Shown: piece after piece, positions 1 to 64,000 of the stretch
How positions within the stretch are numbered: the stretch's first letter is position 1
Layout: each line of letters starts with the position of its first letter
Assembly: GCA_903892035.1 (NCBI GenBank)
Contig: CAITGV010000001.1
Coordinates: 226,711 to 290,710, forward strand
Source: an uncultured bacterium
GTDB lineage: Bacteria; Patescibacteriota; Minisyncoccia; Phycocordibacterales; UBA9973
Reading direction: 5' to 3'
DNA length: 64,000 nt
The notes under the pieces: generated by a model
Told to the model about the DNA's origin: nothing
What the model saw: only the letters and a program-made list of their open reading frames with translations
The model's database searches: none
Position numbers and translations under genes: made by a program

Positions 1-2
1 TG

Positions 3-332
3 AATGAACTCGGTGGTGAAAAAATCGATATCATTCCTTGGAGTGATGTTCCCTCACAATTTGTCGCAAGCGCACTCTCTCCTGCAAAAGTTCTCGATAT
101 ACAAATTGACGAAGAAGAAAGAAAAGCTGTTGTTGAAGTAGCAGATGACCAGCTCTCTCTTGCTATTGGAAAAGGTGGACAAAATGTTCGCCTCGCCGCA
201 AAGCTTACTGGTTGGAGAATCGACATCAAAGGCATAAAGGGTGAAGAAGTTGTTTCTTCTGACGAAGTTGGAAAAGAAATGACAGAAGAAGGTTTTGTAA
301 AACTCGAAGATCTAAACAAAGACGAATTATAA
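3..332 (+). CDS. nusA: Transcription termination/antitermination factor NusA, C-terminal part (5' end outside window)
   Basis: Frame open from window start to TAA at 330-332. Translation contains KH-domain motif [25 protein letters not shown], typical of NusA KH2. Confidence 0.7.
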
Positions 333-350
333 TTTAATAACAAATATTTT

Positions 351-938
351 ATGGCAAATATAAATCATAAACCATCGAAGTACATGTTAAATTTGCTTCA
401 TGTTCTGCCTCCTTTTGCAGACGAAGAAGCTGGTGTAGTAAATGCAATCATTGAAGTTTCTGCAGGTAGTATAAATAAATACGAACTCATTACTGAAAGT
501 GGACAACTTAAACTTGACCGTGTTGGTTATTCTTCACTTTCTTATCCTTTTACATATGGAGCAATTCCTATGACATGGGACTACGATGGCGACCCACTCG
601 ATGTTGAAATAGTAAATATCACAGAACCCCTAGTTCCAGGATCACTCGTAGAGGCTCGCGTAATTGGTGTAATGAAATTTATCGACGGCGGTGAAGTTGA
701 CGACAAAATTATCGCAGTATTAAAAGATGATAAACGTTCAGATTACATAAAACACGTAGATGATTTAGGTGAATACTTTAAAACTGAAACAAAATATTTT
801 TGGGAAAACATCAAAGCTCTTAAAAAACCAGGTACAGGAAAAGTTGAAGAATTTTTCGGACCAGAAGAAGCTATGAAAGTTCTAAAAGAATGTGCAGAGA
901 AATACAATAAAGAATACGCTCCTAAGTTAGAGAATTAA
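351..938 (+). CDS. ppa: Inorganic pyrophosphatase (family I)
   Basis: NAIIEVSAGSINKYE...LDRV...YP.TYGAIP.T...DGDPLDV signature of soluble PPase, with a short C-terminal extension. Confidence 0.85.
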   Translation: MANINHKPSKYMLNLLHVLPPFADEEAGVVNAIIEVSAGSINKYELITESGQLKLDRVGYSSLSYPFTYGAIPMTWDYDGDPLDVEIVNITEPLVPGSLVEARVIGVMKFIDGGEVDDKIIAVLKDDKRSDYIKHVDDLGEYFKTETKYFWENIKALKKPGTGKVEEFFGPEEAMKVLKECAEKYNKEYAPKLEN

Positions 939-956
939 AAGTTAAATTAAATATTT

Positions 957-2027
957 ATGGATATTAAAATAAAAAAACTGCCAAAGAGCGAGCTATTTAT
1001 TGAAGGTGAGCTTTCTGCAGAAAAATTTGCATCGTATGAAAATAAAGCACTCAAACATTTGGGTGAGAGAGTTGAATTAGACGGTTTTCGAAAAGGTCAT
1101 GTGCCTGAAGCAATGCTACGCTCAAAAATTCCAGAAATGACTTTAATGGAAGAGATGGCAGAAATGGCATTGGGTGAAATGTACCCCGAGCTTTTAGAAG
1201 AAAATAAAATCGACGCTATTGGTCGCCCGGAAATTGCTATTACAAAGATAGCAAAAGGTAGTCCTCTTGGTTTCACTATCAAAACTGCAGTGCTTCCAGA
1301 GGTCACAATGCCTGACTATAAAAAAATTGCAAAAGAAAATTCTAAAATGGATGCAAGTGTAGATGTAGATGAAAAAGAAATTGATGACGCTCTTCTTTCA
1401 ATTCGTAAAATGCGTGCTCATGACAAAATGCATGAGAACGATACACACGAAGAAGGAGAGGAGGCAAAACACGATCACGGAGAAATAAAAGACGAAGACC
1501 TTCCCCCACTCGACGATGAATTTGCAAAATCTCTCGGACAGTTCGCAAGTATCGATGATTTAAAAACAAAATTAAAAGAAAATCTCAAACTTGAAAAATT
1601 ACAAAAGGAAAAAGAGAAAGTTCGAGTAAAAATTCTTGAAGGAATTATTGAAAAAATGAAAGCCGATGTTCCAGAAATTTTAGTGCAAAGCGAAGTTGAA
1701 AAAATGATTCAAATGATGAGTGCCGATATGGAAAGAATGGGAATGAAATTCGAAGATTATTTAACTCAAATAAAAAAGTCAGAAGCTGAAGTTCGCGAAG
1801 AATTTAAAAAGGAAGGTGAGAAGCGCGCAATGCTTTCTCTAGCCCTTTCTGAAATTGCGAAAATAGAAAAAATTGTTGCTGACGAAGAAAGAATTCAAAC
1901 AGAAGTTTCCGCTCTCCTTGCTCGCTATGCTGATGCCGACCCCGCTCGTGCTCGCATGCACGTCGAAAGTGCTCTCACAAATGAAAAAGTCCTAGCATTT
2001 CTCGAAAGTCAGTCAGACGAAAAATAA
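957..2027 (+). CDS. tig: Trigger factor-like chaperone (N-terminal ribosome-binding and C-terminal arm domains; PPIase domain apparently absent)
   Basis: GFRKGHVP ribosome-binding signature motif. At 356 aa it is about 75 aa shorter than canonical TF, and the central FKBP region seems missing. Confidence 0.7.
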   Translation: MDIKIKKLPKSELFIEGELSAEKFASYENKALKHLGERVELDGFRKGHVPEAMLRSKIPEMTLMEEMAEMALGEMYPELLEENKIDAIGRPEIAITKIAKGSPLGFTIKTAVLPEVTMPDYKKIAKENSKMDASVDVDEKEIDDALLSIRKMRAHDKMHENDTHEEGEEAKHDHGEIKDEDLPPLDDEFAKSLGQFASIDDLKTKLKENLKLEKLQKEKEKVRVKILEGIIEKMKADVPEILVQSEVEKMIQMMSADMERMGMKFEDYLTQIKKSEAEVREEFKKEGEKRAMLSLALSEIAKIEKIVADEERIQTEVSALLARYADADPARARMHVESALTNEKVLAFLESQSDEK

Positions 2028-2103
2028 AATTTATTTACTAGAATGAGAAAAGCACCCCTACATTTAAGTAAGCGGTGCCTTTTCTTTTGGATGAGCTGTA
2101 ATT

Positions 2104-2775
2104 TTATTTTACTGCAACATCTTTGTAATTTTTGCCGTTTGCTTTCGCCACGGCATCGGGCGATACTGGATGTCTTCCACCAAACACTGAATGTGTCGGT
2201 ATATTCATGCTCAAACCATTTACATCGGTTTTCGCAGGAACAAAACTTCCAGATTTTTTTTCTACAGCAGGTTGTGTAGAACCTTTTCTCAATTCTCTTT
2301 TCAAAGAATCAAGATTTTGGTTTACTTTATGCAACTCATCACAAGTTGCACCTTCCTTCGCTGGAGTAGTAACGTAATGTACTACTGGCTTTTCAATCAC
2401 TACAGGAGCTGGAATTATTGGTTCCATACCTCCAGCAGAGATACCTAAGTAAAGGTCGTCTGCAAACACAGCATAAGCAACCTTGTGTTCAATTGCCATG
2501 ATATGTTCGGCAGTACCTGCATCGTCTACACTAACCATCTTGCTTCCACCATCTTTGTAAAAGATACGAGCAGGGTTTACGTTTGCTGATGCAATTTCCT
2601 TTAACCAATGTTCCTTCACAGGAACTTGCGTTGGACAAACTGTTTCTTTTTTGAACATTGAGGCAATCCCCATGATCATTAAAGCTAATACTACTAACGC
2701 TATTACAGCGTACATTGCGTTGCGTAACCATTCTCCATGAGACTTAGCATGCGCGTTGAAAGTTTCGTGATTCAT
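2104..2775 (-). CDS. Hypothetical membrane-anchored protein (single N-terminal TM)
   Basis: 223-aa ORF with an N-terminal hydrophobic helix. Ala/Val/Gly/Pro-rich composition unlike its Lys/Ile-rich neighbours. No recognisable motif. Confidence 0.4.
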   Translation of the reverse strand: MNHETFNAHAKSHGEWLRNAMYAVIALVVLALMIMGIASMFKKETVCPTQVPVKEHWLKEIASANVNPARIFYKDGGSKMVSVDDAGTAEHIMAIEHKVAYAVFADDLYLGISAGGMEPIIPAPVVIEKPVVHYVTTPAKEGATCDELHKVNQNLDSLKRELRKGSTQPAVEKKSGSFVPAKTDVNGLSMNIPTHSVFGGRHPVSPDAVAKANGKNYKDVAVK

Positions 2776-2958
2776 TATTTAATTATTAAACCCTGACAGG
2801 CGGGTCGCCTTTATTTTTTATAGTATAGCATTTTCAAACCAATTTGTCAAGCTCTGCCTTTACATTTTCTAAAGAACGTTATAATATAAGGTGTTTCCAA
2901 ATATTAGTAAATTTGCTATAGTTTAGTCATTAGAAATTAGTAATTTAGACATTTATCT

Positions 2959-3552
2959 ATGTTAATCCCAACAGTTATAGAAAAATCACAATTTGGCGAA
3001 CGCGCTTATGACATCTACTCTCGCCTTTTGCGTGAGCGTATTATATTTTTAGGTGGCGCAATAGATGACCACATGGCAAATATTGTAATTGCTCAGCTTA
3101 TTTTCCTCGAACACGAAGACCCGAAAGCAGATATCAAACTCTACATAAACTCTCCTGGTGGCTCAGTCACAGCTGCAATGGCAATTTTCGATACGATGAA
3201 TCACGTAAAGCCAGATGTCTCTACCGTGTGTATCGGTATCGCCGCTTCAGCTGCTGCTGTACTTCTTTCATCTGGAGCAAAAGGTAAAAGATTTGTTTTG
3301 CCAAATAGTGAAGTAATGATTCATCAAGTCATGGGTGGCGCAGAAGGCCAAGCATCCGACATAGCAATCGTCGCAAAGCACATCCTCCGCACAAAGGAAA
3401 ATTTGAATAAAATCTTGGCAAAAAATACTGGCAAGCCAGTCGATCAAATAGAAAAAGACTCCGACCGCGACTACTACATGACAGCCGACGAAGCCAAAAA
3501 ATACGGCATCGTCGATGACATCATAAATAAACCAAAATCTGGAACGAAATAA
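2959..3552 (+). CDS. clpP: ATP-dependent Clp protease proteolytic subunit
   Basis: ClpP signature. [28 protein letters not shown], catalytic Ser/His/Asp context ([12 protein letters not shown]). Confidence 0.9.
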
Positions 3553-3557
3553 AATTT

Positions 3558-3622
3558 ATACCACCCCCGTCTCGAGTACGAGTCACCCCCTCCTAAATTA
3601 GGAGGGGGTTAGGGGGTGGTAT
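3558..3622. repeat. GC-rich nested-hairpin repeat element copy 1 (ATACCACCCCC...CCCCCTCCTAAATTAGGAGGGGG...GGGGGTGGTAT)
   Basis: Outer 11-bp inverted repeat encloses an inner perfect palindrome CCCCCTCCTAAATTAGGAGGGGG. Two near-identical copies lie at 14665-14730 (inverted) and 38673-38738. This copy starts 5 nt after the clpP stop. Confidence 0.8.
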
Positions 3623-3819
3623 ATTTATTAATTCGGCTATTTCCTGTTTTGAGTAACCTGTGTTATATTAGAACTATCGACATTTAGCAATTTTAAGAAT
3701 GCTTACAGGTACGCTTATATTCAAAAATTTTAGATTTTTATGTTTTTCTTTCCAAATACAGCTTTTAAGAACTAAAATAAAACCTTTGATACAGGGCTAC
3801 TTGTAGGCGCAAAACGTTT

Positions 3820-5346
3820 ATGAGTTTAATAGCAATATTTATAGCAATCGCCGCCCTAGCAGGTGGTACAGGCATAGGATATTACCTACGCCGTGTTGTT
3901 GCACTCGGTCAGCGCCGTTCTATTGAAATCGACATCAAACAAATGATGGTCGGAGCAAAAGAAGAAGCGCAGAGAATAGTGGACGACGCAAAAAAGAAAT
4001 ATGAAGAGAGAGATGGAGAATTAAAAAAACAAGAAAAAGAAAAAGAGGTCGAATACAAACGCACAGAAGAACGTCTTATTAAAAAAGAAGAACTTCTCGA
4101 CTCAAGACAAGTAGAAATAGATAAAGAAGTTGAAAATATAAAACTTAAGGTTGAAGAAGTTAAAAAAATTAAAGAGCGCATCGATGAGGCAGATAAAGTG
4201 AAACAAAAAGAATTGGAAAAAATTTCTCACCTTTCTGTCGAAGATGCCAAAACAGAACTCTTTAAACAAATTGAAGATGAATACGAGCAAGACTTTCTTG
4301 TGCGAATGCAGAAGCTTGAAGTTTCAGCTGCCGACAAACTTGATCGTCGCGCAAAAGAAATTCTTTCAACTGCAATCCAACGTCTCGCCGCTTCTACTGC
4401 TTCAGATATGATGACGACAAATGTCATAATTCCAAATGATGACATTAAAGGAAAAATTATTGGAAAAGAAGGGCGCAACATTCGTGCATTTGAACGTGCA
4501 TCTGGCGTTGAGTTAATTGTCGATGACACTCCAGGAACAATTGTTATTTCATCATTTGATCCTGTTCGCCGACAAGTCGCGCGCCTCGCTTTAGAAAACT
4601 TAATTCTTGATGGAAGAATTCAGCCAGCAAAAATTGAGGAAATGGTAGACAAGGCAAAAGAAGATATAAATAAAATAATTAAAGAAAAAGGTGAACAAGC
4701 AGTTTACGAATGTGGAATATTTAACTTCGATCCACGCCTCGTCACCATCGTCGGTCGTTTATATTTCCGAACAAGTTACGGACAAAACGTTCTACAACAT
4801 TCTATTGAAATGACACACATCGCAGGTATGCTTGCTGAAGAACTTGGCGCCGATGTTGCGATAGCAAAAGCTGGCGCACTTGTTCACGATATCGGAAAAG
4901 CACTCGACCATGAAGTTCAAGGAACTCACATAGAAATTGGAATTCGTATTTTGCAAAAATTTGGTGCAGACCCTCGCGTCATCACAGCGATGAAATCTCA
5001 CCACGAAGACTACCCATACGAAACTATCGAGGCTGTCATCGTGCAAACTGCCGATGCAATTTCTGGAGGTCGCCCTGGTGCTCGTCGTGATAGTGTAGAA
5101 AATTATTTGAAGCGCTTGCGTGAACTCGAAGGATTGGTAAATGCCTTTCCTGGAATAGAAAAATCTTATGCTCTTCAAGCTGGTCGTGAAATCCGAATCT
5201 TTGTCACTCCAGAAAAAGTGAACGATGTCGAGGCTCGTGAAATGGCTCGTGAAATTGCAAAGAAGATTGAAAACGAACTCAAGTACCCTGGAGAAATCAA
5301 GGTTACAATGATCCGAGAAACTCGCGTTATAGAATTTGCCCGCTAA
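3820..5346 (+). CDS. rny: Ribonuclease Y (N-terminal TM, coiled coil, KH and HD domains)
   Basis: N-terminal TM helix, long charged coiled coil, KH motif IGKEGRNIRAFE, HD motif HDIGKA...H..E. Confidence 0.9.
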   Translation: MSLIAIFIAIAALAGGTGIGYYLRRVVALGQRRSIEIDIKQMMVGAKEEAQRIVDDAKKKYEERDGELKKQEKEKEVEYKRTEERLIKKEELLDSRQVEIDKEVENIKLKVEEVKKIKERIDEADKVKQKELEKISHLSVEDAKTELFKQIEDEYEQDFLVRMQKLEVSAADKLDRRAKEILSTAIQRLAASTASDMMTTNVIIPNDDIKGKIIGKEGRNIRAFERASGVELIVDDTPGTIVISSFDPVRRQVARLALENLILDGRIQPAKIEEMVDKAKEDINKIIKEKGEQAVYECGIFNFDPRLVTIVGRLYFRTSYGQNVLQHSIEMTHIAGMLAEELGADVAIAKAGALVHDIGKALDHEVQGTHIEIGIRILQKFGADPRVITAMKSHHEDYPYETIEAVIVQTADAISGGRPGARRDSVENYLKRLRELEGLVNAFPGIEKSYALQAGREIRIFVTPEKVNDVEAREMAREIAKKIENELKYPGEIKVTMIRETRVIEFAR

Positions 5347-5366
5347 AAATTATGTGTGAAACAAGA

Positions 5367-5408
5367 AAGCCCCCTAGAGATAAGTATCTCAGTGGGCTTT
5401 CTTTTAAT
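5367..5408 (+). terminator. Rho-independent terminator after rny
   Basis: Imperfect hairpin AAAGCCCCCTAGAGATA/TATCTCAGTGGGCTTT followed by CTTTTAATT. Confidence 0.5.
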
Positions 5409-5676
5409 TATTTTCATGACACATCAATCTCAAATTCAGTTTCACAGTTCTGGCAAGCTTGTATCATACTCGTAATAGTATGGTAATTGTCACCTATCGT
5501 CAATCCGCGTGTAACACTAGCTAAATTTTCAGATTACGCAGTGAAACCTATACTAACAATACCGAGGGAGAGTATTGAGGTTTGGTAGTAATGATAGGAT
5601 TAGTTTAGTAATTTTAAATATATAAACTTACATAACATATTGACGGCCGTCGTTGTGTTATACTATATCTTATATT

Positions 5677-6165
5677 ATGGATATACAAGAGGCGACAATT
5701 GGAGATTTGTTAATTGCTTTTCTTGGCAGTGCACGTAGCACTCGCGCCTTTTACCGAATCCTGCGAGAGCGGGCATTTGAAAGAGCAAATCCAAAGTCAG
5801 TGCGCACTACACTCAATCGATTACAGAAACAAGGTTATGTAGAAAATATAAATAGTGAATGGCAACTGACGGGAAAAAAATATGTAAAGAAACAAAAAAG
5901 ATCTCGTATTTATTTCATTCCCTCCCCTTTTAAAAAATCAGACCCTGATCATGCGATAATTAGCTTCGATATTCCGGAGTCAAAACGCTATGCGAGAAAT
6001 TGGTTAAGAAATCAATTGAAAATTTTTAATTATCGCATGGTTCACCAGAGCGTATGGGTAGGTCCGGGTCCATTACCAAAGAAATTTTCTGAGATAGCAA
6101 AGACTCTTGAAATAGAAACAAACATCCGCATTTTCAAAATTTCAAAAGGAAGTAAAATAAAATAA
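5677..6165 (+). CDS. Putative regulator with N-terminal winged-helix and C-terminal Cas2/PaaX_C-like domain
   Basis: C-terminal half ISFDIPESKRYARNWLRNQLKIFNYRMVHQSVWVG resembles the Cas2/VapD fold region (V.YDV...KRR.KL...L...G.RVQ.SVFE). N-terminus resembles a wHTH. Start is ambiguous (5653 or 5677). No CRISPR array nearby. Confidence 0.35.
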   Translation: MDIQEATIGDLLIAFLGSARSTRAFYRILRERAFERANPKSVRTTLNRLQKQGYVENINSEWQLTGKKYVKKQKRSRIYFIPSPFKKSDPDHAIISFDIPESKRYARNWLRNQLKIFNYRMVHQSVWVGPGPLPKKFSEIAKTLEIETNIRIFKISKGSKIK

Positions 6166-6196
6166 AAATGCTCACAATTGTGAGCATTTTTATTTA
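6165..6196. terminator. Bidirectional terminator hairpin between convergent genes
   Basis: Perfect palindrome AAAATGCTCACAATTGTGAGCATTTT, flanked by A-run and T-run. Confidence 0.6.
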
Positions 6197-6202
6197 GTAT
6201 TT

Positions 6203-7192
6203 TTATTTTTCTCCTAGCGTATACCTATCGAGCAAGCATTCAAACATCAGCGGAGCGACGATGGTGGCGTCGGATTCGATGACAAATTTTGGAGTGTCTT
6301 TTGTAAGTTTGTCCCAAGTGATTTTTTCATTTGGTGTTGCGCCGGAGTATGAACCATACGAAGTTGTCGAATCACTTATCTGACAGAAGTAAGCCCATGG
6401 TTTTACTTCTTGCTCTAGATCGTATTTGATAGAAGGCACAACACAAATTGGAAAGTCTCCAGAAATCCCCCCACCAATTTGATAAAATCCACAACCAAAA
6501 CCTTCCGAAAGTTTTTTATAAACATCGTAAAGGTAAACCATATATTCAACTCCACTTTTTACAATTTTTGGATCAAGCTCTCCCCTTTTACAATATCCTG
6601 CAAAAATATTTCCAAGTGTCGAATCTTCCCAACCAGGCACAACCATTGGTAAATCTTTTTCTGCGGCTGCAAGCAACCAGCACTCCGCTGGGTCACCTTC
6701 ATATAAATCTTTCAATTCTCCAGAGCGTAAAAGTTTGTAAAAATATTCGTGAGGAAAATATCTCTCGCCTTTTTCTTGGGCTTCTTTCCAAAAACGTAAA
6801 ATGATTGCTTCAATTTTTCTAAATGCTTCTTCTTCTGGAATAGACATGTCGGTCACACGGCGGTGCCCAGCGTCCAATATTGCAACATCATCTTCTTCAC
6901 GAAAATATCGATAGTCTGGGAAATCTTTGTAGCTGTGATGTGCAACAAGACGAAAGACTGATTCTTCAAGGTTTGCACCAGTACAAGAAACAGCATGCAT
7001 TTTATTTGCGCGAATCATTGGTGCTAAAGTAATACCAAGTCGTGCAGAAGACATTGCTCCCGCCATAGCGAGGAACATTGTACCACCTTGGTCTAAATGT
7101 TTTTGATAAGCCAATGTCGCATCTTTAAAAGCGCGAGCATTGAAATGGAAAAAAGTATTCGAAACCCAATCAATAAAATTTTTATTTTTCAT
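6203..7192 (-). CDS. Deoxyhypusine synthase-like protein (DHS / homospermidine-synthase family)
   Basis: VSCTGANLEESVF aligns with the DHS NAD-binding core (TTAGGVEEDLIK-like). Size 329 aa and GGGISGD motif fit the DHS family. Confidence 0.55.
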   Translation of the reverse strand: MKNKNFIDWVSNTFFHFNARAFKDATLAYQKHLDQGGTMFLAMAGAMSSARLGITLAPMIRANKMHAVSCTGANLEESVFRLVAHHSYKDFPDYRYFREEDDVAILDAGHRRVTDMSIPEEEAFRKIEAIILRFWKEAQEKGERYFPHEYFYKLLRSGELKDLYEGDPAECWLLAAAEKDLPMVVPGWEDSTLGNIFAGYCKRGELDPKIVKSGVEYMVYLYDVYKKLSEGFGCGFYQIGGGISGDFPICVVPSIKYDLEQEVKPWAYFCQISDSTTSYGSYSGATPNEKITWDKLTKDTPKFVIESDATIVAPLMFECLLDRYTLGEK

Positions 7193-7214
7193 ACGTTAAT
7201 TATAAGCTATTAAA

Positions 7215-8255
7215 TTATAAAAAAGAAGCAAGTCGGTAAAGCAATCGTGCTCCGACATTTGCGTCCCACTCCCCCTTACCTACCTCGTTTAAATCAAAAC
7301 CAATTATTTTCTTTCCACTTTTTGCCAATTGCTCAATCAAATATACTGCTTGTTCGTAACCAAGTCCATCTGGCACAGGAGTCCCTGTATTTGGGCAATT
7401 TTTCGGATCCAAACCATCAATATCAAAACTGATATATACTTTCTCAGGTAAATTCTTAATTATTTTCTTACACAAATTGTCCCATGTCGCACCATTACTC
7501 ATCTCTCCCGCCATATCTTTCATGTAAAATGCTTCCACGCGACCAGCTGAATTTTTTACAACATCCACTTCCCCTTCTCCGTAATCTCGTATTCCAACTG
7601 CAACCAATTTCTTTAATTCTTTTATTTTCAAAGCATTGTGCATTATAGACGCATGAGAATACGTAAATCCTTCAAAGGAATCTCTTAGATCATGATGAGC
7701 ATCAATTTGTAAAATTCCAAAATCACCATTTATTTCTGCGTGGGCTTGAAAAGCACCGAGCATTGCTCCATGCTCCCCTCCAAGGACTGCAACTTTTTTA
7801 CCCAATTTTGAAAATTTTATTACTTCATTTTTCAACCAAAGATTCAATTTCTCGCTTTCTTTATTTATTTCTGCAAGCTCTTTTTCTAATTTTATATTCT
7901 TTTTCGCTTTTTCACCCAATACTATATTTGCCAAATGTCTTTCTGCTTTCACACGAAGTTCTTTATTTTTTTTCAAAAGTGTTTTTGAAATTGGCTCGAG
8001 TGAAATTCCTTTTTTCCAAAAATCTTTTATTAAAGGATTATATAAGTCGACTTGGTCCGATGCTTCCGAAACTAAAGTAGGAGCACTCGCTGTCCCCTTT
8101 CTGTATGACACAGTCACTTCCCAGGGCACAGGAATAATAACAATTTCACTTTCTTCAGTCGTAAACGGAAGTCCAAAAATATTTCTACCCTCAAAAGCCA
8201 TTGCTGTTGGATCAAAATTTTTTATTTTATCTTCTTTTGTAAGTTTTTTTATCAT
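7215..8255 (-). CDS. Agmatinase/arginase-family ureohydrolase with ~60-aa coiled-coil insertion
   Basis: Ureohydrolase Mn-binding motifs LGGEHG (GGDHS variant), QIDAHHDLR, SFDIDGLDP. A lysine/glutamate-rich insertion (residues ~75-145) is not present in canonical SpeB. Confidence 0.7.
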   Translation of the reverse strand: MIKKLTKEDKIKNFDPTAMAFEGRNIFGLPFTTEESEIVIIPVPWEVTVSYRKGTASAPTLVSEASDQVDLYNPLIKDFWKKGISLEPISKTLLKKNKELRVKAERHLANIVLGEKAKKNIKLEKELAEINKESEKLNLWLKNEVIKFSKLGKKVAVLGGEHGAMLGAFQAHAEINGDFGILQIDAHHDLRDSFEGFTYSHASIMHNALKIKELKKLVAVGIRDYGEGEVDVVKNSAGRVEAFYMKDMAGEMSNGATWDNLCKKIIKNLPEKVYISFDIDGLDPKNCPNTGTPVPDGLGYEQAVYLIEQLAKSGKKIIGFDLNEVGKGEWDANVGARLLYRLASFL

Positions 8256-8390
8256 AATGCATCTAAATTAAGTAAAATAATCCACGGAATTAATTTTTTG
8301 AAAGGTCCTCGGAAAAAATCCCCAGACCATTTCAAAAAACAAATTCCGCTTCTTATAAAACCACACTATTTGTATCAAATGTGGCCTGTA

Positions 8391-8418
8391 TTGTCAAAAA
8401 AACAGGCAGGAGTATAAT
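8391..8418 (+). promoter_or_regulatory. Sigma70-like promoter upstream of hup (TTGTCA-16-TATAAT)
   Basis: TTGTCA at 8391-8396 and TATAAT at 8413-8418, about 80 nt upstream of the hup ATG. Confidence 0.5.
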
Positions 8419-8500
8419 GTCCTTATGTTTCAATGGTTTGACCCAGAGGCCAAACCAGACGCTGGTCGAGCTATTATTCGTTTAATTTTAAATAAACACA

Positions 8501-8773
8501 ATGAATAAACAAGCACTAGTAGAGTGGGTTCACGGCAAAATCGGGGGCACAAAGGTTGCTTCAGAAGAAGTCGTAGACGGTTTGATTGAGGCTATCATCG
8601 GTACTTTAAAAAAAGGAGGTGAAGTTTCAATTGCAGGCTTGGGAATCTTTTCAGTCAAGGCACGCGCAGCTCGTATGGCTCGCAACCCAAAGACTGGCGA
8701 AGCTGTAAAAGTTGCAGCTACAAAAGTTCCAAAGTTCCGCGCAGCAAAAGCATTCAAGGATGCTGTAAAATAG
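8501..8773 (+). CDS. hup: DNA-binding protein HU
   Basis: 90 aa. GLGIFSVKARAARMARNPKTGEAVKV is the HU/IHF arm signature. Confidence 0.9.
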   Translation: MNKQALVEWVHGKIGGTKVASEEVVDGLIEAIIGTLKKGGEVSIAGLGIFSVKARAARMARNPKTGEAVKVAATKVPKFRAAKAFKDAVK

Positions 8774-8794
8774 TTTTTTTCTCATGAGGAAATT

Positions 8795-8822
8795 AAAAAA
8801 TCACCCAAACGGGTGATTTTTT
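8795..8822 (+). terminator. Rho-independent terminator after hup
   Basis: AAAAAATCACCCAAACGGGTGATTTTTT. Perfect 8-bp stem plus T-run. Confidence 0.75.
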
Positions 8823-8879
8823 AATTGTTGCAAACTTCTCAATAGTGAGTATAGTGAGAAAGTATAAAAAAATTAAATA

Positions 8880-9332
8880 ATGCATATGAAAAATGACATT
8901 TTAGTGTACTCAAAGAATCCAGATTTTTTTAGTACTATCTACCCTACTCTAGGATTAGATACCTTAACAGGAGAAAAGATACAATTTAGTGAATATACTA
9001 AATTTAGTACTTTTTTTCGAGAAATGAGAACGTTGCCAGATATAATGCTAGTAGACAAGCTTAGTATTAGTTTTCCTGAAATGGGAGATATAATTCAAAT
9101 TGTTTACCCTTATATCGACGATGTCCTAACTGCAGTATTGTATAGTGAAGAAGATGGTAAGAACATTTTTCCATGTTTCGATGAATTAAAAAGAAAACAT
9201 AAAAATTTTTCTGTAATCGGAACAATTGAACCATGGAAACTAGGGTCAATGCTTGGTGGAGATTCGGCTCATGCCAGAATTCTTTTAGTACAAATACTAG
9301 AAGGAATTATCAAAAATAAGACAGGTACCTAA
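8880..9332 (+). CDS. Hypothetical protein
   Basis: 150-aa ORF with terminator-like hairpin (GACAGGTACC...GCCTGTC + T-run) at its 3' end. No recognisable motif. Confidence 0.4.
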   Translation: MHMKNDILVYSKNPDFFSTIYPTLGLDTLTGEKIQFSEYTKFSTFFREMRTLPDIMLVDKLSISFPEMGDIIQIVYPYIDDVLTAVLYSEEDGKNIFPCFDELKRKHKNFSVIGTIEPWKLGSMLGGDSAHARILLVQILEGIIKNKTGT

Positions 9333-9399
9333 CACGGCCTGTCATTATTTTTTCTTGTGTCAAAACGGCTTTTCTGATATTATGCCAACAGGTTTTCTT

Positions 9400-9470
9400 G
9401 CGGGATTAGTTAAATGGTATAACTCTAGTTTTCCAAACTAGTGTCGGGAGTTCGATTCTCCCATCCCGCA
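9400..9470 (+). tRNA. tRNA-Gly (anticodon UCC)
   Basis: Cloverleaf folded by hand. Acceptor GCGGGAT/ATCCCGC, anticodon stem CTAGT/ACTAG, loop TTTCCAA, T-arm GGGAG-TTCGATT-CTCCC. No encoded CCA. Confidence 0.8.
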
Positions 9471-9531
9471 CATTTGCATTTTCTATACATAAGAATACAA
9501 TTAGTAATTATAATTTAATCAATATAAATTT

Positions 9532-9735
9532 ATGGGAATGGAAAATGGAGGTATTGATCTTAGTAATCCAAAAGTAATAGCTGCAAGAAAAAAATTAATG
9601 GAAGAGGGAAAGCTAAATCCAGGTAATAATTTCATACGCACAGCAGATGGACTAATAATAAGAAAAGAAGACGCAGATGAAGAATCACGAAGAGAAGCAA
9701 GCTCGAAACACGCACCGGCAAATTATCAAAAATAA
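9532..9735 (+). CDS. Small hypothetical protein (67 aa)
   Basis: ORF between two tRNAs, followed by a strong terminator. Charged, low-complexity C-terminus. Could be spurious. Confidence 0.25.
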   Translation: MGMENGGIDLSNPKVIAARKKLMEEGKLNPGNNFIRTADGLIIRKEDADEESRREASSKHAPANYQK

Positions 9736-9737
9736 CT

Positions 9738-9766
9738 AAAAAAGCCAGCAAATGCTGGCTTTTTTA
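9738..9766. terminator. Bidirectional terminator hairpin
   Basis: AAAAAGCCAGCAAATGCTGGCTTTTTT. Lies between a +strand ORF and the 3' end of minus-strand tRNA-Pro. Confidence 0.7.
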
Positions 9767-9774
9767 GTATATTG

Positions 9775-9845
9775 TCGGGGCGCCGAGAATCGAACTCGGC
9801 CCTCTTGTTCCCAAAACAAGTATACTACCGATATACTACGCCCCG
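9775..9845 (-). tRNA. tRNA-Pro (anticodon UGG)
   Basis: Minus-strand sequence CGGGGCGTAG...anticodon stem CTTGT/ACAAG, loop TTTGGGA, T-arm GGCCGAGTTCGATTCTCGGC, acceptor CGGGGCG/CGCCCCG + A73. No encoded CCA. Confidence 0.75.
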
Positions 9846-9907
9846 AATAATTTATAAAAATACCAAGTTATACTACCACGAAATTTCATAAAAACAAACT
9901 AAAACTC

Positions 9908-10351
9908 TTACAAAACAATATCTTCATATCTTTTTACTCTCGCGAGGCGCTTACTCATATCCATATACACAACCAACACATCAAACTGCCATTCCCTATC
10001 GTCAGAGACTTTCCGTTGAAGTAAATAAGTTTGAATTGTCCTTGAAAGTCTTTTAAGTTTCCACAGATGTATATTATCTTCAGGTCTATAAAAATCAACC
10101 TTGTCTTTAATAGCTTTTCCACGTTCAGGAAAACATTCTTCTGCTTTTCGTTTTGTAATTTCACGTGTAACAGCTTTAACCTCAATAAAATATAGCATTT
10201 TACCTTTTTCAGCAATAATATCGATCTCGCCCCACTTTTTTGTATAGTTTCTTTCAACAATCGAAAAGCCTTGTTTCATGAGAAACATTACGGCAATTTC
10301 CTCACCTTTTGCCCCAATTTTTTGTTTTTCTGATGTAAATACTTTAGGCAT
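9908..10351 (-). CDS. yraN: UPF0102/YraN-family predicted endonuclease
   Basis: GE.IA...L...G..I..RN.....GEIDIIA motif typical of YraN. Confidence 0.6.
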   Translation of the reverse strand: MPKVFTSEKQKIGAKGEEIAVMFLMKQGFSIVERNYTKKWGEIDIIAEKGKMLYFIEVKAVTREITKRKAEECFPERGKAIKDKVDFYRPEDNIHLWKLKRLSRTIQTYLLQRKVSDDREWQFDVLVVYMDMSKRLARVKRYEDIVL

Positions 10352-10503
10352 TGTTACACATGTAACATTGATAATTCTTTCACGTGAAACATATTATCGG
10401 ACAAAAGACACAAAAAAGTGTCCTTTACAAACATAGTACACATAGTTATCCACAGTTTTGACCTTTTTGTGCATAATTACCAACAACAGTCAGAGACAAT
10501 ATG

Positions 10504-10575
10504 TGCGCTCGGAGGGATTCGAACCCCCAACAACTGCTTCGAAGGCAGGCATGATATCCATTTCACTACGAGCGC
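10504..10575 (-). tRNA. tRNA-Arg (anticodon UCG; one mismatch in anticodon stem)
   Basis: Minus-strand GCGCTCG acceptor, anticodon loop CTTCGAA, T-arm GGGGG-TTCGAAT-CCCTC, 3' CGAGCGC+A. Isotype assigned from the loop; 27:43 is a C.T mismatch. Confidence 0.6.
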
Positions 10576-10653
10576 ATTTAATTAACACCTTAAGTATATA
10601 TAATTATTAGTAAATAGTAAAATATGTTGATTTTTATAGATAAATAACCCAAA

Positions 10654-10682
10654 TTGCGTTATTTGCAACAAAATAGTATACT
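10654..10682 (+). promoter_or_regulatory. Promoter for tRNA-Gly(GCC) and downstream cca (TTGCGT-17-TATACT)
   Basis: -35 TTGCGT 10654-10659 and -10 TATACT 10677-10682. tRNA begins at 10704. Confidence 0.45.
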
Positions 10683-10703
10683 GGATAAGTTAAAAATTAA
10701 TTA

Positions 10704-10774
10704 GCGGGTATGGTTTAGTGGTAGAACACGTCCTTGCCAAGGATGAGACCCGAGTTCGATTCTCGGTACCCGCA
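10704..10774 (+). tRNA. tRNA-Gly (anticodon GCC)
   Basis: GCGGGTA acceptor, anticodon stem CGTCC/GGATG, loop TTGCCAA, T-arm CCCGAGTTCGATTCTCGG, 3' TACCCGC+A. No encoded CCA. Confidence 0.8.
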
Positions 10775-10784
10775 CAAAAAGGCA

Positions 10785-12323
10785 GTGAGCCAAAAACAAC
10801 AAAGTCTAATAGACATAAATACACAAAATATACCAGAATACGTTACACGTGTAACTGAAACGCTTGAAAAAGCCGGTTTTGAAGCGTACCTGGTGGGAGG
10901 CAGTGTTCGAGATCTTATCATTGATAGAAAACCAAAAGACTGGGACGTGACAACAAATGCTACACCAGAACAAATCATTCCTCTATTTATAAAAACTATT
11001 TACGAAAACAAGTTCGGTACAGTTGCCGTGGTTTTTGAGGGAAATAGTGAAAACAATAGTGTTACACATGAAACAAACATCGTAGAAGTGACCCCATACC
11101 GCCTTGAAACACAATATAGTGACCATAGACACCCCGACGAGGTTAAATTCAGCTCTAAGCTCGAAGACGACCTTAAGAGACGTGATTTCACCATTAACGC
11201 CATTGCAATGGACTCTAAAGGACATGTCATTGACCTTTATAAAGGACAACAAGATATAAAGGACAAGGTAATCAGAACAGTAGGGGATGCAAACGAAAGA
11301 TTTAATGAAGATGCACTCCGAATGCTCCGCGCTGTGCGATTTTCAGTTCAGCTTGGATTTACAATTTCGCATGAAACAACACTTGGAGTTATCCACAATG
11401 CAGAACTTATCAAAAAAGTTTCTTCGGAAAGAATTCGAGATGAATTCATAAAAATAATTAATTCACCTGAGCCAATGATTGGAATTGGAATGCTGCAGAA
11501 ATTTGGTTTATTAAAATACATAATTCCAGAACTTGAAGAGGGAATTGGCTGTGAGCAAGGTGGAGCACATAAGTACAATGTATTTGAACATTTACTTCAA
11601 GCACTTCAACACGCAGCAGATAAAAATTGGTCACTTGAAATTCGCATCGCTGCACTTTTTCATGATATTGGTAAACCACGTTCTCGTCGGGCGGGACTAA
11701 AAAAAGCATATACATTTTACGGCCACGAAGTTATCGGTGCACGCATGGCACAAAAAATAATGGAGCGTTTAAAATTTTCAAATGAAACTACAGATTTTGT
11801 TGTAAAACTCGTGCGCTATCATATGTTTTTTTCTGACACAGAAGCAATTACTCTTTCTGCGGTGCGTAGAACTATTGTTAACATTGGCCCCGCCGACGCG
11901 AAAGCTTTTGCAGGTGAAAAAGAAAATCATCCTATTTGGGATTTAATGAGAATTCGTGAGTGCGACCGTGTCGGTATGGCAAAAAAAGAAGCACCTTACC
12001 GTCTTCGAAAATATCATGCAATGATCGAAGAATGTTTGCGTGATCCCATATCAGTATCTGCTCTCAAAGTTGATGGAAATATTTTAATGAAAGAATTAAA
12101 TATTAAGCCTGGTCCGCGAATGGGTTGGATTTTAAATTCACTTCTAGAAGAAGTGCTTGATGGTCCAAATAAAAATACTCGCGAATATCTCGACGCGCGA
12201 GTAGGGGAACTTGATAAACTTTCCGACACCGACCTAAAATCTCTCGGTGAAAAAGCCAAAGAAACAAAACAAGAAATCGAAAATCTCGAAATAAAAAAAC
12301 TCCACAAAAAACACGGAGTATAA
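10785..12323 (+). CDS. cca: tRNA nucleotidyltransferase (CCA-adding enzyme) with C-terminal HD domain
   Basis: Pol-beta NTase motif YLVGGSVRDL...DWDV, later RF.....G, HD motif HDIGKP and HEV..A. The ORF-track start at 10734 overlaps tRNA-Gly. In-frame GTG at 10785 is the first plausible start after the tRNA, so the start is uncertain. Confidence 0.7.
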   Translation: MSQKQQSLIDINTQNIPEYVTRVTETLEKAGFEAYLVGGSVRDLIIDRKPKDWDVTTNATPEQIIPLFIKTIYENKFGTVAVVFEGNSENNSVTHETNIVEVTPYRLETQYSDHRHPDEVKFSSKLEDDLKRRDFTINAIAMDSKGHVIDLYKGQQDIKDKVIRTVGDANERFNEDALRMLRAVRFSVQLGFTISHETTLGVIHNAELIKKVSSERIRDEFIKIINSPEPMIGIGMLQKFGLLKYIIPELEEGIGCEQGGAHKYNVFEHLLQALQHAADKNWSLEIRIAALFHDIGKPRSRRAGLKKAYTFYGHEVIGARMAQKIMERLKFSNETTDFVVKLVRYHMFFSDTEAITLSAVRRTIVNIGPADAKAFAGEKENHPIWDLMRIRECDRVGMAKKEAPYRLRKYHAMIEECLRDPISVSALKVDGNILMKELNIKPGPRMGWILNSLLEEVLDGPNKNTREYLDARVGELDKLSDTDLKSLGEKAKETKQEIENLEIKKLHKKHGV

Positions 12324-12336
12324 AATTGGACAAAAA

Positions 12337-12378
12337 AATAAAGCCTCTGTATTTCTACTAGGGCTTTATTTCTTATTT
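12337..12378. terminator. Bidirectional terminator between convergent cca and hypothetical gene
   Basis: AAAGCCTCTGTATTTCTACTAGGGCTTTATTT hairpin with flanking A/T runs. Confidence 0.5.
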
Positions 12379-12388
12379 GGAATTCCTA

Positions 12389-12859
12389 CTAATTGCAGGA
12401 AATTCCTGTTAGCTCATGCCATCTAATGGCACACACAGTTGAAAGTACTTTACTCGAGCGACAAACTTTTGCCACATCATAAAGTCCTTCTACAGATTTG
12501 GTTTCGAGTATCTCTTCCACAACACCCAAACTCCAAACCTCGTACTGCGCCAGTTGGTGCAATTTGCTGTATTCTGATGTTAACTCGTATCTTATATTTC
12601 TTACTGTTTTATTTAAATGACAATCGTCTGTAGTCACTTCAACAATACGGTTCAATATATAAAATACGGCATCACATCTTTTAACAACTTCATCAACATC
12701 ATCAGATGCATTCAATTCCTCAAAATAATATCTGAAATGCACCAACATAAATTGTGCATATACTAGTAAATCATGAGGATCAGAACTTTTTAAGAAAAGT
12801 TCAAAAACCTTAGTTGGGAATTTTTTATAATTCTCCAACAATAATAACAATTCGTTCAT
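12389..12859 (-). CDS. Hypothetical protein
   Basis: 156-aa ORF with no recognisable motif. Acidic, Leu-rich. Confidence 0.4.
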   Translation of the reverse strand: MNELLLLLENYKKFPTKVFELFLKSSDPHDLLVYAQFMLVHFRYYFEELNASDDVDEVVKRCDAVFYILNRIVEVTTDDCHLNKTVRNIRYELTSEYSKLHQLAQYEVWSLGVVEEILETKSVEGLYDVAKVCRSSKVLSTVCAIRWHELTGISCN

Positions 12860-12958
12860 TCTATAATTATTTAGTTAAACAAAATTTATTTATTGTATAG
12901 ATCAACACAAATAAAGGAACACTGTGTCTACGTCTTAGGTGAGAATACGTTAAAAAGG

Positions 12959-13729
12959 CTATTTTGTCAACTCGAGTACGATGGGACAGTGGTCGCTACC
13001 CATATAGTCTGTGATCATCGATGTTTTTTTGATTTTTTGCATTATGTCGGAAGAAGCGAAAAAATAATCTATGCGCCAGCCGACATTTCGAGCTCGGGCT
13101 CCAGTTTTCATATCCCAATACGTATAAACAGCTTTTTTCCCAGGATTTAATGAGCGAAATACATCCACATATCCACGTGAAATTACTTTATCAATCCATG
13201 CGCGCTCGATGGGAAGAAAACCGGTATTTTCCTCATTGGCTTTTGGTCGAGCCAAATCAATTTCTGTATGCGCAGTATTTATGTCACCACAAAAAATAAT
13301 TTTATATTTTTCTTTTCTGAGTTTGTCGCAAAATTTTAAAAAATAATCGTAAAATTCAAGTTTGTATTTAAGTCTATCCGGCCCCGAACCACCATTTGGA
13401 AAATAGCAATTTATTAGAACAAAATCTTTAAAATAAGCCACGAGAGTGCGACCTTCATCGTCAAATTTTTTTACACCAAGTCCTGTGACTTTTTCAGGTT
13501 TTTCTTTTGAGTAAATTGCTACACCGCTGTAACCTTTTCTAAGTTTTGAATATGAAAAAAAACTATTGTAGTCCTTTATTTCTCGAACATCTTCAGGTAG
13601 TTGATGTGGTTCAACTTTTGTTTCCTGTAAACATAAAATATCTGGTTTGTAATTTTTAAAAAGCGGAATAAAAAATCCTTGCTTTGCTGTCGCGCGTAAT
13701 CCATTTGTATTCCAAGAAATTATTTTCAT
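12959..13729 (-). CDS. xth: Exodeoxyribonuclease III (AP endonuclease)
   Basis: MKIISWN.NGLRA, LCLQETK, CGDINTAH.EID, GSDHCPI. Classic EEP/Xth motifs. Confidence 0.85.
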   Translation of the reverse strand: MKIISWNTNGLRATAKQGFFIPLFKNYKPDILCLQETKVEPHQLPEDVREIKDYNSFFSYSKLRKGYSGVAIYSKEKPEKVTGLGVKKFDDEGRTLVAYFKDFVLINCYFPNGGSGPDRLKYKLEFYDYFLKFCDKLRKEKYKIIFCGDINTAHTEIDLARPKANEENTGFLPIERAWIDKVISRGYVDVFRSLNPGKKAVYTYWDMKTGARARNVGWRIDYFFASSDIMQKIKKTSMITDYMGSDHCPIVLELTK

Positions 13730-13740
13730 TTTAATATTAA

Positions 13741-14655
13741 TTAATTCTTTTTATCGTGAAACTTTTTGTGTACATCTCTTAACTGTTTGTCTGTAATGTG
13801 TGTATAAATTTGTGTTGTAGAAATATTAGCATGTCCAAGCATCATCTGCACACTACGAATGTCTGCACCATTTGAAAGCAAGTCGGTCGCAAAACTGTGC
13901 CGCAAAACGTGTGGGGTAACTTTTTTTGAAATTCCCGCTTTTATTGCGTAGTATTTTACAATTCTCTCTATGGAGCGAGGGGTGAGGCGAGCAGAGCCAC
14001 TTTGTTTTTTTGAAAGTTGGGCAAATAGTGGTTCATGCATATCCTTGCGAGCTTTTAAATATTCACGCAAAGCCATCTTTGCATCTTCTGAAAGAAAAAC
14101 AACACGAACTTTTTCTCCTTTTCCGCGGATTGAAAATTCATCTTTCGATAAATCTAAATCACGATTAAGAGAACAAAGTTCTGAAAGACGTAAGCCAGTT
14201 GAGAAAAAAAGTTCAAGTAATGCTCGATCGCGAAGTCCTTTTAAATTATTTGTATCAGGAGCACTTATAAGTCTACCGAGTTCGCCAGCAGAAACTAAAT
14301 CCAAACTTCTTTCTTTTACTTTTGCCAATTCGATGTGGTCAGGGGAGAGTGCTTTCATTCCACGCTTCATCATATATTTCAAAAAACCTCGAAGCGCAAT
14401 GAGGTGATAATTTTGTGTATTTTTTTTCAAACTCGCAGAAGTTTGACCTTTTACTTTCGCTCCAGCTTGTCGATTTAAATATAAACGAAATTCTCGAATT
14501 GAATCTTCTGAAATATCACCCTCATTTCCAATTTTTCCAAATTCAAAGTAGCGCGAAAGATAGCGATCGTAATTTTCGACAGTTTTTAGACTATTTCCTT
14601 TTTCAATTTCGACATATTCGAGGAATTCACGCTTAAGTTTTTGAATATCAGGCAT
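13741..14655 (-). CDS. xerC: Tyrosine site-specific recombinase XerC/XerD family
   Basis: C-terminal catalytic motifs TPHVLRHSFATDLL, GHANISTTQIYTH (R-H-R-Y tetrad context). Confidence 0.85.
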   Translation of the reverse strand: MPDIQKLKREFLEYVEIEKGNSLKTVENYDRYLSRYFEFGKIGNEGDISEDSIREFRLYLNRQAGAKVKGQTSASLKKNTQNYHLIALRGFLKYMMKRGMKALSPDHIELAKVKERSLDLVSAGELGRLISAPDTNNLKGLRDRALLELFFSTGLRLSELCSLNRDLDLSKDEFSIRGKGEKVRVVFLSEDAKMALREYLKARKDMHEPLFAQLSKKQSGSARLTPRSIERIVKYYAIKAGISKKVTPHVLRHSFATDLLSNGADIRSVQMMLGHANISTTQIYTHITDKQLRDVHKKFHDKKN

Positions 14656-14664
14656 AAAAACATT

Positions 14665-14730
14665 ATACCACCCCCTGGCCCCCTCCTAAATTAGGAGGGG
14701 GTGACTTGTACTCGAGACGGGGGTGGTATA
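14665..14730. repeat. GC-rich nested-hairpin repeat element copy 2 (inverted relative to copies 1 and 3)
   Basis: ATACCACCCCCTGGCCCCCTCCTAAATTAGGAGGGGGTGACTTGTACTCGAGACGGGGGTGGTAT. The side arm CTCGAG...is the reverse complement of the arm in copy 1. Sits in the divergent xerC/rpsO promoter region. Confidence 0.8.
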
Positions 14731-14788
14731 TTTATAACTAATTCCACCCTGCTTGCGTTTTTTTCCAATATATGCTATTATCTCTCGT

Positions 14789-15052
14789 ATGCTGACAACA
14801 AAGAAAAAAAGCTTAGTTATAAAGAAAAGCCAAATCCACGACAAAGATACAGGTTCTCCTGAGGTCCAAGTGGCTATTTTGTCTCGTTCTATAGACGATC
14901 TTGCAAATCACCTCAAAAAACACAAAAAAGATAACCATTCTCGCCGAGGTCTCATCAAAATGGTGGCTGACCGCCGAGGACATCTCAAGTATTTGGAAAG
15001 AAAAGACAAGGTTCGCTTTGCTGCTCTTACTAAAAAGCTCAAATTAGACTAG
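14789..15052 (+). CDS. rpsO: 30S ribosomal protein S15
   Basis: H.KDNHSRRGLIKMVADRRGHLKYL signature. Start moved to the internal ATG (MLTTKKK) to give the canonical ~88-aa length. Confidence 0.85.
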   Translation: MLTTKKKSLVIKKSQIHDKDTGSPEVQVAILSRSIDDLANHLKKHKKDNHSRRGLIKMVADRRGHLKYLERKDKVRFAALTKKLKLD

Positions 15053-15055
15053 TAA

Positions 15056-15568
15056 ATGTCAATAATTAAACACAAAGAACAAAGAGTCGGCGTATTCATT
15101 GATACGCAGAATCTCTATCATAGCGCTCGCAACCTTTATAAGGCTCGAGTAAATTTTTCTGCAGTACTGAAAGAAGTAGTGAGTGGTAGAAAGCTCGTGC
15201 GTGCTATAGCTTACGTCATTACATCTGAAGCAGGGGACGAAAAGAATTTTTTCGAAGCACTCAACAATATGGGTATTGAAACAAAGACAAAAGACCTTCA
15301 AGTTTTTGCCGGAGGAGCAAAAAAGGCAGACTGGGACGTCGGTATGGCTGTGGACGCTATCACAATGGCGCAAAAGCTCGATGCTATTGTCCTCGTCACT
15401 GGTGATGGAGACTTCGTACCTCTCGTAGAATATCTGCAACGCAACTCTGGTATTCAAGTGGAAGTCGCTTCTTTTGGTAAATCCACATCACAGCGTCTCG
15501 TCGAAGCGACCGACGACTTCATCGACCTCTCCGAAAATCCCAAAAAATATCTGATTGGAATCAGGTAA
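15056..15568 (+). CDS. NYN-domain (LabA-like, PIN-like) predicted ribonuclease
   Basis: VFIDTQNLYHS...LVTGDGDFVPLVEYLQ pattern of NYN/LabA domains. Confidence 0.7.
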   Translation: MSIIKHKEQRVGVFIDTQNLYHSARNLYKARVNFSAVLKEVVSGRKLVRAIAYVITSEAGDEKNFFEALNNMGIETKTKDLQVFAGGAKKADWDVGMAVDAITMAQKLDAIVLVTGDGDFVPLVEYLQRNSGIQVEVASFGKSTSQRLVEATDDFIDLSENPKKYLIGIR

Positions 15569-15592
15569 AATTCGTGCTAGAATCAGGAAATT

Positions 15593-17779
15593 ATGAAACA
15601 ACAAGAATTTAGCGTTTCTATCGGTGGCAAAGAAATGACCGCCGTTTTTTCAGACTTAGCCGAGCAAGCTCACGGAGCAGTAATATTGCGCTATGGCGAG
15701 ACTGTAGTGCTCGCGACTGCAGTAATGTCAAAAGACGGGACAAAAAATCCTGGATTTTTTAATTTGAGTGTGGACTATGTAGAAAAATTTTACGCAGCAG
15801 GAAAAATACTCGGTAGTAGATTTATGCGCCGAGAAGGAAAGCCCTCCGACGAAGCAGTGCTCGCAGGTCGTGTGATCGACCGTACAATTCGTCCACTTTT
15901 CGATCAACATATTAAAAATGCTGTGCAAGTTATCGTCACAGTTCTTGCTCTTGGTGACGAAGATCCAGGAATTCTCGCAGTAAATGCAGTGTCACTTGCA
16001 CTTGCAACATCAGAAATTCCTTGGCGTGGACCTGTTGGCGCAGTACGAATTCGCCAAAAAGACGGAGCACTAATTGTAAATCCATCAAAAAAAGATGCCG
16101 GACAAGACACAATAGCCGGACAAGCTGAAGTTTTCGGTGGAGATAATTATGATTACGACCTCATCGTTTGCGGAAAAGATGGAAATATTAATATGATAGA
16201 AGCAATTTCTTACGAAATAAATGAAGAAGAAATTGTAAACGGTTTCAACCTAGCAACAACGGAAATTACAAAGTTAGAAAATTTTCAAAAGGAAATTATT
16301 TCAAAAATTGGAAAAGAAAAAAGAAAAATTGAGAAAAAAGAATTATCAGCCGAATCTCTCGCTCTATTCAATGAAAACATTGCACCAAAAATGAAAGAAA
16401 GTATTTTTGCTGGTGCTGGAAAAAAGAAAATTGATGAACTACATAATATTTGGAATACTTTGATTGCAGAAAAATTTCCAGATATGGAAGACGACGGCCC
16501 AGAAGATGACCATTTTGACAATGAAGTAAATCGAATTCTACACGAAGAAGCAATACTAAACGACAAACGTGCAGATGGAAGAAAAATGGATGAGCTTCGT
16601 GATCTTTACGCACAGGCCGGAGGATTTTCAAAAATGCTTCACGGTTCTGGAATATTTTATCGCGGAGGTACACACGTACTTTCTGTACTTACTCTTGGTG
16701 GACCCGATGATGCAAATACAATAAACAGCATGGAAACAGCAGAAGAAAAAAGATTTATGCATCACTACAATTTCCCTCCATATTCAGCTGGGGAAACAGG
16801 TCGTGCTACTATGACAAATCGCCGAGAAATTGGCCACGGTGCGCTCGCAGAAAAAGCATTGTTTGTGGTTCTTCCAAGTAAAGAAGTATTTCCTTATACT
16901 ATCCGTGTCGTTTCAGAAAGTATGGCTTCAAATGGTTCAACATCTCAAGCTTCAATCTGTGCAGCGACGCTCGCACTCATGGATGGAGGAGTTCCAATAA
17001 AAGCACCAGTTGCAGGAATCGCAATGGGACTCATGACAGAAGAGAACGAACCCTTCGAATCCGCTCAGGGTAAAAATCCTAAATATAAAATTTTGACAGA
17101 TATCCAAGGTCCCGAAGATCACCACGGGGATATGGATTTTAAAGTTGCTGGAACAAAAAATGGAGTGACAGCAATCCAGCTCGATGTAAAAGTCGAAGGA
17201 GTGCCAGTGAAAATTATTGCTGAAACTTTGACTCAAGGAAAAACTGCTCGTTTGCAAATTCTTGAAACAATTACAAAAGCAATTTCAGAACCTCGAAAAG
17301 ATATTTCTTCTTATGCTCCAAAGATTTTAGTGATGACAATACGACCCGATCAAATTGGAATGGTAATAGGCTCTGGAGGAAAAGTAATAAACGGAATTAA
17401 AGACGATACTGGTGCAGAAATCACAATTGAAGACGATGGTACAGTTTACGTCACGGGTAAAAATGGTTCTGCTGAAAAAGCTTTGAAAATAATTGAAGAA
17501 ATGACTCACGAATATAAAATTGGTGAAGTCTTCAATGGGGAAGTTGTAAAAGTAATTGAAGTTGGTGCAATTGTTCGCATTGCTTCTGGCACAGAAGGCC
17601 TCGTACATATTTCAGAAATTGGAAATTTCCGTGTAAATAAAGTTAGTGATTTCTTGAAAGAGGGAATGCTTGTTCCAGTAAAAGTTGTCGGTGTTGATCC
17701 AGAACGTGGACGCATTTCACTTTCGATAAAAGCAATATCTCCAGACTTCATCAAAGCTCCACAATCTCCACAGGCATAA
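15593..17779 (+). CDS. pnp: Polyribonucleotide nucleotidyltransferase (PNPase)
   Basis: Two RNase PH-like domains, GDMDFKVAGT motif, C-terminal KH (GSGGKVINGI) and S1 domains. Confidence 0.95.
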   Translation: MKQQEFSVSIGGKEMTAVFSDLAEQAHGAVILRYGETVVLATAVMSKDGTKNPGFFNLSVDYVEKFYAAGKILGSRFMRREGKPSDEAVLAGRVIDRTIRPLFDQHIKNAVQVIVTVLALGDEDPGILAVNAVSLALATSEIPWRGPVGAVRIRQKDGALIVNPSKKDAGQDTIAGQAEVFGGDNYDYDLIVCGKDGNINMIEAISYEINEEEIVNGFNLATTEITKLENFQKEIISKIGKEKRKIEKKELSAESLALFNENIAPKMKESIFAGAGKKKIDELHNIWNTLIAEKFPDMEDDGPEDDHFDNEVNRILHEEAILNDKRADGRKMDELRDLYAQAGGFSKMLHGSGIFYRGGTHVLSVLTLGGPDDANTINSMETAEEKRFMHHYNFPPYSAGETGRATMTNRREIGHGALAEKALFVVLPSKEVFPYTIRVVSESMASNGSTSQASICAATLALMDGGVPIKAPVAGIAMGLMTEENEPFESAQGKNPKYKILTDIQGPEDHHGDMDFKVAGTKNGVTAIQLDVKVEGVPVKIIAETLTQGKTARLQILETITKAISEPRKDISSYAPKILVMTIRPDQIGMVIGSGGKVINGIKDDTGAEITIEDDGTVYVTGKNGSAEKALKIIEEMTHEYKIGEVFNGEVVKVIEVGAIVRIASGTEGLVHISEIGNFRVNKVSDFLKEGMLVPVKVVGVDPERGRISLSIKAISPDFIKAPQSPQA

Positions 17780-17805
17780 AAATTTAAAAAAGGTATAATA
17801 GTTTC

Positions 17806-18684
17806 ATGGAAGAAAATATACCAAAAAAAGAACCAGTAAAAGGTTTGCACACTTATTCTAGTGATATGGCAGAAGCACTTCGCAAAGAAGATGGCTCTGT
17901 AATAAAAATTGCAATTGCAGAACAAAAAAAGAGAGAGAAAGATAAAGAAAATTTTACTCCAACTTCAAAGAAAAATATAATAATGCTCGGCGTGAGTGTC
18001 GTATTGATTATAATAGCAATTACAGTAATTATTTATTTTATTTCAATTTCTGGTACACCTGCACCAGTGCCTGTCACGGGTCAGGTTTCTGGTACTTTGA
18101 TTTACGCTGAAAATAAAAAAGTTATCGACACAACAGACCTATCTACAGACCGTCTCGCAGGAGCAATTGCAAATGAAATAAACAATAGCAGTCTGGGAAT
18201 TGATGTAATTGAAAATATTTCTTTACAAAAAAATATTTCAATAAACCCACCAAGTGCCACAGAGCTTACAACTAGAGAATTTTTTAATGATTTTGGTGCA
18301 GATGCGCCCGATACTTTAGTACGATCGCTAGGGGAGAAATTCATGATAGGCGTAGATTCATATAATGGTAACGAGCTTTTTATTTTATTTAAAACAAATT
18401 CACTGAGTGACACGCGTGCTGGAATGCTGACATGGGAAAATAAAATGTTCGACAATATCTATTCATTGTTCAATATTCCTCTTGTGGGACCAAATACAAA
18501 CTTATTTAACACTCGCTGGACCGATGCAACAATAAAAAATAAAGACGCAAGAGCAATACGTGATTCTAATGGAAAAATAGTATTATATTATCTATTCCCA
18601 AATGATAATACGGTCCTTATAACCACAGGCAGTGGTGCACTAGATGCAGTAGTAGCGAGACTAAATGTAAACAAAACGCAATAA
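17806..18684 (+). CDS. Hypothetical membrane-anchored protein
   Basis: 292 aa. Charged N-terminus, single TM (IIMLGVSVVLIIIAITVIIYFI), rest extracytoplasmic. Confidence 0.45.
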   Translation: MEENIPKKEPVKGLHTYSSDMAEALRKEDGSVIKIAIAEQKKREKDKENFTPTSKKNIIMLGVSVVLIIIAITVIIYFISISGTPAPVPVTGQVSGTLIYAENKKVIDTTDLSTDRLAGAIANEINNSSLGIDVIENISLQKNISINPPSATELTTREFFNDFGADAPDTLVRSLGEKFMIGVDSYNGNELFILFKTNSLSDTRAGMLTWENKMFDNIYSLFNIPLVGPNTNLFNTRWTDATIKNKDARAIRDSNGKIVLYYLFPNDNTVLITTGSGALDAVVARLNVNKTQ

Positions 18685-18686
18685 AA

Positions 18687-18715
18687 TTGCAGACAAAAAA
18701 AGCCTGTGATACTAT
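18687..18715 (+). promoter_or_regulatory. Promoter TTGCAG-17-TACTAT
   Basis: -35 18687-18692 and -10 18710-18715. ATG at 18722 gives a near-leaderless transcript. Confidence 0.4.
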
Positions 18716-18721
18716 ATTGAT

Positions 18722-19078
18722 ATGAAAAACATCCAAGAATTTAAAAAACAGCTAGAAAAAGAAAAAGTAATCCTGTTAGATGAACTCAAAGCTGTGAGTG
18801 TGCTAAATCCAGAAAATGGTCGCTTTGAAGCAGTACCCGAGTCACAAAATGGCCCAGAAGCTGATGAAAATGATCTTGCTGATCGTTTTGAAGATTTCGA
18901 TGAACGCACATCAACAGTTAAAACATTTGCAGGACGTCTTCGCGAAATAAATAGTGCATTAGAAAAAATTGAAAATAATACTTACGGAAAATGTGAAATC
19001 TGTGATACCCCAGTAGAAGAAGCGCGACTACATGCAAATCCGGCAGCAAAAACATGTATCAAACACATGGCGGATTAA
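18722..19078 (+). CDS. DksA/TraR-family C4-type zinc-finger protein
   Basis: N-terminal coiled coil then YGKCEICDTPVEEARLHANPAAKTCIKH, matching the DksA/TraR zinc-finger signature (CxxC...RL.A.P.A..C..C/H). Confidence 0.55.
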   Translation: MKNIQEFKKQLEKEKVILLDELKAVSVLNPENGRFEAVPESQNGPEADENDLADRFEDFDERTSTVKTFAGRLREINSALEKIENNTYGKCEICDTPVEEARLHANPAAKTCIKHMAD

Positions 19079-19090
19079 TAAATTTTTCAA

Positions 19091-20644
19091 ATGAGTTTTT
19101 CACGAGTATACTCGGCACAAACACATTTACTGAAAGGACAAATTGTGACAGTTGAGACGGACATATCACGTGGGCTAAATGCTTTCTCGATTGTTGGCCT
19201 GCCTGATAAAGCTGTCGAAGAAGCAAAGGACAGAGTGGGAAGCGCTTTAAAAAATTCCGGCTTCGAATCACCAAAACACAAAAACCAAAAAACTGTCGTG
19301 GCCCTTGCTCCTGCAAATATCAAAAAAGAAGGGCCCTTTTTTGACGTTGCAATTGCTCTCGGATATCTACTTGCAAATGGGGAAATTGTTTTCAAACCTG
19401 AAGGAAAAATATTTTTAGGTGAGCTTTCGTTAAATGGCGAATTGCAAATGATAAAAGGTGCACTACCTCTGACAGAAGAAGCAAAGAAGCGTGGATTTAC
19501 TGAGATATATTTGCCAATTGAAAATGCAAAAGAAGCAGCTTTAATAGAAGACATAAAAGTCTACGGAATAAAAAATTTAAAAGAATTAATAAATGCAATT
19601 GATGAAAACAATTTGGAAGATGAAAATTATAAAAAAATTTCTATTCCTCAAACACCTAGAACAGAAATAATTTACAAAAGAAAAAATCAATCAATAGATT
19701 TTTCGGACGTGCGCGGACAAGAATCAGCAAAAAGGGGATTGGAAATCGCCGCAGCGGGTGGACACAATATTGCAATGTCGGGTCCGCCCGGAACGGGAAA
19801 AACAATGCTCGCTCGGGTTTTCACAGACCTGCTACCCGATTTGCGGCTTGAAGAAATTTTAGAAATTACTGGCATTCACTCTATCGTCGGAGCACTTGAT
19901 GATGACTTAGTTACAGCGCCACCATTTCGTGCACCACACCACACAGCATCATATGTTTCACTCATTGGTGGTGGCACAAATATAAAACCAGGAGAGGTGA
20001 CACTCGCGCATAGAGGTGTACTTTTTTTAGATGAGTTTCCTGAATTTGAAAAACGTGTAATTGAAAGTTTACGTCAACCACTTGAAGACAATGTGGTCTC
20101 AATTTCTCGAGCAAAAGGCACAGCACTTTACCCTTCAAATTTTATTTTAATAGCTGCAATGAATCCTTGTCCCTGCGGAAATGCTGGAGTAAAAAACAAA
20201 CACTGTGTTTGTAAACCAAGTGACACTGCGCGTTATGAAAGAAAAATTTCAGGACCAATTATGGATCGCATAGACATTTGGGTAAATGTCGGAATGGTGG
20301 ACTACGACAAATTAGGTGAGGAAAAGGGTACTGGAGAAAACACAGTCACAATAAAAAATAGGGTATTGAAAGCTAGAAAAATTCAAGCAGATCGTTTTCG
20401 AAAAGCTAAAAAAAATATCACTACAAATAGCGATATGAATGTAAAAGATTTGGCAATTTTTGCACCACTATCCGCTGACGTAAAACAAATTTTAAATCAA
20501 AGTGCTGAACGTTTACAACTCTCAGCTCGCGCATACCACAGAGTAATTAAACTCGCGCGCACAATCGCTGACCTAGAAGGCAGTGTAAATATTTTAGGAA
20601 ATCATATTTTAGAAGCTCTTCAGTACCGCCCAAAAAATAATTAG
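19091..20644 (+). CDS. yifB: Mg-chelatase-like AAA+ ATPase YifB/ComM
   Basis: N-terminal Lon-like domain, Walker A MSGPPGTGKTMLA, Walker B VLFLDEFPEF, C-terminal ChlI-like region. Confidence 0.85.
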   Translation: MSFSRVYSAQTHLLKGQIVTVETDISRGLNAFSIVGLPDKAVEEAKDRVGSALKNSGFESPKHKNQKTVVALAPANIKKEGPFFDVAIALGYLLANGEIVFKPEGKIFLGELSLNGELQMIKGALPLTEEAKKRGFTEIYLPIENAKEAALIEDIKVYGIKNLKELINAIDENNLEDENYKKISIPQTPRTEIIYKRKNQSIDFSDVRGQESAKRGLEIAAAGGHNIAMSGPPGTGKTMLARVFTDLLPDLRLEEILEITGIHSIVGALDDDLVTAPPFRAPHHTASYVSLIGGGTNIKPGEVTLAHRGVLFLDEFPEFEKRVIESLRQPLEDNVVSISRAKGTALYPSNFILIAAMNPCPCGNAGVKNKHCVCKPSDTARYERKISGPIMDRIDIWVNVGMVDYDKLGEEKGTGENTVTIKNRVLKARKIQADRFRKAKKNITTNSDMNVKDLAIFAPLSADVKQILNQSAERLQLSARAYHRVIKLARTIADLEGSVNILGNHILEALQYRPKNN

Positions 20645-21801
20645 TTTCCAGTGTAGCTATGATGTCCTTGACCTAGGGGATTTTTTGCGTGGCGAACTTC
20701 AAAATGCAAATGTGGACCAGTACTGTGCCCAGTATTTCCCACAGCACCAATTATTTCTCCACGAGAAACACTTTGTCCTTGCACGACATCAACACGAGAC
20801 ATATGGCCATAAAGTGTTTCAGTTCCATTTGGATGTTCGATTGCAACAAATTCTCCATAACCTTGGTTATAGCCTGAAGGTTTTGCAATAATAACTATTC
20901 CATCTGCTGCAGCCATTATTGGTGTACCAATACTTGATGCTAGGTCAACTCCATCCTTGAAATGCAGATCTTGAGAAACAACACTACTTGAGATTGAAAC
21001 AGGGCGCAAGAAATAATTTCCAAGATCAGGTCCAGAATACTGAGCGGATAATGCTGGCATACCATATGAACCACTTGAAACTTTTGGTTTTTTTGTATTA
21101 ATATTTTTTATAGGCGGAGTGTCACCTTCAACCAAATCTGCATTGCTTGGGATTAAAATCTCATCACCCAGAGCTAGAGCATCTCCTGCACCTATATCAT
21201 TGTAAAGACTTATATCTTTTGCATCAATTTTGTATTTTTTTGCAATACTTGCAAGCGTGTCACCCTTTTTTACAGTATATTGTGTACCAGATTCAGGTAA
21301 AATTGTAAGCATTTGGTCCAATTTCAAAGACTGACCACGCGAAAGATTATTTATACTTACAATTGTACTAGTAGTAACATCAAACATTTTTGCAACAGAG
21401 GCTATGGTATCTCCTTGGCGAACTCGGTAAACAGTAATTTGATCAGACGGAGTTGGCATCAAAGCAACGTCGGCAGAAGTTCCAAGTGGACCCACTTCAG
21501 AAACTAAAGAATTTTGAGAAATTGAAATATTTGTATCATCTTGATTTTTATTACCCATTGTCGGTGTAGAGACAGCCTGAAGGAGGGGAATTGTTTGCGA
21601 ATTTTTGTCAGAAGTTGAAGTACTCTGATCTTCGGCATTGGCCTGATTGCTACTAAATAGATTTCCTACGAAAGATAAAAATGAAGCACTTGCAGGTGTG
21701 ACCTGATACGCAAAGAAAAAAACCACAAGTGCTAAAAAGCCAATTTTTGCTAAAAGTGCCTTAAAATAAGGCTTATTTGGGATATTGTTTTGTAGATTCA
21801 T
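20641..21801 (-). CDS. LysM-repeat M23 family metallopeptidase (membrane-anchored)
   Basis: N-terminal TM. Two LysM motifs (YRVRQGDTIASVAKMF; YTVKKGDTLASIAKKY). M23 motifs HMSRVDV, GNTGHSTGPHLHFEV. Confidence 0.8.
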   Translation of the reverse strand: MNLQNNIPNKPYFKALLAKIGFLALVVFFFAYQVTPASASFLSFVGNLFSSNQANAEDQSTSTSDKNSQTIPLLQAVSTPTMGNKNQDDTNISISQNSLVSEVGPLGTSADVALMPTPSDQITVYRVRQGDTIASVAKMFDVTTSTIVSINNLSRGQSLKLDQMLTILPESGTQYTVKKGDTLASIAKKYKIDAKDISLYNDIGAGDALALGDEILIPSNADLVEGDTPPIKNINTKKPKVSSGSYGMPALSAQYSGPDLGNYFLRPVSISSSVVSQDLHFKDGVDLASSIGTPIMAAADGIVIIAKPSGYNQGYGEFVAIEHPNGTETLYGHMSRVDVVQGQSVSRGEIIGAVGNTGHSTGPHLHFEVRHAKNPLGQGHHSYTGN

Positions 21802-22034
21802 GAAAAAGGCTTATTTAATGGGCTTTTCTGGGGTATCTGCTAAAAAGTCTTTGTTTATAAGGCTATTTTAGAGATTTCTTTGCATTCTGGAGAAGGGAAA
21901 CCCCTCCTATATATAAGGGTAGCCCTATTAGACCCCGAAGTCAACCTTTTTTTGTCCACCTGTGGATAAAAAAAATTTGACACTATCCACAACTTATTGT
22001 TGCTAAAAATATACCCTTATATTACAATATCGGT

Positions 22035-24401
22035 ATGGCAACAAGAAAAACTCCAGGGTCAATGTCAAGTACAGGTGGCCCAGAAAAATTAAAATATAGT
22101 GTGAAGGCAGAAAGTAGTGGTCCAATTATTAATTTTAATCCTGTTATAAATAATAATCCTGAAAATACCAACAATATAAATATTGGTACAACAGGTACCC
22201 CAACGCCACCAACTCCGGCTGGTACTCCACCCGTTACACCAGTAACTCCTGGAACTACACCCCCAGCCCCAACTCCACCTGCTACTCCAACAACACCTGG
22301 TACAACTCCACCAACTCCGGCTAGTACTCCACCCGTTACACCAATAACTCCTGGAACTACACCCCCAGCCCCAACTACACCTGTAACTCCGGGAACTCCA
22401 CCTCCACCACCAGCTGCACCTCGAATGCCAACTGCGACATTTGAAACAGCTTTTCATAATGCTCGCGCAGATTATCTTGCAGCATTTGCTGCCGTTGTAG
22501 CTGCACGCCAAGCAGACGAACGTGCAAAACCAAAAGGTGTTATCGGTTGGATAAAAAATAAATTAACAAGTGAAAAAGTAGCAACAGGTCCTGCAAATGA
22601 CCCTGTTCTTGAAAGACAATTAGTAATTGCAGAACAAACATACAACAATGCAAAATACCAATACTACAACTCACAAATATTAGACGAAAAAGAAAGACTC
22701 GAAGGGTCAGTTTTACCCGGAGTACCAGGCCCACAATTTACTCCTGCTGAAATTGAATCACAAATGATGGTTTTTAAGCGTGACTTTGCAATGATTGATA
22801 TTGAAAACGAATTAAATGCTGTTCAGGCTGCAAAAGAAAGTGCAATGCCACCACTTCGAAAAACCCTACTCAGACAATCTCTTGAAAGTTACAACAACTG
22901 GCAACCAACAACACTAAAAGGAAAAATTGCAAAAAAAGCTCTCGCAATTGGATTAGCTACAGCAATTGCAATTCCAGCTGGAGGACTAATTTCTGCTGGA
23001 CTTGGTGCTGCAGGAGGAGCACTTGGAGTTTCCTGGCTCACTGGAACATTTAGTGGTGGAGTTGCTCATGCCCTCACAGGAAAAGCACTACTATATAGAT
23101 CGGGAATGGCACTCGGCGGTACAGCAGTCCTAGGTGGAATTGCTGAAAAATTAAATAAAGATAATTCTAAACATACTGCGATTGTTGAACGTGCTCAAAA
23201 TCGTGGAGAGTTAGCATTAGCACAAAATTTTGATCAAAACGTTTTGCAAAACTTCGAAGCACGTTACGCAGGAATTTCCGCAAAACAAAGAGAGACAGAA
23301 AAATCAAAACGTAAGCAAAATATGTGGCTAAGAATTGGATTGGGAACTCTTGCTTCTGCTGGAGCATCATTTTTGGCACCACATGAAAACATTCCTACAG
23401 ATGCTGTCACTGGAAACCATGCTGGTGGAGTTCCATATGATCCAAACTATTCTCACAGACTTGGACTTGATCCTTGGAACAATACTCCCGACTACACAAC
23501 TCACGCAATTCCTGTGAGTTCAATGGGTTTCAATACTACAATGGAACAACTTCAACATCAGTTTCAAGTTGATCATCCTGGAGTTGCATTACCACCAGAA
23601 CTTCAAGGAAGTGGCGCGGAAATTGCGCAAAGAATGGGAATGTTTCGCCCTGGAGCTACAGATGGAATGGAAAGTGGAGTAGTGCCTGCGGGTTCAACAA
23701 TCAGTATTGATAATCATGGAAATATGATTTTGCACAATTCTGTAAATGGCCAGGATGAAATAATAAATAAAGGCGCTCCATTTCACGATAAATTCTTCCA
23801 CTACACCGGCAACGACGCTCATGAAGTAGCTGGCAATGGAACAGTAGACAACACACCCCAAGGTGGTCTTGCTGAAAATGGAAACGTGGAGACAAACACA
23901 CAGGGTGATTTGTCTGGTAGTGCTACAAGTGCTACAGAATCTGCGACGAGCACAGCTTCATCTGGTTTCGCAGAAACATATTCAGGAATTGGTTCACACC
24001 CTGTTTACACTTCTTCAATGTTTTCAGGTTTTGCAACACCTGAAGCAAAAGCAGATTTTGGTTTCAAGGCTTTTATTGACAATGTTTACGGAGAACACGA
24101 CGCAACAGGACATTTATCTACAACTGGTTTCGAAACAGACGGTGGAAAAATGGCACTAGGTGGAGATTATCGTCCTGGTGAATTAATAAATGAAACAACA
24201 AGAGATGGAAACGTACTTGAAATCGATGGTAGCGATACACACGCTCAAGCATTTGTAAAAGGTCTACAGAAACTTTCAGAACTATCTGGAATTTATCCAA
24301 CAGCAACTGACTCAATGATGGATACAAAAACTTTCATTGAAGTTGCAATGTCAAAAATAAAAGAAGAAGATCTTATAAACGTCGTGAATTTGAAATATTA
24401 A
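22035..24401 (+). CDS. Hypothetical large protein with Pro/Thr-rich tandem repeat and Gly/Ala-rich hydrophobic segment
   Basis: 788-aa ORF. N-terminal PTPPTPAGTPP...repeat (two 34-aa units), then a glycine-zipper-like hydrophobic region. No known catalytic motif seen. Confidence 0.5.
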   Translation: MATRKTPGSMSSTGGPEKLKYSVKAESSGPIINFNPVINNNPENTNNINIGTTGTPTPPTPAGTPPVTPVTPGTTPPAPTPPATPTTPGTTPPTPASTPPVTPITPGTTPPAPTTPVTPGTPPPPPAAPRMPTATFETAFHNARADYLAAFAAVVAARQADERAKPKGVIGWIKNKLTSEKVATGPANDPVLERQLVIAEQTYNNAKYQYYNSQILDEKERLEGSVLPGVPGPQFTPAEIESQMMVFKRDFAMIDIENELNAVQAAKESAMPPLRKTLLRQSLESYNNWQPTTLKGKIAKKALAIGLATAIAIPAGGLISAGLGAAGGALGVSWLTGTFSGGVAHALTGKALLYRSGMALGGTAVLGGIAEKLNKDNSKHTAIVERAQNRGELALAQNFDQNVLQNFEARYAGISAKQRETEKSKRKQNMWLRIGLGTLASAGASFLAPHENIPTDAVTGNHAGGVPYDPNYSHRLGLDPWNNTPDYTTHAIPVSSMGFNTTMEQLQHQFQVDHPGVALPPELQGSGAEIAQRMGMFRPGATDGMESGVVPAGSTISIDNHGNMILHNSVNGQDEIINKGAPFHDKFFHYTGNDAHEVAGNGTVDNTPQGGLAENGNVETNTQGDLSGSATSATESATSTASSGFAETYSGIGSHPVYTSSMFSGFATPEAKADFGFKAFIDNVYGEHDATGHLSTTGFETDGGKMALGGDYRPGELINETTRDGNVLEIDGSDTHAQAFVKGLQKLSELSGIYPTATDSMMDTKTFIEVAMSKIKEEDLINVVNLKY
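22207..22410 (+). repeat. Tandem direct repeat (2 x 102 bp) inside CDS, encoding Pro/Thr-rich units
   Basis: ccaccaactccggct(g/a)gtactccacccgttacacca(g/a)taactcctggaactacacccccagccccaact repeated with period 102 nt. Confidence 0.7.
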
Positions 24402-24426
24402 TATTAACAATTAATTTAAAAAACAT

Positions 24427-24732
24427 ATGGACAATGAAATGATGGAAAAAATTTTGGTAGAGCTTGGAATGGGAAATCTACCAGAAGAAGAGAAAATTTC
24501 GACAATGGAGAGAATAGGAAAAATTCTTTACCAAGCTGTAATGTTGCGAGTAATGGACACAATGACAGACGAGCAAGCAGAAACTTTTGGCAAAGCAATG
24601 GGTGAAAATCCAACTCCTGAATTTATAATCAATTATTTGAAAGGTGTATTACCAAATATGAATCAAATAATTGAAGAAGAAGCTTTAAAATTCAAAGCAG
24701 AAAGCAAAGCAATAATGTCTTTAGGTGTATAA
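24427..24732 (+). CDS. Small hypothetical protein
   Basis: 101-aa ORF between two larger genes. No motif recognised. Confidence 0.35.
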   Translation: MDNEMMEKILVELGMGNLPEEEKISTMERIGKILYQAVMLRVMDTMTDEQAETFGKAMGENPTPEFIINYLKGVLPNMNQIIEEEALKFKAESKAIMSLGV

Positions 24733-24769
24733 ATTTTTATAACAAAACTATCGTGCTATAGTGTTATAG

Positions 24770-26698
24770 ATGAAAAACCATCTCGACACATTAAACGAAA
24801 AACAAAAAGAAGCGGTCCTAACACTTGTGGGACCGCTTCTTATTGTTGCGGGTGCTGGTGCTGGTAAAACCAAGACTCTCACGCACCGTATAGTAGAGCT
24901 TGCAAAAGAGGGAATTCCACCCGAGCAAATACTGGCCGTGACTTTCACAAATAAAGCCGCAAAAGAAATGCGAGAAAGGGCATTGGCACTACTTTCGAGT
25001 GAGCACATCGACGGTATTCCTTTTATTTCTACTTTTCACGCTTTGGGAGTTTATATAATTCGAGAAAATGCTGTAAAAATTGGTCTCACGAGAAATTTCA
25101 AAATAATGGATGAAGGTGATGCAATTTCTCTCATAAAAGAATCAGTGGTAGAAGCAGGACTCGACCCAAAACAATTTGAACCAAAGAAAATTAAAAGCGT
25201 AATCTCTCGAGAAAAAGGAAATTTTGTCACTCCAGCTGGATATGCAGATAAAGCATTTTCATATTTTGAAAAAGTTGTCGCAGACATCTGGGCAAGATAT
25301 CAGAAAAAAATAAAAGCCGAGGGTGGCTTGGATTTCGATGATTTATTGGTTGAAGCAGTTTTACTTTTAGAAAAGAATTTAGATATTCGCAAACACTATC
25401 AGGACAGGTGGCAATATATTCACATCGACGAGTATCAAGACACAAATCAAGTGCAATATGAATTTGCAAAACTTCTTGCTGGAACTTTGAAAAATATTTG
25501 TGTTGTGGGTGACACAGATCAAAACATTTATAGTTGGCGCGGAGCAAATTTGAAAAATATGCTCCATTTTGAAAAAGATTTTCCTGGTGCAAAAATTGTA
25601 ATGCTCGAGCAAAACTATCGTTCAACAAAAAATATTCTCACCGCTGCAAATGAAATAATTCAAAAAAATACCGTGCGTGTTCCAAAAAATCTTTTTACAG
25701 AAAAAGAAGATGGTGAAAAAGTTTCACTTCACGAAGCTTATGATGAAAGCCATGAAGCAATATATGTGGCTGACAAAATTCACTCACTTATGGAGGGTGG
25801 GGTAGAGGCAAAAGACATTGCTGTACTTTACCGTGCAAACTTTCAATCTCGCGCACTTGAAGATGCATTGCTTGCAGAGCAAATTCCTTATCAAGTTTTA
25901 GGTACACGCTTTTTTGATAGAAAAGAAATTAAAGATACTCTTTCGTATTTACGTGCAGCAGAAAATCACAATTCGCTTTCAGATATTAAAAGAGTAATAA
26001 ATTTTCCTGCTCGTGGAATTGGAAAAGTTACCATTGCAAAAATTTTTGCAGGCATGACAAATGAATTGCCAGCAGGTACACAAAAGAAAGTTGAAAACTT
26101 TTATAAACTTCTTGAAAAAATAAAAGCCTTCTCCCTCACAAGCACTGCGTCGGAAACTATTAAATACATCATCAAAGAAAGTGGCTTGGAAGAAATATTG
26201 AGAGCAGGGGGTGCAGAAGACCTCGAAAGACTCGAAAACATAAAAGAGCTTGTAACGCTTGCTAAAAAGTATGATAATCTTGGCGCCGATGGAGTGATAA
26301 AGCTTCTGGACGATGCCACTCTCGCAAGCGACCAGGATACTCTCCTTATGGCTGAAGGCAAAAAAGCCGACAATGCTGTGCGACTTATGACGGTGCACGC
26401 TTCAAAAGGTTTGGAATTTAAAAATGTTTTTATTACAGGTCTTGAGCAAGATTTATTTCCAAATAAAAATAGAGTGGCAAAAACAAAAGAAGATGGGGAA
26501 GAAGAGAGAAGACTTTTTTATGTCGCACTCACTCGTGCTGAAGAGAAAGTATTTTTAGTGTATGCTGGAATTAGAACCATATTTGGTTCAAGACAAATAA
26601 ATGCTCCGTCAGAATTTATTTATGACATACCGGAACATTTAGTAGAAATAGAATACGGAAATCCAGGAAAGAGTAAAGAAAAGATAGTTTGGATATGA
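24770..26698 (+). CDS. pcrA: ATP-dependent DNA helicase, UvrD/PcrA family
   Basis: LN..Q..AV....GPLLIVAGAGAGKTKTLTHRI (motif I), DEYQDTN (motif II), YRS, VHASKGLEF (motif VI). Confidence 0.85.
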   Translation: MKNHLDTLNEKQKEAVLTLVGPLLIVAGAGAGKTKTLTHRIVELAKEGIPPEQILAVTFTNKAAKEMRERALALLSSEHIDGIPFISTFHALGVYIIRENAVKIGLTRNFKIMDEGDAISLIKESVVEAGLDPKQFEPKKIKSVISREKGNFVTPAGYADKAFSYFEKVVADIWARYQKKIKAEGGLDFDDLLVEAVLLLEKNLDIRKHYQDRWQYIHIDEYQDTNQVQYEFAKLLAGTLKNICVVGDTDQNIYSWRGANLKNMLHFEKDFPGAKIVMLEQNYRSTKNILTAANEIIQKNTVRVPKNLFTEKEDGEKVSLHEAYDESHEAIYVADKIHSLMEGGVEAKDIAVLYRANFQSRALEDALLAEQIPYQVLGTRFFDRKEIKDTLSYLRAAENHNSLSDIKRVINFPARGIGKVTIAKIFAGMTNELPAGTQKKVENFYKLLEKIKAFSLTSTASETIKYIIKESGLEEILRAGGAEDLERLENIKELVTLAKKYDNLGADGVIKLLDDATLASDQDTLLMAEGKKADNAVRLMTVHASKGLEFKNVFITGLEQDLFPNKNRVAKTKEDGEEERRLFYVALTRAEEKVFLVYAGIRTIFGSRQINAPSEFIYDIPEHLVEIEYGNPGKSKEKIVWI

Positions 26699-26700
26699 GT

Positions 26701-26792
26701 CTTCCTCTCCTTTACAAGGAGAGGATACAGGAGAGGTTCTTAATTAATGCACCTCTCCCCAACCCCTCTCCTTATTAATGAGAGGGGGGGGG
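26701..26792. repeat. Second-family palindromic repeat (CCTCTCC/GGAGAGG modules), intergenic copy
   Basis: Hairpins CCTCTCCTTTACAAGGAGAGG and CCCCTCTCCTTATTAATGAGAGGGG. Shares CACCTCTCCCCAACCC(C)TCTCCTTA with the copy at 35234-35333. The G-run creates a spurious upstream ATG for ksgA. Confidence 0.75.
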
Positions 26793-26801
26793 AAATACAA
26801 T

Positions 26802-27653
26802 ATGTACCACAAAGCAAAAAAATCAATGGGTCAAAATTTTTTGAAATCGGCAAAGGCTTTGTCGCAAATTATTTCGGCGGGAGAAATAAATTTGCGGGAC
26901 ACAGTGCTTGAAATTGGTCCAGGAAAGGGGGCACTGACAGAAAAACTTTTAGAGACTAGTTGCACTGTTGTCGCTGTAGAAAAAGACAAATCTCTTTTTG
27001 AATTTTTAAATGAAAAATTTGCAGAATACATAAAAAATAAAAAATTAATTTTAACTGAAGACGATATATTAGAATTTGATATTTCAAAATTAAAGATACA
27101 AAATAAAAATTACAAGATTGTAGCCAACATTCCCTACAACATCACTGGTGCAATATTGAAAAAATTTCTTTCAAGCGAAAATCAACCTGCGAGTATGACA
27201 CTCTTGGTACAAAAAGAAGTCGCGGAGCGTATAGTGACTCGTGATAAAAAAGAAAGCATTCTTTCAGTGAGTGTGAAAGTTTACGGAATGCCAAAATATA
27301 TAGCAAAAGTTCCAGCACGGTATTTTTCTCCTGCACCAAAAGTTGATTCTGCGATAATTCATATTGGGGGGATTAATAAAGAGAAATTTAATACACCTCT
27401 CTCTAGCTCAATCCTCAATGAGCACATTGACCTACTGGGTTGTAAGGAGAGAGGACAGACTCCTGAAGATTGGTTTTTTACAGTTGTAAAAACTGGTTTT
27501 GCGCATAAGAGAAAAATGGCTATAAGTAATTTGTCTGAAATACTAAAAAGGGAAGATCTAGGTAAAGCATTTGCGACACTGGAAATTTCCGAAAAAGCTC
27601 GCCCAGAAGAAATCCCCACAGAAAAATGGCTTGCATTGTCAAAGATGCTATAA
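26802..27653 (+). CDS. rsmA: 16S rRNA (adenine1518/1519-N6)-dimethyltransferase RsmA/KsgA
   Basis: MGQNFL, EIGPGKGALT, NIPYNIT motifs. Start placed at the ATG after the repeat, not at 26778. Confidence 0.8.
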   Translation: MYHKAKKSMGQNFLKSAKALSQIISAGEINLRDTVLEIGPGKGALTEKLLETSCTVVAVEKDKSLFEFLNEKFAEYIKNKKLILTEDDILEFDISKLKIQNKNYKIVANIPYNITGAILKKFLSSENQPASMTLLVQKEVAERIVTRDKKESILSVSVKVYGMPKYIAKVPARYFSPAPKVDSAIIHIGGINKEKFNTPLSSSILNEHIDLLGCKERGQTPEDWFFTVVKTGFAHKRKMAISNLSEILKREDLGKAFATLEISEKARPEEIPTEKWLALSKML

Positions 27654-27660
27654 TTAAAAA

Positions 27661-28011
27661 ATGAAAAATAAAGTTTTACTCTTGGGAATTATCTCTCTTC
27701 TCCTGGTTTTTGTAGGTTTACTACAAGGACAAAAAGCAAATGCTGGGGTCGGGCTTTCTTTTGGAGGAAGAATCGTAACAACAGAAGTACCAGGGGTAGA
27801 ATGTGCAAGTGGGTATGGAATTATTTCAATTACCCCAGCAGGGAAATTTCAAGTTACAGATTACGCAACTACGGGTTTTTACCCAGTAGTAACACACGTT
27901 GGTGGATACATCCTTGGTTTATACAGTCCAATCATGGCTCCACTTTGCGTAGACGATGCAGGTACACCGTGGATGGCCTTCCCTGTAACATATTGGGGTT
28001 CAGGTAAATAA
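27661..28011 (+). CDS. Small secreted hypothetical protein (signal peptide)
   Basis: N-terminal signal peptide MKNKVLLLGIISLLLVFVGLLQG. First gene of the T4SS-like cluster. Confidence 0.45.
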   Translation: MKNKVLLLGIISLLLVFVGLLQGQKANAGVGLSFGGRIVTTEVPGVECASGYGIISITPAGKFQVTDYATTGFYPVVTHVGGYILGLYSPIMAPLCVDDAGTPWMAFPVTYWGSGK

Positions 28012-28012
28012 T

Positions 28013-28918
28013 ATGCAAAAATTTCTTCCTAGTAAAAAATTGGTAATCAAAATCGTAAGCATTGCTTTAATTTTAGTTATCATCTATTTTGCAATAAACC
28101 AAATAAGTAAAAACTCTATTAGTACCACAAACAACAACGACCCTAAAAATATTGCGAACCCGACAGTAGTTTTTACTAGCGTAGTACAACAAGATAGCAA
28201 TAACAATGGTATTCCAGACTGGGAAGAAACTCTCTGGGGACTGGACCCAAAAGGCAATGGTGATGCGAATAAAAAAATAATTGATGCAAAAAAAGCTACC
28301 TTACCTGATCAAGTAAACGGAAAAGATACTAGCGCCGACAATGAAACAACTCTTTTTGCAAAAGAGCTTTTTGCAAGTATTATGGCTTTAAAACAAAATG
28401 GCAATTTATCAGAGCAAAACGTATTGGCTCTTGGTAGTACACTGCAAGCAAATGTTTCAGAAAAAAAGGACATTCCTGATATTTATACGGAAAAATATTT
28501 AATTATAATAAATAGCAATACGCCAAATGACATTGAAAAATATAGACAAAATATGCAAAAGGCCATTGATCCATTTAATAAATCTGCAATGGGTAACGAA
28601 CTTTCAATAATGGCAAACATACTTTCAACTGGCGACAAATCTCAGCTTTCAGATTTGGTAGATATAGGTAAGACATATCAAAAATATGCAGAATCAATGG
28701 CAAAAGTACCAACACCGTCGGGAAATGTAAAAATTCAATTGGATATTGTGAACTCAACAGCAAAAACTGGACTAGCTATACAAAATATGTCTCAAATAAT
28801 AGACAATTCTCTTATTGGTTTACTTGGTGTCAGCCAATACGGCACATATATAGGGAAATATAACGATTCATTAAAAAATTTACATACCTATTTATTAAAT
28901 AATGCTATAATAAAATAG
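28013..28918 (+). CDS. Hypothetical bitopic membrane protein (N-terminal TM anchor)
   Basis: 301 aa, one TM (IVSIALILVIIYFAI), with an Asn/Lys-rich periplasmic domain. Topology resembles VirB8-like proteins, but no sequence motif confirms this. Confidence 0.4.
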   Translation: MQKFLPSKKLVIKIVSIALILVIIYFAINQISKNSISTTNNNDPKNIANPTVVFTSVVQQDSNNNGIPDWEETLWGLDPKGNGDANKKIIDAKKATLPDQVNGKDTSADNETTLFAKELFASIMALKQNGNLSEQNVLALGSTLQANVSEKKDIPDIYTEKYLIIINSNTPNDIEKYRQNMQKAIDPFNKSAMGNELSIMANILSTGDKSQLSDLVDIGKTYQKYAESMAKVPTPSGNVKIQLDIVNSTAKTGLAIQNMSQIIDNSLIGLLGVSQYGTYIGKYNDSLKNLHTYLLNNAIIK

Positions 28919-28922
28919 TAAT

Positions 28923-31394
28923 TTGATTTTAATGAAAAAATCATCACAAAAAATCATTGCTGGAGTATTATCTGTAGTACTAATTGCTCAAGTTTTTTTT
29001 CTTATTCCAACAAAAACAGCACAAGCAATTTCAATCGATGACGCAGCAAAATCTTTAACTGGTGCAATCGTTGGCTGTGCAGTGGGTATTGGTCTTCAGG
29101 CAATTGGGGCAACCACGAGTACGGCAGAATCTGCGGCTGCGGCTGCGCTGAGTGTAAGTGTGGTTGATGTTGTTGGTAACGCTCATTTGGGTGCAGTTGC
29201 AGGTGGAACTGCAGCAATAACAAACGTCCAAACTTGTTTAAACGCACTCGGAAAAGCTGCGGCTCAATTGGTATTGAAAGAAATTACCGCTGAAACAGTA
29301 AACTGGATAAACAGCGGTTTCAAAGGTCAGCCTCTTTTTGTAAAAAATCCTGGTTCATTTTTCAAAAGCATTGCCGACGAAGAAATTGGAAAATTTAGCG
29401 TGACAATTTCTGACTCAACAAAATATCCATTTGGAAAAGATTTCTTGAAATCATATTTGCTCGCAGCAAAAGCTGGTTTTGCTGGCAACGCACAATATAG
29501 TCTCGACAAAGTTCTCGCACAAGGAAATGGGGGAGTCGACGTCCACGCGAGTTTGAAATTCGTCGATGGTGGCGACTTCACACAAGGTGGGTGGACTGGT
29601 TGGGAAGCACTAACCCAATCGCCACAAAATAACCCGATTGGTTTTGGACTTTTAGCTGGTGACCAGCTTGGTTTTCAACTTTCTGGCACAGTTCAGTCTC
29701 CTGCAGATGTAGTTCACAGCCAACTTAATCAAAGTTTAGGTTTTCTTACTCCATCTGTCTGCGTTGACCCAAGAAACTATGAAGACCCCTCAAAAGATAC
29801 GAGTTTTACATTATCATCTGCCACAGCTCAAGCATCCCAAGACTATTCTACAAGCACAGATTCATATGACCCAACACAAGCAGCAAAAGATTGGCTGGCA
29901 AAGCACGTTTGTAAACGTTGGGAAACAACTACTCCGGGTGGAGTCATTGCAAATCAAATTTCAGCAACACTCAATGTTCCAAAAGATTCACTGATAAATG
30001 CAAACGATCTAAATTCTGACATCCAGGCAATTATGGATGCACTTCTAAACCAACTTTTTGACAAAGGACTTTCTTCACTTACTGATACTTCTAGTAATAC
30101 AAAAGTTTATGACAATAACAACAGTACCGGCCAAGGAGATAACAGCAACTCCACAAATTCAAGCGGCTCAAGTTGGAATAACAACAATCCAGTTGGTCCA
30201 AATAGTTACGTCCAACAAAACCAAGGAAACAATCCTTATCCAAATTTTGTTTGGCCAGATGATTTACCAAAAGTAATAGCAGACCAAACTGCATATGTAG
30301 ATGCGCTAAAAAATCAAAATAAAACTACACATGACTTGATTCGTGAAATTTATGAATTAGACTTTTGTGTTCCTGGACCACATCCTGGTTGGGAAAATAA
30401 TTTTCAACAAGGCACACAAAGTATAATTAATTCTCTACAAAGTCAGGTACCACAAGGTTCAGGCGCAACCCAAGATGTGATGTTTCAAATAATTAGTGGT
30501 TTGTTTTATCAGGTTTTTGGAGTCCCTGCTCATTTCAATAGTACAACACCCCACGTCGGCCTTGCTGGACAAGATATTGTAAAAGCGTATATGAGCAGTA
30601 TAGACGACCAAAATGGAGATTTTGCTTTTCAAAATAATACTTCCATCGCACCAGATTCAAAAGCGTGGTTCAATAAAATTGATTCCTACAAACAAAAGAT
30701 TAATGATAACGAAAATTCAATTTTGACTTACAATTCACTTATTCGTAGATTGGGTTACTTGCAGGACGAAGCAAAAGTACAAACTGATATAATTAAACAA
30801 TATGGTGGCCCACAAACTGGTCCAACAAATCCAAATATAAGTATGTCACCACAAGTTGATGCAGCACAACAGCAACTTGCTGTACTAAATAAAACCTTCA
30901 ATCGTATATATAAAGAGCTTGTAAATTCGGACATTGTAAAACAAGCAAATGACGAAACTCAGGGAATGATAGACGATATTGCAGATATTTCAAGTAGCTC
31001 TCGACCAGATTCTCTATTAAGTATTTGTATTAAAGAAACAATACCTACCTCTTCTAACCCTACTACTTACGTAGTACATCCATTTCGAACACCCTACATA
31101 GATACAACAAATCCAGATATTGATGCCCAGCATTGGGTTCACCCTGCAACAGTTTCATTTAATCATTTGACGTTCTACTATCCTACAATTTCTACTTTTT
31201 TGCCTTATTATTATATGTATACTTACCAACCAATAAACAGTGACCCAAATTTACACGCAATTAGTGTTGGTAGTAACACAAACTTTAATGATACAAGCAA
31301 CAATATGCCATACGGGCCAATTGGTCCAGATCTTTTGACTGGTCCACACAGAACAGGATTCAGCATTCTGGAACAAAAAACAGGTACTTGGTAA
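28923..31394 (+). CDS. Large secreted hypothetical protein (823 aa)
   Basis: Signal peptide/anchor, then Gly/Ala-rich stretch and Asn/Ser/Thr-rich regions. Part of the T4SS-like cluster. Confidence 0.45.
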   Translation: MILMKKSSQKIIAGVLSVVLIAQVFFLIPTKTAQAISIDDAAKSLTGAIVGCAVGIGLQAIGATTSTAESAAAAALSVSVVDVVGNAHLGAVAGGTAAITNVQTCLNALGKAAAQLVLKEITAETVNWINSGFKGQPLFVKNPGSFFKSIADEEIGKFSVTISDSTKYPFGKDFLKSYLLAAKAGFAGNAQYSLDKVLAQGNGGVDVHASLKFVDGGDFTQGGWTGWEALTQSPQNNPIGFGLLAGDQLGFQLSGTVQSPADVVHSQLNQSLGFLTPSVCVDPRNYEDPSKDTSFTLSSATAQASQDYSTSTDSYDPTQAAKDWLAKHVCKRWETTTPGGVIANQISATLNVPKDSLINANDLNSDIQAIMDALLNQLFDKGLSSLTDTSSNTKVYDNNNSTGQGDNSNSTNSSGSSWNNNNPVGPNSYVQQNQGNNPYPNFVWPDDLPKVIADQTAYVDALKNQNKTTHDLIREIYELDFCVPGPHPGWENNFQQGTQSIINSLQSQVPQGSGATQDVMFQIISGLFYQVFGVPAHFNSTTPHVGLAGQDIVKAYMSSIDDQNGDFAFQNNTSIAPDSKAWFNKIDSYKQKINDNENSILTYNSLIRRLGYLQDEAKVQTDIIKQYGGPQTGPTNPNISMSPQVDAAQQQLAVLNKTFNRIYKELVNSDIVKQANDETQGMIDDIADISSSSRPDSLLSICIKETIPTSSNPTTYVVHPFRTPYIDTTNPDIDAQHWVHPATVSFNHLTFYYPTISTFLPYYYMYTYQPINSDPNLHAISVGSNTNFNDTSNNMPYGPIGPDLLTGPHRTGFSILEQKTGTW

Positions 31395-31467
31395 TTCTCC
31401 ACACTCTCGCATAAATAAATAGCACTTTATTTCATTTTGTGTGATAAAATAAAATAGTTATACGCGG

Positions 31468-34400
31468 GTGCATATGAAAAAAAAGAATTTCATACAAAAA
31501 ATATTGATTGGCTTCATGCTCTGCGTGATTCTTCTCGCGCCTGTTTCTTTGTCTTTAAATAAAAATGATATAAAGAATTTTCTGGGAGGAAATAGAGCCG
31601 AAGCAGCAACGACACCAAATGCCATTCATGCGTCAAAATGGTATTACGTAAGTGATATTTCAGCTACAAGTGTAGGGAATACATCACTTACTTTAAAATT
31701 TAGTTTTAAAAAAATTGATAAATTAAGCATAGCTGTTGAAAGCTACGCAATATTAGTTTCTGTAAATGATGCAAACAATTTTACTACAACAAATGGGATA
31801 TCAACGGTAATTGCTGACGTTGAACCAACAACACAAAGTTGGGCAGATTCACCTGACACAATACCCGACCAAACTGCTACTTTTAATGACTTTTTCCCAG
31901 TAAGAGCACCTACTGACTATTACTTAAAAGCCAAATCAAATCAAACGGTAGGTTTTTTGCTTGGAAATATGGGTCTTTATTCTGATCCAATAAAAGTAAC
32001 CACCTTAGATAAAAACAACTCAATAGACCAACAAAATCAAAATGATCCAAATGCACTAAATTTAACTAATCCTGATCAAATTGATGTAAGTAATGACTTT
32101 AGTTGTGGATTTATTTCTAAAGATTCAAGCATACTGGGTTGTGTTGTTAAAATTACCTATTATGTTGTTTTTGTGCCTGCATCATGGGTATTTGAGTTAA
32201 CTGGAAAATTGTTTGATTTCTTTATTGGATACAGCTTGGACAGTAAATCTTACAGCGGATCAAGCATGATAACTGAAGGTTGGAAAATTGTTCGTGACAT
32301 TTCAAATATATTTTTTATATTTATTTTACTTTACGTTGCCATTGCAACAATTTTAGACTTACATGGTTTTGAAGCAAAGAAAATGATTGGTACTGTGGTC
32401 GTAATTGCAGTATTAATTAACTTTTCATTGTTTTTTACTCAAGTAATTATTGATACAGGAAACATTGCTGCTCGGGTTTTTTATAATGGAATTACAGTAA
32501 ATGGTCCAGACGGAACAGAGCTCAACTCAACTAATGGAAAACAACTTTCTGTTGCAATTGTAAATCAGTTTAAACCTCAGAAAATGTTTAATAAAACATT
32601 ACTAAACGAAAGCACCAGCATAAAGGATAGTAGCGGTAATATTGCGCAATTGGGTACTTCCGGTTATCAGGGATTTTTCATAATTATTACATTAATCGCA
32701 GCAGCAATTTGTTTACTTGGTGCTTACACATTCTTTATGTCTGCTTTTATCTTTCTCGGACGTGTGATTCAACTATGGATTTCAATGATATTCGCCCCTT
32801 TTGCTTTTGTTTCATATGTTGTTCCTGGCGCAAAAGGCATGAAGGGAATTGGTGCAGACTCTTGGTGGAAAGATTTACTTGGAAATGCATTTTTGGCACC
32901 AATTTTTATATTCTTCATTTATTTAATTATTCGATTTTTGAAAATAATCACGATCATTAACATTAGTAACGACGCATCACTTATGAGTATTGTGATGTCA
33001 ATCGTTATTCCTCTCTTAATTATAACTTTCCTTTTGATCAAAGCTCGTAAGATTGCCGAGAGTTTGGCGGGGGACATCGGTGGATATATGGTTACAGCGG
33101 CAAAAGCTGTGGGTGGCACTATTGTTGGAGCATCGATGGGTATTGCAGCTGTGGCTGGAAGGCAGACTGTGGGAAGAGGAGCAAACTGGCTTTCAAGCAA
33201 TAAAACTCTTGCAGAATGGTCATCTGGTAAAAAAGGTTGGGTAGCGCAAGCTCTTGCAAAACCTTTGTCATCGAAAGTAAATACACTTTCAAAATCAAGC
33301 TTTGATGTTCGTAATAGTGCTGGTGGCCAACAAGTTTCATCTCTCACTGGCTTTAACTTAAATAATGCAGGGACAAAATTTGCAACACTCGATACTGCAA
33401 ATACTGCTGGTGGTTGGGTAGGTAAACAGGCTCGCCAAGCTCAAAAAGAAAAAGAAATTGCCGAAAATCTAAACAAAGGTTACGACAAGGCTTTGTTTGA
33501 ACAACAAGATGAAGAAGTCCACCACAGAGAAGAAAAAATTCATGAGAAAGAAGAAGAAATTGCTGCAAAAACACTTAGTAGAGACCAGTTTACAAGAGGT
33601 ACACCACAATGGGAAGAAAATAATAAAGAATTGGCATTAATGAAACAAAATCTTTCAGTATTAAAAACTGGAGGGGTTATGAGAAAATATGTTGAAAAGG
33701 ATGAAATTGATCCTAATACAGGAGAAAAAACAGGTAATAAAATTAAAGTACTCGAAAATGAAAAAGATGCCGATGGTAAAGACAAAAAAACTGATGGCCT
33801 ATCAAAGATGCAGGGTGACCTTGCTAGAATTAAAACTGCACCGGAGACAGAATACTATGCAAATAAGCGTCGTGAATCTGGCCAGGTATTTATGGACGAC
33901 GAGCGTGACAAAAATGGAAACATTAAAAGATTTGGCAGACGCGTCACAGCAAACAATGCAGCTGCATATGAAACAGAAAGACTTACAAAGGATATAAGAA
34001 AACTCAATAACGAAATCGAAACAAGAAGAACAAAAAATCCAAATGATCCGAAAATCAAAGAGTTTGGTGAAAAAGTAACAGATTACGAAAAGAAAATTGG
34101 GGTATTACAATCTGAAAAAACTCTGGTTGATACTTTCCACAAAGATGCTTCGCAAGCAAAAAATAATGTTGCTTCACTAACAAAAGAAATACAAACACTA
34201 TATAAAAAAGGTGATCTAACAACTGCAGATAGAGCAACTATTGCTGAAAAGGAAGCTAAAATTAAAAACGAAACCGCAAAACTTACACCAAATGACGCAG
34301 TTAGTAAGGCAATGAAAAACCAAAAAGACTTAATTGGTGATATTAACTTCAAACAAGGAATGAAACAAATTGGAAAAGAAGCTGTTAAAGGATTCTTTGC

Positions 34401-34725
34401 TGGAGTTACTGATTGGCGTTCATGGGCTACTGCAACAGTCGGTTCAGCTATGGGTAAAAGTTTTGCAAAAGTATTGCTTGGAACTGGGGGTGGGGCTTTC
34501 GAATCAGTAAAACGCGTACTTATGGACTATAGTGGAAGAATGAATCAAGATATTGCAAAAGCGGCGGCGGCGAAGTTTGGAAAGTCTACATATGAAGCTC
34601 CGTCTGGAGGAGGTCACGGAGGTGGTGGACACGATGACCATCATGAAGAAGCACACGCTCCAGCATCAAATGGACACGGAGCAGGAGGTCACGATGATCA
34701 CGGTGGGGGAGGAAATAAACATTAG
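31468..34725 (+). CDS. VirB6/TrbL-like polytopic membrane protein with extracellular N-domain and long cytoplasmic coiled-coil tail
   Basis: Signal peptide and ~230-aa exodomain, at least 6 TM helices in the central region, then a ~550-aa charged coiled-coil C-terminus ending in a His/Gly-rich tail (GGHGGGGHDDHHEE..GGHDDHGGGG). This architecture is typical of Gram-positive-type VirB6 homologs. Confidence 0.5.
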   Translation: MHMKKKNFIQKILIGFMLCVILLAPVSLSLNKNDIKNFLGGNRAEAATTPNAIHASKWYYVSDISATSVGNTSLTLKFSFKKIDKLSIAVESYAILVSVNDANNFTTTNGISTVIADVEPTTQSWADSPDTIPDQTATFNDFFPVRAPTDYYLKAKSNQTVGFLLGNMGLYSDPIKVTTLDKNNSIDQQNQNDPNALNLTNPDQIDVSNDFSCGFISKDSSILGCVVKITYYVVFVPASWVFELTGKLFDFFIGYSLDSKSYSGSSMITEGWKIVRDISNIFFIFILLYVAIATILDLHGFEAKKMIGTVVVIAVLINFSLFFTQVIIDTGNIAARVFYNGITVNGPDGTELNSTNGKQLSVAIVNQFKPQKMFNKTLLNESTSIKDSSGNIAQLGTSGYQGFFIIITLIAAAICLLGAYTFFMSAFIFLGRVIQLWISMIFAPFAFVSYVVPGAKGMKGIGADSWWKDLLGNAFLAPIFIFFIYLIIRFLKIITIINISNDASLMSIVMSIVIPLLIITFLLIKARKIAESLAGDIGGYMVTAAKAVGGTIVGASMGIAAVAGRQTVGRGANWLSSNKTLAEWSSGKKGWVAQALAKPLSSKVNTLSKSSFDVRNSAGGQQVSSLTGFNLNNAGTKFATLDTANTAGGWVGKQARQAQKEKEIAENLNKGYDKALFEQQDEEVHHREEKIHEKEEEIAAKTLSRDQFTRGTPQWEENNKELALMKQNLSVLKTGGVMRKYVEKDEIDPNTGEKTGNKIKVLENEKDADGKDKKTDGLSKMQGDLARIKTAPETEYYANKRRESGQVFMDDERDKNGNIKRFGRRVTANNAAAYETERLTKDIRKLNNEIETRRTKNPNDPKIKEFGEKVTDYEKKIGVLQSEKTLVDTFHKDASQAKNNVASLTKEIQTLYKKGDLTTADRATIAEKEAKIKNETAKLTPNDAVSKAMKNQKDLIGDINFKQGMKQIGKEAVKGFFAGVTDWRSWATATVGSAMGKSFAKVLLGTGGGAFESVKRVLMDYSGRMNQDIAKAAAAKFGKSTYEAPSGGGHGGGGHDDHHEEAHAPASNGHGAGGHDDHGGGGNKH

Positions 34726-34740
34726 AAATTGTTGAATTTT

Positions 34741-34773
34741 TCCCTCTCATTTCAGGAGAGGGTCAGGGTTAGG
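34741..34773. repeat. Second-family hairpin module (CCCTCTC-ATTTCAG-GAGAGGG) downstream of VirB6-like gene
   Basis: 7-bp perfect stem, GC-rich, 16 nt after the stop codon. Same CCTCTC/GAGAGG motif as the repeats at 26701 and 35234. Confidence 0.55.
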
Positions 34774-34811
34774 TAAGATAGTTTGAATTTAATTTATGTT
34801 ACAATAAATAT

Positions 34812-35615
34812 ATGGACAAAGAAAAAGTAATGCAAAGAATAAAAGAAGCTTATGAAATTTTGCCTGAAGATATTCAGAAGGCAATTATGGATTCAAGCTA
34901 TCAAGAAACTCTTACTGACATTGCAAAAAATAATAAACTTACTTACGAGCAACTTGGAAGTTTGGAAATGCAAACTACAATGGTAATGCTCGGTCTCACG
35001 CACCCAAATAGTTTCCGCCACGACCTAGGCGAAGATTTGGAAATTAAAGACCAAGAACTCTTGAAAAAAATTGTTGAAGAAGTGAATGAAAGAATATTTA
35101 AAAATATTCGTGAATCACTCCAAGCAATACATGAAGTAAATGAATCTGACACCGACGACGACAATGAAACTTTTTGGAAAGTTGGTCACGAAAATGAAAA
35201 AGTGCCAGGCGATGGGGAAGATGAAGAGGAAATCACCTCTCCCCAACCCTCTCCTTATAAAGGAGAGGGAGCCCAACCCGCAGTTTCCCCCCTCATTAAT
35301 AAGGAGGGGGGTCAGGGGGGAGGTTCTTCTGACATCTTCAAAAAATCCGGCATTGAATTTATAAACCCCGTAGTAAAAGTTCCAACCCCAATTCCACAAC
35401 CGACAGATACCGAAAGAAATAAAATATTAAGTGGTGTAGAAAACCCTATCGCTGGAACATCGGCAATGAATGTCCCACCCAAAGAAAGTATTTTAGAAAA
35501 AAAACTTACAACTTCTTTTGGTTTGCCAAAAGTTGAAAGTGATCATACTGTTCCGAATATCACAAAAGCTGAAGATAAAAAAGTAAGTAGTGATCCGTAT
35601 CGAGAAGCAATCTAA
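34812..35615 (+). CDS. Acidic hypothetical protein carrying an in-frame palindromic-repeat insertion
   Basis: 267-aa ORF. Residues ~141-175 (ITSPQPSPYKGEGAQPAVSPLINKEGGQGGG) are encoded by a copy of the CCTCTCC/GGAGAGG repeat. Confidence 0.45.
   Translation: MDKEKVMQRIKEAYEILPEDIQKAIMDSSYQETLTDIAKNNKLTYEQLGSLEMQTTMVMLGLTHPNSFRHDLGEDLEIKDQELLKKIVEEVNERIFKNIRESLQAIHEVNESDTDDDNETFWKVGHENEKVPGDGEDEEEITSPQPSPYKGEGAQPAVSPLINKEGGQGGGSSDIFKKSGIEFINPVVKVPTPIPQPTDTERNKILSGVENPIAGTSAMNVPPKESILEKKLTTSFGLPKVESDHTVPNITKAEDKKVSSDPYREAI
35234..35333. repeat. Second-family palindromic repeat copy located inside a CDS
   Basis: CACCTCTCCCCAACCCTCTCCTTATAAAGGAGAGGG...CCCCCCTCATTAATAAGGAGGGGGG. The second hairpin is the reverse complement of the CTCCTTATTAATGAG module at 26770-26790. 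Confidence 0.75.
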
Positions 35616-36025
35616 TGCAATTCAAAGTTCCACAATTTATCGATGTTGAAGACAAGATTTTTGGGCCTTTCAGCTTCAAGGAATTTGCTTACATAGTCGG
35701 AGGCCTAGGTGCTTCATATGTAGTTTATAAAATAATGCCTTTAATTTTAGGTATTTTTCTTATAATCCCCATTCTTGCTCTTGCTGGGGCTCTGACATTT
35801 ATAAAAATCAACAATAGACCATTTATCGATATTCTTCAGTCGGCTTTTCAATACGCATTTCAAGATAAACTTTATGTTTGGAAAAAAGCTCAAAAGAAAA
35901 AGAAAAAAGTTGAAGAGGTGGTCGCAACAGAAAGTTTGGTTCCACGTTTATCTGAAAGTAAATTGAAAGATTTATCTTGGAGTTTAGATGTTTTGGATGC
36001 AAGAAAAAATAGTACTCCAAAATGA
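35615..36025 (+). CDS. VirB3/PrgI-like small membrane protein (two TM helices)
   Basis: 136 aa with two adjacent hydrophobic helices, sited immediately upstream of VirB4, as for PrgI/TcpE/VirB3. Assignment rests on position and topology only. Confidence 0.35.
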   Translation: MQFKVPQFIDVEDKIFGPFSFKEFAYIVGGLGASYVVYKIMPLILGIFLIIPILALAGALTFIKINNRPFIDILQSAFQYAFQDKLYVWKKAQKKKKKVEEVVATESLVPRLSESKLKDLSWSLDVLDARKNSTPK

Positions 36026-36137
36026 AATATTTATAAAAAAAGTCCTCGGGTCTCCTCATCTACGATTCGGCCAGACATTTTTTTATTAACATTTCATTTT
36101 TACGTACAAAGTCACATAACAATGATATAATAAATTT

Positions 36138-36827
36138 ATGGCAGTTAATGCAAAATCGACACAAGGATTTGTACCAATAAAAGAAGTACGCGATGGCATA
36201 GTAATCCTCAAAGATGGGGGAGTGCGCGCAATTCTTATGGCTTCTTCTGTAAACCTTTCACTAAAATCTGCCGATGAACAACGCGCGACAATTGCACAAT
36301 TTCAATCCTTTTTAAATTCTCTAGAATTTTCTACACAAATTGTTATTCAATCTCGCCGTCTAGACATCCGCCCATACCTTTTAACCCTAGAAACTAGAAT
36401 GAAGGATCAACTTGAACCATTGTTAAAAGTTCAAACTCGTGAATATATTGAATTTATCCGTTCATTCACAGAACAAGTAAATATAATGACAAAAAACTTT
36501 TTTATAGTTGTCCCATATTCAACTCCTGCAATTTCACCAGAGGGTGGAATAATGCAATTCTTAGGAATGTCGAAAAAATCTGGCAAAACAGGGGACAAAA
36601 AAGGTGATGCTTTGATTGATTTCGAAGAAAAAAGAAGCCAACTCGAACAACGCACAAGCATTGTTTCCGACGGTCTTTCAAGAATTGGAGTACGGACGGT
36701 GATGCTCGGCACAGAAGAAGTGATAGAATTGTTTTATAAGACTTTCAATCCAGGCGACACGAGTCAGGGTGTAGCACTGCCAGGAAAAGAAAGTGAGGGT
36801 GACGCAAATAAACAACCAAAACAATAA
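36138..36827 (+). CDS. VirB4-family ATPase, N-terminal domain encoded as a separate ORF
   Basis: FVPIKEVRDGIVILKDGGVRAILMASSVNLSLKSADEQ matches the conserved N-terminus of Gram-positive-type VirB4 (TrsE/PrgJ/TcpF). Stop TAA 36825-36827 is followed after 1 nt by the ATG of the next ORF. Confidence 0.6.
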   Translation: MAVNAKSTQGFVPIKEVRDGIVILKDGGVRAILMASSVNLSLKSADEQRATIAQFQSFLNSLEFSTQIVIQSRRLDIRPYLLTLETRMKDQLEPLLKVQTREYIEFIRSFTEQVNIMTKNFFIVVPYSTPAISPEGGIMQFLGMSKKSGKTGDKKGDALIDFEEKRSQLEQRTSIVSDGLSRIGVRTVMLGTEEVIELFYKTFNPGDTSQGVALPGKESEGDANKQPKQ

Positions 36828-36828
36828 T

Positions 36829-38667
36829 ATGAGCATAATAGACGATTTGTTTGGAAAAAAAAATACGAAGGTTGGAACAGACAAACAAGTCCTGCCTGTT
36901 TTGCCGTCTGAAATTTACGAAGCAGCAACTCTAGACTTCCAAGACATCATAGCTCCCTCTGCTTTGCGTGTTGAACCAAAAGCACTAAATCTTGGAGAAA
37001 AATTGGCGCGCACTTATTTTGTCATTTCTTACCCTCGATATCTTACAGACAATTGGTTTTCACCAATCATCAATCTCGATAAAATTTTTGATGTTTCAAT
37101 TTTTATTCACCCGATAGATACAGCAGTAGTATTAAGGCAATTTCAAAAAAAAGTTGCCGAAGTTCAAAGCCAAATAAACGAACGTTCAAAAAAGGGTCTG
37201 GTGCGCGACCCAATGCTCGACACTGCATACCAAGACTTGGAAGGCCTGCGCAACAATTTAATGCAAGCTCAAGAAAAAATGTTTGACGTCGGACTCTACA
37301 TCACAATGTATGCTGACAATGAAAATGAACTTTTCAAAATTGAAAACGAAATCAAATCAATTTTAGAATCTCGCCTAGTATATTTTAAACCAGCTCTCTT
37401 CCAGCAAGAAGAAGCTTTCAAGAGCGTAATGCCGACTGGCACCGACCTCCTAAATATTCACCAAAAATTAAATTCTGAACCACTCTCATCAATTTTTCCT
37501 TTCGTTTCTTTTGACCTCACTTCGGATAAAGGAATTCTTTACGGCGTGAATCGCCACAATTCTAGTCTTGTTATTTTTGATCGTTTCTCTTTGGAAAATT
37601 ACAACTCTATCACTTTTGCAAAATCTGGTTCTGGAAAATCATACGCTACAAAATTGGAAATCATTCGTACATTAATGTTTGATACAGAGGTAATAGTTAT
37701 CGACCCCGAGCGTGAATACGAATACCTTGCAGAAGCCATCGGTGGAAGATATTTCAATATCTCTCTTTCTTCAGATCACCATATCAACCCTTTTGATTTG
37801 CCAATACCAAGAAGTGATGAAAATCCTGCGGACATTTTGCGTTCAAATATCATAAACCTCGTCGGTCTTTTCCGTATTATGCTCGGAGGCTTAACTCCTG
37901 AAGAAGATTCAATTATCGATCGCGCAATCAGTGAAACTTACGCGCTTAAAGATATTTCAGCAGAATCAGATTTTTCAAATATCGAGCCACCACTTTTGTC
38001 TGATTTCGAAATGGTTCTATCTGGAATGGAGGGGAGTGAGTCTATTATTCAACGTCTTACAAAATACACTCGTGGCACGTGGTCTACTTTCATAAACCAG
38101 CCTTCAAATGTGGATATAAATCGTAAATTTGTCGTTTTCTCTGTACGTGATATGGAAGACGAGCTAAAACCAGTGGCAATGTACATAGTCACTCACTTTA
38201 TCTGGAATGCTGTTCGCAAAAACTTAAAAAAGAGGCTTCTTGTTGTGGATGAGGCATGGTGGATGATGAAATCTGACGACACAGCCTCTTTCCTTTACTC
38301 AATTGCAAAACGAGGCCGTAAATATTTCCTTGGTCTTGCGACAATTACCCAAGACGTCGGCGACTTTATGAAAAGCCCGTACGGTGTGCCAATTGTCACA
38401 AACTCTTCAATTCAAATGCTTTTAAAACAATCACCTTCGACTATCGACCTACTACAAAAGACCTTTAACCTTACAGATGAAGAAAAATATCTACTCCTTG
38501 AGTCAAATGTGGGGGAGGGCATATTCTTTGCGGGACTCAAACACGTTGCAATTAAAATTATTTCATCATATACGGAAGACCAAATTATTACTTCCGACCC
38601 ATCGCAGGTTTTAGCAATAAAAAAAGCAAAGGATGATTTGGCGGCAAGTGAATCTGGGCAGAAATAA
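36829..38667 (+). CDS. VirB4-family conjugation/T4SS ATPase, core and C-terminal ATPase domain
   Basis: RTYFVISYPR (VirB4 middle-domain motif), Walker A ITFAKSGSGKSYA, Walker B LLVVDEAWWMM. Confidence 0.8.
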   Translation: MSIIDDLFGKKNTKVGTDKQVLPVLPSEIYEAATLDFQDIIAPSALRVEPKALNLGEKLARTYFVISYPRYLTDNWFSPIINLDKIFDVSIFIHPIDTAVVLRQFQKKVAEVQSQINERSKKGLVRDPMLDTAYQDLEGLRNNLMQAQEKMFDVGLYITMYADNENELFKIENEIKSILESRLVYFKPALFQQEEAFKSVMPTGTDLLNIHQKLNSEPLSSIFPFVSFDLTSDKGILYGVNRHNSSLVIFDRFSLENYNSITFAKSGSGKSYATKLEIIRTLMFDTEVIVIDPEREYEYLAEAIGGRYFNISLSSDHHINPFDLPIPRSDENPADILRSNIINLVGLFRIMLGGLTPEEDSIIDRAISETYALKDISAESDFSNIEPPLLSDFEMVLSGMEGSESIIQRLTKYTRGTWSTFINQPSNVDINRKFVVFSVRDMEDELKPVAMYIVTHFIWNAVRKNLKKRLLVVDEAWWMMKSDDTASFLYSIAKRGRKYFLGLATITQDVGDFMKSPYGVPIVTNSSIQMLLKQSPSTIDLLQKTFNLTDEEKYLLLESNVGEGIFFAGLKHVAIKIISSYTEDQIITSDPSQVLAIKKAKDDLAASESGQK

Positions 38668-38672
38668 AAATT

Positions 38673-38738
38673 ATACCACCCCCGATTCGATTACGAATCT
38701 CCCCCTCCTAAATTAGGAGGGGGTAAAGGGGGTGGTAT
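38673..38738. repeat. GC-rich nested-hairpin repeat element copy 3
   Basis: ATACCACCCCCGATTCGATTACGAATCTCCCCCTCCTAAATTAGGAGGGGGTAAAGGGGGTGGTAT. Same orientation as copy 1. Starts 6 nt after the VirB4 stop. Confidence 0.8.
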
Positions 38739-38768
38739 CTTGTACATATTTTTACTATAATATAAACA

Positions 38769-39752
38769 ATGAAAAGAATTTTATTTTCTTTCTTGATATT
38801 GGCTATATTTATGCCTTTTTCTCTGGCTCTTGCTGCTGGTCAAGTTTCAGCTTCAAGTATAAACGTCGCAATCAATCCTGAAGTTCCAGGACCAAATACA
38901 AATACTTCAATAACACTTTCGAGCTATGCGACAGACATAAATCGTGCATTAATCTCCTGGACACTAGACGGGAAGACGATGCAGTCTGGTATTGGAAAAA
39001 CAATTTTTTCTTTCACTACAAAAGGCGTAGGAACAGCCACAACAGTTACGGTAAATATAAGTATTGATTTACAACCCGCAATTACAAAAACAATAGTCAT
39101 TACTCCCGCAGATGTAGATATGCTTTGGGAAGCTATCGATTCATATGTGCCACCTTTCTACAAAGGTAAAGCCATGCCAAGCTCTGAAGCAAAAATAAAG
39201 GTCACAGCAATGCCCAATATAAAAGGCGCAAACGGAGTAAAAATAAAATCTTCAGATATGGTTTACAATTGGAAACACAATTACGACAACGATCCAAACG
39301 GTTCTGGTTACGGAAAAGATTCCTACATAGTAAATGCAAATTATTTAAATAATTCTGAAATTGTTGATTTGAGTGTTTCGTCAGTAAGCAATTCTAGTGC
39401 AGCATCGGGTAGGGCAGTGCTCGTGACTGGGGACCCTAAAATTGTTTTTTATCAAAAGGATCCACTTGAAGGAATAAAGTATGAAAATGCTTTAAAAACT
39501 GATTTAAATCTCTCAACAGATGAGACAACCTTGGTCGCAGAACCATATTTCTTTTCACCCGCTGATATAAATTCTTCAAAATATAAATACACATGGAACA
39601 TAAATGGTAGCGCAGTGGACACTCCAGCAAAAAAGAATGTGATGACTCTTCGAAAAGGACCAACTGGAGGAACTGCAAATATTTCTCTAGAAATCGAAAA
39701 CGTATTAAAATTATTCCAAGACGCAAAGCAGAATTTAAACATTAACTTCTAA
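38769..39752 (+). CDS. Secreted hypothetical protein (signal peptide, Ser/Thr/Asn-rich)
   Basis: Signal peptide MKRILFSFLILAIFMPFSLALAAG. Predicted beta-rich extracellular protein within the T4SS-like cluster. Confidence 0.45.
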   Translation: MKRILFSFLILAIFMPFSLALAAGQVSASSINVAINPEVPGPNTNTSITLSSYATDINRALISWTLDGKTMQSGIGKTIFSFTTKGVGTATTVTVNISIDLQPAITKTIVITPADVDMLWEAIDSYVPPFYKGKAMPSSEAKIKVTAMPNIKGANGVKIKSSDMVYNWKHNYDNDPNGSGYGKDSYIVNANYLNNSEIVDLSVSSVSNSSAASGRAVLVTGDPKIVFYQKDPLEGIKYENALKTDLNLSTDETTLVAEPYFFSPADINSSKYKYTWNINGSAVDTPAKKNVMTLRKGPTGGTANISLEIENVLKLFQDAKQNLNINF

Positions 39753-41890
39753 TGAAAATGAATAAAAAAATTAAAATAATTTTTCTATCCGCCTTATTGA
39801 TAATCACCGGATTTTTTGCAATCAAAGCAAGCGCTGCAACACCAGCAGGTTTTACAGGAACAACAGTAGCTGACGGCTCTACTTTATATAAATATGACTC
39901 AACTTGTGCAGTTGGTGCTGGAATATTCAAAAAACAACGCGGAATAATTGTCCCAACCAATGCAACGTCTGTATCAAAAGGTTACATATATTTCCATGGA
40001 TTAAACACATCCACAAACCCAACATCAGACTACATGTGTACTACTTCAGGACTTTGTGCTTCAGCAAAAGCTGAAAATTCAGTCATTTTTACACCTGAAA
40101 CAAATGTTACGGGACAGACTGCTCAAACAGTAGGATACAAAGATGAATTTGATTGTTTCATACAGGAAGCAAAAACAAAACTTCAATCACTTCATATTGG
40201 TGTTCCAAATACAATTGATATTGCAGGTCACAGTGCAGGAGCAAAACTTGTAATGAATACAGTGAACCTTGCGCCAGGGTTTTCCACAAGTAGTAGGGTG
40301 GACGCAATTATTTTTGATGGTTGCTATGGAAATTGGTGTAATCAAATTATTGCCTCGCCCCACACAAATCATGTATATCTTTACTATCAAACTCAAGATA
40401 CAGACGGTACTGGTCCACTTTCAATTGCCGCATATAATACAAATAAAACAAAAGCAAGTATTTTAAAAGTTGAGGCTGGACACTATAGAATTCCTGCAAA
40501 ATGTTTTATGGACCACATAAATGGAGATAAGTGTGGTGCTCCTGAAGTTCCTTCAGACCAAGGTTACAACGTAGATGTAAAACAGGTTGCGGGAACGGTG
40601 GCAAATTCTTCAAAAATTACGGTCACATATAGCGGTTTTACTGAAACAACTCCAGCTAGAATAAATATGGAATATGCAAGTGCTGCAGAAAATGACAGCC
40701 CAGCACAAAGTGCAACAATATCCATGACCGCAAGTTCAAGTCCTCAAACAATAGAAAAAACTTTTAGTAACCTTACAGACCAAACAGAATATAGAATTAC
40801 GGTTACAGAAGATAAATCGTTCGACGACCCTAGTAGATTATCGTATAGTGACCCTGTAACTTTTACTCAATCAACTGTAATAAATGGCAACGGGGATAAC
40901 AAACTTGATTGTAGTGATCCAAAAAATACAGACAATCAGGATTGTAAATGTACAACAGGGTATTGTTTACTTCAACCAATTGCGGGATTAAAAACTATTC
41001 CAGATAGTACATCAATTTCTACATATTTAAATATAATGTTTAAAATTGGTATTGGTCTAGCAGCTGTCCTTGCTGTGATAATGATCGTCATCGGTGGAAT
41101 ACAATATATGTCCACAGATGCAATATCTGGAAAAGAAGACGGCAAACACCGCATCAAGGGCGCTCTCACTGGCCTCATCCTCGCTCTCGGTGCATGGGCA
41201 CTTCTAAACACAATCAACCCCGACCTCGTCCTCATAAAACTCGACCTCAAAAGCGCACAAGTTAAGATAGACACCTCAAGTGTCGACGTACCAGCAACTA
41301 ATCTAACCACAGGCTCTCCTGTTTGTGGTGGTAAATACAAAGTTGGAGACGTATGGCAAGCAGATGATGTTATTAGAAAAAAATACACTGATACTTTTGG
41401 AAGCAGTTCAGTTAATGTTGGAAATTGTAAAACAGTTGGACAACATTCTTGTACCAGTCTTGCAGGGCTTCCAGATAGCACATACTCAGGTATGAAAAAA
41501 TTAGAAGATGCAATAATTAGTGCTCAAGTTAATATTCTACCTGGACCATCTTGTAAGGATTACACTTGTCTAGAAATCACAGGAGGTACTGAATGTTGGG
41601 ACCATGGGAACAGTCAAAGTACGCACATACCAGGAAGTGATGTTGTTGATTTGCTTAATAGTAACCAGTTAAATCAATTTTTAACAACTTTTGCAAATGG
41701 ATCAAATAATAATAAAGGATATACAAGAACTATAGGTCAATTTGGTTTAACACCAAATGCAACTCTCTATGTTTATCAATGGGGAGGAACAGGTAATGAT
41801 TATTTATCTATAGTTCACGAAACAGTACCAGACCATTTTCATGTTTTAAGTTGGATGGGACCACCACCGGCACAGTGGCCAAAACAATAA
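39752..41890 (+). CDS. Secreted multidomain protein: alpha/beta-hydrolase-like (GHSAG) N-domain + VirB2-pilin-like TM hairpin + Cys-rich C-domain
   Basis: Signal peptide. Nucleophile-elbow motif DIAGHSAGAKLV. Two hydrophobic helices separated by a short charged loop (IGIGLAAVLAVIMIVIGGIQYM-STDAISGKEDGKHRIKG-ALTGLILALGAWALLNTI), as in VirB2/TrbC pilins. C-terminal ~200 aa has 10 Cys. Confidence 0.5.
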   Translation: MKMNKKIKIIFLSALLIITGFFAIKASAATPAGFTGTTVADGSTLYKYDSTCAVGAGIFKKQRGIIVPTNATSVSKGYIYFHGLNTSTNPTSDYMCTTSGLCASAKAENSVIFTPETNVTGQTAQTVGYKDEFDCFIQEAKTKLQSLHIGVPNTIDIAGHSAGAKLVMNTVNLAPGFSTSSRVDAIIFDGCYGNWCNQIIASPHTNHVYLYYQTQDTDGTGPLSIAAYNTNKTKASILKVEAGHYRIPAKCFMDHINGDKCGAPEVPSDQGYNVDVKQVAGTVANSSKITVTYSGFTETTPARINMEYASAAENDSPAQSATISMTASSSPQTIEKTFSNLTDQTEYRITVTEDKSFDDPSRLSYSDPVTFTQSTVINGNGDNKLDCSDPKNTDNQDCKCTTGYCLLQPIAGLKTIPDSTSISTYLNIMFKIGIGLAAVLAVIMIVIGGIQYMSTDAISGKEDGKHRIKGALTGLILALGAWALLNTINPDLVLIKLDLKSAQVKIDTSSVDVPATNLTTGSPVCGGKYKVGDVWQADDVIRKKYTDTFGSSSVNVGNCKTVGQHSCTSLAGLPDSTYSGMKKLEDAIISAQVNILPGPSCKDYTCLEITGGTECWDHGNSQSTHIPGSDVVDLLNSNQLNQFLTTFANGSNNNKGYTRTIGQFGLTPNATLYVYQWGGTGNDYLSIVHETVPDHFHVLSWMGPPPAQWPKQ

Positions 41891-41892
41891 TA

Positions 41893-41944
41893 TTTATGTC
41901 AAAACAAAAATTCATCTTCATAGTTTCAATGGTAATCGTCGGAT
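41893..41944 (+). repeat. 52-bp direct repeat, left copy (contains a 16-codon duplicate of the 5' end of the gene at 43211)
   Basis: Identical over 52 nt to 43208-43259. Encodes MSKQKFIFIVSMVIVG then a stop. Confidence 0.85.
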
Positions 41945-41946
41945 AG
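41896..41946 (+). pseudogene. Truncated duplicate of the N-terminus of the downstream beta-propeller membrane protein gene
   Basis: ATG at 41896. MSKQKFIFIVSMVIVG* is identical to the first 16 codons of the gene starting at 43211. Confidence 0.6.
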
Positions 41947-41988
41947 GGTTAGTGGGTTTAGACACTGATGATTTGTGCATACCTATAT

Positions 41989-42016
41989 TTGACAAAAAAT
42001 TGGTAGTTGCTATACT
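41989..42016 (+). promoter_or_regulatory. Strong sigma70-like promoter TTGACA-16-TATACT driving the DUF4143 ATPase gene
   Basis: Consensus -35 TTGACA (41989-41994) and TATACT (42011-42016), 8 nt upstream of the ATG at 42025. Confidence 0.55.
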
Positions 42017-42024
42017 AGTTTTAT

Positions 42025-43161
42025 ATGGAAAATTATATAAACCGGAGCTATAAAATAGAAGACCTAGTAATCGCAGGTAAAGTTCTTGTAGTATACGGTC
42101 CAAGAAGATCCGGTAAAACAACCTTAATAAAAAACTATACTGACAAATTAAAAACGAATTTTTTAGTAGATTCTGGAGACAATATCATAGTGCAAGAAAT
42201 TTTAAGTTCTGGTGATACAAATAGAATACTTGCCCGAGTTGAGGGATTATCTGTATATGTACTTGATGAAGCGCAAAATGTCGCGAACATTGGGCAGGCA
42301 CTTAAAATAATAATTGACGCAAGACCCGATCTGATAGTCATAGCTACAGGATCTTCCTCATTTGATCTAGCAAATAAATTAGGAGAACCATTGGTCGGTA
42401 GAAGAGAAATTGTTACACTATACCCCTTTGCACTTCAAGAACTAAATAAAAATTTTCCAAGAAACATACTTGATGATAATTTAAACTCTTTTCTTGTTTA
42501 TGGCCTTTACCCGCAGGTTTACAATTCAAAAACTAATTTCGAAAAGGAATCTCGTTTGCAAGAAATAGTGGAAGGATATTTGCTAAAAGATATTTTTGCT
42601 TTGGAACAAATAAAGTCACCTTCAAAATTGTTGCATTTAATTAAGCTACTTGCGCAATATATAGGCCAGCCGATAGCACTAAATAAACTAGCAGGAGAAG
42701 TTGGTCTCAATCAAAAAACAGTAGAAAGATATTTAGATCTTTTGGAAAAAACTTTTGTTATAAAAAAAATTATGCCTTTTTCAACAAAACTCAGCCAGAG
42801 CTTGAAATTTAAACCTAAATATTATTTTTACGATCTTGGTATTAGAAATTCATTGCTTGGAAATTTCCTACCTCCACCTGAAAGAGCTGATGTGGGTAGT
42901 CTATGGGAAAACTTTTGTTATATTGAAATAATTAAATTGAATGCTTACAAAAGAAAATCTCATCCTCAATATTTTTTCTATAAGTCATACCAAAATAATG
43001 ATGAAATTGATATAATTGAAGAATACAATGGGTACAAAGCCTTTGAGTGTAAGTGGAAATTTAGCAGAGATATGGTAAATATGGAAGAGTGGGACAATGC
43101 ATACCCAAACTCAAAAATTAAAGTGATAACAAGAGATAATTATTACGATTTTATTGTCTAG
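42025..43161 (+). CDS. AAA+ ATPase of the DUF4143/COG1373 family
   Basis: N-terminal P-loop VVYGPRRSGKTTLIKN, Walker B VYVLDEAQ, C-terminal region typical of DUF4143 ATPases. Confidence 0.7.
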   Translation: MENYINRSYKIEDLVIAGKVLVVYGPRRSGKTTLIKNYTDKLKTNFLVDSGDNIIVQEILSSGDTNRILARVEGLSVYVLDEAQNVANIGQALKIIIDARPDLIVIATGSSSFDLANKLGEPLVGRREIVTLYPFALQELNKNFPRNILDDNLNSFLVYGLYPQVYNSKTNFEKESRLQEIVEGYLLKDIFALEQIKSPSKLLHLIKLLAQYIGQPIALNKLAGEVGLNQKTVERYLDLLEKTFVIKKIMPFSTKLSQSLKFKPKYYFYDLGIRNSLLGNFLPPPERADVGSLWENFCYIEIIKLNAYKRKSHPQYFFYKSYQNNDEIDIIEEYNGYKAFECKWKFSRDMVNMEEWDNAYPNSKIKVITRDNYYDFIV

Positions 43162-43207
43162 AGATAGTAGTTTAATTTTATTTGCATTATAATGATACAA
43201 GCACACA

Positions 43208-43259
43208 TTTTATGTCAAAACAAAAATTCATCTTCATAGTTTCAATGGTAATCGTCGGA
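43208..43259 (+). repeat. 52-bp direct repeat, right copy (native 5' end of the downstream gene)
   Basis: Identical to 41893-41944. Confidence 0.85.
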
Positions 43260-44591
43260 TTGATTTTGGCATTTTGGATTGCCTCTGTTTTTATCACTAA
43301 ACAAAAAAGTGGGGGAGGACCAGTAACAATTCGAGATTTTTTTCCTATTTCAAATAGTCCAATTTCAAATACACCACCAGTAAACATAAATGGAAATGGT
43401 GAAACACTACCAACAGACAACGGTAATACAAACACTCCACCAAAATTCCGCCAAATTTCAAACTTTGCAGTAGCGGGTGCAACAGTTGTAGATGAAACAC
43501 CAGTGGCTCCTATTGTGGCAAAAACAAAGGTATCAAAAACAGTTCCAGCGACTCCTCCAATACCTCCAGTTTACGCTATACGCTACGTAGAACGCGCTAC
43601 AGGGCATTTATTTGAACAAATACTAGGAAGCTGGACTGAGAAAAAAGTTACGAATACGACGATTCCAAGCATTTACGAAGCAATGTTTGGAAATAATGGA
43701 AATTCTGCATTCTTGCGCTATTTAAATAGTGACAATCAAACAATTGAGAGTTTTTCTGGTTCAATTCCACTTCCAAAAGTACCAGCAAAAACTGCAAGTA
43801 CAACAGTTACGACTACAAATACTGCGACAGTAGCAAATGCTCTACCTATTGGAAATGATGTGGCAGAAACTCCAATACCAGAACTACTTGGTACATTTTT
43901 TCCTGAAAATATTTCAAGTGCAGTAGTATCTCCAGACGGAAGCAAAGTCTTTTATTTAAGTAGTTTTGGAGATCAAACTCTTGGTACATCAGCAAATCTC
44001 GACGGTACTAAAAAATCTCAATTCTTTACATCGAGTTTTAGTGAGTGGATTCCACAGTGGCCAACAGCTCGCATAATGACAATAACAACAAAAGCTTCTG
44101 CAAGCGTCCCAGGTTTTGTTTATACCCTAGACACACAAACAGGAGATATGAATAAAATTATTGGAGGACTTAAGGGGCTCACAACGCTTACAAGCAGTGA
44201 TGGAAAAAATATGCTTTACAGTGTATCAAATGGTAAAGATTTTTCACTTTATTCATATTCACTCAAAACAAATACAACAACAAATTTAAATATAAAAACA
44301 CTTCCAGAGAAGTGTGTGTGGTCAAGTGACAATATTACAGTTTACTGTGGTGTTCCAGTAAGTCCCGACGCTGGTGCTTACCCAGATGTATGGTACCAAG
44401 GTCTTACATCTTTCAATGACCAAATTTGGAAAATAAATACAGCTACAAGTGAGTTCAATATGATTGGTGACCCAAATTCCGATGTAAATGTATCGATGGA
44501 TGCGACAAAATTAATTCTCGACAAAACAGAGAGTAACCTATTTATAGTAAACAAAAAAGATTCTAAATTGTGGAGTCTAGCTCTACAGTAA
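43211..44591 (+). CDS. Membrane-anchored protein with predicted beta-propeller (TolB-like) periplasmic domain
   Basis: Start at the ATG of MSKQKFIF (the ORF-track start at 43182 is upstream of the repeat). N-terminal TM, Pro-rich linker, repeated SPDGSKVFY / SSDGKNMLYS motifs as in TolB/WD40-like propeller blades. Confidence 0.5.
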
Positions 44592-45069
44592 TATATTTAA
44601 TTTTTACTCGGCGTTCTCTTCCAACACCGACAGATTCAGTGGTGATGTCTTTTGCATTTGTGAGAAAAGCGTGAACTATTCTTCTTTCATATGAAGACAT
44701 CGGGTCAAGCTCAATACTTGACTTGAAAAAACGTGCACGCTCAGCCATCATATGAGCGGTGGCTTTTATATTTTCATGTTTCTTTTTTTGAAAACCATTT
44801 ATATCAATAGTGAAAAGAAATGGTACATTATTCATTTTTCCATTTTCATCTTTTGAAAAATCAGTCTTATTTTCAATCATTCTTTTTAAGATATGATTGA
44901 TGGCATCTAGTGTTTCACCGTCACGACCCAATAAAAATTGAGGCTCAGAAGTTTTCACTGAAAACCATGTAGTACCTTCTTCATCCATTGTAGTTTCAAT
45001 TTCCTCTGTTGCAAGAGGAATATTTCTTAAAAACTCTTCTATCATTTTTTGATATTCTTGATTTTTCAT
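44563..45069 (-). CDS. jag: Jag/KhpB-like RNA-binding protein (KH + R3H domains)
   Basis: R3H motif SYERRIVHAFL. Conserved position downstream of yidC. Confidence 0.65.
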   Translation of the reverse strand: MKNQEYQKMIEEFLRNIPLATEEIETTMDEEGTTWFSVKTSEPQFLLGRDGETLDAINHILKRMIENKTDFSKDENGKMNNVPFLFTIDINGFQKKKHENIKATAHMMAERARFFKSSIELDPMSSYERRIVHAFLTNAKDITTESVGVGRERRVKIKYITVELDSTI

Positions 45070-45070
45070 A

Positions 45071-45835
45071 TTATTGAATTACAGCAACATTTGCATATTT
45101 TTTCTGCAAAGTTTTCTGTTGAATTACTGCGTAAATATTATTTACAATCCAGTAAAGAGAAACTGCAACTGGAACTTGGAAGTAAGCTAAAAGAAAAATC
45201 ATCACTGGTAGAAAATATTTCATTTGTGACTGCATATTTTTCATCATTTGGTCTTGCATTGATTCTCCAGCAACTCCTGGTGCTGGTTTTGGTGTGAGCA
45301 TTGCAAATTGCATATATTGAGCCCCCGCAACTAAAATTGAGAACAATAAATTCTTTTTAGCTGTAAGATCTATGAAACCTAAAAAATGTATATTGATATG
45401 CGCTGGCATGTGCACAAAAGAATATAGAGAGCTAACCTGATTCATATCTAAACCTTTGGTAAAAACCCAATACAATGTTCCTAATATTGGAATTTGAATG
45501 AGTAGTGGAAGACAACCAGCAAAAGGATTTACTTTATGAATTTTATAAAGTTCAAAAGTTTTTTTATTTAACTCTTGTTTATTGTCAGCATATTTTTCTT
45601 TTAATTTGTTTATTTCGGGCTCTAACTTTCTCATTTCAAGCTGGCTTTTGATGGCCTTGCGAGTAAAAGGGGAGAGTATAAACTTAATAAGTAAAGTAAG
45701 TAAAATAATAGCTACCCCAGCGTCAGCCATCGGAGAAATATTCAAAAGTAAAACTAAAGTATTATATAAAGGGCGAAACAAAAGAGTTGTACCAATAAAG
45801 TGAAACATCCCGCTATTGTAACTCGAAAATGCCAA
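45071..45835 (-). CDS. yidC: Membrane protein insertase YidC (short form)
   Basis: NAGVAIILLTLLIKFILSP, NPFAGCLPLLIQIPIL motifs of the YidC/Oxa1 core. Confidence 0.8.
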   Translation of the reverse strand: MAFSSYNSGMFHFIGTTLLFRPLYNTLVLLLNISPMADAGVAIILLTLLIKFILSPFTRKAIKSQLEMRKLEPEINKLKEKYADNKQELNKKTFELYKIHKVNPFAGCLPLLIQIPILGTLYWVFTKGLDMNQVSSLYSFVHMPAHINIHFLGFIDLTAKKNLLFSILVAGAQYMQFAMLTPKPAPGVAGESMQDQMMKNMQSQMKYFLPVMIFLLAYFQVPVAVSLYWIVNNIYAVIQQKTLQKKYANVAVIQ

Positions 45836-45851
45836 AAAAGAAAGCTAAAAA

Positions 45852-46094
45852 TTATTTTACTGGGTCATAATCTGCGTGTGAAAATGGATTACATCGCAAT
45901 ATTCTTTTAATTGTCATTTTTCCACCCACAATTGCACCATATTTTTGTATTGCCTGTATGCCATATTCCGAACAAGTAGGGTAAAAAGAACATACTTGTC
46001 TTCTAACTAGACCTATTTTCTTTAAAAAACCATGATCTGGTGAAATAGTCTTTTGATAAATAACTATCAATAAAATTAAGGCTTTTTTAGGCAT
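45852..46094 (-). CDS. yidD: Membrane protein insertion efficiency factor YidD
   Basis: ISP.....[10 protein letters not shown]...RC.P motif. Confidence 0.75.
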
Positions 46095-46455
46095 TTATTC
46101 TATTTAATACATTTTTAAGAATTTCATTTACAGAGGATTCTATTTCTTCATATTTCATATTTTTACTCCCCTTAGAATAGAAAAAGGCTAGAGAAAATGG
46201 CTTTTTGGTGAAATTACCTTGTAAATATTGACTATTTTGTATAACTGAATAACCTTGGCGTCGAAGCTTATTTCTATCTACAGCAAGCTTTGCGACACTT
46301 TTAGGAGCCACAAAAGAAAAAAGGCACTCATTTTTTGCATTTTGACCTTGTAAAACAAGGGCTTTTGCTCTAATTAAGCCACAACTAAAAGAAACACCAT
46401 TTTTCATGGTTTCAGTAAAAAGGACTCTTGAAATCCTGTTTTTCTTTGGAATCAT
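46087..46455 (-). CDS. rnpA: Ribonuclease P protein component
   Basis: [13 protein letters not shown] (RNR motif). Conserved position between rpmH and yidD. Confidence 0.7.
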
Positions 46456-46466
46456 TCAATTAAGCC

Positions 46467-46628
46467 TTATTTTGCAGCCTTTTTGTGCTTAGGAGAAACA
46501 GTGAGTTTCGCGCGTCCCTTTTGGCGACGACGACGAAGAACATTTTTACCATTTGTACTCTTTGAACGGACAAGAAAACCGTGGGTTTTTGCTCGTTTTC
46601 TCTTTTTTGGTTGGTATGTTTGTGACAT
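46467..46628 (-). CDS. rpmH: 50S ribosomal protein L34
   Basis: Minus-strand translation [45 protein letters not shown]... This ORF is absent from the track because a different frame (46460..46663) was listed instead. Confidence 0.8.
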
Positions 46629-46825
46629 GACAATACAATACACCATTTATACGAAAAAATCAAATTATTTTACCCATTTAAAAACAGGGGATAGAGACAC
46701 ACCAAAATATCCTTTAGTACCAAGCTTATTTTAGTAAAAATATTCTTATCAACAGCTTATCAACATAGTAATGAAGTTATACAGTGTTTCCCCTTTTCAA
46801 TTCTGAGTATTATAATAGGGAAGCT
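46629..46825. promoter_or_regulatory. rpmH/dnaA intergenic region with tandem DnaA-box-like motifs (oriC-associated / dnaA promoter)
   Basis: cTTATCAACAgcTTATCAACA (two 8/9 matches to TTATCCACA), plus an AT-rich stretch. Confidence 0.5.
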
Positions 46826-48184
46826 ATGGAAGATACAAAAAAAGTTTGGGAAAATTGTTTGGGTGAAATTGAACTTGGAGTTTCTAAGGCAAATTTCAGT
46901 ACATGGTTTAGAAATACTCATATAATTAAAGAAGAGATGGGGTCAGTCTATCTTGGTGTGCCAAATGAATTCGTGAAAGATTGGTTATTGAATAAATACC
47001 ATAAATTAATACTAAAGACTTTAATGGGTTTTCATGAAGACATCCGCTCTTTGGAATATGTAATTGTAAAAAATGAAGGTGGACATAAAGAAAATCAACC
47101 ACAAGTATCTGAGACAGCAAAACCAATGCCGAATAAAGAATTACCTTTGGCAGATTTATATATAAACAAAGACGATAACCTGAACCCACGTTACATCTTT
47201 GATTCTTTTATTGTTGGATCATTCAATGAGCTTGGCTACGCAGCGGGGCAGGCCATCATTAAAGCTCCTGGGACAGCCTACAACCCGTTTTTTATATACG
47301 GCCCGACAGGTTTAGGTAAAACACATTTAATACAAGCTATAGGCAATTCCATCAAAGCTAAATATACAGAAAAAAAAGTTCACTATATTACTTTAGAAAA
47401 ATTTGCTACAGACCTCGTGAATGCACTTCAAACAAACAAAGCAAATTCATTTAAAGATAAATATAGAAAATATGATGTTTTAATCATCGACGATATCCAA
47501 TTTGTGGGGAAGATGGAAAAAACCCAAGAGGAACTGTTTCATACCTTCAATACTTTTCATGAAAACCAGAAACAGATTATTTTTTCATCTGATAAACACC
47601 CAAACTACATCCCAGGGCTAGAAGATCGTTTAAAATCAAGGTTTTCGGCTGGTATGATCGTAGATATCAACGAACCAGAGATAGAATCTCGTATAGCAAT
47701 ACTGAAAGCAAAAGTAAAAGATAGTGAGTATTTGATACCAGATGAAATCATAGAATACATAGCTTCGTCGATACAAGGAAACATTCGAGAATTAGAAGGA
47801 AGTTTAAATGCTATTGTATGCCAAACGGGGGTAAAAGGAAGATCTCTTTCATTGAGTGAAGTTAAAAGTTTAATCAAAAATAATATTAAACCAAAGAAAA
47901 ATATCTCTGTGAAAGAAGTGGTTAAAGTTGTTTCTGAGTTTTATAATGTCGACGAAATGACAATATATGAAACAACAAGGAGAAAAGAGATTGTGAAAGC
48001 AAGGCAAATGGTAATGTTTATTTTACGTGAGGACTTCAATGTATCTTACCCATTAATAGGTCAGAAACTCGGGGGTAAAGACCACACAACAGTAATACAC
48101 TCATGTTTAAAGATAAAAGAGGGAATTAAAAATGATCCATCAATTTTACAAGAATTAGAGCAATTACGTGCAATGTTTAAATAG
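46826..48184 (+). CDS. dnaA: Chromosomal replication initiator DnaA
   Basis: GPTGLGKTHL Walker A, DDIQF, C-terminal DNA-binding helix. Start set at MEDTKKVWENCL to give the canonical N-terminus. Confidence 0.9.
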   Translation: MEDTKKVWENCLGEIELGVSKANFSTWFRNTHIIKEEMGSVYLGVPNEFVKDWLLNKYHKLILKTLMGFHEDIRSLEYVIVKNEGGHKENQPQVSETAKPMPNKELPLADLYINKDDNLNPRYIFDSFIVGSFNELGYAAGQAIIKAPGTAYNPFFIYGPTGLGKTHLIQAIGNSIKAKYTEKKVHYITLEKFATDLVNALQTNKANSFKDKYRKYDVLIIDDIQFVGKMEKTQEELFHTFNTFHENQKQIIFSSDKHPNYIPGLEDRLKSRFSAGMIVDINEPEIESRIAILKAKVKDSEYLIPDEIIEYIASSIQGNIRELEGSLNAIVCQTGVKGRSLSLSEVKSLIKNNIKPKKNISVKEVVKVVSEFYNVDEMTIYETTRRKEIVKARQMVMFILREDFNVSYPLIGQKLGGKDHTTVIHSCLKIKEGIKNDPSILQELEQLRAMFK

Positions 48185-48402
48185 TGTTGATAATTTTGTG
48201 GATAAAGTAGTGAAAAAGATTGTTAATAAAAATATAAAGTGGGGATAAAAATTTAATAATTTTTTAAAAAAAAGTTATTAAATAGATTACACACAAAAGA
48301 TATCAAAAATAAAACAGTAAATAGGTTGATAAATATAAACAAAAGATACTTATCCACTTATCCACATGTATAGTATTAATAGTAATTTAATATATAGAAT
48401 AT
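48185..48402. other. Candidate oriC: AT-rich dnaA-dnaN spacer with multiple DnaA boxes
   Basis: TTGTGGATAA (perfect box, reverse orientation), GTGGGGATAA, and tandem TTATCCACTTATCCACA. Highly AT-rich with A/T tracts. Confidence 0.6.
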
Positions 48403-49500
48403 ATGAAACTCAACTGCACAACCGAAAAAATAAAAAACGCCATTTCAATAACTGAAAGAGTTACTGGTAAGAATTTAACATTACCAATTTTATCTTCAAT
48501 ACTTTTAATCGCATCTGGTAAATCACTTAAAATAAGAGCAACAAATCTTAGTATTGGTGTTGAGGTTGAAATACCTGCCACTATTGAAAAAGAAGGTGTA
48601 GCTGCTGTTTCTGGAGATATATTAAATAATTTATTTACCAATATAAATACAAATCAAGAAATTAATATAAGTTTAGAAAATGATAATTTATTAATACAAA
48701 CAAAAAATAATAAAATAATACTAAAAAATTTTTCGCCAGATGATTTCCCAACAATTCCAATAGTTAAAGGTGAAAGTATTACAATACCATCAAATAAATT
48801 TATAGATGGTATTAAATCTGTATATTACGCTTCAGCTATATCTGATATAAAACCAGAAATTGGAAGTATTTATATTTACCAGGAAAATGATAATTTAGTT
48901 TTTGTAGCTACAGATTCTTTTCGTTTAGCTGAAAAGAAAATTAAAATTAAAAATATTGAAAACTTTCCAGCAATATTAATTCCATTTAAAAATATAGTTG
49001 AAATACTTAGAATTTTTAGTGACATAAATGATGATATTAAAATTTGTTTTAGTAAAAACCAAATATCATTTTCATCCAAAAATATATATTTTACATCGAG
49101 AGTTATAGACGGAATTTTCCCAGACTATAAACAAATTATTCCGAAAAATCATACAACTGAAATAATAATCTTAAAACAAGATCTTTTAAATTCCCTTAAA
49201 ATGTCAAATGTATTTTCTGATAAATTTAATCAAATAACATTTCAAATTCAACCAAAAGAAAAACTTTTTGAATTGAAATCAAAAAATAATGATATTGGTG
49301 AAAATACTACAAAATTGGATGCTTCCCTATCTGGGGTGAGTATAGTAGCGAACTTTAATCAAAAATATTTACTGGACTGCATACAGTCTATAAAAGAGGA
49401 TAGTATTGTTTTACAAATGGTTGGCGATAATAAACCCCTAGTAGTTTCAGGGCTTTCAAATCAAAGTTTTATGTATTTAATAATGCCAATGAATAGATAA
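48403..49500 (+). CDS. dnaN: DNA polymerase III beta sliding clamp
   Basis: 365 aa immediately after dnaA. Three-domain clamp pattern (LKIRATNL...VEVEIPA, MPMN C-terminus). Confidence 0.85.
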   Translation: MKLNCTTEKIKNAISITERVTGKNLTLPILSSILLIASGKSLKIRATNLSIGVEVEIPATIEKEGVAAVSGDILNNLFTNINTNQEINISLENDNLLIQTKNNKIILKNFSPDDFPTIPIVKGESITIPSNKFIDGIKSVYYASAISDIKPEIGSIYIYQENDNLVFVATDSFRLAEKKIKIKNIENFPAILIPFKNIVEILRIFSDINDDIKICFSKNQISFSSKNIYFTSRVIDGIFPDYKQIIPKNHTTEIIILKQDLLNSLKMSNVFSDKFNQITFQIQPKEKLFELKSKNNDIGENTTKLDASLSGVSIVANFNQKYLLDCIQSIKEDSIVLQMVGDNKPLVVSGLSNQSFMYLIMPMNR

Positions 49501-49501
49501 A

Positions 49502-49759
49502 ATGGAATATATTCAAATAGGACAATTTTTACAAAAATTTGAAGTTGTTTTAAGTGATGATAAGGCTAAAAAAATATTAGTACAAAAAATATTAAAAAAT
49601 AATATTAATTTTGATATTGATTTAAATAATATAAAAATAAAAGACGGAGTAGTCTCAATTTTAGGCAGTGGTACTCTAAAGAACGAGATTTTCTTAAAAA
49701 AAGAAAAAATCGAAAAAATGATAAATGAAGGGACTTCAAATTTAAGAAGTATTCGTTAA
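49502..49759 (+). CDS. Small DUF721-like protein
   Basis: 85 aa after dnaN. Pattern ...KIKDGVVSILG...resembles DUF721 proteins common in dnaA-dnaN-recF regions. Weak assignment. Confidence 0.3.
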   Translation: MEYIQIGQFLQKFEVVLSDDKAKKILVQKILKNNINFDIDLNNIKIKDGVVSILGSGTLKNEIFLKKEKIEKMINEGTSNLRSIR

Positions 49760-52272
49760 TTTGAAATTGAAAAATTTTTATTTACTTCTACTGTGTTGTA
49801 GACAGTATCCTCAGCTACAATTTTTAGTGTATTAATAGAACCAATGTCAGATATTTGGGATGGTATAAATGAAAAAGAAAATGGTGCACTTGTTGAAGAT
49901 CCAATATAATTATTATTTATAAAAAAATCTACTTTACTTAATGGATAAAAACCAGTACTAGAAAGCGTAATTGTTATTTTTGAATTACTATTCTGGGGAA
50001 TATTTTCAACGGGATTGGTTATTTGAACATTTGGAAATTTCCCTGGAACGTGTACATTGTCGTCAAAATTTGGTTTATCATTTACTGTTGTAGTTGCATA
50101 TTTGTAGCCAAAATTTGCTAACCAGTTTTGTACAGGAATTTCCCAGTGATAGTATTGTGGATCTCCAGAAGAATTTATTTGGTAATCTCCATTTGGGTCA
50201 TCTTTATTTATCCAATACAAAATTGAGTGCCTGTTTGTTAATACTTTTTCTTCAGTTGCATCCTTGGGTGTATATTCTGTTGCGAGTCCACCAGAAATTT
50301 TATCAATTAAAAAACTTTCATTTCCTTGCCATTTCCCAGCAAGAACGGGTTTTATAGCTGTATAGTCAATTGGATCAGGTTTTTCAAATTTAACATCTGG
50401 AACTTTACTTAATGCATAATTCATAAATTCGTGCCAGAGTGGACCAGAAAGTACAACTGACACCTGTTGGGCCATTGCAGAATTATCATTGTTTCCAACC
50501 CAGACACCAACTGAAATATTTGGTGTATAGCCAACCAACCATGCATCATGTGAATCATTTGTTGTACCAGTTTTTGCAGCAACATCACGCCCTAGGAAAT
50601 ACATTGCTGAATTTAAACCGAAGTCGGGTGCACGTGCATTGTTGTCTGATAGTATATCCGTAACTTGTAATGCAATTTGTTTAGGTATTGCCTGGCTCTC
50701 TTCATCAGAATAACTTTCTAAGATATTTCCTGCGTTGTCTGTTACTTTTAAAATACCAGTTTCAGGATGCCTTACTCCTCCTGTTGCAAAAACGCCATAA
50801 GCACTAGCCATGTCGATAAGTTTTACTTCTCCTCCACCCAACACAAGTGATAAACCATACCTAGCAGCGTCTACAAGCGACGTTATACCCATCATGCGAG
50901 CTGTATTGATAGAATCTTGTATACCTGCTAAATAAAGCAATTTTACTCCAATAACGTTGACTGATTGAGCAAGAGCAGAGCGAAGTGATAGTGGTCCAGA
51001 ATTTAAACCATTGAAATTTTTTGGCATATAGCATTCACTTTTATTATGTCCAGGAAGTGGAGCCCCTGATGGATTACATGACATTGAAAATTCTGTCGGT
51101 ACATCAAATAATACTGTGTCGGGTGTATAACCTTTTTCAAAAGCAGTTGCATAAACAAATGGTTTAAAAGATGAACCTGGTTGTCGCATTGCTGTGGCTA
51201 TATTATAATTTCCGTCAATTTTTTTATCAAAATAATCTCTTGAACCAACCATTGAAAGTATTTGGCCAGTTGTTGGATCAATTGCAACAAGACCAGCGTT
51301 TGATGCATTGTAAGTTTTTTCATTTGATAAAGCATATTTTTTTACTACTTCTTCTGCTTTTTGTTGCATATCCCAATCAAGAGTTGTAGTTACCTGAAGA
51401 CCTCCTGTGTTTACAGCATCTTCACCGTATTTTTGTATTAAATAATCTTTAATGAAAAATACAAAATGAGGAGCAAGTATCCCTGTTGGATCTTGTGGTT
51501 TGAAATCAATTTTTTCTTTTAAAGCATTTTGGTATTCTGTGTCAGTTATGAAATTCAACTCTTTCATTCGAGCAAGAACTGTTTTTTGTCTGTCGTCTAG
51601 ATTTTTTCTATTTGTACCGTATGGTGAATAAAATGTTGGAGCTTTTGGAATTGATGCTAAATAACTTGCTTCGGCAAGGGTCAGATTTGCCGGTTCTTTT
51701 CCAAAATATGTTTTTGAAGCTTCTTCAACTCCGTAAATATTTCCGCCATAAGGAGCTTCATTTAAGTAAATTGCCAATATATCTTCTTTACTCATTTCAC
51801 GATCCATTTTAAGTGCAAGAATCCATTCTTCCATTTTTCTAGTAATTGTTTTTTGAGAAGATAGTAAAGAGTTTTTAACAATTTGTTGAGTGATTGTTGA
51901 TCCACCTTGAACAAAACTTCCGTGTGTAATGTTTACTAATAATGCGCGTATGATTGCAGTAGGGCGAATTCCTTGGTTTTGGTAAAAAGTTGAATCTTCA
52001 ATTGCTACTGTGGCATTTTTTATATATGGACCCATGTCAGCGAAAGCTATGATTGTTCTTTTTGTATTACTATTTACATCGTAAAGTACTGTTTTTCCGG
52101 TTCGGTCATAAATCCTTGTCGAACTTTCAACCTTTCTATCTTGGAAAGCTTTAAAGTCTGGGATTTTTATTGTACTTACCCAAATCACAACTCCTCCACT
52201 TACTAAAATAAAAATTCCTGCGAAAAACATCACAATATTTAACAACTTTCTTTTTAAATTACTCTTTTTCAT
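49756..52272 (-). CDS. Bifunctional penicillin-binding protein 1A (transglycosylase/transpeptidase) with C-terminal extension
   Basis: N-terminal TM. GT51 motifs EDSTFYQNQG, QGGSTITQQ. TP motifs SSFKP, SVN, KTGTT. ~150-aa C-terminal beta-rich tail. Confidence 0.85.
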   Translation of the reverse strand: MKKSNLKRKLLNIVMFFAGIFILVSGGVVIWVSTIKIPDFKAFQDRKVESSTRIYDRTGKTVLYDVNSNTKRTIIAFADMGPYIKNATVAIEDSTFYQNQGIRPTAIIRALLVNITHGSFVQGGSTITQQIVKNSLLSSQKTITRKMEEWILALKMDREMSKEDILAIYLNEAPYGGNIYGVEEASKTYFGKEPANLTLAEASYLASIPKAPTFYSPYGTNRKNLDDRQKTVLARMKELNFITDTEYQNALKEKIDFKPQDPTGILAPHFVFFIKDYLIQKYGEDAVNTGGLQVTTTLDWDMQQKAEEVVKKYALSNEKTYNASNAGLVAIDPTTGQILSMVGSRDYFDKKIDGNYNIATAMRQPGSSFKPFVYATAFEKGYTPDTVLFDVPTEFSMSCNPSGAPLPGHNKSECYMPKNFNGLNSGPLSLRSALAQSVNVIGVKLLYLAGIQDSINTARMMGITSLVDAARYGLSLVLGGGEVKLIDMASAYGVFATGGVRHPETGILKVTDNAGNILESYSDEESQAIPKQIALQVTDILSDNNARAPDFGLNSAMYFLGRDVAAKTGTTNDSHDAWLVGYTPNISVGVWVGNNDNSAMAQQVSVVLSGPLWHEFMNYALSKVPDVKFEKPDPIDYTAIKPVLAGKWQGNESFLIDKISGGLATEYTPKDATEEKVLTNRHSILYWINKDDPNGDYQINSSGDPQYYHWEIPVQNWLANFGYKYATTTVNDKPNFDDNVHVPGKFPNVQITNPVENIPQNSNSKITITLSSTGFYPLSKVDFFINNNYIGSSTSAPFSFSFIPSQISDIGSINTLKIVAEDTVYNTVEVNKNFSISN

Positions 52273-52344
52273 ATATGTGAAAATTGTAGCACGAAACTTT
52301 ATATAGGCACAGACAAAAAAAGCATTTTATGCTAAAGTAGAAAT

Positions 52345-53709
52345 ATGGAAAATAGTAAAATCATCGACGAATTGCTTTCTCGTGGAGTTGGAGAATTTAT
52401 CGACCCAAATGGAACATTTAGAAAGAAACTCGAAACAAACCCAAATGAGATAGTCATTAAGCTTGGGGTTGACCCAAACAGACCCGATATTCACATCGGG
52501 CATGCAGTTATACTACGCAAGCTTCGTAAATTTCAAGACATGGGTTGCAAGGTCATTTTTCTTATAGGAGACTTCACTGCTCAAATTGGCGACCCAACTG
52601 GTAAGAGTAAAATTCGTCCAGAAATTGACCAAATGGAAGTAAATAAAAATATGCAGACTTATTTAGATCAGGTTGGAAAAATATTAAAAACAGAACAGAG
52701 TGTTTTTTCTTGGATAAGAAATTCAGATTGGTTTGTTTCTATAAATGATATCATTGCCCCAGATAACAGAACTATAAATATTAAAAGTGGTGATCAGACA
52801 ATAACTACACCACCACTACCAGCAAGTGATATTTTAAATAAAGCCGAATTTTGGGTTGAAACAAGAATGCAAAAAATAAATATAAATAATTATTCACTGA
52901 TAAACTTGATGGCAATACTTCGCCGTATTACTTACGGTCGAATAATTGAAAGAGATATGTTTCAAGACCGAATAATAAAAGGCGAACCTGTTTTTATGCA
53001 CGAGATGCTTTACCCAATTTTTCAAGGAATAGACTCAGATGTATTGGCAAATATTTATGGATCTTGCGATTTAGAAGTCGGTGGAACTGATCAGCATTTC
53101 AATATGCTTGTTGGACGTGAGGTTATGGAAATGAATAAAAAAGTTCCTCAAGCTGTGCTGTCTTTTAAGCTCCTCGAAGGTCTTGATGGAAAAGAAAAAA
53201 TGTCAAAATCCCTTGATAATTATGTAGGAATTACAGATGAGCCTAATGATATGTATGGAAAAATAATGTCTATTCCAGATAGTTCTATTGTAAATTATTT
53301 TGAGCTTTGCACTTATACTCCAAATGAAAGCATTGAAGAAATAAAAGAAACTTTAAAAAACGGAAAAGAAAATCCAAAGAATATTAAAATGCAATTGGCT
53401 CGTCAAATTGTAGAAGAATATCACGGAAAAGAAAAAGCAAATGACGCTGAGGAAAACTTTACTAAAACTTTTTCAAAAGGTGAAATTCCAAAAGATATGG
53501 AAACAATTTCAGTCGCAAGTGTAAAAGAAATCCCCGAAGCTTTATGTTCAAACAATTTTGTTGCTTCGAAAGGAGAGTTTACTAGACTCTTGAAACAAAA
53601 TGCTGTGACAAACCTTGAGACAAATAAAAAAGTTTTGAGCTTAGAAGAATTTACAACAGGAGCTTATCGCATAGGAGCTCATCGTTTTGTAAAAATAGAT
53701 ATTAAATAA
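52345..53709 (+). CDS. tyrS: Tyrosyl-tRNA synthetase-like class I aaRS
   Basis: HIGH (DIHIGHAV), LIGDFTAQIGDPTGKS, KMSKS. The spacing pattern matches TyrRS rather than TrpRS. Contains insertions. Confidence 0.65.
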   Translation: MENSKIIDELLSRGVGEFIDPNGTFRKKLETNPNEIVIKLGVDPNRPDIHIGHAVILRKLRKFQDMGCKVIFLIGDFTAQIGDPTGKSKIRPEIDQMEVNKNMQTYLDQVGKILKTEQSVFSWIRNSDWFVSINDIIAPDNRTINIKSGDQTITTPPLPASDILNKAEFWVETRMQKININNYSLINLMAILRRITYGRIIERDMFQDRIIKGEPVFMHEMLYPIFQGIDSDVLANIYGSCDLEVGGTDQHFNMLVGREVMEMNKKVPQAVLSFKLLEGLDGKEKMSKSLDNYVGITDEPNDMYGKIMSIPDSSIVNYFELCTYTPNESIEEIKETLKNGKENPKNIKMQLARQIVEEYHGKEKANDAEENFTKTFSKGEIPKDMETISVASVKEIPEALCSNNFVASKGEFTRLLKQNAVTNLETNKKVLSLEEFTTGAYRIGAHRFVKIDIK

Positions 53710-53750
53710 AAAAACACCTCTCTGGCGCGGGCCAGAGAGGTGTTTTTTTA
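53708..53750. terminator. Bidirectional terminator (perfect 12-bp stem)
   Basis: AAAAACACCTCTCTGGCGCGGGCCAGAGAGGTGTTTTTTT. Confidence 0.75.
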
Positions 53751-53933
53751 TTAACGAAATTCTCTTCTATCAGAATACTCTTCATCATCCTCGTCCTCAT
53801 CTTTTATTGGCATTCCATCTTCATCAAGGTCGAGTGGTATCCCATCGTCGTCTAAAAGGTCATCATCAAGATCTAGTGGGGCATTTAAATCAATGTCCTC
53901 ATCTTTTATTGTTCCATCATCATTGAAATCCAT
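53751..53933 (-). CDS. Small highly acidic hypothetical peptide (60 aa)
   Basis: ORF with repeated D/E-x-P-L/I-DLD motifs. May be non-coding. Confidence 0.25.
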   Translation of the reverse strand: MDFNDDGTIKDEDIDLNAPLDLDDDLLDDDGIPLDLDEDGMPIKDEDEDDEEYSDRREFR

Positions 53934-54035
53934 ATATTAAAAAATTAACTTATAAAAATTAAACAAATTTACGTGCCTATTTTGTAACAAAATAGAGATA
54001 TCTTTGCAAGATATAAATTCATGAACTGTGGAAAA

Positions 54036-54536
54036 CTAGCCCCTAGTATAAGCAAAAGCCGTCAAGCCTATAGCTATTGCATCATATTCATCGTCAAGCA
54101 TTTTCCCTCGACCTGAGCTAGTCGAAGGTTTATTTGGTATTGCAATCAATTTTTCAACCATATTTATAACGGCATTTTTATCACTTTTGCCATACCCAGT
54201 CACTGCGACTTTTATTTGAAGAGGTGTGTATTCGAGAATTTCCAAACTAGCATTCATTCCTTCATAAATGATTACTCCGCGTGATTCCGATACACCCATA
54301 GCTGTCTTTTGATTATTTTCAAAATACAATTTTTCAATTGCCAATTTTTCTGGTTTATATTTTTTAATTATTTTTTTTACTTCACTACCTATTTCGAAAA
54401 TACGTTCCTCCATTTTTTTCTTTGGAAGTGTTTTGAAACAATCTGAATATAAAAGAGTCTCTTTTCCACCTTGAATTTTTTCCAAGACAGCAATACCAAC
54501 TCTTTCATAACCCGGATCAATAGAAATTATAATCAT
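54036..54536 (-). CDS. ruvC: Holliday junction resolvase RuvC
   Basis: IISIDPGYERVGIAVLE, C-terminal DDEYDAIAIGLTA motif. Confidence 0.8.
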   Translation of the reverse strand: MIIISIDPGYERVGIAVLEKIQGGKETLLYSDCFKTLPKKKMEERIFEIGSEVKKIIKKYKPEKLAIEKLYFENNQKTAMGVSESRGVIIYEGMNASLEILEYTPLQIKVAVTGYGKSDKNAVINMVEKLIAIPNKPSTSSGRGKMLDDEYDAIAIGLTAFAYTRG

Positions 54537-54566
54537 AGAAAATGTCTAATATCGAATTTCTAATAT

Positions 54567-54935
54567 CTAAGAAATACGAGAAGCTTTAGATTTATTAATA
54601 ATAGCCACAAATATTTTACGGAGTTGTTCACTTTCGTCAAGTAATGGATTAAGAGATTCTGTTTTTTCTTTTAAATGAATTAATAAAGTTAACCAGTATT
54701 CAGTTTCCTGAGCTTCTTTTTTACAGATACCAAGTTTGTGTTCGAAATCTTTTCTTGATTCAGCACCATCGGCTTCGTGATAGTTTGCGCCAATGCTTGT
54801 TCCTGATCTTAGGCATTGAATAATTAAATTTTGATTTATTGGTGTTCGTTTTACTGAGAGTAAAATCGAAAGTAGATTTTTACTAAATAATAGTGTTCTT
54901 TGTTTTAAGTCATATTTTATATTTGAGTTTTGCAT
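54567..54935 (-). CDS. Four-helix-bundle protein (TIGR02436-like, 23S rRNA IVS-encoded protein family)
   Basis: SIGANYHEA...DF..KLGICKKEAQETEYWL signature. Confidence 0.6.
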   Translation of the reverse strand: MQNSNIKYDLKQRTLLFSKNLLSILLSVKRTPINQNLIIQCLRSGTSIGANYHEADGAESRKDFEHKLGICKKEAQETEYWLTLLIHLKEKTESLNPLLDESEQLRKIFVAIINKSKASRIS

Positions 54936-54976
54936 TTATTTAGAAATTAGATATTAGTAATTAGTCATTCATTTTC

Positions 54977-55513
54977 TTATTCAGTATTAGTGAATACTTC
55001 TTGCACTTCATTATTTTCTTCGAGCTGCTCGACTAAATCAAGAAGTGCATTTGAATCTTCTTCAGAAATTGCTGTTGTTATATTTGGTTTCCAAATTACT
55101 CCTTCGGGAGTTATTTCTCTTACAAAACCCCAAGTGACCGAGCCGATGCCACCAAGAGCAAAACCATTTTTATCAAGTATGTGTCGGATTTCTTGTGCTG
55201 CGCGATTTTTACTATCTGTAAGTGCTTCAATTACAATTCCTACTCCACCAGGACCATAGGCTTCGTATGTAATTGATTCCATTGCATTTCCTGCTTCTGT
55301 CGCTTTTTTAATTGCTCGTTCGATATTGTCCGCTGGCATATCTACACTGCGAGCTTTTTTAATTGCCGCAGAAAGTCCAGATGATTCACGATTACCACCA
55401 GAGAGTTTTGCTTCGTGGGTAATCATCTTTACAAGTTTTGCATAGAGCTGACTTGTTTTACCTTCACTTGCTGCTTTTTTGTATTTCTTTTTCTCCCATT
55501 GTGAATGGCTCAT
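54977..55513 (-). CDS. yebC: YebC/PmpR-family transcriptional regulator (short variant)
   Basis: HSQWEKKKYKKA, YEAYGPGGVGIVIE signature. 178 aa vs ~240 for canonical YebC. Confidence 0.75.
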   Translation of the reverse strand: MSHSQWEKKKYKKAASEGKTSQLYAKLVKMITHEAKLSGGNRESSGLSAAIKKARSVDMPADNIERAIKKATEAGNAMESITYEAYGPGGVGIVIEALTDSKNRAAQEIRHILDKNGFALGGIGSVTWGFVREITPEGVIWKPNITTAISEEDSNALLDLVEQLEENNEVQEVFTNTE

Positions 55514-55539
55514 ATATTTAAACTATAAAAAATGTTCAA

Positions 55540-56553
55540 TTAAATTAATTTATCTTGTTTAAATCCTTCAAAACCCAAATGCTCATAAGCTTTTTTGGTT
55601 GCGATGCGTCCACGAGGGGTGCGTTCGAGAAGTCCTCGCTGGATGAGATAGGGTTCAACAACTTCTTCTATTGTTGCTTCTTCTTCGGACGTTGCTGCTG
55701 CGATAGTATTGAGTCCAACTGGTCCGCCATTAAATTTTTCAATTATAACTTCAAGAACTTTTCTATCAGATTCTGCGAGACCAAGCTCGTCGATACCTAA
55801 AAGTGAAAGTGCAAGAAAAACTGTTTTTTTATCTAAATCTTTTTTATGCACCTGCGCGTAGTCACGACAGCGTTTCAAAAAATAATTTGCTGTACGGGGT
55901 GTAAAACGTGAACGTTTAGCAATTTCAATAATCCCATCTTCTTCAAGATTGATACCAAGAATTTTTCCAGAACGTTTTATTATTTTTGCAATTTCTTCTT
56001 CACTATAAAATTCCAAACGAAATACTCCACCAGAAAAACGGGAGCGAAGTGGCGCTGAAAGTAGAGCGATACGAGTTGTTGCTGCGATGAGAGTAAAAGG
56101 TGGAAGGTCGAGCTGAATTGTGCGAGCAGATGGACCCTTGCCGATGATTATATCGAGTATTCCTGACTCCATTGCAGGGTAGAGGACTTCTTCAACCATT
56201 TTATTTAAGCGGTGAATTTCATCGATGAAAATAATGTCACCAGGAGAAAGATTTGTGAGTATTGAAGCGAGGTCACCAACTTTTTCAATTGCTGGTCCAG
56301 ATGTAATTTTCATTTGCCTGCCTGTCTCTTTTGCTATTAAATGCGCGAGTGTGGTCTTGCCCAGCCCTGGTGGACCATAAAAAAGTATATGTTCTGCAGG
56401 ATGATTGCGTTCTTTTGCGGCTTGAAGCAAAATTTTCAAATTTTCTTTAATATTTTCTTGGCCAATGTATTCTGACCAGGCACTCGGACGTAGTGTTTGG
56501 TCCAAAAAGAGCTCATCACCATTTTCAATTTGTTTATTATTTGGGCTTGACAT
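55540..56553 (-). CDS. ruvB: Holliday junction branch-migration helicase RuvB
   Basis: [11 protein letters not shown] Walker [10 protein letters not shown], conserved C-terminal winged helix. Confidence 0.9.
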
Positions 56554-56769
56554 TATATTTGATATCTGATATACTACCGGTAACGTTTTAATTATAGCAG
56601 ATATTTACAAAAGAAGATTTAAATCTCTAAGCAATCAGGCTGTAAGGCCCCTACGCGTTTGCGGAGGACGTTCTGGATCTATTTATAGCATTCTGGGGCT
56701 ATCCTTCAAGAATCTGTTACTTTTGTCGCATAGCGGCAGAAGGATTGTTTAGAGATTTTGGTCTTTTTT

Positions 56770-58494
56770 TTATGCCTCGTTTAGGTCAACGACGCTTCCG
56801 ACTTCATCATATGAAGTCACTCCATTTAAAATTTTAATTATGCCGTCTTCTCTCATTGTAAGTATACCTTGAGGGATGGCGGCTTTTTTTATTTCTCTTT
56901 CACTTGGGTTTGTTGGCACCAATGCCTCTATGGCAGCATCACTTTCTATTGCTTCAAATATTCCAAGTCGGCCTTTGTAGCCTGTGCCATTACATTTTTC
57001 ACAACCGATAGCTTCCCATAATTTAATTTCTTGATCAATTTTTACATTGTAAGAAGCCAAATCTTTTTTCTCATCCACGATAGTCTGTAAAATATTTTTT
57101 ATTGTTTTCAATTCCAACTCTGTTGGAGTTTTTTCTTTTTTACATTCAACACACAATTTTCGGACCAGACGTTGAGCAATTGAAAGTCTTAAAGCGGAAG
57201 TCATAATTTTTGGATTAACTCCGAGGTCGATAAGGCGGGGAATTACACCAGCTGCATCATTTGTGTGAAGTGTAGAGAAAACCAAGTGACCAGTAAGCGC
57301 TGACTCAATAGCTGTTTTTGCAGTTTCTCCATCACGAATTTCTCCGACCATTATCACATCGGGATCTTGGCGAAGTGCTGCACGTAGTCCTGCGAGAAAT
57401 GTATAACCCTTTTCTTCCTCAACCTGAGTTTGAGTAATACCTGCGAGGTGGTATTCGATAGGATCTTCAATTGTAATTATTTTCAATTCCGGAGAATAAA
57501 TTTTACGTAAAAAGCCATATAGTGTAGTGGTTTTTCCAGATCCAGTCGGACCTGTAATCAATATTAAACCGTTTGGTTTTTTGATTTGATCCATTACAAT
57601 ACTGTAAAGTTTGTGATCCATTCCCATGCTTTCAATTTCATGCTGAATAGATTTTGGATCTAGAATTCTCATCACCACACTCTCACCATACGCTCCTGGA
57701 ATTACAGACACACGCATGGAAATTTCTACTTCATTCATAAAAATACCAAAACGTCCGTCTTGAGCTGTAGTCGTCGAAGTAATTTTCAAACCAGAAATAA
57801 GTTTAATACGAGAATTTAAAAGTTTATGAGTAGGAAAATCCAATTGCATAATATTTTGCAAAACTCCGTCGAGGCGAAAACGCACGTGCACTTCGTGCTC
57901 TTCTGGTTCGATGTGAATATCTGATGCCCCCGTTGAAATTGCTCCAGCAAGAATTACTTCGAGCATTCTTGTTGCTTTGTGAGTTTTGCTTTCTTTTGTA
58001 ATTTCTTCTGCCACTCGACCGACGTCTCCCATTGTTTTTATTCTCTGTGCTAAGTCTGCAAGTACGGAAGGGGAAATATCGAGACTTCCAGATTTTGATT
58101 TTTCGGCAAAAGAAATTTCTGCATAACGTGACCAAGCTTTTTCAAGTGAAGCTAGAGAAACCATATAGAAAGTTGGCTTGTATCCTTTTTTTTCCAACTC
58201 TTCTTTAAATAAAGTTACTTCTGGTCGAGATGGTGCACGAACTGCAACTGAAATATTTTTGCCTGTAACTTTAAAAGGTGCCACTTCAATAGCCCTAGCT
58301 TCAGGTTCCGGTATTATTCGCAGTGCTTCGTTCTCGATAGTTGTAACCAGTAGGTTTATGTAGGGGATATTGTATTTAGCTTCAGCTAAAACTTGAGCTA
58401 GCTCTTCCTCTTCTTGTTTTCGGAGGTCGTCTACCTTTCTGTTTTGTTTATCTTCATCAAATTTGATTGCCATATAGCCCTTATTGTACTGCAT
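56770..58494 (-). CDS. pilB: Type IV pilus assembly ATPase PilB/GspE family
   Basis: N-terminal GSPII-like domain, Walker A GPTGSGKTTTL, Asp box, His box, CxxC...CxxC tetracysteine. Start moved to the MQYNK internal ATG (58494), since the ORF-track start at 58776 overlaps the divergent gene. Confidence 0.85.
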   Translation of the reverse strand: MQYNKGYMAIKFDEDKQNRKVDDLRKQEEEELAQVLAEAKYNIPYINLLVTTIENEALRIIPEPEARAIEVAPFKVTGKNISVAVRAPSRPEVTLFKEELEKKGYKPTFYMVSLASLEKAWSRYAEISFAEKSKSGSLDISPSVLADLAQRIKTMGDVGRVAEEITKESKTHKATRMLEVILAGAISTGASDIHIEPEEHEVHVRFRLDGVLQNIMQLDFPTHKLLNSRIKLISGLKITSTTTAQDGRFGIFMNEVEISMRVSVIPGAYGESVVMRILDPKSIQHEIESMGMDHKLYSIVMDQIKKPNGLILITGPTGSGKTTTLYGFLRKIYSPELKIITIEDPIEYHLAGITQTQVEEEKGYTFLAGLRAALRQDPDVIMVGEIRDGETAKTAIESALTGHLVFSTLHTNDAAGVIPRLIDLGVNPKIMTSALRLSIAQRLVRKLCVECKKEKTPTELELKTIKNILQTIVDEKKDLASYNVKIDQEIKLWEAIGCEKCNGTGYKGRLGIFEAIESDAAIEALVPTNPSEREIKKAAIPQGILTMREDGIIKILNGVTSYDEVGSVVDLNEA

Positions 58495-58612
58495 TTTAAG
58501 CCTATTTTCCCTATTGACATTTAAGCTTAAAAGTGATATACTAGTAGCTGTAGAGGTGTTCTTTACATGTAAACAATTAAATAATAAATAAATACATACA
58601 TAATTAAAAACA

Positions 58613-59611
58613 ATGAAAAAGGTAATCTTAGTAGTCCTTGTTCTGGCGACCACAGGTTGCCTAGGACAAAACCTGTTGCCATACAGGAATCCAAATGGCA
58701 AATGGAACATTAGAAGTTCTTGGTACGATTCTGCAAAGGTGGAGAGAATAAATAATCTTAACCACAGAATAAACAAAGAACTTCCTCAGTATAAACTGAG
58801 AGATGTCACCATCGGAGACTTGCCGGCTATTGAAGCCAGTGAAAGGCAAGTAGAAATAAGCACTCGCGGTGCAAACGGCGAGAAGCTTAATTTGGATCAC
58901 GCAATTGATCCACGCTCCAAAAAAGATATGCTTACCTATTCTCATGCTGAGAAAAGACAAGCATATCAGTACAACCCGAAGCTTTTTGGGGGACCTGATT
59001 TTTGGTGGAGTGAAAGGTTGGTATCTTGTGGAAATTTTTGGGATGGTATAGAGTTCGAGGAGTATAAGGCTTCTCTGACACTATCTCAAAATTCTCCTGC
59101 GAGTACTGGTAATGCCACTGGTTCAAACACCGTGGTAATATCAAAAGTTGATACAGTTTACATGCATGATACGGTTTGGGTTGAAAGACCCAATCAAAAC
59201 TATGCTGGTAATCAATATCAACAACCTTATGGTAACCAGTATGGTTACCAACAACCAATTTATGGATCAGCTTACTATGTTGAAAGCCAACCCTATTATT
59301 GGGGAGTATCTCAACCAGTTTGTTGGTCACAGTCAAACTGCCAGCATTATAATTATACTTATCAAGGTAGAAGTTATAATTGCAGGCAACGTCCAGTTGT
59401 TCAACAGAGAAGTGGATCACCGGTAAATGCTCCAACGGGGTATGTACATGGTGTTTCTCCTGTAAATGGACCAACTGGCTACACTCATTCTGGTGGCCCG
59501 ACAAATTCCGGCAACGGACTGTACGGACCAACAAATGGTTCAAATGGTTCCCATTTTCACAGTGTTGGAAATGGTGCCACCCAAGCGCCTCATGGGTTAA
59601 TGAGACATTAA
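58613..59611 (+). CDS. Lipoprotein with Gln/Tyr/Asn-rich low-complexity C-terminal half
   Basis: Lipobox LATTGC after the signal peptide. C-terminal QYQQPYGNQYGYQQPIYG repeats. Confidence 0.5.
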   Translation: MKKVILVVLVLATTGCLGQNLLPYRNPNGKWNIRSSWYDSAKVERINNLNHRINKELPQYKLRDVTIGDLPAIEASERQVEISTRGANGEKLNLDHAIDPRSKKDMLTYSHAEKRQAYQYNPKLFGGPDFWWSERLVSCGNFWDGIEFEEYKASLTLSQNSPASTGNATGSNTVVISKVDTVYMHDTVWVERPNQNYAGNQYQQPYGNQYGYQQPIYGSAYYVESQPYYWGVSQPVCWSQSNCQHYNYTYQGRSYNCRQRPVVQQRSGSPVNAPTGYVHGVSPVNGPTGYTHSGGPTNSGNGLYGPTNGSNGSHFHSVGNGATQAPHGLMRH

Positions 59612-59721
59612 AGTTTGGTAGAAGTGAGATTTATCCACTTCTACCCATACTTAAGGTTTTAATTTTAAATTGAAATTTTAAGTGTGCGAGATGAAATTAT
59701 AAGAATTAATTATTAATATAT

Positions 59722-62226
59722 ATGAAAAATTTTATGAAAAAATTTATAATGGTTTCCTTTTTTGCTTTAGCACTATTTTGTGCAAAGGCAACTTTTGCGT
59801 CGGCAAGTTTCAATACTGAGTATAATGATTTGCCAACTGTTCAGGTTTCAAATTATACTCAGCACCCAGGGTGTTCTACTTGTTGGGCACCGACAGTATC
59901 TGCAAATCCCGGAGATGTTGTAGCTGTCGAAGTGTATTACCATAATACAAGTCCAACTGTTGCATCATCGACTCATATATATATGTCACCACAAACAACT
60001 GGCGCAGTTTCATCTCAAACCTTCTCAGGTTCCGTCGGTGGTGTTTCAGGTTCTGCGGTTGTTTCACTTTCCTCATCCGTTACATTAAATTATATTTCTG
60101 GTTCGACTGTGTGGTATGCAGATCAAAACATGAGTTCACCCGCTGGACTTTTAAATGGACAAAATGGCAGTGAACTATTTTCTGGTGGATTAAATATTGG
60201 TGACATTGGCGGTGAAAATTCTTGCCCAAATAGTAATATTTTTTGTCATCAAGGAATTGTAATTGCACATTTTCAAGCGGGAAACGTGCAACAACAAGCA
60301 CAGTGTACAATAAATTCTTTCACAGCAAATCCTAGTAACATTACAGCAGGAAATATTACTTCTTTACAATGGAGTACAACAAACTGTTTAAATGTTAATC
60401 TCTCTGGTTTTGGAAATGTTGCGCCGTCTGGCAATCAGCAAACTGGTGCCCTTTATAATTCAAATTCTTACACTCTAAGTGCGACAGGAAATAACGGTAA
60501 TCCTTCGCAGACAGTATATGTGACAGTAAATCAGCAACAGCAAAATCCTTGTGTGATAAATTCTTTTTCAGCGAGTCCAACTTCAGTGACTTCTGGTGGT
60601 TCGACAATTTTAAATTGGTCAACATCAAATTGTACTAGTGCGTCAATTTCAGGAATTGGTTCAGTGGCAGTAACAGGAAGTCAGTCAACAGGCGCAATAT
60701 ACGGAACAATGAATTACACTCTTAGTGCATATGGAACAAATGGTAATCCATCTCAAACAATAACAGTCACAAGTCAGCAACAGCAAAATAATTGTTTTAT
60801 AAATTCATTTTCCGCAAATCCAACTTCAGTGGCTAATGGAGGCTATTCTACACTTTCATGGTCAACATCTGGATGTACTAGTGTTTCAATTTCAAATATT
60901 GGAAGTGTTTCAAATTCAAGTTCTCAATCAATTGGTCCAGTTTATGGAACAATGACTTACACACTTTCTGCTTATGGAAATTCAAATGGTGTTGTAACAC
61001 AAACAGTTAGTGTCTTTGCAAGTCAGCAACAGCAAAATAATTGTTACATAAATTCATTTTATGCATCACCTACAAGTGTCTCTTCGGGTTTACCTGTGAC
61101 ACTAAATTGGTCTACAAATTACGGAGGAAATGGCACGCTGACAAGTACAAATGGATATTATTCATCTGTATCTAGTACAGGATCACAAACTTTTTATCCA
61201 ACAGCAACTACTACATATACATTGAATATGAATTGTTCAAATTACAATTCGTACAATAGTTCTCCTGCGAGTCAGTCAATAACTGTGACAGTAAATCCAG
61301 TTTATGTGGCACCTGTTACAGCAACAGTATCAACATTGCTTGCAAACGGTATCACTCAAACATCAGCCCGACTCAACGGTCTTGTGATAAATAATCAAGG
61401 TACTTCTGTAACAGCACATTTTGAATATGGAACTACTACAAGTTATGGCTATGTGACCAGCAATCAAAGCATTGGTAGCGCGTCATCAATTTCATTTGCA
61501 GATACTGCTTCAAACTTAACACCAGCAACAAGTTATTTTTTCCGAGCAGTTGCTCAAACAGGAAATGGAACAGTTTATGGTGACCCGGTATTTTTCCGAA
61601 CACTTTCAAATAGTGTGCCAACTCCAGTAATTGTGCGATATGTAAATACATATACAGGAGGTGGACCTGAATCACTTTTGTCTCTTACTGTTACTACACC
61701 TTTCTCAACTGTTTATGCGGGAGACAGTGTGAATGATGTCATCACATACACAAACATTTCTTCTCAAAATCTTACAAATGCAATATTGCGTGTAGAACTT
61801 CCAAAAGATTTTACTTTTGTAAATAGTTCAGCGGGAAGTTACTCTTCATCTGACAATGCTGTGATTTTACAACTAGGAACATTGGTTCCAAAACAAACTG
61901 GCACAGTGACAGTACAAAGTAGAGTGTCAGGTAATGCAAAAGATAAAGATGCACTAGTTACAGCAGCCAATGTCGCATTTACAGATAGAAATACTGCACA
62001 GCAAGATGCTTTGGCTTATGCAATCCATAATTTCTCAACTGGTACAAATGGAAACAATCAAGCAGCTGCAGCATTTATGGCTGGATTTTTACCAACAACA
62101 TTGTTGGGGTGGTTAATATTAATAATTATAATTTTAGTTCTAATATATTTTGGACGCAGAGTATATGGAACAACAACAACTTCAAGTCGCACTACAACAA
62201 CTCACACCCCACCACCAAGTCACTAA
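59722..62226 (+). CDS. Cell-surface protein with four tandem Ig-like repeat domains, DUF11/CARDB-like region and C-terminal TM anchor
   Basis: Signal peptide. 4 x ~85-aa repeats (C.INSF.A.PTSV..GG...L.WST..C.S.SISGIGSV...SQS.G..YGTM.YTLSAYG). C-terminal LLGWLILIIIILVLIYFG TM then an Arg/Thr tail. Confidence 0.55.
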   Translation: MKNFMKKFIMVSFFALALFCAKATFASASFNTEYNDLPTVQVSNYTQHPGCSTCWAPTVSANPGDVVAVEVYYHNTSPTVASSTHIYMSPQTTGAVSSQTFSGSVGGVSGSAVVSLSSSVTLNYISGSTVWYADQNMSSPAGLLNGQNGSELFSGGLNIGDIGGENSCPNSNIFCHQGIVIAHFQAGNVQQQAQCTINSFTANPSNITAGNITSLQWSTTNCLNVNLSGFGNVAPSGNQQTGALYNSNSYTLSATGNNGNPSQTVYVTVNQQQQNPCVINSFSASPTSVTSGGSTILNWSTSNCTSASISGIGSVAVTGSQSTGAIYGTMNYTLSAYGTNGNPSQTITVTSQQQQNNCFINSFSANPTSVANGGYSTLSWSTSGCTSVSISNIGSVSNSSSQSIGPVYGTMTYTLSAYGNSNGVVTQTVSVFASQQQQNNCYINSFYASPTSVSSGLPVTLNWSTNYGGNGTLTSTNGYYSSVSSTGSQTFYPTATTTYTLNMNCSNYNSYNSSPASQSITVTVNPVYVAPVTATVSTLLANGITQTSARLNGLVINNQGTSVTAHFEYGTTTSYGYVTSNQSIGSASSISFADTASNLTPATSYFFRAVAQTGNGTVYGDPVFFRTLSNSVPTPVIVRYVNTYTGGGPESLLSLTVTTPFSTVYAGDSVNDVITYTNISSQNLTNAILRVELPKDFTFVNSSAGSYSSSDNAVILQLGTLVPKQTGTVTVQSRVSGNAKDKDALVTAANVAFTDRNTAQQDALAYAIHNFSTGTNGNNQAAAAFMAGFLPTTLLGWLILIIIILVLIYFGRRVYGTTTTSSRTTTTHTPPPSH
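60290..61130 (+). repeat. Four tandem ~255-bp coding repeats (Ig-like domain units)
   Basis: Recurrent caacagcaaaat...ataaattcattttc... nucleotide blocks, each beginning with CAGCAACAGCAAAAT. Confidence 0.6.
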
Positions 62227-62228
62227 TA

Positions 62229-62663
62229 ATGAAGAAAGAATTTACTAAAGATGAAATAAAAAAAGTAGGACAAGAAATTTACTCTTTAATTATTTCAAAA
62301 AAAAATAAAAACGCTACAATAGTCGCCCTCTCGGGCGACTTGGGCGTTGGGAAGACAACACTAACTCAATCGATTGCGAAACATTTAGGTATTACTGAAT
62401 CTGTAATTTCTCCTACGTTTGTAATTATGAAACGTTACGCGTTACGCGACTCACGTTACGCGAATTTAATTCACATCGATGCTTACCGCTTAAATTTAAG
62501 TTCCGAACTTTTGCGTCTTGGTTGGGAAGAAATAATTTCCAATCCAAAAAATTTAGTATTGATAGAATGGCCAGAAAGAGTAATTGATATAATTCCTAAA
62601 AATTGTATTCAAATTTCTCTTTCACATCATACTGAAAATACTCGTAAAATTTCAATTAAATAA
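62229..62663 (+). CDS. tsaE: tRNA threonylcarbamoyladenosine biosynthesis protein TsaE
   Basis: ALSGDLGVGKTTLTQ P-loop typical of TsaE/YjeE. Start at MKKEFTKDE, since the ORF-track 5' extension overlaps the upstream gene. Confidence 0.75.
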   Translation: MKKEFTKDEIKKVGQEIYSLIISKKNKNATIVALSGDLGVGKTTLTQSIAKHLGITESVISPTFVIMKRYALRDSRYANLIHIDAYRLNLSSELLRLGWEEIISNPKNLVLIEWPERVIDIIPKNCIQISLSHHTENTRKISIK

Positions 62664-62678
62664 TGCTATACTTTATGT

Positions 62679-64000
62679 ATGGCAAATACTAAAAACACCC
62701 CAAAACGCCTTATTTTGCTTGATTCCCATGCAATTATTCATAGGGCTTATCACGCGCTACCAGACTTCGCTTCATCCTCTGGTGAGCCTACAGGAGCCTT
62801 GTATGGGCTATCTACGATGCTCATGAAGATCATTGCAGATTTGAAGCCAGATTATATTGTCGCAGCTTACGATTTGCCAAAGAAAACTTTTCGCCATGAA
62901 GCCTACGGCGCCTATAAAGCTGGGCGAGCAAAGACTGATGATGATTTAATAACTCAACTTAAAAGTTCAAGAAAAATTTTTGAAGCATTTGGAGTGCCGA
63001 TGTACGACGCAGAAGGTTTTGAGGCTGATGATATTTTGGGAACAGTAGTAGAACATTTTGGTAAAAACCCTTCGAATTCTTCAGGGCAGGCAAAAAATTT
63101 AGATATAGTGATTGCTTCTGGAGATATGGATACAATGCAACTTGTAGATGGTAAACATGTACAAGTATTTACTTTAAAAAAGGGAATTAATGACACAATT
63201 TTATATGACGAAGAAGCTGTGCTCACTCGTTTTGGATTTAAGCCAAAACTTTTGCCCGATTATAAAGGTCTTCGAGGTGACCCATCTGATAATATTATAG
63301 GTATTAAAGGTATTGGAGAAAAAACAGCAACAACTTTAATTACAACTTTTGGAACAGTTGAAAATATTTATAAAGTTATAAAAAAAACTCCTGAACAATT
63401 AAAAAAAGTAGGTATTACTGAAAGAGTTTTACAATTATTAGTTGAAGGTGAAGAAGAAGCTTTATTTTCAAAAACTCTTGCGACCATTCGCCGTGATGCT
63501 CCTATTGACTTTAAACTTCCAGTAAAAGAATTTCGAGAATCAATTGAGATAAATAAAATTGAAAAGTTATTTAATGAATTGGAATTTCGTTCTTTATATG
63601 CAAGGGCAAAAAGCCTGTTTAATTCAAATGAAGAAATACTAAAAGAGGAAATTGCAGATAAAAAAAGTGAAAATAATGTTGACCCAAATGAATTAAAAAA
63701 AATTTCTATTGCACTTTGGCTTTTGAATTCTGAACTTTCAAATGTTACTTATGAAGACGTAATTAACTATGGAGGAAAAGATTTTGATGAGGCAAAAAAT
63801 AAAATATTGGCTGATATAGAAAAAAAAGAACTAAAATATGTTTATGAAAATATAGAATTGCCAATCATTGAACCGATTGAGGAAATGACTAAAGTTGGAA
63901 TAAAGATTGATAAAGTTTATTTAAAAAAACTTTCCGATGAGTACCATATAGAGCTTTCAAAATTAGAAAAAAATATATGGAAATATGCTGGTAGGGAATT
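62679..64000 (+). CDS. polA: DNA polymerase I, 5'-3' exonuclease (FEN-like) domain; 3' end beyond window
   Basis: LLDSHAIIHRAYHA, YKAGR, GIKGIGEKTA (H3TH). Open to the end of the window. Confidence 0.8.
   Translation, partial: MANTKNTPKRLILLDSHAIIHRAYHALPDFASSSGEPTGALYGLSTMLMKIIADLKPDYIVAAYDLPKKTFRHEAYGAYKAGRAKTDDDLITQLKSSRKIFEAFGVPMYDAEGFEADDILGTVVEHFGKNPSNSSGQAKNLDIVIASGDMDTMQLVDGKHVQVFTLKKGINDTILYDEEAVLTRFGFKPKLLPDYKGLRGDPSDNIIGIKGIGEKTATTLITTFGTVENIYKVIKKTPEQLKKVGITERVLQLLVEGEEEALFSKTLATIRRDAPIDFKLPVKEFRESIEINKIEKLFNELEFRSLYARAKSLFNSNEEILKEEIADKKSENNVDPNELKKISIALWLLNSELSNVTYEDVINYGGKDFDEAKNKILADIEKKELKYVYENIELPIIEPIEEMTKVGIKIDKVYLKKLSDEYHIELSKLEKNIWKYAGRE

Follow-up and report, generated by a model that had tools for sequence, protein, structure and literature searches.

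The window, a 64-kb stretch from the 37% GC genome of a Paceibacteria-type CPR bacterium (Patescibacteria), carries three near-identical copies of a 65–66-nt GC-rich nested hairpin at positions 3558–3622, 14665–14729 (inverted) and 38673–38738. The 23-mer CCCCCTCCTAAATTAGGAGGGGG matched the window exactly three times (at 3586, 14679 and 38701) and none of 100 shuffles, confirming the three copies originally predicted, and ATACCACCCCC and its complement were found at both sides of each copy (6 matches, 0.21 expected).

Copy 1 lies on the plus strand and begins 5 nt past the clpP stop codon (3550–3552). Its parts are, in order, the left arm ATACCACCCCC (3558–3568), a side hairpin (3569–3585), the main hairpin CCCCCTCCTAA-A-TTAGGAGGGGG (3586–3608), the linker TTAG (3609–3612), whose final G doubles as the first base of the right arm as written, and the right arm GGGGGTGGTAT (3612–3622). 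Copy 2 has the same part order when read on the minus strand and is positioned 9 nt upstream of an xerC-like start codon (14653–14655, minus strand) and 59 nt upstream of rpsO (ATG at 14789). Copy 3, on the plus strand, has a variant side hairpin, GATTCGATTACGAATC, and the linker TAAA; it begins 5 nt past the stop codon (38665–38667) of a VirB4/TraC-like ATPase gene, which it separates from the following gene in a conserved T4SS-like cluster. These gene contexts agree with the original prediction. Its description of copy 2 as an exact inverse ending at 14730 needs correction: the layout is inverse and ends at 14729, yet it differs from copy 1 at four positions (one side-arm base, two linker bases and the loop centre). 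Likewise, the supposedly perfect 23-bp inner palindrome is an 11+1+11 structure, with A as the plus-strand centre base of every copy, the inverted one among them. In 3/3 copies, the tight hairpin-plus-G-arm is on the sense strand of the adjoining gene.

Variation among the copies is confined to the side arm, linker and loop centre, which hold all ten variable columns, and the outer arms and main stem (45 nt) are invariant. Copies 1 and 3 have homologous side arms (12/17 identical), with one compensatory pair change from C-G to T-A and one T.T changed to A-T. RNA folding, proposed at the outset as a check, predicted a stable fold in which the outer stem, the small side hairpin and the main hairpin meet at a three-way junction (−40 to −47 kcal/mol, z −6 to −7.4); the DNA fold was predicted at −22 to −28 kcal/mol (z −6.7 to −8.6). 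Rfam at the gathering threshold returned only four tRNAs from the window, and a permissive search with copy 1 gave best sub-threshold scores of 12–19 bits against thresholds of 40–110. The flanking AT..AT might belong to the stem instead of marking a target-site duplication, and copy 3 lacks a corresponding duplicate. We excluded the AT-rich flanks (GAAATAAAA..) from the element because the C terminus and stop codon of the VirB4-like gene align with those of orthologues without the element.

Related elements and empty sites

About three to four degenerate relatives are also present in the window. A type-2 relative at 26704–26790 (plus strand), between a uvrD-like gene and rsmA, consists of the hairpin CCTCTCCTTTACAAGGAGAGG, a linker, the arm GGAGAGGTT, 11 nt, the arm CACCTCTCCCC and the hairpin CCCCTCTCC..GAGAGGGG; its spacer is missing in a related locus (L203). 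A half element at 34742–34774 (plus strand) comprises the hairpin CCCTCTCATTTCAGGAGAGGG, the linker TCA and the arm GGGTTAGGT. Last, a full type-2 element at 35234–35325 (plus strand), made up of the arm CACCTCTCCCC, hairpin A, a spacer, hairpin B and the arm GGGGGGAGGTT, lies in frame within the ORF at 34812–35615 and adds about 30 residues that orthologues do not have. These relatives, like the mirror-repeat (triplex) grammar that links the element to BoxC/TMECO, had gone unseen in the original prediction.

The hairpin with flanking arms as in the window occurs at at least 120 genomic loci in many phyla, mostly as solo elements, which bears out the suggestion of a dispersed REP/MITE-like family extending beyond the three loci. 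Among the matches listed, 109 of 135 hairpins have ACC[AT]CCCC or GGGG[AT]GGT no more than 7 nt away. The site of copy 3 is empty in four syntenic loci of two related Paceibacteria, in which the orthologous spacer is 46 nt. More generally, the elements occupy very short intergenic spacers, relatives are found inside ORFs, and orthologous sites in related genomes are without them. Judged from these sequence comparisons, the elements behave like non-coding DNA insertions of a selfish type.

They resemble bacterial MITEs (Correia/NEMIS, ERIC, Nezha and Chunjie) in being shorter than 100 bp, in having terminal inverted repeats (11 nt here) and a long stem-loop, in inserting into intergenic spacers and operons, and in their presence or absence between relatives. 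Whether the elements carry a target-site duplication is not clear from their flanks. An all-against-all ORF comparison of the matches listed from the at least 120 loci recovered no cognate IS or transposase, only the DUF559 family; furthermore, termini of the window type recur across phyla, which those of IS-derived MITEs do not. The in-frame element at 35234–35325 recalls the Rickettsia palindromic elements, which are also in-frame palindromic repeats in genes of a reduced genome, but those are 100–150 bp long and lack triplex mirror grammar, and no sequence relationship is apparent.

A mirror-repeat grammar

The elements follow a common grammar of C-rich arm, loop, G-rich arm, 3–4-nt linker and mirrored G-rich arm, in which A is mirrored by A or T. 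In the window copies, the second G-rich block, GGGGGTGGT, follows a 4-nt linker and mirrors the purine arm of the hairpin with A changed to T. In the class II purine motif of three-block intrastrand triplexes (BoxC/PIT/TM), a pyrimidine stem, a loop of 1–6 nt, a purine stem, a second loop of 1–6 nt and a third stem antiparallel to the purine stem form C-G.G and T-A.T/A triads over 6–15 nt. All three copies have this arrangement, at 3586–3620 (plus strand), 14667–14701 (minus strand) and 38701–38736, each with nine triads (seven C-G.G and two T-A.T) and a 4-nt second loop. A strict scan of the window for triplex motifs detected five sites with 8/8 triads, compared with none in 30 shuffles. With three copies in 64 kb, 45 invariant nucleotides and one inverted copy, the elements are also multicopy, intergenic, conserved and in inverted configuration; type-2 relatives are partly intragenic. 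Across all loci, 304 of 848 hairpin sides lead, over a 2–4-nt linker, into a block that mirrors the purine arm (G as G, A as A or T) at no fewer than 7/8 positions, 231 of them perfectly, and the mean mirror score was 7.59, compared with 6.69 ± 0.035 for permuted partners.

BoxC/PIT elements were reportedly described by Bachellier et al. in the 1990s and by Hoyne, Maher et al. in 2000. Like the window element, BoxC/PIT/TMECO repeats combine a C-rich stem, a loop, a G-rich stem, a 3–4-nt loop and a mirror G-rich stem (A/T opposite A), and they are multicopy, intergenic, highly conserved between copies, often in inverted pairs and in transposase-free surroundings. The window stem CCCCCTCCT / GGGGGTGGT differs from the CCCTCNCCC / GGGNGAGGG of TMECO, and the consensus CCCTCNCCC-N3-6-GGGNGAGGG had no match in the window; the window element thus belongs to the same structural class but to another sequence family. 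Its main hairpin is, in addition, enclosed by both complementary arms and accompanied by an extra small side hairpin, and it has relatives within ORFs, whereas TMECO is reported to be always intergenic (PMC4666352). The TMECO/BoxC motif CCCTCNCCC-N3-6-GGGNGAGGG-N3-GGGNGAGGG forms a triplex in vitro according to CD and NMR, and no triplex protection by DMS was seen in vivo (Holder et al. 2015, PMC4666352). By its sequence, the window element is a member of a cross-phylum intrastrand-triplex repeat class of which E. coli BoxC is the described example.

By analogy with TMECO, the window sequence itself may form a triplex. On a single DNA strand, GGGGGTGGT could occupy the hairpin's major groove and form seven C-G.G and two T-A.T triads; alternatively, pairing with its complement, the ACCACCCCC arm on the opposite side, could close the three-way junction. 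The candidate triplex-forming oligonucleotide of the element is CCCCCTCCTAAATTAGGAGGGGGTTAGGGGGTGGT. Simple Watson–Crick pairing between the outer arms of complete elements would compete with the triplex. Two other readings of the G-rich arms were set aside. A G-quadruplex leaves the mirror covariation unaccounted for and must compete with a 9–11-bp GC hairpin; for TMECO it was ruled out by NMR (Holder et al. 2015, PMC4666352). Shine-Dalgarno/anti-Shine-Dalgarno mimicry was dropped as the source of cross-phylum conservation because the A/T position in the arm tracks the hairpin sequence, as the mirror rule describes.

DUF559 genes bracketed by the elements

Among the matches listed from the at least 120 loci, DUF559 (Pfam PF04480) is the sole protein family that recurs on elements (6 loci). 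Its bracketed product is a Vsr-like PD-(D/E)XK nuclease of about 120 aa. We collected 80 metagenomic DUF559 loci, chosen for their closest similarity to DUF559 genes whose association with elements had already been established. In this set, a C-rich perfect hairpin was located no more than 150 nt upstream of the gene at 61 of 78 loci and no more than 170 nt downstream at 42 of 68, and 58 of 65 genes had a hairpin on at least one side (about 150 nt); the background rate of such hairpins was 0.15 per kb (17 in 110 kb). At many loci, the G-arm GGGG(A/T)GGT is 1–15 nt ahead of the DUF559 start codon, for which it may serve as ribosome-binding site, and the C-arm abuts or overlaps the stop codon. 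The adjoining arms GGGGTGGT and ACCACCCC together make a palindrome that is split by the gene. Modules bracket DUF559 in the same way in three CPR genomes (Patescibacteria, Zambryskibacteria and Magasanikbacteria). The arm type follows DUF559 similarity (51.7% versus 46.0% identity, permutation p < 0.002), a relation confounded by host phylogeny. Neither the 64-kb window nor the 7 kb upstream contains a DUF559 gene; one presumably lies elsewhere in the source genome. A full-text literature search found no paper linking these repeats to DUF559/COG2852/YcjD, and Holder et al. 2015 (PMC4666352) make no mention of such an association; the bracketing of DUF559 by these modules is a new observation here.

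The E. coli K-12 DUF559 gene, ycjD, has a degenerate motif at its end and a perfect TMECO 170 nt downstream, a proximity expected by chance only about 0.002 times (23 copies in 4.6 Mb). In a 60-genome spread sample of E. coli, the median number of TMECO-like sites was 16 in genomes with ycjD and 3 in those without (Mann–Whitney p = 6.5e-9, uncorrected for phylogeny); some genomes without ycjD keep 12–17 TMECO-like copies. The sapF–fabI interval of E. coli without ycjD holds a different efflux operon.

Together, we consider it probable that the three window copies are solo members of a nested-palindrome repeat family with purine-motif intrastrand triplex grammar, for which DUF559 would be the partner. 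DUF559 may recognise the folded element and then propagate or process it, by analogy with RAYT and REP/REPIN, and the window copies would therefore be non-autonomous derivatives. We know of no strand-transfer chemistry for PD-(D/E)XK nucleases, so a transposase-like role of DUF559 would need host repair. More broadly, and tentatively, stand-alone DUF559 (YcjD-type, Vsr-like) could be the missing protein partner of BoxC-type triplex repeats bacteria-wide, forming a REPIN/RAYT-like system in which a PD-(D/E)XK nuclease recognises folded hairpin/triplex DNA and which reaches minimal CPR genomes, where the repeats invade coding sequences.

Alternative explanations and implications

Affiliation with REP/REPIN repeats mobilised by a REP-associated tyrosine transposase (RAYT), as raised in the original prediction, would account for short, structured, GC-rich palindromes that are intergenic, present in both orientations, often in inverted doublets and high in copy number, that elsewhere flank one small nuclease-type gene per genome, as REPs flank RAYT, and that are more numerous where the gene is kept. 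A REP, however, is a 20–40-nt imperfect palindrome with a GTAG or CGTC tetranucleotide at one end, and this tag is missing here, the element ends being ATACCACCCCC / GGGGGTGGTAT. A Pfam search of ORFs of at least 100 aa, together with precomputed Pfam hits, in the window and 7 kb upstream yielded no Y1/HUH transposase, the gene flanked elsewhere encodes DUF559, which has an unrelated fold, and REPs have no counterpart of the mirror-repeat third block; we regard this affiliation as extremely unlikely. It is also unlikely that the copies are host-selected RNA elements, either intrinsic terminators or 3′ stabilisers of the clpP and virB4-like mRNAs. Such a role would suit the two copies starting 5 nt past stop codons, the very stable RNA fold (−45 to −47 kcal/mol) and the sense-strand orientation of the hairpin-plus-G-arm, but none of the three copies scores as terminator-like or is followed by a T-run, as a canonical terminator would be, and the inverted repeats of the window that do have T-runs (I2, I23 and I25) look different. 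Furthermore, copy 3 is inside a conserved cluster whose orthologues do without it, copy 2 is upstream of both neighbours, relatives lie within ORFs, and DUF559-proximal stem mismatches have no clear G.U bias (10 G.T versus 5 A.C). PIT/BoxC elements, moreover, reportedly act neither as promoters nor as terminators (PMC4666352).

The modules could also be nothing more than the untranslated control regions at the 5′ and 3′ ends of DUF559 genes, acting by Shine-Dalgarno sequestration, with solo copies as relics of decayed cassettes. The arms close to the start and stop codons fit this proposal, as does the relative at 26704–26790, which has the DUF559-flanking layout of other genomes with only 11 nt in place of the gene. 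Yet the three copies have the opposite part order (C-arm ... G-arm), fit into spacers of about 100 nt that contain no remnant of an ORF and keep 45 invariant nucleotides, and in E. coli there are roughly 15–20 solo copies for the one ycjD gene, making the proposal very unlikely. Alternatively, the element could be a protein-independent non-B DNA repeat (triplex/cruciform) that makes polymerases pause, destabilises the genome locally and spreads through recombination or horizontal transfer; DUF559 would then just be common in its vicinity or act as a tolerance factor. TMECO sites have been linked to rearrangements among E. coli strains and to polymerase stop, with no mobility genes nearby (Holder et al., PMC4666352), and 19 viral stretches carry the motif without DUF559. 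We nevertheless find this doubtful: it leaves unexplained both the tight bounding of DUF559 ORFs by arms in many phyla and the tracking of DUF559 similarity by arm type, the latter being confounded by host phylogeny.

Work on the BoxC/PIT elements of E. coli goes back to the 1990s, and to our knowledge neither their spread nor the factor acting on them has been explained. DUF559 is a very large family for which a structure has been solved (3HRL), and we know of no function for it. A reproducible link between DUF559 and these repeats from E. coli to Patescibacteria gives a testable hypothesis for both in a tractable organism: E. coli offers ycjD and roughly 20 BoxC copies, whose number is higher where the gene is present. 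For CPR genomics, the elements indicate that extremely reduced genomes still harbour proliferating structured repeats, which change intergenic spacing in conserved operons and add peptide segments to proteins.

Three nested-hairpin copies in the window

Within the window, the 23-mer CCCCCTCCTAAATTAGGAGGGGG is found at just three positions, 3586, 14679 and 38701, and in none of 100 shuffles, confirming the three-copy, GC-rich nested-hairpin element of the original prediction. The copies lie at 3558–3622 (copy 1), 14665–14729 (copy 2, inverted) and 38673–38738 (copy 3, 66 nt), and every 23-mer occurrence is enclosed by a C-rich arm, ATACCACCCCC, and a G-rich arm, GGGGGTGGTAT (6 matches in the window versus 0.21 expected). 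The secondary structure of every copy is a three-way junction, with energies of −40 to −47 kcal/mol as RNA (z about −6 to −7) and −22 to −28 kcal/mol as DNA (z −6.7 to −8.6). Alignment of the copies in one orientation revealed 45 invariant nucleotides, in both arms and the main stem, and 10 variable columns, all confined to the side arm (17 nt), the linker (4 nt) and the centre of the loop. Copies 1 and 3 have homologous side arms (12 of 17 positions identical), which differ by, among others, one compensatory pair change and one mismatch converted into a pair. This invariance of the arms and stem argues for constraint on the folded or recognized parts of the element. Copy 2 had been described as an exact inverse; its arrangement is inverted, but its sequence departs from a strict inversion of copy 1. 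At the centre of the main hairpin (3586–3608, 14679–14701 and 38701–38723) the unpaired base is an A on the plus strand in all three copies despite the inversion of copy 2, which may be chance. A suggested terminator role was not supported, as a T-run follows none of the three copies and none was called terminator-like. Rfam returned only tRNAs in the window and no known RNA family at the elements.

Housekeeping genes of a small genome surround the elements. Among them are clpP, RNase Y, PNPase, rpsO, an xerC-like recombinase, uvrD, rsmA, dnaA/dnaN and ruvBC, and a T4SS-like cluster encoding PrgI, TraC-like and VirB4-like proteins. Homologues of the VirB4-like ATPase are 83–89% identical and are named Candidatus Nomurabacteria or Paceibacterota, which places the window in a Patescibacteria (CPR) bacterium. 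Both dnaA (46784–48184) and dnaN (48403–49500) lie in the window, the GC content of the 48–50 kb bin is only 24.7% against about 37% elsewhere, and the dnaA/dnaN region (46784–50000) is possibly the replication origin region. A gene of the 23S rRNA intervening-sequence protein family (PF05635; 54567–54935) adjoins ruvC, and a similar gene is present in a related genome (L202).

The spacer 3′ of the VirB4-like gene is 101 nt long in the window and contains the 66-nt element; in two relatives, across four syntenic loci, it is 46 nt long and element-free. Another assembly of this strain (L207, L121) has identical elements. Four more C-rich hairpins, belonging to another sequence type (type-2), are spread over three elements in the window, at 26704–26790 between the uvrD-like gene and rsmA, at 34742–34774 and at 35234–35325. 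The last, a full element, sits in frame in the open reading frame of a T4SS-cluster protein (34812–35615), where it encodes ~30 extra residues, roughly SPQPSPYKGEGAQPAVSPLINKEGGQGGGSS, that are absent from four orthologues in two related genomes. In relative L203 the uvrD-like gene and rsmA overlap, with no spacer. Another related Paceibacteria genome, L204, has three C-rich perfect hairpins within rsmA (547–1112 of that locus), and its rsmA is longer than that of L203 (329 versus 286 aa), which together suggest further intragenic insertions. Presence or absence between relatives and insertion within reading frames argue for mobility of the element.

A cross-phylum family with a triplex-like mirror rule

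The pattern CCCCCTCCT-N5-AGGAGGGGG, scanned in one genome per species, matched at least 120 loci from Bacteroidota, Ignavibacteriota, Patescibacteria, Armatimonadota, Desulfuromonadales, Chloroflexota, Acidobacteriota and others, with cultured Spirosoma and Larkinella among those listed. In the flanks, which lie outside the pattern, 109 of the 135 hairpins among the matches listed have ACC[AT]CCCC no more than 7 nt away on the 5′ side or GGGG[AT]GGT equally close on the 3′ side. Complete elements begin and end with an arm and have hairpin A, a variable spacer and hairpin B in between.

The block 2–4 nt past a hairpin mirrors its purine arm, with G kept and A becoming A or T. Over all loci analysed, the mirror matches at least 7 of 8 positions on 304 of 848 hairpin sides and is perfect on 231; the A/T position in the third block shifts along with hairpin sequence changes, and permuting partners lowers the mean mirror score from 7.59 to 6.69 ± 0.035. 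This rule is that of purine-motif triple helices, whose triads are C-G.G, T-A.T and T-A.A and whose third strand runs antiparallel to the purine strand. The window copies fit the structural definition of an intrastrand-triplex motif, with 9 triads, on the strand carrying the hairpin and third block, CCCCCTCCTAAATTAGGAGGGGGTTAGGGGGTGGT, and a strict triplex-motif scan returned 5 sites in the window and none in shuffles. Two viral contigs of ~24 kb (IMG/VR 3300044996_000692 and 3300047659_000078; L220/L221 and L214/L222/L225/L229) hold 4–5 exact triplex-motif copies each.

The E. coli BoxC motif (also PIT or TMECO), CCCTCNCCC-N3-6-GGGNGAGGG-N3-GGGNGAGGG, occurs 23 times in MG1655 and 3610 times in 262 proteobacterial genomes; CD and NMR showed that it forms a triplex in vitro, and triplex protection was absent from an in vivo DMS footprint (Holder et al. 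2015, PMC4666352). TMECO sites are all intergenic, include five inverted pairs and "never" lie near a transposase or integrase, and in earlier work BoxC/PIT had neither promoter nor terminator activity (Holder et al. 2015, PMC4666352). The window copies share this structural definition but differ in sequence, with no match to TMECO. They are best classed as solo copies belonging to a BoxC-like structural class. Relative to the known intrastrand-triplex (BoxC) repeats, the element is a variant with a new sequence and a new architecture, in a phylum new to the class.

DUF559 genes bounded by hairpin modules

All-against-all comparison of open reading frames in the at least 120 loci identified only one family sitting on the elements among the loci listed, a ~120-aa protein at six loci in different phyla. 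It belongs to Pfam DUF559 (PF04480, Vsr-like nuclease; E-values 1e-27 to 1e-34); the closest solved structure is an uncharacterised Neisseria protein (3HRL), and NCBIfam and PADLOC give no function for stand-alone DUF559. We then collected 583 metagenomic DUF559 relatives and analysed the flanks of the best 80 for perfect, C-rich hairpins of at least 7 bp. Among these best 80 of 583, such a hairpin was present within 150 nt upstream at 61 of 78 loci, within 170 nt downstream at 42 of 68 and on either side at 58 of 65; away from the gene flanks, the same loci contain 17 in 110 kb.

At many DUF559 loci the start ATG lies 1–15 nt past the G-arm, and at many the stop codon is abutted or overlapped by the C-arm (TGA or TAA, then CCACCCC). 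Set side by side, the arms, GGGGTGGT and ACCACCCC, form a palindromic junction. Many of the modules are built, like the window element, from three parts, an arm, a small and variable side hairpin and a main hairpin, and DUF559 is bracketed likewise in three CPR genomes, one of them Zambryskibacteria. The window element at 26704–26790 has the same bracketing order (hairpin, G-arm, 11 nt, C-arm, hairpin) but is gene-less. DUF559 proteins of the same flank type are 51.7% identical versus 46.0% (permutation p < 0.002), a difference confounded by host phylogeny. Very many DUF559 homologues are on contigs of just 0.5–3 kb, a pattern that would be expected were short-read assemblies to break at repeated flanks. 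Our literature search found no paper linking such repeats to DUF559.

E. coli ycjD and a possible role of DUF559

The DUF559 gene of E. coli K-12, ycjD, has a degenerate motif at its end and a perfect TMECO 170 nt downstream; between ycjD and this BoxC copy lies a duplicated, diverged remnant of the ycjD 3′ end (5244–5420 of locus L213). Of 5426 complete E. coli genomes, 3377 carry the gene. Across 60 evenly spaced genomes, the median number of TMECO-like places was 16 (range 9–23) with ycjD versus 3 (range 1–17) without it (Mann–Whitney p = 6.5e-9, phylogeny ignored). In ycjD-less NC101 and O157:H7 (L233 and L234; sapF-fabI interval), an efflux operon replaces the segment with ycjD and TMECO, and homology returns about 40 nt past the TMECO position.

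The original prediction called the elements REP/MITE-like. This is partly right, in that they are dispersed and present or absent between relatives. A link to a RAYT is not supported: no transposase, RAYT or DUF559 gene was found within the 64-kb window, and the gene recurring at such elements elsewhere is DUF559. That DUF559 genes in many phyla are bounded by these modules suggests a partnership of the REPIN/RAYT kind; DUF559 may mobilise the elements, process them, confer tolerance of them, or be carried as cargo. Simple dependence of the elements on DUF559 is countered by solo copies on DUF559-free viral contigs (no DUF559 gene was found in any of 19 viral stretches examined) and by ycjD-less E. 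coli lineages that hold copies; PD-(D/E)XK nucleases, moreover, have to our knowledge no strand-transfer chemistry. Of these results, the DUF559 link is the one likely to interest specialists, and it can be tested directly in E. coli.

Follow-up and report, generated by a model that had tools for sequence, protein, structure and literature searches.

A tagged palindromic module inserted in frame in a protein-coding gene recurs across many bacterial phyla

Introduction

RPEs, described in Rickettsia (Ogata et al. 2000, 2002), are palindromes of ~105-150 bp, and the passage on them in PMC10969869 gives the copying enzyme as not known. Intragenic copies of the GTAG- and CGTC-tagged palindromes encode 20-30 aa, many of them in replication or repair genes (Di Nocera et al. 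2013, PMC3733652). The SDRs of Nostoc (Elhai et al. 2008) are, by the accounts in PMC3116915 and PMC4390886, cyanobacterial repeats of 21-27 nt. GC-rich palindromes embedded in protein-coding genes have also been described from the mitochondria of Nematomorpha (PMC6649704). Rickettsia is the best-known case of in-frame palindromes in essential genes, and some REPs have been reported within genes elsewhere; the repeat that we describe here is common to many phyla. Yeast mitochondrial GC clusters are GC-rich palindromes within the coding genes of an AT-rich genome. MITEs (Correia/NEMIS, ERIC, Nezha and others) show target-site duplications and have a cognate IS with the same ends. We analysed a 64-kb stretch of DNA, the window, from a Patescibacteria-like bacterium with a small, AT-rich genome, in which palindromic repeats had been noted, one of them inside a gene.

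Results

The repeat is a module consisting of a C-rich tag, ACC(TC)NCCCC, a linker of 2-6 nt and a hairpin, CCCYCTCC-loop-GGAGRGGG, that spans ~11 bp (CCCYCTCCT-loop-AGGAGRGGG) in our covariance model, R1. Some copies stand alone, at ~36-51 nt, and others form inverted pairs (90 nt). R1 was trained on 76 copies from other phyla and two from the window, and its scan of the window returned exactly eight full-length modules at six loci with E <= 1e-7 (Table 1). These loci are the three copies named in the initial annotation and three 'family 1' copies, and their modules score 30-56 bits (E 8e-8 to 2.5e-16). All other R1 matches below an E of about 0.3 were partial or on the opposite strand and fell inside the same six loci. 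The initial annotation had treated the named copies as a second family distinct from the first; the scan does not uphold this division, and both are variants of one module type.

Several counts place the repeats outside chance. The window contains 12 occurrences of GGAGAGG where 2.1 would be expected; none of 100 shuffles reached 12, and nine of the 12 lie in the three named places. Of the perfect GC-rich hairpins in the 64 kb that measure 7 bp or more, all but one belong to these repeats or to 'family 1'. CACCTCTCCCCAACCC was found exactly twice (26750 and 35234), and CTCCTTATTAATGAG once per strand (26768(+) and 35292(-); 0 expected). The three copies are thus real, as is a shared 15-mer in its two orientations, far above chance. 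Modules 26749(+) and 35326(-) have a derived stem mismatch in common, which may reflect copying within this genome, and show a compensatory T-A to C-G difference. Intrinsic terminators (GC-rich hairpin plus T-run) were considered and rejected: a consensus scan of 24000-40000, a range covering five of the eight modules and leaving out the copies at 3557 and 14664, called no module hairpin terminator-like.

Table 1. Positions of the repeat copies and associated genes in the window
Feature	Position	Strand	Remarks
Composite in-gene element	35235..35324	+	90 nt, 30 codons; both ends on codon boundaries
Module A (tag + linker + hairpin)	35233..35271	+	56.1 bits, E 2.5e-16 (R1)
Module B, inverted	35286..35326	-	51.4 bits (R1)
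Intergenic composite element	26701..26792	.	fills the pcrA-ksgA spacer
Single degenerate module	34740..34776	-	between the gene for a 1085-aa membrane protein and the host gene
'Family 1' copy	3557..3623	+	directly after clpP; module 3584-3622(-); 45.2 bits; fold z -7.6
'Family 1' copy	14664..14733	-	inverted relative to the other two; 41.8 bits
'Family 1' copy	38669..38738	+	directly after the VirB4-like ATPase gene; 43.9 bits; fold z -7.3
ksgA (RrnaAD), likely true start	26802..27653	+	Pfam RrnaAD
Host gene, 267-aa protein without assigned function	34812..35615	+	first gene of a PrgI / TraC-like / VirB4-like cluster

The copy inside the host gene had been placed at 35234-35333; it is real, with the limits corrected to those in Table 1. 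It runs from ACCTCTCCCC and AA through a hairpin (35247-35269), a spacer and a second hairpin (35287-35311) to TCA and GGGGGGAGGT, and its ends pair over 10 bp as an outer stem, so that the whole folds into a Y. The fold of 35225-35340 has an MFE of -58.3 kcal/mol and is far stabler than those of shuffled sequences (z = -4.8). Module A reads in frame as (I)TSPQPSPYKGEG; over module B the + strand reads SPLINKEGGQGGG, with the same stem mismatch (CTCCTTATTAATGAG) as in module 26749-26788. These two modules are the best matches to R1 in the window. As the initial annotation had proposed, the ORF reads through the element in frame, as ITSPQPSPYKGEGAQPAVSPLINKEGGQGGG (residues 141-171, 35232-35324), and this segment is presumably translated. 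The in-gene copy is open in three of the six combinations of frame and orientation, whereas the intergenic copies of the window, that at 26701-26792 included, have stops in all six, as a selection filter on in-gene copies would leave them. A MAG and a separate Logan assembly both carry the same sequence as the in-gene segment.

The host protein has a helical N-domain (residues 1-112), a linker (residues 114-171) and a conserved C-terminal DPYRE motif. AlphaFold2 gives the linker a pLDDT below 50; the repeat-encoded segment lies there, and this region varies in length in the protein family. Alignment to the nearest full-length homologs (P0002-P0004, ~45% identity) leaves a gap of ~45 residues spanning the repeat-encoded segment. 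P0002 is the positional ortholog, with the order host gene, PrgI, TraC-like and VirB4-like ATPase kept, and a search for the module at its locus (L122) and at L123 and L124 found none. No close relative was found in the databases searched, and the insert may be either a domesticated element or a very recent arrival. No distant ortholog has the same peptide without the nucleotide repeat. The gap in the homologs, the module-free syntenic ortholog and the R1 scores bear out the proposal that a repeat was inserted into coding sequence, adding a Pro/Gly-rich linker. The gene cluster is type IV secretion-like. Homology lends no support to the label 'VirB6-like' for ORF 31468-34725, which has no Pfam or NCBIfam match; its 1085-aa product is a polytopic membrane protein with ~6-7 hydrophobic segments.

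The pcrA-ksgA element holds two modules, 26701-26739(-) at 35.2 bits and 26749-26788(+) at 51.3 bits, with their tags facing inward. It forms three hairpins in succession, and 26695-26800 folds with z = -5.6 relative to shuffles. The last hairpin contains an ATG, at 26778, which gives the ksgA product an 8-residue extension, MRGGGKYN. Since the Pfam RrnaAD match begins at residue 3 from the ATG at 26802 and public ksgA annotations disagree (283 aa in one, 291 aa in another), the earlier remark that the repeat inflates the predicted ksgA start is reasonable. The copy given as 34741-34773 is likewise real (30.1 bits, E 7.6e-8) but degenerate, and its fold is no better than those of shuffles. Among the 'family 1' copies, that at 3557 runs TATACCACCCCC, a small hairpin, a CCCCCTCC hairpin and GGGGGTGGTATA, and the small hairpin of the 38669 copy differs from it by compensatory changes. 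The 14664 copy lies 9 nt upstream of an Xer-like recombinase gene (13744-14655, minus strand). The 'family 1' ends read TATA...TATA, in which a TA duplication could be hidden.

Beyond the window, we scanned with a 23-nt hairpin pattern for which about one chance match was estimated. It turned up in various phyla, at no fewer than 120 genome loci, and in 12 viral contigs. Of 133 matches, 120 have the tag and/or its complement close by, features that the pattern itself did not include. The two free positions of the pattern pair as T-A in 130 cases, C-G in 11, T-G in one and C-A in none. A scan with the 5' half only matched at least 120 metagenome loci, and 91 of 122 such matches are closed by the exact complement (chance rate 0.24%). 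Taxa rich in the module are Nostocales, Ignavibacteria, Bacteroidota, Patescibacteria, Chloroflexi and spirochaetes, and it is also abundant in metagenomes and viral contigs. It occurs in finished isolate genomes too, and Patescibacteria, where compact genomes have little space between genes, harbour it especially often. Its stems are almost invariant across phyla and its loops range from 3 to 18 nt. For a purely selfish repeat it would be unusual to stay nearly identical from phylum to phylum and over 29-75% GC, which counts against that reading. Many of the matches in Nostoc, Calothrix and Rivularia sit nested within larger repeated units. Intergenic copies were found both upstream and downstream of genes, and two spurious ORFs, P0022 and P0023, consist of the repeat only.

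In-frame copies recur in conserved genes. GltX carries a clean 27-aa insertion relative to the reference PDB 4gri, and PcrA a clean 21-aa insertion relative to the PcrA of the window itself. About a dozen more gene families have in-frame copies; the hosts were assigned by Pfam for MiaB-like, HypF, IleRS, QueA, NRPS, Pol I and LeuRS, and named from the translations alone for UvrA, UvrC, IF-2, a PHP-domain protein and LigA. The genes are unrelated, as are the positions within them. Three diverged IleRS orthologs have a 51-nt copy at one common site that is identical at 49-50 of 51 positions (96-98%), against 63-77% in the flanks, and the excess conservation includes synonymous positions (binomial estimate, P about 2e-5). 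This pattern suggests that the copy is kept by selection on its nucleotides, by gene conversion or by site-specific re-insertion, and is not passively decaying.

Discussion

We consider it probable that the module is a palindromic element of the REP/REPIN/RPE kind, dispersed and non-autonomous, that is tolerated in protein linkers. A trans-acting factor would copy the element, as DNA, to further sites, and a two-module copy of 90 nt (30 codons) would have landed in the variable linker of the 267-aa gene. There it may persist because its length is a multiple of three, the frame used has no stop and a flexible linker tolerates a Pro/Ser/Gly/charged peptide. Family membership, insertion relative to orthologs, the stop-free reading frame, recurrence in conserved genes elsewhere and stems kept paired by compensatory changes are shown; mobility is inferred. 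Near-identity across distant taxa, together with conservation beyond the rate of the host genes, points to a factor that copies, corrects or selects the module. Our leading guess, by analogy with REP/RAYT and IS200/IS605, is that this factor may be a hairpin-recognising single-strand DNA enzyme. No transposase or HUH/Y1 enzyme was found with Pfam or NCBIfam among 40 ORFs of the window, all the larger ones of its 51 ORFs of at least 100 aa. No protein family recurs beside the elements across 132 loci, no RAYT gene was seen, and the loci retrieved showed no full-length IS whose terminal inverted repeats match. Visual inspection of a few boundaries (window, IleRS, GltX), which are known to within a few nt, made no direct repeat or target duplication evident in the flanks.

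It is possible, though we think it rather unlikely, that purifying selection maintains the module as a structured nucleic-acid motif with a function, for instance in stabilising mRNA, blocking RNases or binding a protein. Its spread and upkeep would then reflect a host function and not selfish copying, and the in-gene copies would be functional too. The near-invariant stems with loops of 3-18 nt, the compensatory changes that keep the stems paired, the conservation of the IleRS copy far beyond its flanks and the like orientation of the three 'family 1' copies relative to transcription are consistent with such a motif. However, the copies occupy unrelated genes and positions and lie both upstream and downstream of genes, and those in 24000-40000 drew no terminator-like call. 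Rfam offers no match to the module even at E <= 10: only four tRNAs were found in the whole window, no family reached its gathering threshold at the module copies, and permissive scans (E <= 10) of 35180-35380 and 3500-3680 gave weak matches only, of at most 23 bits and far below the thresholds. At the covarying closing pair G-T is no commoner than A-C, so nothing points to an RNA strand.

CUCCUUA is the last 7 nt of 16S rRNA, and UAAGGAG is the canonical Shine-Dalgarno (SD) sequence. The arms of the module resemble the 16S 3' end and its SD partner, and GGGGUGA can pair with UCACCUC; the module might be a portable SD-sequestering hairpin for translational coupling, with the same sequence in all phyla because the anti-SD is the same. 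Some copies do end 5-10 nt before a start codon, among them that of the window (26792, with the ATG at 26802) and those at L134, L177 and L202. Yet a long ORF starts 3-14 nt downstream in only 4-6% of strand-instances, no more than at random positions, and many copies lie after stop codons or within genes. The module is not generally a ribosome-binding site, and we regard this explanation as improbable.

Still less credit can be given to the idea that the hairpins are double-stranded recombination sites of the Xer/dif or integron attC kind. It draws on the inverted arms around an AT-rich centre, the mismatched outer stem and variable tip, on attC-like features (two nested stems, an asymmetric internal loop of AA against CGAA, a conserved T-T mismatch and a variable terminal loop), and on the Xer-like recombinase gene that begins 9 nt from the 14664 copy. 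This recombinase, however, is XerC/D-like (133 bits against an integron-integrase cut-off of 265), loops of 3-18 nt do not fit a fixed crossover spacer, cassette arrays are absent, and the ends of the copies presumably do not match the attC R-box consensus. That the in-gene segment is an ancestral low-complexity linker resembling hairpins by chance, as the varying linker length in the family might allow, or an assembly artefact, is effectively refuted by exact 15- and 16-nt matches to the intergenic copy (0 expected), R1 scores of 56 and 51 bits, orthologs without the segment, the same sequence in a MAG and a separate Logan assembly, and the presence of the family in finished isolate genomes.

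The element creates hazards for annotation, namely false start codons, as in ksgA, spurious repeat-only ORFs and unexplained inserts of 12-30 residues in housekeeping proteins. Its near-identity and conservation, in pointing to a factor, also offer a concrete handle on how REP-like elements spread.

Comparison with known systems

As RPEs are summarised in the literature, they resemble the module in being dispersed palindromes of a small AT-rich genome that lie in frame in unrelated, often essential genes and are read as protein. The in-frame insertion absent from orthologs that characterises RPEs is found in the host gene of the window, in GltX and in PcrA. By the same descriptions the module stands apart, with its length of ~36-51 nt (90 when paired), its occurrence in many phyla and its near-constant, presumably different sequence.

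REPs and REPINs, like the module, are short stem-loops that bear a conserved tag, unpaired, at one end, and they too occur as singlets and as inverted dimers that fold into a larger hairpin (PMC3733652; Bertels and Rainey 2011, PMC3116915). The window has both forms, with inverted doublets at 35235-35324 and 26701-26792 and a singlet at 34740-34776. Both kinds of repeat are mostly intergenic; REPs show no target duplication, and for the module none was evident by eye at the few boundaries inspected. Like the intragenic tagged palindromes, the module has hosts such as PcrA, UvrA, UvrC, LigA and Pol I. It differs in its tag, which is C-rich and 9-10 nt long (ACCTCACCCC, ACCTCTCCCC or ACCACCCCC) and whose inverted copy can close an outer stem; neither GTAG nor CGTC is conserved at the module ends, where the conserved flank is ACCTCACCCC or a variant.

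SDRs, as described, are very small hairpin-forming repeats of heterocystous cyanobacteria that can nest inside larger repeats, as the module does, and the two are possibly identical. MITEs are similarly non-coding, with inverted-repeat ends, a stable fold and occasional in-frame fusions, but the module is much shorter and showed neither a duplication (by eye, at the few boundaries inspected) nor a cognate IS at the loci retrieved. The palindromes and GC clusters of organelles have no sequence relationship to the module, and some of them are skipped instead of being translated. Set against these systems, the module may, as a tentative proposal in which we have less than even confidence, represent a third, undescribed superfamily of tagged bacterial palindromes, distinguished by a C-rich 10-nt tag in place of GTAG or CGTC. 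It would be held near-constant from Patescibacteria to cyanobacteria, Bacteroidota, spirochaetes and phages by a widely shared trans-acting factor or by the pairing rules of the 16S 3' end, and would lie routinely in essential genes of small-genome Patescibacteria, more conserved there than those genes themselves.

One module type at six loci of the window

The motif GGAGAGG occurs 12 times in the window against 2.1 expected, and nine of the 12 occurrences lie in the three places to which the initial annotation had assigned copies of a second palindromic family, namely the pcrA-ksgA spacer (26701-26792), 34741-34773, and 35234-35333 inside a plus-strand open reading frame (34812-35615). The annotated copies are upheld; apart from the degenerate one at 34741-34773, they fold with a stability far above that of shuffled sequences. 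When the window was scanned for GC-rich hairpins with a perfect stem of 7 bp or more, all lay in these repeats or in the annotated first-family copies (3585, 14679 and 38701), save for one unrelated site. There are exactly two occurrences of the 16-mer CACCTCTCCCCAACCC, at 26750 and at 35234. The 15-mer CTCCTTATTAATGAG, for which no occurrence was expected, is found once per strand, at 26768 and 35292, confirming that a shared stretch is present in both orientations. The spacer copy had also been said to supply a spurious ksgA start. An ATG (26778) does lie inside its last hairpin, and when the protein is started at 26802 its RrnaAD domain opens at residue 3, in agreement with that proposal; public KsgA annotations conflict (283 versus 291 aa).

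A 23-nt hairpin pattern from the window, CCCYCTCCTWWWWWAGGAGRGGG, for which about one chance match was estimated in 596 Gb, matched at least 120 loci in a collection of species-representative genomes. An additional motif outside the pattern was present near the hairpin in 120 of the 133 matches listed, usually 3-5 nt away; it reads ACCTCACCC on the upstream side and, as the complement, GGGTGAGGT on the downstream side, one or both being present. We built a covariance model, R1, comprising a tag, a linker and an 11-bp hairpin, from an alignment (A2) of 76 modules from the listed matches and two from the window. Scanned without filters, the window yielded eight full-length modules (see table); further matches down to E ~4e-5 were partial or on the opposite strand inside the same six loci, and the remainder had E >= ~0.3. 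Since R1 also matches the three first-family copies (3557-3623, 14664-14733 and 38669-38738), the two families are variants of one module type, and their separation in the initial annotation does not hold.

Tag and hairpin covary in the collection, ACCTCACC or ACCTCTCC occurring with CCCTCTCC, and ACCACCC or ACCTCCCC with CCCCCTCC. A frequent complete form of 51 nt reads ACCTCTCCCC-AA-CCCCTCTCC-loop-GGAGAGGGG-CGAA-GGGGTGAGGT and has a constant T-T mismatch in its outer stem. The small second hairpin was considered as an RNA tetraloop and rejected, its loop type being inconsistent. The element inside the open reading frame consists of two inverted modules with tags outward, so that the tags pair and a Y-shaped fold results (-58 kcal/mol); the pcrA-ksgA element consists of two inverted modules with tags inward.

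Modules and other landmarks of the window, with bit scores of the covariance model R1
Feature	Coordinates	Strand	R1 (bits)	Remarks
Module	35233-35271	+	56	
Module	35286-35326	-	51	
Module	26749-26788	+	51	
Module	26701-26739	-	35	
Module	34740-34776	-	30	lone and degenerate
Module	3584-3622	-	45	annotated first family
Module	38699-38738	-	44	annotated first family
Module	14665-14703	+	42	annotated first family
XerC/XerD-like tyrosine recombinase gene	13744-14655	-		start 9 nt from first-family copy 14664-14733
Four clustered tRNA genes	9400-10774			two per strand
Coding tandem repeat, 102-nt unit	22188-22430			in 788-aa ORF 22035-24401, no Pfam match
Exact 52-nt direct repeat (TTTATGTCAAAACAAAAATTCATC...)	41893-41944 and 43209-43260			1316 nt apart
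jag (R3H), yidC, dnaA, dnaN region	44563-49500			jag and yidC on minus strand, then dnaA 46784-48184, dnaN 48403-49500
Coding tandem repeat, units ~243-249 nt	60288-61091			in 834-aa DUF11-containing ORF 59722-62226

The module recurs across phyla with its pairing maintained

The genome matches listed include cyanobacteria of the Nostocales (Nostoc, Calothrix, Rivularia, Brasilonema and Scytonema, among them finished genomes), Ignavibacteria, Bacteroidota, many Patescibacteria lineages, Melainabacteria, Chloroflexi, Leptospirales and other spirochaetes, and a few Proteobacteria. In Nostoc (L004, L008, L033, L048, L054, L073, L076, L077, L109 and other loci), the module is nested in a larger conserved repeat of ~130 nt, taaataacatacaatttatgtccctggctt-[module]-aagctagatacaggatgaagttttgcattttatttaatccacgtt. 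Twelve viral contigs also carry the hairpin, with both tag variants among them. Five of these 12 (L127, L131, L133, L134 and L135) have three large proteins in common and are thus related phages; on L134, two copies end 5-6 nt upstream of ATG start codons.

The two degenerate positions of the pattern were paired as T-A in 130 of the matches listed, C-G in 11, T-G in one and C-A in none. One step further out, 94 of the 142 pairs followed Watson-Crick rules, and three types of pair were represented. We performed a second scan on metagenome contigs using only the 5' half, ACCTCTCCCCAACC(N)CTCTCC (20 nt), which gave at least 120 matches on contigs of 29-75% GC. An exact complement within 45 nt closed 91 of the 122 testable matches listed, compared to a chance rate of 0.24%. 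The whole arm was complementary in 88 of these 91, with arm length (8 or 9) covarying, and the loop among the closed matches listed was 3-18 nt long. In two predicted proteins, P0022 (82 aa) and P0023 (124 aa), the module translation (TSPQPSPYKGEG..., SLNPLLIKERVP...) is repeated in tandem over nearly the whole length; they are probably spurious ORFs called across repeat arrays.

The copy in the 267-aa protein is an in-frame insertion

The open reading frame 34812-35615 encodes 267 aa and reads through the repeat as ITSPQPSPYKGEGAQPAVSPLINKEGGQGGG, as had been annotated. Its three nearest full-length homologs (P0002-P0004) have 239-242 aa and ~45% identity over aligned columns. They are alignable on both sides of the insert (DDDNETFW... 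and ...KSGIE) and share a gap of ~45 residues that contains the 30-31 residues encoded by the repeat. The P0002 locus has the same gene order as the window (host-gene homolog, PrgI, TraC-like, VirB4-like) and P0002 is therefore a positional ortholog; no module was found at this locus or at the two P0004 loci. These results bear out the proposed insertion into coding sequence. The element (35235-35324) is exactly 90 nt long with both ends on codon boundaries. With the family alignment, AlphaFold2 modelled residues 1-112 confidently as a helical domain and gave no secondary structure for residues 114-171, where the pLDDT below 50 stems partly from missing alignment columns.

The 90-nt copy is stop-free in three of six frame/orientation combinations, whereas the intergenic copies of the window have stops in all six. 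Such a difference would be expected if random insertions had been filtered by selection. A derived stem mismatch is common to modules 26749(+) and 35326(-), which is why the 15-mer appears in both orientations, and where one has a T-A pair the other has C-G. The two have the look of sister copies that arose in the source genome with pairing kept.

The protein is 100% identical on five metagenome-assembly contigs (ERZ1426842, ERR4194711) of up to 488 kb. The protein collection contained no relative more than 50% identical, and the distant homologs, where named, are from Patescibacteria, so that the source is treated as a probable Patescibacteria/CPR-like bacterium. A 41-aa peptide query returned no candidates from the word index. 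A phmmer search of 1.84 billion proteins with the 31-aa peptide recovered the 267-aa protein and two repeat-only ORFs and nothing else, short peptides having low statistical power in both searches.

In-frame copies in conserved genes

Long open frames contain 13 of the 129 hairpins among the matches listed from the genome set; eight of these are in Patescibacteria and none in cyanobacteria. By translation alone, the hosts look like PcrA/UvrD, UvrA, UvrC, GltX, IF-2, LigA, a PHP-domain protein and an O-antigen-ligase-like protein. Comparison with a reference protein revealed clean insertions in GltX, which is 27 residues longer at this point than PDB 4gri, and in PcrA (21 more than in the PcrA of the window). 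The LigA of L052 was rejected as a demonstrated insertion, there being no net length change relative to E. coli LigA. The PcrA/UvrD gene of a Moraniibacteriota MAG (L025:833-4228), which has a palindromic insert, also shows by eye, within its helicase core, a second and large insertion that resembles an intein, from ...VVGDDWQCFPRG... to ...VVHNSIYGWRGA.... Pfam identified the metagenome-set hosts as MiaB-like, HypF, two IleRS, a radical-SAM/DUF2344 protein, QueA, an NRPS adenylation domain, a STAND-WD40 protein (two copies), Pol I and LeuRS. Two frames are used repeatedly, one giving ...TSPxPSPYKGEG... and the other ...PHPxPLLIKERG...; the window copy uses the first, and its peptide TSPQPSPYKGEG is also present in L045 (IF-2) and L010.

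Three diverged IleRS genes from metagenomes (L151, L208 and L226) carry the 51-nt form of the element at an identical codon position. The element is identical at 49-50 of 51 positions (96-98%) compared to 63-77% for the flanks (150 nt each side), every difference is located in the loop, and the binomial probability, estimated from the rate in the flanks, is ~2e-5. A fourth IleRS (L244) has its copy at a different site. The pair L145 and L195 is too closely related for an element to be set against its flanks in this way. The conservation in the three IleRS genes suggests something beyond passive decay and needs nucleotide-level selection, gene conversion by other copies within each genome, or insertion more than once at a single site.

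Genomic setting of the modules

The window has ~37% GC and encodes housekeeping proteins (pyrophosphatase, trigger factor, ClpP, RNase Y, PNPase, PcrA, KsgA, DnaA, DnaN, YidC and RuvB) and carries the PrgI, TraC-like, VirB4-like and T4SS-pilin genes of a type IV secretion-like cluster. A 1085-aa polytopic membrane protein has a His/Gly/Asp-rich C-terminal tail (34590-34722, GGGHGGGGHDDHHEEAH...GGHDDHGGGGNKH); it had no Pfam or NCBIfam match, so homology does not support its annotated label of VirB6-like. The jag-yidC-dnaA-dnaN region is likely the replication-origin region, and GC falls to 25% at 48-50 kb. All eight modules lie to the left of this origin-like region (3.5-38.7 kb), with none at 39-64 kb. 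The 52-nt direct repeats flank an AAA_14/DUF4143 ATPase gene (42025-43161); together they look like an insertion with a duplicated 5' end of the downstream gene.

Nature of the module and comparison with known repeats

On balance, we regard the module as probably a non-autonomous element of the REP/REPIN/RPE kind. This reading is based on its tagged stem-loop, its occurrence as singlets and inverted doublets, the mostly intergenic copies, the in-frame, stop-free intragenic survivors, the sister copies in one genome, and the lack of an obvious flanking direct repeat by eye at the few boundaries inspected. By analogy, our leading guess is that copying would be performed by an enzyme recognising single-strand hairpins. 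Annotation of 40 window ORFs with Pfam and NCBIfam revealed no transposase, HUH enzyme or reverse transcriptase, and no neighbour protein family recurred when 855 ORFs taken from 132 loci were clustered all against all.

In sequence, the arms are similar to the 3' end of 16S rRNA and to the Shine-Dalgarno motif that pairs with it. This likeness could explain why different phyla share one sequence, and a start codon does follow a few of the copies at 5-10 nt. In the whole set, however, start codons were not enriched at such distances downstream of the G-rich end (3-14 nt tested), and a portable ribosome-binding site was rejected as the general function. An integron or Xer site was also rejected: the recombinase beside copy 14664 is Xer-like and falls below the integron-integrase cut-off, and loop length is too variable. 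For the copies at 24000-40000 a terminator was dismissed, as a terminator scan of this range called none of them.

The module matched no Rfam family in a gathering scan of the whole window or in permissive scans of two copies. A literature search with exact nucleotide and peptide strings gave no relevant paper, some matches being unrelated primers. Intragenic palindromes of the REP/RPE type are already known as a kind. The module itself, its tag, its near-identity across phyla and its frequency in Patescibacteria housekeeping genes were not found in the searchable literature, with a possible overlap with the 'small dispersed repeats' of Nostoc (Elhai et al. 2008). The same kind of behaviour was described for the GTAG-/CGTC-tagged REPs in eight phyla (Di Nocera et al. 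2013, PMC3733652), and the intragenic hosts found here match those reported for them. The defining GTAG/CGTC tag is absent from the module, which is therefore not filed in those families.

Follow-up and report, generated by a model that had tools for sequence, protein, structure and literature searches.

A type IV secretion system gene cluster, probably chromosomal and of Gram-positive type, in a member of the Patescibacteria

Gene content of the cluster

Positions 27661-44591 of the window (the whole 64-kb stretch of DNA that was analysed) are filled by a run of same-strand ORFs, as the first-pass annotation had described (Table 1). That annotation had counted thirteen consecutive genes; the ORF list holds 12 of at least 100 aa, one of which is an insertion (42025-43161). 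It had also given almost all of them a signal peptide or TM anchor; a Kyte-Doolittle scan found TM helices or a hydrophobic stretch at the N-terminus in 8 of the 12: the 116-, 301-, 823-, 1085-, 327-, 712- and 469-aa proteins and the PrgI-like protein. The cluster is a type IV secretion system (T4SS). It encodes VirB4, a separate TrsD-like protein, a PrgI/VirB3-like protein, an extended VirB6-like protein and a VirB2-like hairpin within a large exported protein. Five more conserved proteins have no family assignment, those of 301, 823, 327 and ~459 aa being exported or membrane-anchored and that of 267 aa cytoplasmic.

Table 1. Coordinates of genes and repeats in and around the cluster
Feature	Positions	Strand	Basis or detail
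Three consecutive CCTCTCC/GGAGAGG-type hairpins, uvrD-ksgA gap, upstream of cluster	26701..26793	+	z -4.9
116-aa small exported Cys-containing protein, variable accessory gene	27661..28011	+	One N-terminal hydrophobic segment
301-aa membrane-anchored protein, first conserved-block gene	28013..28918	+	N-terminal TM segment
823-aa exported protein, directly upstream of VirB6-like gene	28923..31394	+	Conserved N-terminal core
1085-aa extended VirB6-like polytopic channel protein	31468..34725	+	Homologues and predicted structure
Single CCCTCTC/GAGAGGG hairpin after VirB6-like gene	34742..34775	+	Sequence
267-aa cytoplasmic protein	34812..35615	+	No TM segment (Kyte-Doolittle scan)
In-frame hairpin repeat copy, 267-aa gene linker	35235..35325	+	Encodes SPQPSPYKGEGAQPAVSPLINKEGGQGGG
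136-aa PrgI/VirB3-like membrane protein	35615..36025	+	Pfam PrgI
229-aa TrsD-like protein, free-standing VirB4 N-terminal-domain copy	36138..36827	+	NCBIfam and Pfam profiles
612-aa VirB4 ATPase	36829..38667	+	conju_CD1110, P-loop_TraG, Walker A/B; alternative GTG start at 36793
Y-shaped GC-rich repeat, gap between VirB4 and 327-aa genes	38676..38735	+	dG -45.5 kcal/mol, z -6.8
327-aa secreted beta-rich protein, probably Ig-like	38769..39752	+	Signal-like N-terminus
712-aa exported multidomain protein	39752..41890	+	T4SS_pilin match, conserved core
52-nt direct repeat, left copy	41893..41944	+	Duplicated, now truncated 5' end of 469-aa gene, MSKQKFIFIVSMVIVG*
Inserted AAA_14/DUF4143 ATPase gene	42025..43161	+	Pfam
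52-nt direct repeat, right copy	43209..43260	+	Holds real 469-aa gene start, ATG 43212
~459-aa membrane-anchored protein ("469-aa gene"), last conserved-block gene	43212..44591	+	N-terminal TM segment

The VirB4 ATPase scores 380 bits against the curated cut-off of 325 for the NCBIfam profile conju_CD1110 (profile positions 182-733) and matches Pfam P-loop_TraG with 88 bits. Its Walker A (KSGSGKSY), Walker B (LLVVDEAW) and RTYFVISYPR motifs can be read directly, which confirms the earlier assignment. The closest relatives, 76-88% identical, come from 80 genomes, all of them Nomurabacteria, Paceibacteria or Patescibacteria MAGs, in keeping with the small-genome Patescibacteria to which the first-pass annotation had pointed. 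The TrsD-like protein matches three VirB4 N-terminal-domain profiles significantly, all below the curated cut-offs: NCBIfam VirB4_plasma (E 4e-9, profile positions 101-233), NCBIfam TrsD (E 1e-6) and conju_CD1110 (profile positions 9-118). Its precomputed Pfam annotation is TraC-like (PF26593). In 78 of 78 related loci it forms an ORF distinct from that of VirB4 and closed by its own stop codon, so the split between TrsD and VirB4 is not a frameshift. The PrgI-like protein, present in 74 loci with a median identity of 50%, reaches 33.2 bits against the Pfam PrgI cut-off of 27 and is hydrophobic over aa 27-67 in the Kyte-Doolittle scan, so that its description as a VirB3/PrgI-like protein is upheld.

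The 1085-aa protein comprises an N-terminal ectodomain, a TM core, a long charged coiled-coil and a His/Gly-rich tail. It has no Pfam or NCBIfam match of its own in the profile scan, and in this respect the VirB6/TrbL-like label that it had been given lacks a direct profile hit; the label is supported by a minority of the homologues, which match TrbL/VirB6, and by a confident predicted model (pLDDT 84). The best PDB matches of the model in Foldseek are the R388 VirB6 protein TrwI and Legionella DotA, at marginal E-values (best 8.7e-3). Homologues and predicted structure thus support a VirB6-like identity.

The expected VirB2-pilin-like hairpin lies within the 712-aa protein, where a two-TM hairpin at aa ~404-492 follows a genome-specific, FN3-like N-terminal region with a GHSAG motif and precedes a Cys/His-rich C-terminal domain (GGTECWxH...HxPGxxxxDL...HxH), for which searches gave no family assignment. 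Residues 419-488 pass the Pfam T4SS_pilin cut-off (29.6 bits vs 26.6) and the protein matches the Mbov_0395 pilin-like profile (E 3e-7). Conservation is confined to aa ~400-510, in 70 of 70 loci, and 54 of the 63 positional orthologues match T4SS_pilin. Many in this set of 63 have peptidoglycan-modifying domains: NlpC/P60 (12), VanY (8), YkuD (5), SLT-type (4), M15_4 (3), Amidase_5 (3), Amidase_2 (1) and 3D (1). To judge from these domain combinations, the pilin-like hairpin of the orthologues appears to anchor interchangeable cell-wall hydrolase domains. This is a modest new detail, and no mention of a hairpin-hydrolase fusion was found in the available portions of the Patescibacteria T4SS literature (PMC12102498, PMC10633639).

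The 301-aa protein (34 loci) has a thrombospondin-type-3-like DxDxDGxxDWEE motif and a helical ectodomain; D61 and W70 are invariant in its orthologues, G66, D69, E71 and E72 nearly so, and it has no sequence match in PDB. Four members of the pooled ortholog set match TSP3_bac and, going by the motif, would be 301-aa orthologs. The 823-aa protein (45 loci) combines a variable C-terminus with a conserved N-terminal core (TVNWINSGFxGxPxFV motif), and its invariant residues are W128-I129-N130, G132, G135, P137, C280 and T337-P338-G339. Its shorter homologues score 23-27 bits for Pfam DUF4141, below the threshold of 30, and its AF2 model, of low quality (pLDDT 59), matched no known fold. The 267-aa protein (42 loci) consists of a conserved ~100-aa N-terminal domain, duplicated in some loci, a variable linker and a conserved C-terminal DPYRE motif; it has no Pfam or NCBIfam family match, and none in the pooled scan was attributable to its orthologs. 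The 327-aa protein (76 loci, median identity 37%) has no significant PDB match; weak Ig_3 and BiPBP_C matches in the pooled set may belong to it. The ~459-aa protein (66 loci; 448 aa in the public gene call) probably carries a TolB-like beta-propeller, as 12 of the 12 matches listed in a PDB profile search are TolB, all weak (E 0.016-0.2). PG_binding_1 was found in 5 of its 26 orthologues (E 7.7e-9). The 116-aa protein was considered as a pilin and rejected: it scores 15.6 bits (E=0.012) against the NCBIfam VirB2 cut-off of 103 and has a single hydrophobic segment. Of the 32 loci examined, about 8 have a similar small ORF in the gap from ksgA to the 301-aa gene, and the protein is neither a pilin nor conserved.

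The many exported members without family assignment, the peptidoglycan-modifying domains of the 712-aa orthologues and PG_binding_1 on some 469-aa orthologues would also suit a conserved operon for envelope or cell-wall biogenesis in which an ATPase happens to be encoded, rather than a secretion machine. The wider neighbourhood encodes an M23/LysM peptidase and, to judge from the translation alone, a PBP1A-like penicillin-binding protein. We find such an operon scarcely credible, given four T4SS-specific families in canonical adjacency (PrgI-TrsD-VirB4, VirB6 upstream, pilin domain downstream) and a VirB4 family that is a T4SS hallmark according to the accessible text of PMC12102498. The VirB4, PrgI and VirB6 assignments were tested and none failed, and the comparison of related genomes did not turn the cluster into a conserved non-secretion operon, the other outcome that the first-pass annotation had named as counting against it.

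Hairpin repeats and an inserted gene

GC-rich hairpins number eight in the window against none in 20 shuffles. They exist at all four sites where they had been reported, but do not delimit the cluster as had been thought: more copies lie outside it, at 3561-3619 and 14668-14726, and there is none at its downstream edge. They are a genome-wide repeat family, not cluster markers, and the hairpins at 26701-26793 belong to the same superfamily. The single hairpin at 34742-34775 shows no significant folding advantage over shuffles (z -1.8). The copy in the 267-aa gene folds with a dG of -53 kcal/mol (z -4.6), and the orthologues at loci L009 and L004 have PQPSPYKEEG where the hairpin-encoded stretch sits.

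The AAA_14/DUF4143 ATPase gene does not belong to the T4SS; it is a 1.3-kb insertion, specific to this strain and bordered by the two copies of a perfect 52-nt duplication. Its product matches Pfam DUF4143 (E 7.6e-33) and AAA_14 (E 2.7e-24); the gene is absent at 77 of 80 related loci, and the other three carry a copy elsewhere in the locus. The best promoter-like site of the region, at 41989-42016, lies ahead of it. The first-pass annotation had missed that this gene is an insertion.

Inheritance and relation to known systems

In most of 80 Nomurabacteria/Paceibacteria genomes, the conserved block (28013-44591) lies beside jag-yidC-rnpA-dnaA with its genes in a constant order. Among full-length loci, the full order uvrD-ksgA-301-823-VirB6-267-PrgI-TrsD-VirB4-327-712-469, followed by jag-yidC-rnpA-dnaA, is the commonest, and most other patterns deviate only by weakly detected genes. 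This constancy indicates a chromosomal machine under vertical inheritance, not a mobile element. Median identity across related genomes is 81% for VirB4 vs 69% for DnaA, a comparison open to selection bias; that VirB4 is conserved no less than DnaA suggests that strong purifying selection maintains a function of the bacterium that carries it.

We regard it as very unlikely that the cluster is an integrative conjugative element, decayed or domesticated, with its relaxase, coupling protein and integrase lost or just beyond the window. The closest non-Patescibacteria profiles are indeed conjugative (clostridial CD1110, mycoplasma ICE VirB4/Mbov_0395, staphylococcal TrsD), and the published VirB4 phylogeny, in the part of PMC12102498 available, puts the Patescibacteria clade inside the conjugative MPF-FATA class. 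Against this stand the conservation of VirB4, gene order and flanks (ksgA; jag-yidC-rnpA-dnaA) identical in dozens of species-level genomes and a uniform base composition, the GC content of the cluster (0.34-0.38) being similar to that of the remainder of the window. The window scan found no integrase near the cluster and no att-like borders adjoining it, and the sole tyrosine recombinase in the window (13741-14655) is 13 kb upstream. An ancient conjugative origin of the locus is likely, which concerns ancestry and not present function.

As had been noted earlier, Pfam and NCBIfam scans, with housekeeping ORFs assessed by reading, found no VirD4 coupling protein, relaxase or VirB11 among the ORFs of the window. 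Apart from this cluster, the sole secretion-type ATPase there is encoded at 56770-58776; it is a PilB-like T2SSE protein and has an MshEN domain. A relaxase or coupling protein may be encoded beyond these 64 kb, and T4CP homologues distant from virB4 are common in Patescibacteria, going by the accessible part of PMC12102498. Profile, PDB and pooled ortholog searches detected no VirB8-like or VirB1-like domain in the cluster proteins of this genome.

All features agree with the Patescibacteria T4SS described in the available portions of Quinonero-Coronel et al. 2025 (PMC12102498) and Wang et al. 2023 (PMC10633639), so the locus is already known; according to these, most ultra-small members have such a cluster, described in 2023-2025, next to the replication origin. 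The present locus shares with the clade VirB4, a separate TrsD, PrgI/VirB3, VirB6 and a VirB2-like pilin (PF18895), the absent relaxase and the lack of a coupling protein nearby, a monoderm-type architecture without VirB7, VirB9 and VirB10 and, with Paceibacteria, the chromosomal site beside dnaA, dnaN, rnpA and ksgA (PMC12102498, in part). Southlakia epibionticum has the same component set in SEML1_0006-0019 (PMC10633639, in part). Unlike the array of small pilin genes in Saccharimonadia, one pilin-like domain is found here within a multidomain protein, and the ATPase-gene insertion in this genome's operon departs from the clade descriptions, as far as these were available.

Resemblance to MPF-FATA systems extends to the best VirB4 profile match, conju_CD1110 (C. 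difficile CTn2 CD1110 family), TrsD as in pGO1 (pGO1/pSK41 Trs), PrgI as in pCF10 (Prg/Pcf), the Mbov_0395 family of mycoplasma ICEs, and a membrane translocon plus wall hydrolase with the outer-membrane core absent. Unlike conjugative members of this class, the locus does not sit on a mobile element, and relaxase, coupling protein, oriT and adhesin genes are undetected here, as is a VirB8-like protein. Gram-positive systems normally have no VirB2-like pilin (PMC12857230, in the part available), whereas such a domain is present here. With MPF-T systems (R388 Trw, Agrobacterium VirB) the cluster shares a match of VirB4 to the family profile TIGR00929 (E 9e-30), TrbC/VirB2 matches in 5 of the 63 positional orthologues of the 712-aa protein and, for R388, a predicted VirB6 core fold resembling TrwI. 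Unlike in these, VirB5, VirB7-VirB11 and VirD4 are undetected, and every MPF-T equivalog score falls far under its cut-off. We consider it highly likely that the cluster is a chromosomal T4SS of the Gram-positive (monoderm, MPF-FATA-related) type, belonging to a Paceibacteria (Nomurabacteria-like) member of the Patescibacteria.

Proposed function

VirB4 and TrsD would dock on PrgI and the VirB6-like protein to form a cytoplasmic-membrane translocon, and the secreted proteins, together with the one that bears the pilin hairpin, would make up the wall-crossing, surface-reaching part. In orthologues, the hairpin-anchored peptidoglycan hydrolase would open the wall, the role of VirB1.

Helicobacter ComB and archaeal Ced import DNA and have neither a relaxase nor a coupling protein. 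A DNA-uptake (competence-type) T4SS of this sort would agree with the window, which has no relaxase or T4CP, and with a ComM-like Mg-chelatase ATPase gene (19091-20644) 7 kb upstream of the cluster; T4SS of ABY1-class Patescibacteria are likewise reported near competence genes (PMC12102498, in part). VirB4 also matches the profile of the DNA-import ATPase CedB (E 3.7e-7), but weakly, its 29 bits being far under the cut-off of 700 and under the 380 bits of the conjugative-type profile, and comEC/comF do not adjoin the cluster in the window. Moreover, as far as the available text of PMC10633639 and PMC12857230 goes, competence of S. epibionticum needs comEC and type IV pili, and comEC deletion ends transformation without affecting viability, whereas the T4SS is essential. 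We therefore hold DNA uptake to be unlikely.

Profiles, structure and synteny support the earlier view of a minimal, non-classical T4SS-like apparatus of small-genome Patescibacteria, not a conjugative element. The essential T4SS of S. epibionticum has a proposed epibiont-host role, and T4SS and pilins are essential for epibiotic growth (PMC10633639, PMC12857230, in the parts available). As relaxase and coupling protein are both missing from the window and the locus has a fixed chromosomal place, epibiont-host transfer or contact, not conjugation, is the most likely function: the machine would pass proteins or molecules of another kind between epibiont and host, or build a pilus-like contact structure.

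Components and setting of the secretion locus

The interval 27661-44591 carries a run of type IV secretion system (T4SS) genes on one strand, as the first-pass annotation had proposed, with 12 open reading frames (ORFs) of at least 100 aa instead of the 13 it had counted. All substantial ORFs between 22035 and 44591 lie on the plus strand. In a hydropathy scan, 8 of the 12 have an N-terminal hydrophobic segment or transmembrane helices, and the cytoplasmic proteins are the 267-aa and 229-aa proteins, VirB4 and a 378-aa ATPase. GC content in the window, a stretch from a small-genome bacterium, is low (0.33-0.43), and composition is uniform across the cluster. The locus occupies a chromosomal site in the neighbourhood of the replication origin, next to ksgA on one side and, on the other, jag, yidC and rnpA on the minus strand and then dnaA and dnaN; related loci keep this arrangement.

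The best profile for the 612-aa VirB4 protein is NCBIfam conju_CD1110, a family of MPF-FATA type (380.4 bits, cut-off 325, profile positions 182-733). The protein also matches Pfam P-loop_TraG (88 bits, cut-off 25.8), and Walker A, Walker B and the motif RTYFVISYPR can be read directly in the translation. Two genes upstream, a 136-aa VirB3-like protein with a hydrophobic stretch at aa 27-67 passes Pfam PrgI (33.2 bits, cut-off 27), and the 1085-aa protein is a VirB6/TrbL-like polytopic channel protein. The VirB2-like pilin hairpin (T4SS_pilin, 29.6 bits, cut-off 26.6) occupies aa 419-488 of the 712-aa protein, so that it forms one domain of a larger protein instead of a free pilin; a second match is to Mbov_0395, a pilin-like family of mycoplasma ICEs. 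The 116-aa protein was considered as a VirB2 pilin and rejected (VirB2 E 0.012, a single hydrophobic segment); of the related loci examined, only about one in four has a comparable small ORF at the same position.

The 229-aa protein is a separate TrsD-like protein, matching NCBIfam TrsD (E 1.2e-6) and the N-terminal region of VirB4_plasma (positions 101-233, E 4.4e-9), both below the curated cut-offs of these whole-protein models. It also aligns to positions 9-118 of conju_CD1110, and the public gene call bears a precomputed Pfam TraC-like match. A single frameshifted TrsD/VirB4 gene was suspected, as the two ORFs overlap if VirB4 starts at GTG 36793. In 78 of 78 related loci, the TrsD-like ORF has a stop codon of its own, located 1-65 nt ahead of the VirB4 ATG, and the frames of the two may be the same or differ. 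The frameshift was therefore rejected and the split is ancestral.

Sequence-level searches of the cluster proteins and the scanned orthologues found no match to VirB8, PrgL or TcpC that would mark a VirB8-like (NTF2-fold) bitopic protein. Direct scans of the 116-, 301-, 823-, 1085-, 267-, 327- and 469-aa proteins against Pfam, NCBIfam and PHROGs gave nothing above threshold, and PDB-sequence profile searches with the families of the VirB6-like, 823-, 301- and 327-aa proteins and of the 712-aa C-terminal domain gave nothing significant. Among the ORFs of the 64-kb window there is no relaxase, no VirD4/TcpA-type coupling protein and no VirB11, in agreement with the first-pass annotation.

About 12 kb from the cluster lies the sole other secretion-type ATPase of the window, a PilB-type T2SSE protein that we interpret as a type IV pilus ATPase. 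Just upstream of uvrD and on its strand lie the genes of a 788-aa protein without a family match, which has a long Pro/Thr-rich N-terminus and a Gly/Ala-rich hydrophobic middle, and of a DUF5663 protein downstream of it. A 170-aa ORF elsewhere in the window has a PaaX_M/Cas2-like domain (E 8e-14), and no further CRISPR-Cas genes were noticed nearby.

Coordinates of features in the window and median protein identity across the related loci; the loci were picked by VirB4 similarity, which inflates the VirB4 figure
Feature	Coordinates	Strand	Median identity	Remark
Y-shaped hairpin element	3561-3619	+		dG ~-45 kcal/mol, z ~-7
170-aa ORF	5653-6165	+		
Y-shaped hairpin element	14668-14726	-		dG ~-45 kcal/mol, z ~-7
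788-aa protein	22035-24401	+		
DUF5663 protein	24427-24732	+		
UvrD			59%	
CCTCTCC/GGAGAGG hairpin	26701-26793			
KsgA (ksgA)	26778-27653		49%	directly upstream of cluster
CCTCTCC/GGAGAGG hairpin	34742-34775			
267-aa gene	34812-35615			
CCTCTCC/GGAGAGG hairpin	35235-35325			in frame inside 267-aa gene
PrgI (136 aa)			50%	
TrsD-like (229 aa)			62%	
VirB4 (612 aa)	36829-38667		81%	inflated by choice of loci
Y-shaped hairpin element	38676-38735	+		dG ~-45 kcal/mol, z ~-7
712-aa protein	39752-41890			
52-nt direct repeat, first copy	41893-41944			
52-nt direct repeat, second copy	43209-43260			
Exported proteins			26-43%	
jag, yidC, rnpA, dnaA, dnaN				directly downstream of cluster
DnaA (dnaA)	46784-48184		69%	
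PilB-type T2SSE ATPase	56770-58776	-		MshEN N-terminal domain; 390 bits

Conservation, an insertion and hairpin repeats

One genome per GTDB species was scanned for VirB4 relatives, and at least 589 were found. The best 80 of these (76-88% identical, nearly all labelled Nomurabacteria, Paceibacteria, Parcubacteria or Patescibacteria) were compared, and every window protein was searched against the 80 loci by tblastn. The commonest pattern in full-length loci was uvrD-ksgA-301-823-VirB6-267-PrgI-TrsD-VirB4-327-712-469, followed by jag-yidC-rnpA-dnaA; the remaining patterns mostly differ by weakly conserved genes missed in the search. Median identity is higher for VirB4 than for DnaA, a comparison biased upward by the choice of loci, and VirB4 is clearly under strong constraint.

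The cluster does not have the location of a mobile element: most of the 80 related genomes have it at the same position between the same flanks, no integrase is adjacent and GC is uniform. With no relaxase or coupling protein nearby and with chromosomal inheritance fixed, conjugation by this T4SS is unlikely. The first-pass observation is confirmed in part, and the component searches and the fixed position and flanks support its view that this is a T4SS-like apparatus and not a classical conjugative element.

The block is interrupted by a 1,316-bp insertion between copies of a perfect 52-nt direct repeat, which comprises codons 1-16 of the 469-aa gene and the TTT upstream of them. The inserted segment contains a gene for an AAA_14/DUF4143 ATPase, and the region's best promoter-like site, near-consensus with 11/12 matches plus TG, also lies in it. 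In one related locus, L003, the junction is uninterrupted, and the ATG comes immediately after the stop of the 712-aa gene. None of the 80 related loci has the insertion at this site, and the gene occurs in only three of them, elsewhere; the ATPase should not be counted in the T4SS. The segment may have arrived through a very long target duplication or cassette recombination, and an assembly or population artefact could also account for it.

GC-rich hairpins are present far beyond chance (8 in the window versus 0 in 20 shuffles). The suggestion that they mark the edges and interior of the cluster did not survive, as two copies of the Y-shaped subtype lie far outside it. This subtype, 60-70 nt long, consists of an outer stem ACCACCCCC/GGGGGTGGT, a variable small hairpin and an invariant hairpin CCCCCTCC-TAAWTTA-GGAGGGGG. 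Its exact 23-nt core is present in 87 metagenome contigs (loci L085-L167 among the carriers), and 28 further full elements were recovered; in the small hairpin, compensatory double changes at two positions keep the pairing. The repeat may be a DNA element of REP/MITE-like kind, or else a structured RNA. The hairpins are not a known RNA family, with no match in Rfam, nor intrinsic terminators: they have no T tails, and a terminator scan called none.

In the CCTCTCC/GGAGAGG subtype, the in-frame copy sits in a variable linker of the conserved 267-aa protein and is translated as SPQPSPYKGEG...GGQGGG. The orthologues in related loci L009 and L004 have PQPSPYKEEG at the same position, and that of L048 contains hairpins within the gene. 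The arrangement is reminiscent of the in-frame palindromic elements of Rickettsia.

The pilin-hairpin protein and its exported neighbours

The 712-aa protein is conserved solely at aa ~400-510, which cover the pilin hairpin and a preceding YxLLAPL motif and are matched in 70 of 70 loci. Its first ~375 residues, with a GHSAG motif and an FN3-like region, match none of these loci, and its C-terminal domain matches about 13. In the positional orthologues from related loci L002-L081, the extracellular domains flanking the hairpin swap among ~10 Pfam peptidoglycan-hydrolase domain families. T4SS_pilin was found in 54 of 63 positional orthologues, five of which also match TrbC, and the domains fused in this set are NlpC/P60 (12), VanY (8), YkuD (5), SLT-type (4), Peptidase_M15_4 (3), Amidase_5 (3), Amidase_2 (1) and 3D (1). 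A wider set of homologues has the same hydrolase domains plus M23.

The positional orthologues carry hydrolase domains; none was recognised in the window's own 712-aa protein. In its C-terminal domain, which has no assignable family, certain Cys, His and Asp residues are invariant. A LAS/M15-type zinc peptidase (H-x7-D ... HxH), suspected by eye, was unsupported: profile-profile comparison with the VanY-carrying orthologues gave a probability of 0.3%.

Since the protein has a signal peptide and a two-helix transmembrane hairpin, the domains on either side of the hairpin should face outward. The fusion looks like a VirB1 function tethered to a VirB2-like anchor. The published accounts of Patescibacteria T4SS, in the sections consulted, make no mention of a pilin hairpin fused with interchangeable hydrolases; the fusion adds a small detail and does not amount to a new kind of system.

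We regard as rather improbable a bolder reading, in which the VirB2-like hairpin of this lineage would be a conserved membrane or secretion anchor, not a pilus subunit, and would display exchangeable enzymes at the T4SS. These may be the ~10 hydrolase families in sister genomes and, in this genome, the Cys/His-rich domain and the GHSAG-motif domain. The wall cut by the enzymes would be that of the host and not the cell's own, so that domain swapping would track host range, and the machine would be a wall-breaching feeding or attachment port.

Among the other proteins, the 823-aa gene lies directly upstream of the VirB6-like gene, a slot often occupied by virB5, and its product has a conserved core. 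Its similarity to DUF4141 falls below the gathering threshold, and a poor AlphaFold2 model of the N-terminal core (pLDDT 59) gave nothing meaningful in a fold search. The 301-aa protein has a conserved DxDxDGxxDWEE motif, and its orthologues are the most likely source of four TSP3_bac matches in a pooled ortholog scan. The 327-aa protein is secreted, beta-rich and possibly Ig-like. For the ~459-aa protein of the 469-aa family, PDB profile matches are weak and consistent, all being to TolB, and 5 of 26 orthologues have an added PG_binding_1 domain. The cytoplasmic 267-aa protein is conserved in its N-terminal domain and carries the motif DPYRE C-terminally.

Published Patescibacteria systems and the role of the locus

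In a survey of 3,035 Patescibacteria genomes, Quinonero-Coronel et al. 2025 (PMC12102498) report that VirB4 of this group forms a monophyletic clade nested in MPF-FATA, that genes for TrsD, PrgI, VirB6 and VirB2-like proteins (PF18895) are abundant near virB4, that VirB8 and VirB1 are rare and relaxases almost absent, and that the Paceibacteria T4SS lies near dnaA, dnaN, rnpA and ksgA. The window locus agrees point by point with what these authors describe, and the finding is therefore correct but already known: the kind of system is established, and the new details are minor.

In S. epibionticum, the T4SS and its pilins are essential and ComEC-dependent DNA uptake is not (PMC10633639, PMC12857230). 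By analogy, the best-supported role for the present system would be to move molecules, whether proteins or others, at the epibiont-host interface, or to build a pilus-like contact.

Gene content, order, conservation and predicted topology are what we observed; for a mechanism, we draw on T4SS architecture (R388 structures; Gram-positive systems reviewed in PMC12857230). VirB4 and TrsD would energise a membrane translocon made of PrgI and the VirB6-like protein, peptidoglycan would be opened by the hydrolase that the pilin hairpin tethers, and the part that spans the wall and reaches the surface would consist of the conserved exported proteins.

No T4SS had been reported as essential to its own bearer's survival before that of the Patescibacteria. 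One well-resolved Paceibacteria example by itself adds little. It shows that the whole 11-gene block is conserved beside oriC, including five proteins without a family assignment, that, in these genomes chosen by VirB4 similarity, conservation of VirB4 equals or exceeds that of DnaA, and that a pilin-like hairpin is coupled to interchangeable wall hydrolases. Together, these features leave fewer candidates for the machine's extracellular part and provide testable targets in cultivable relatives.
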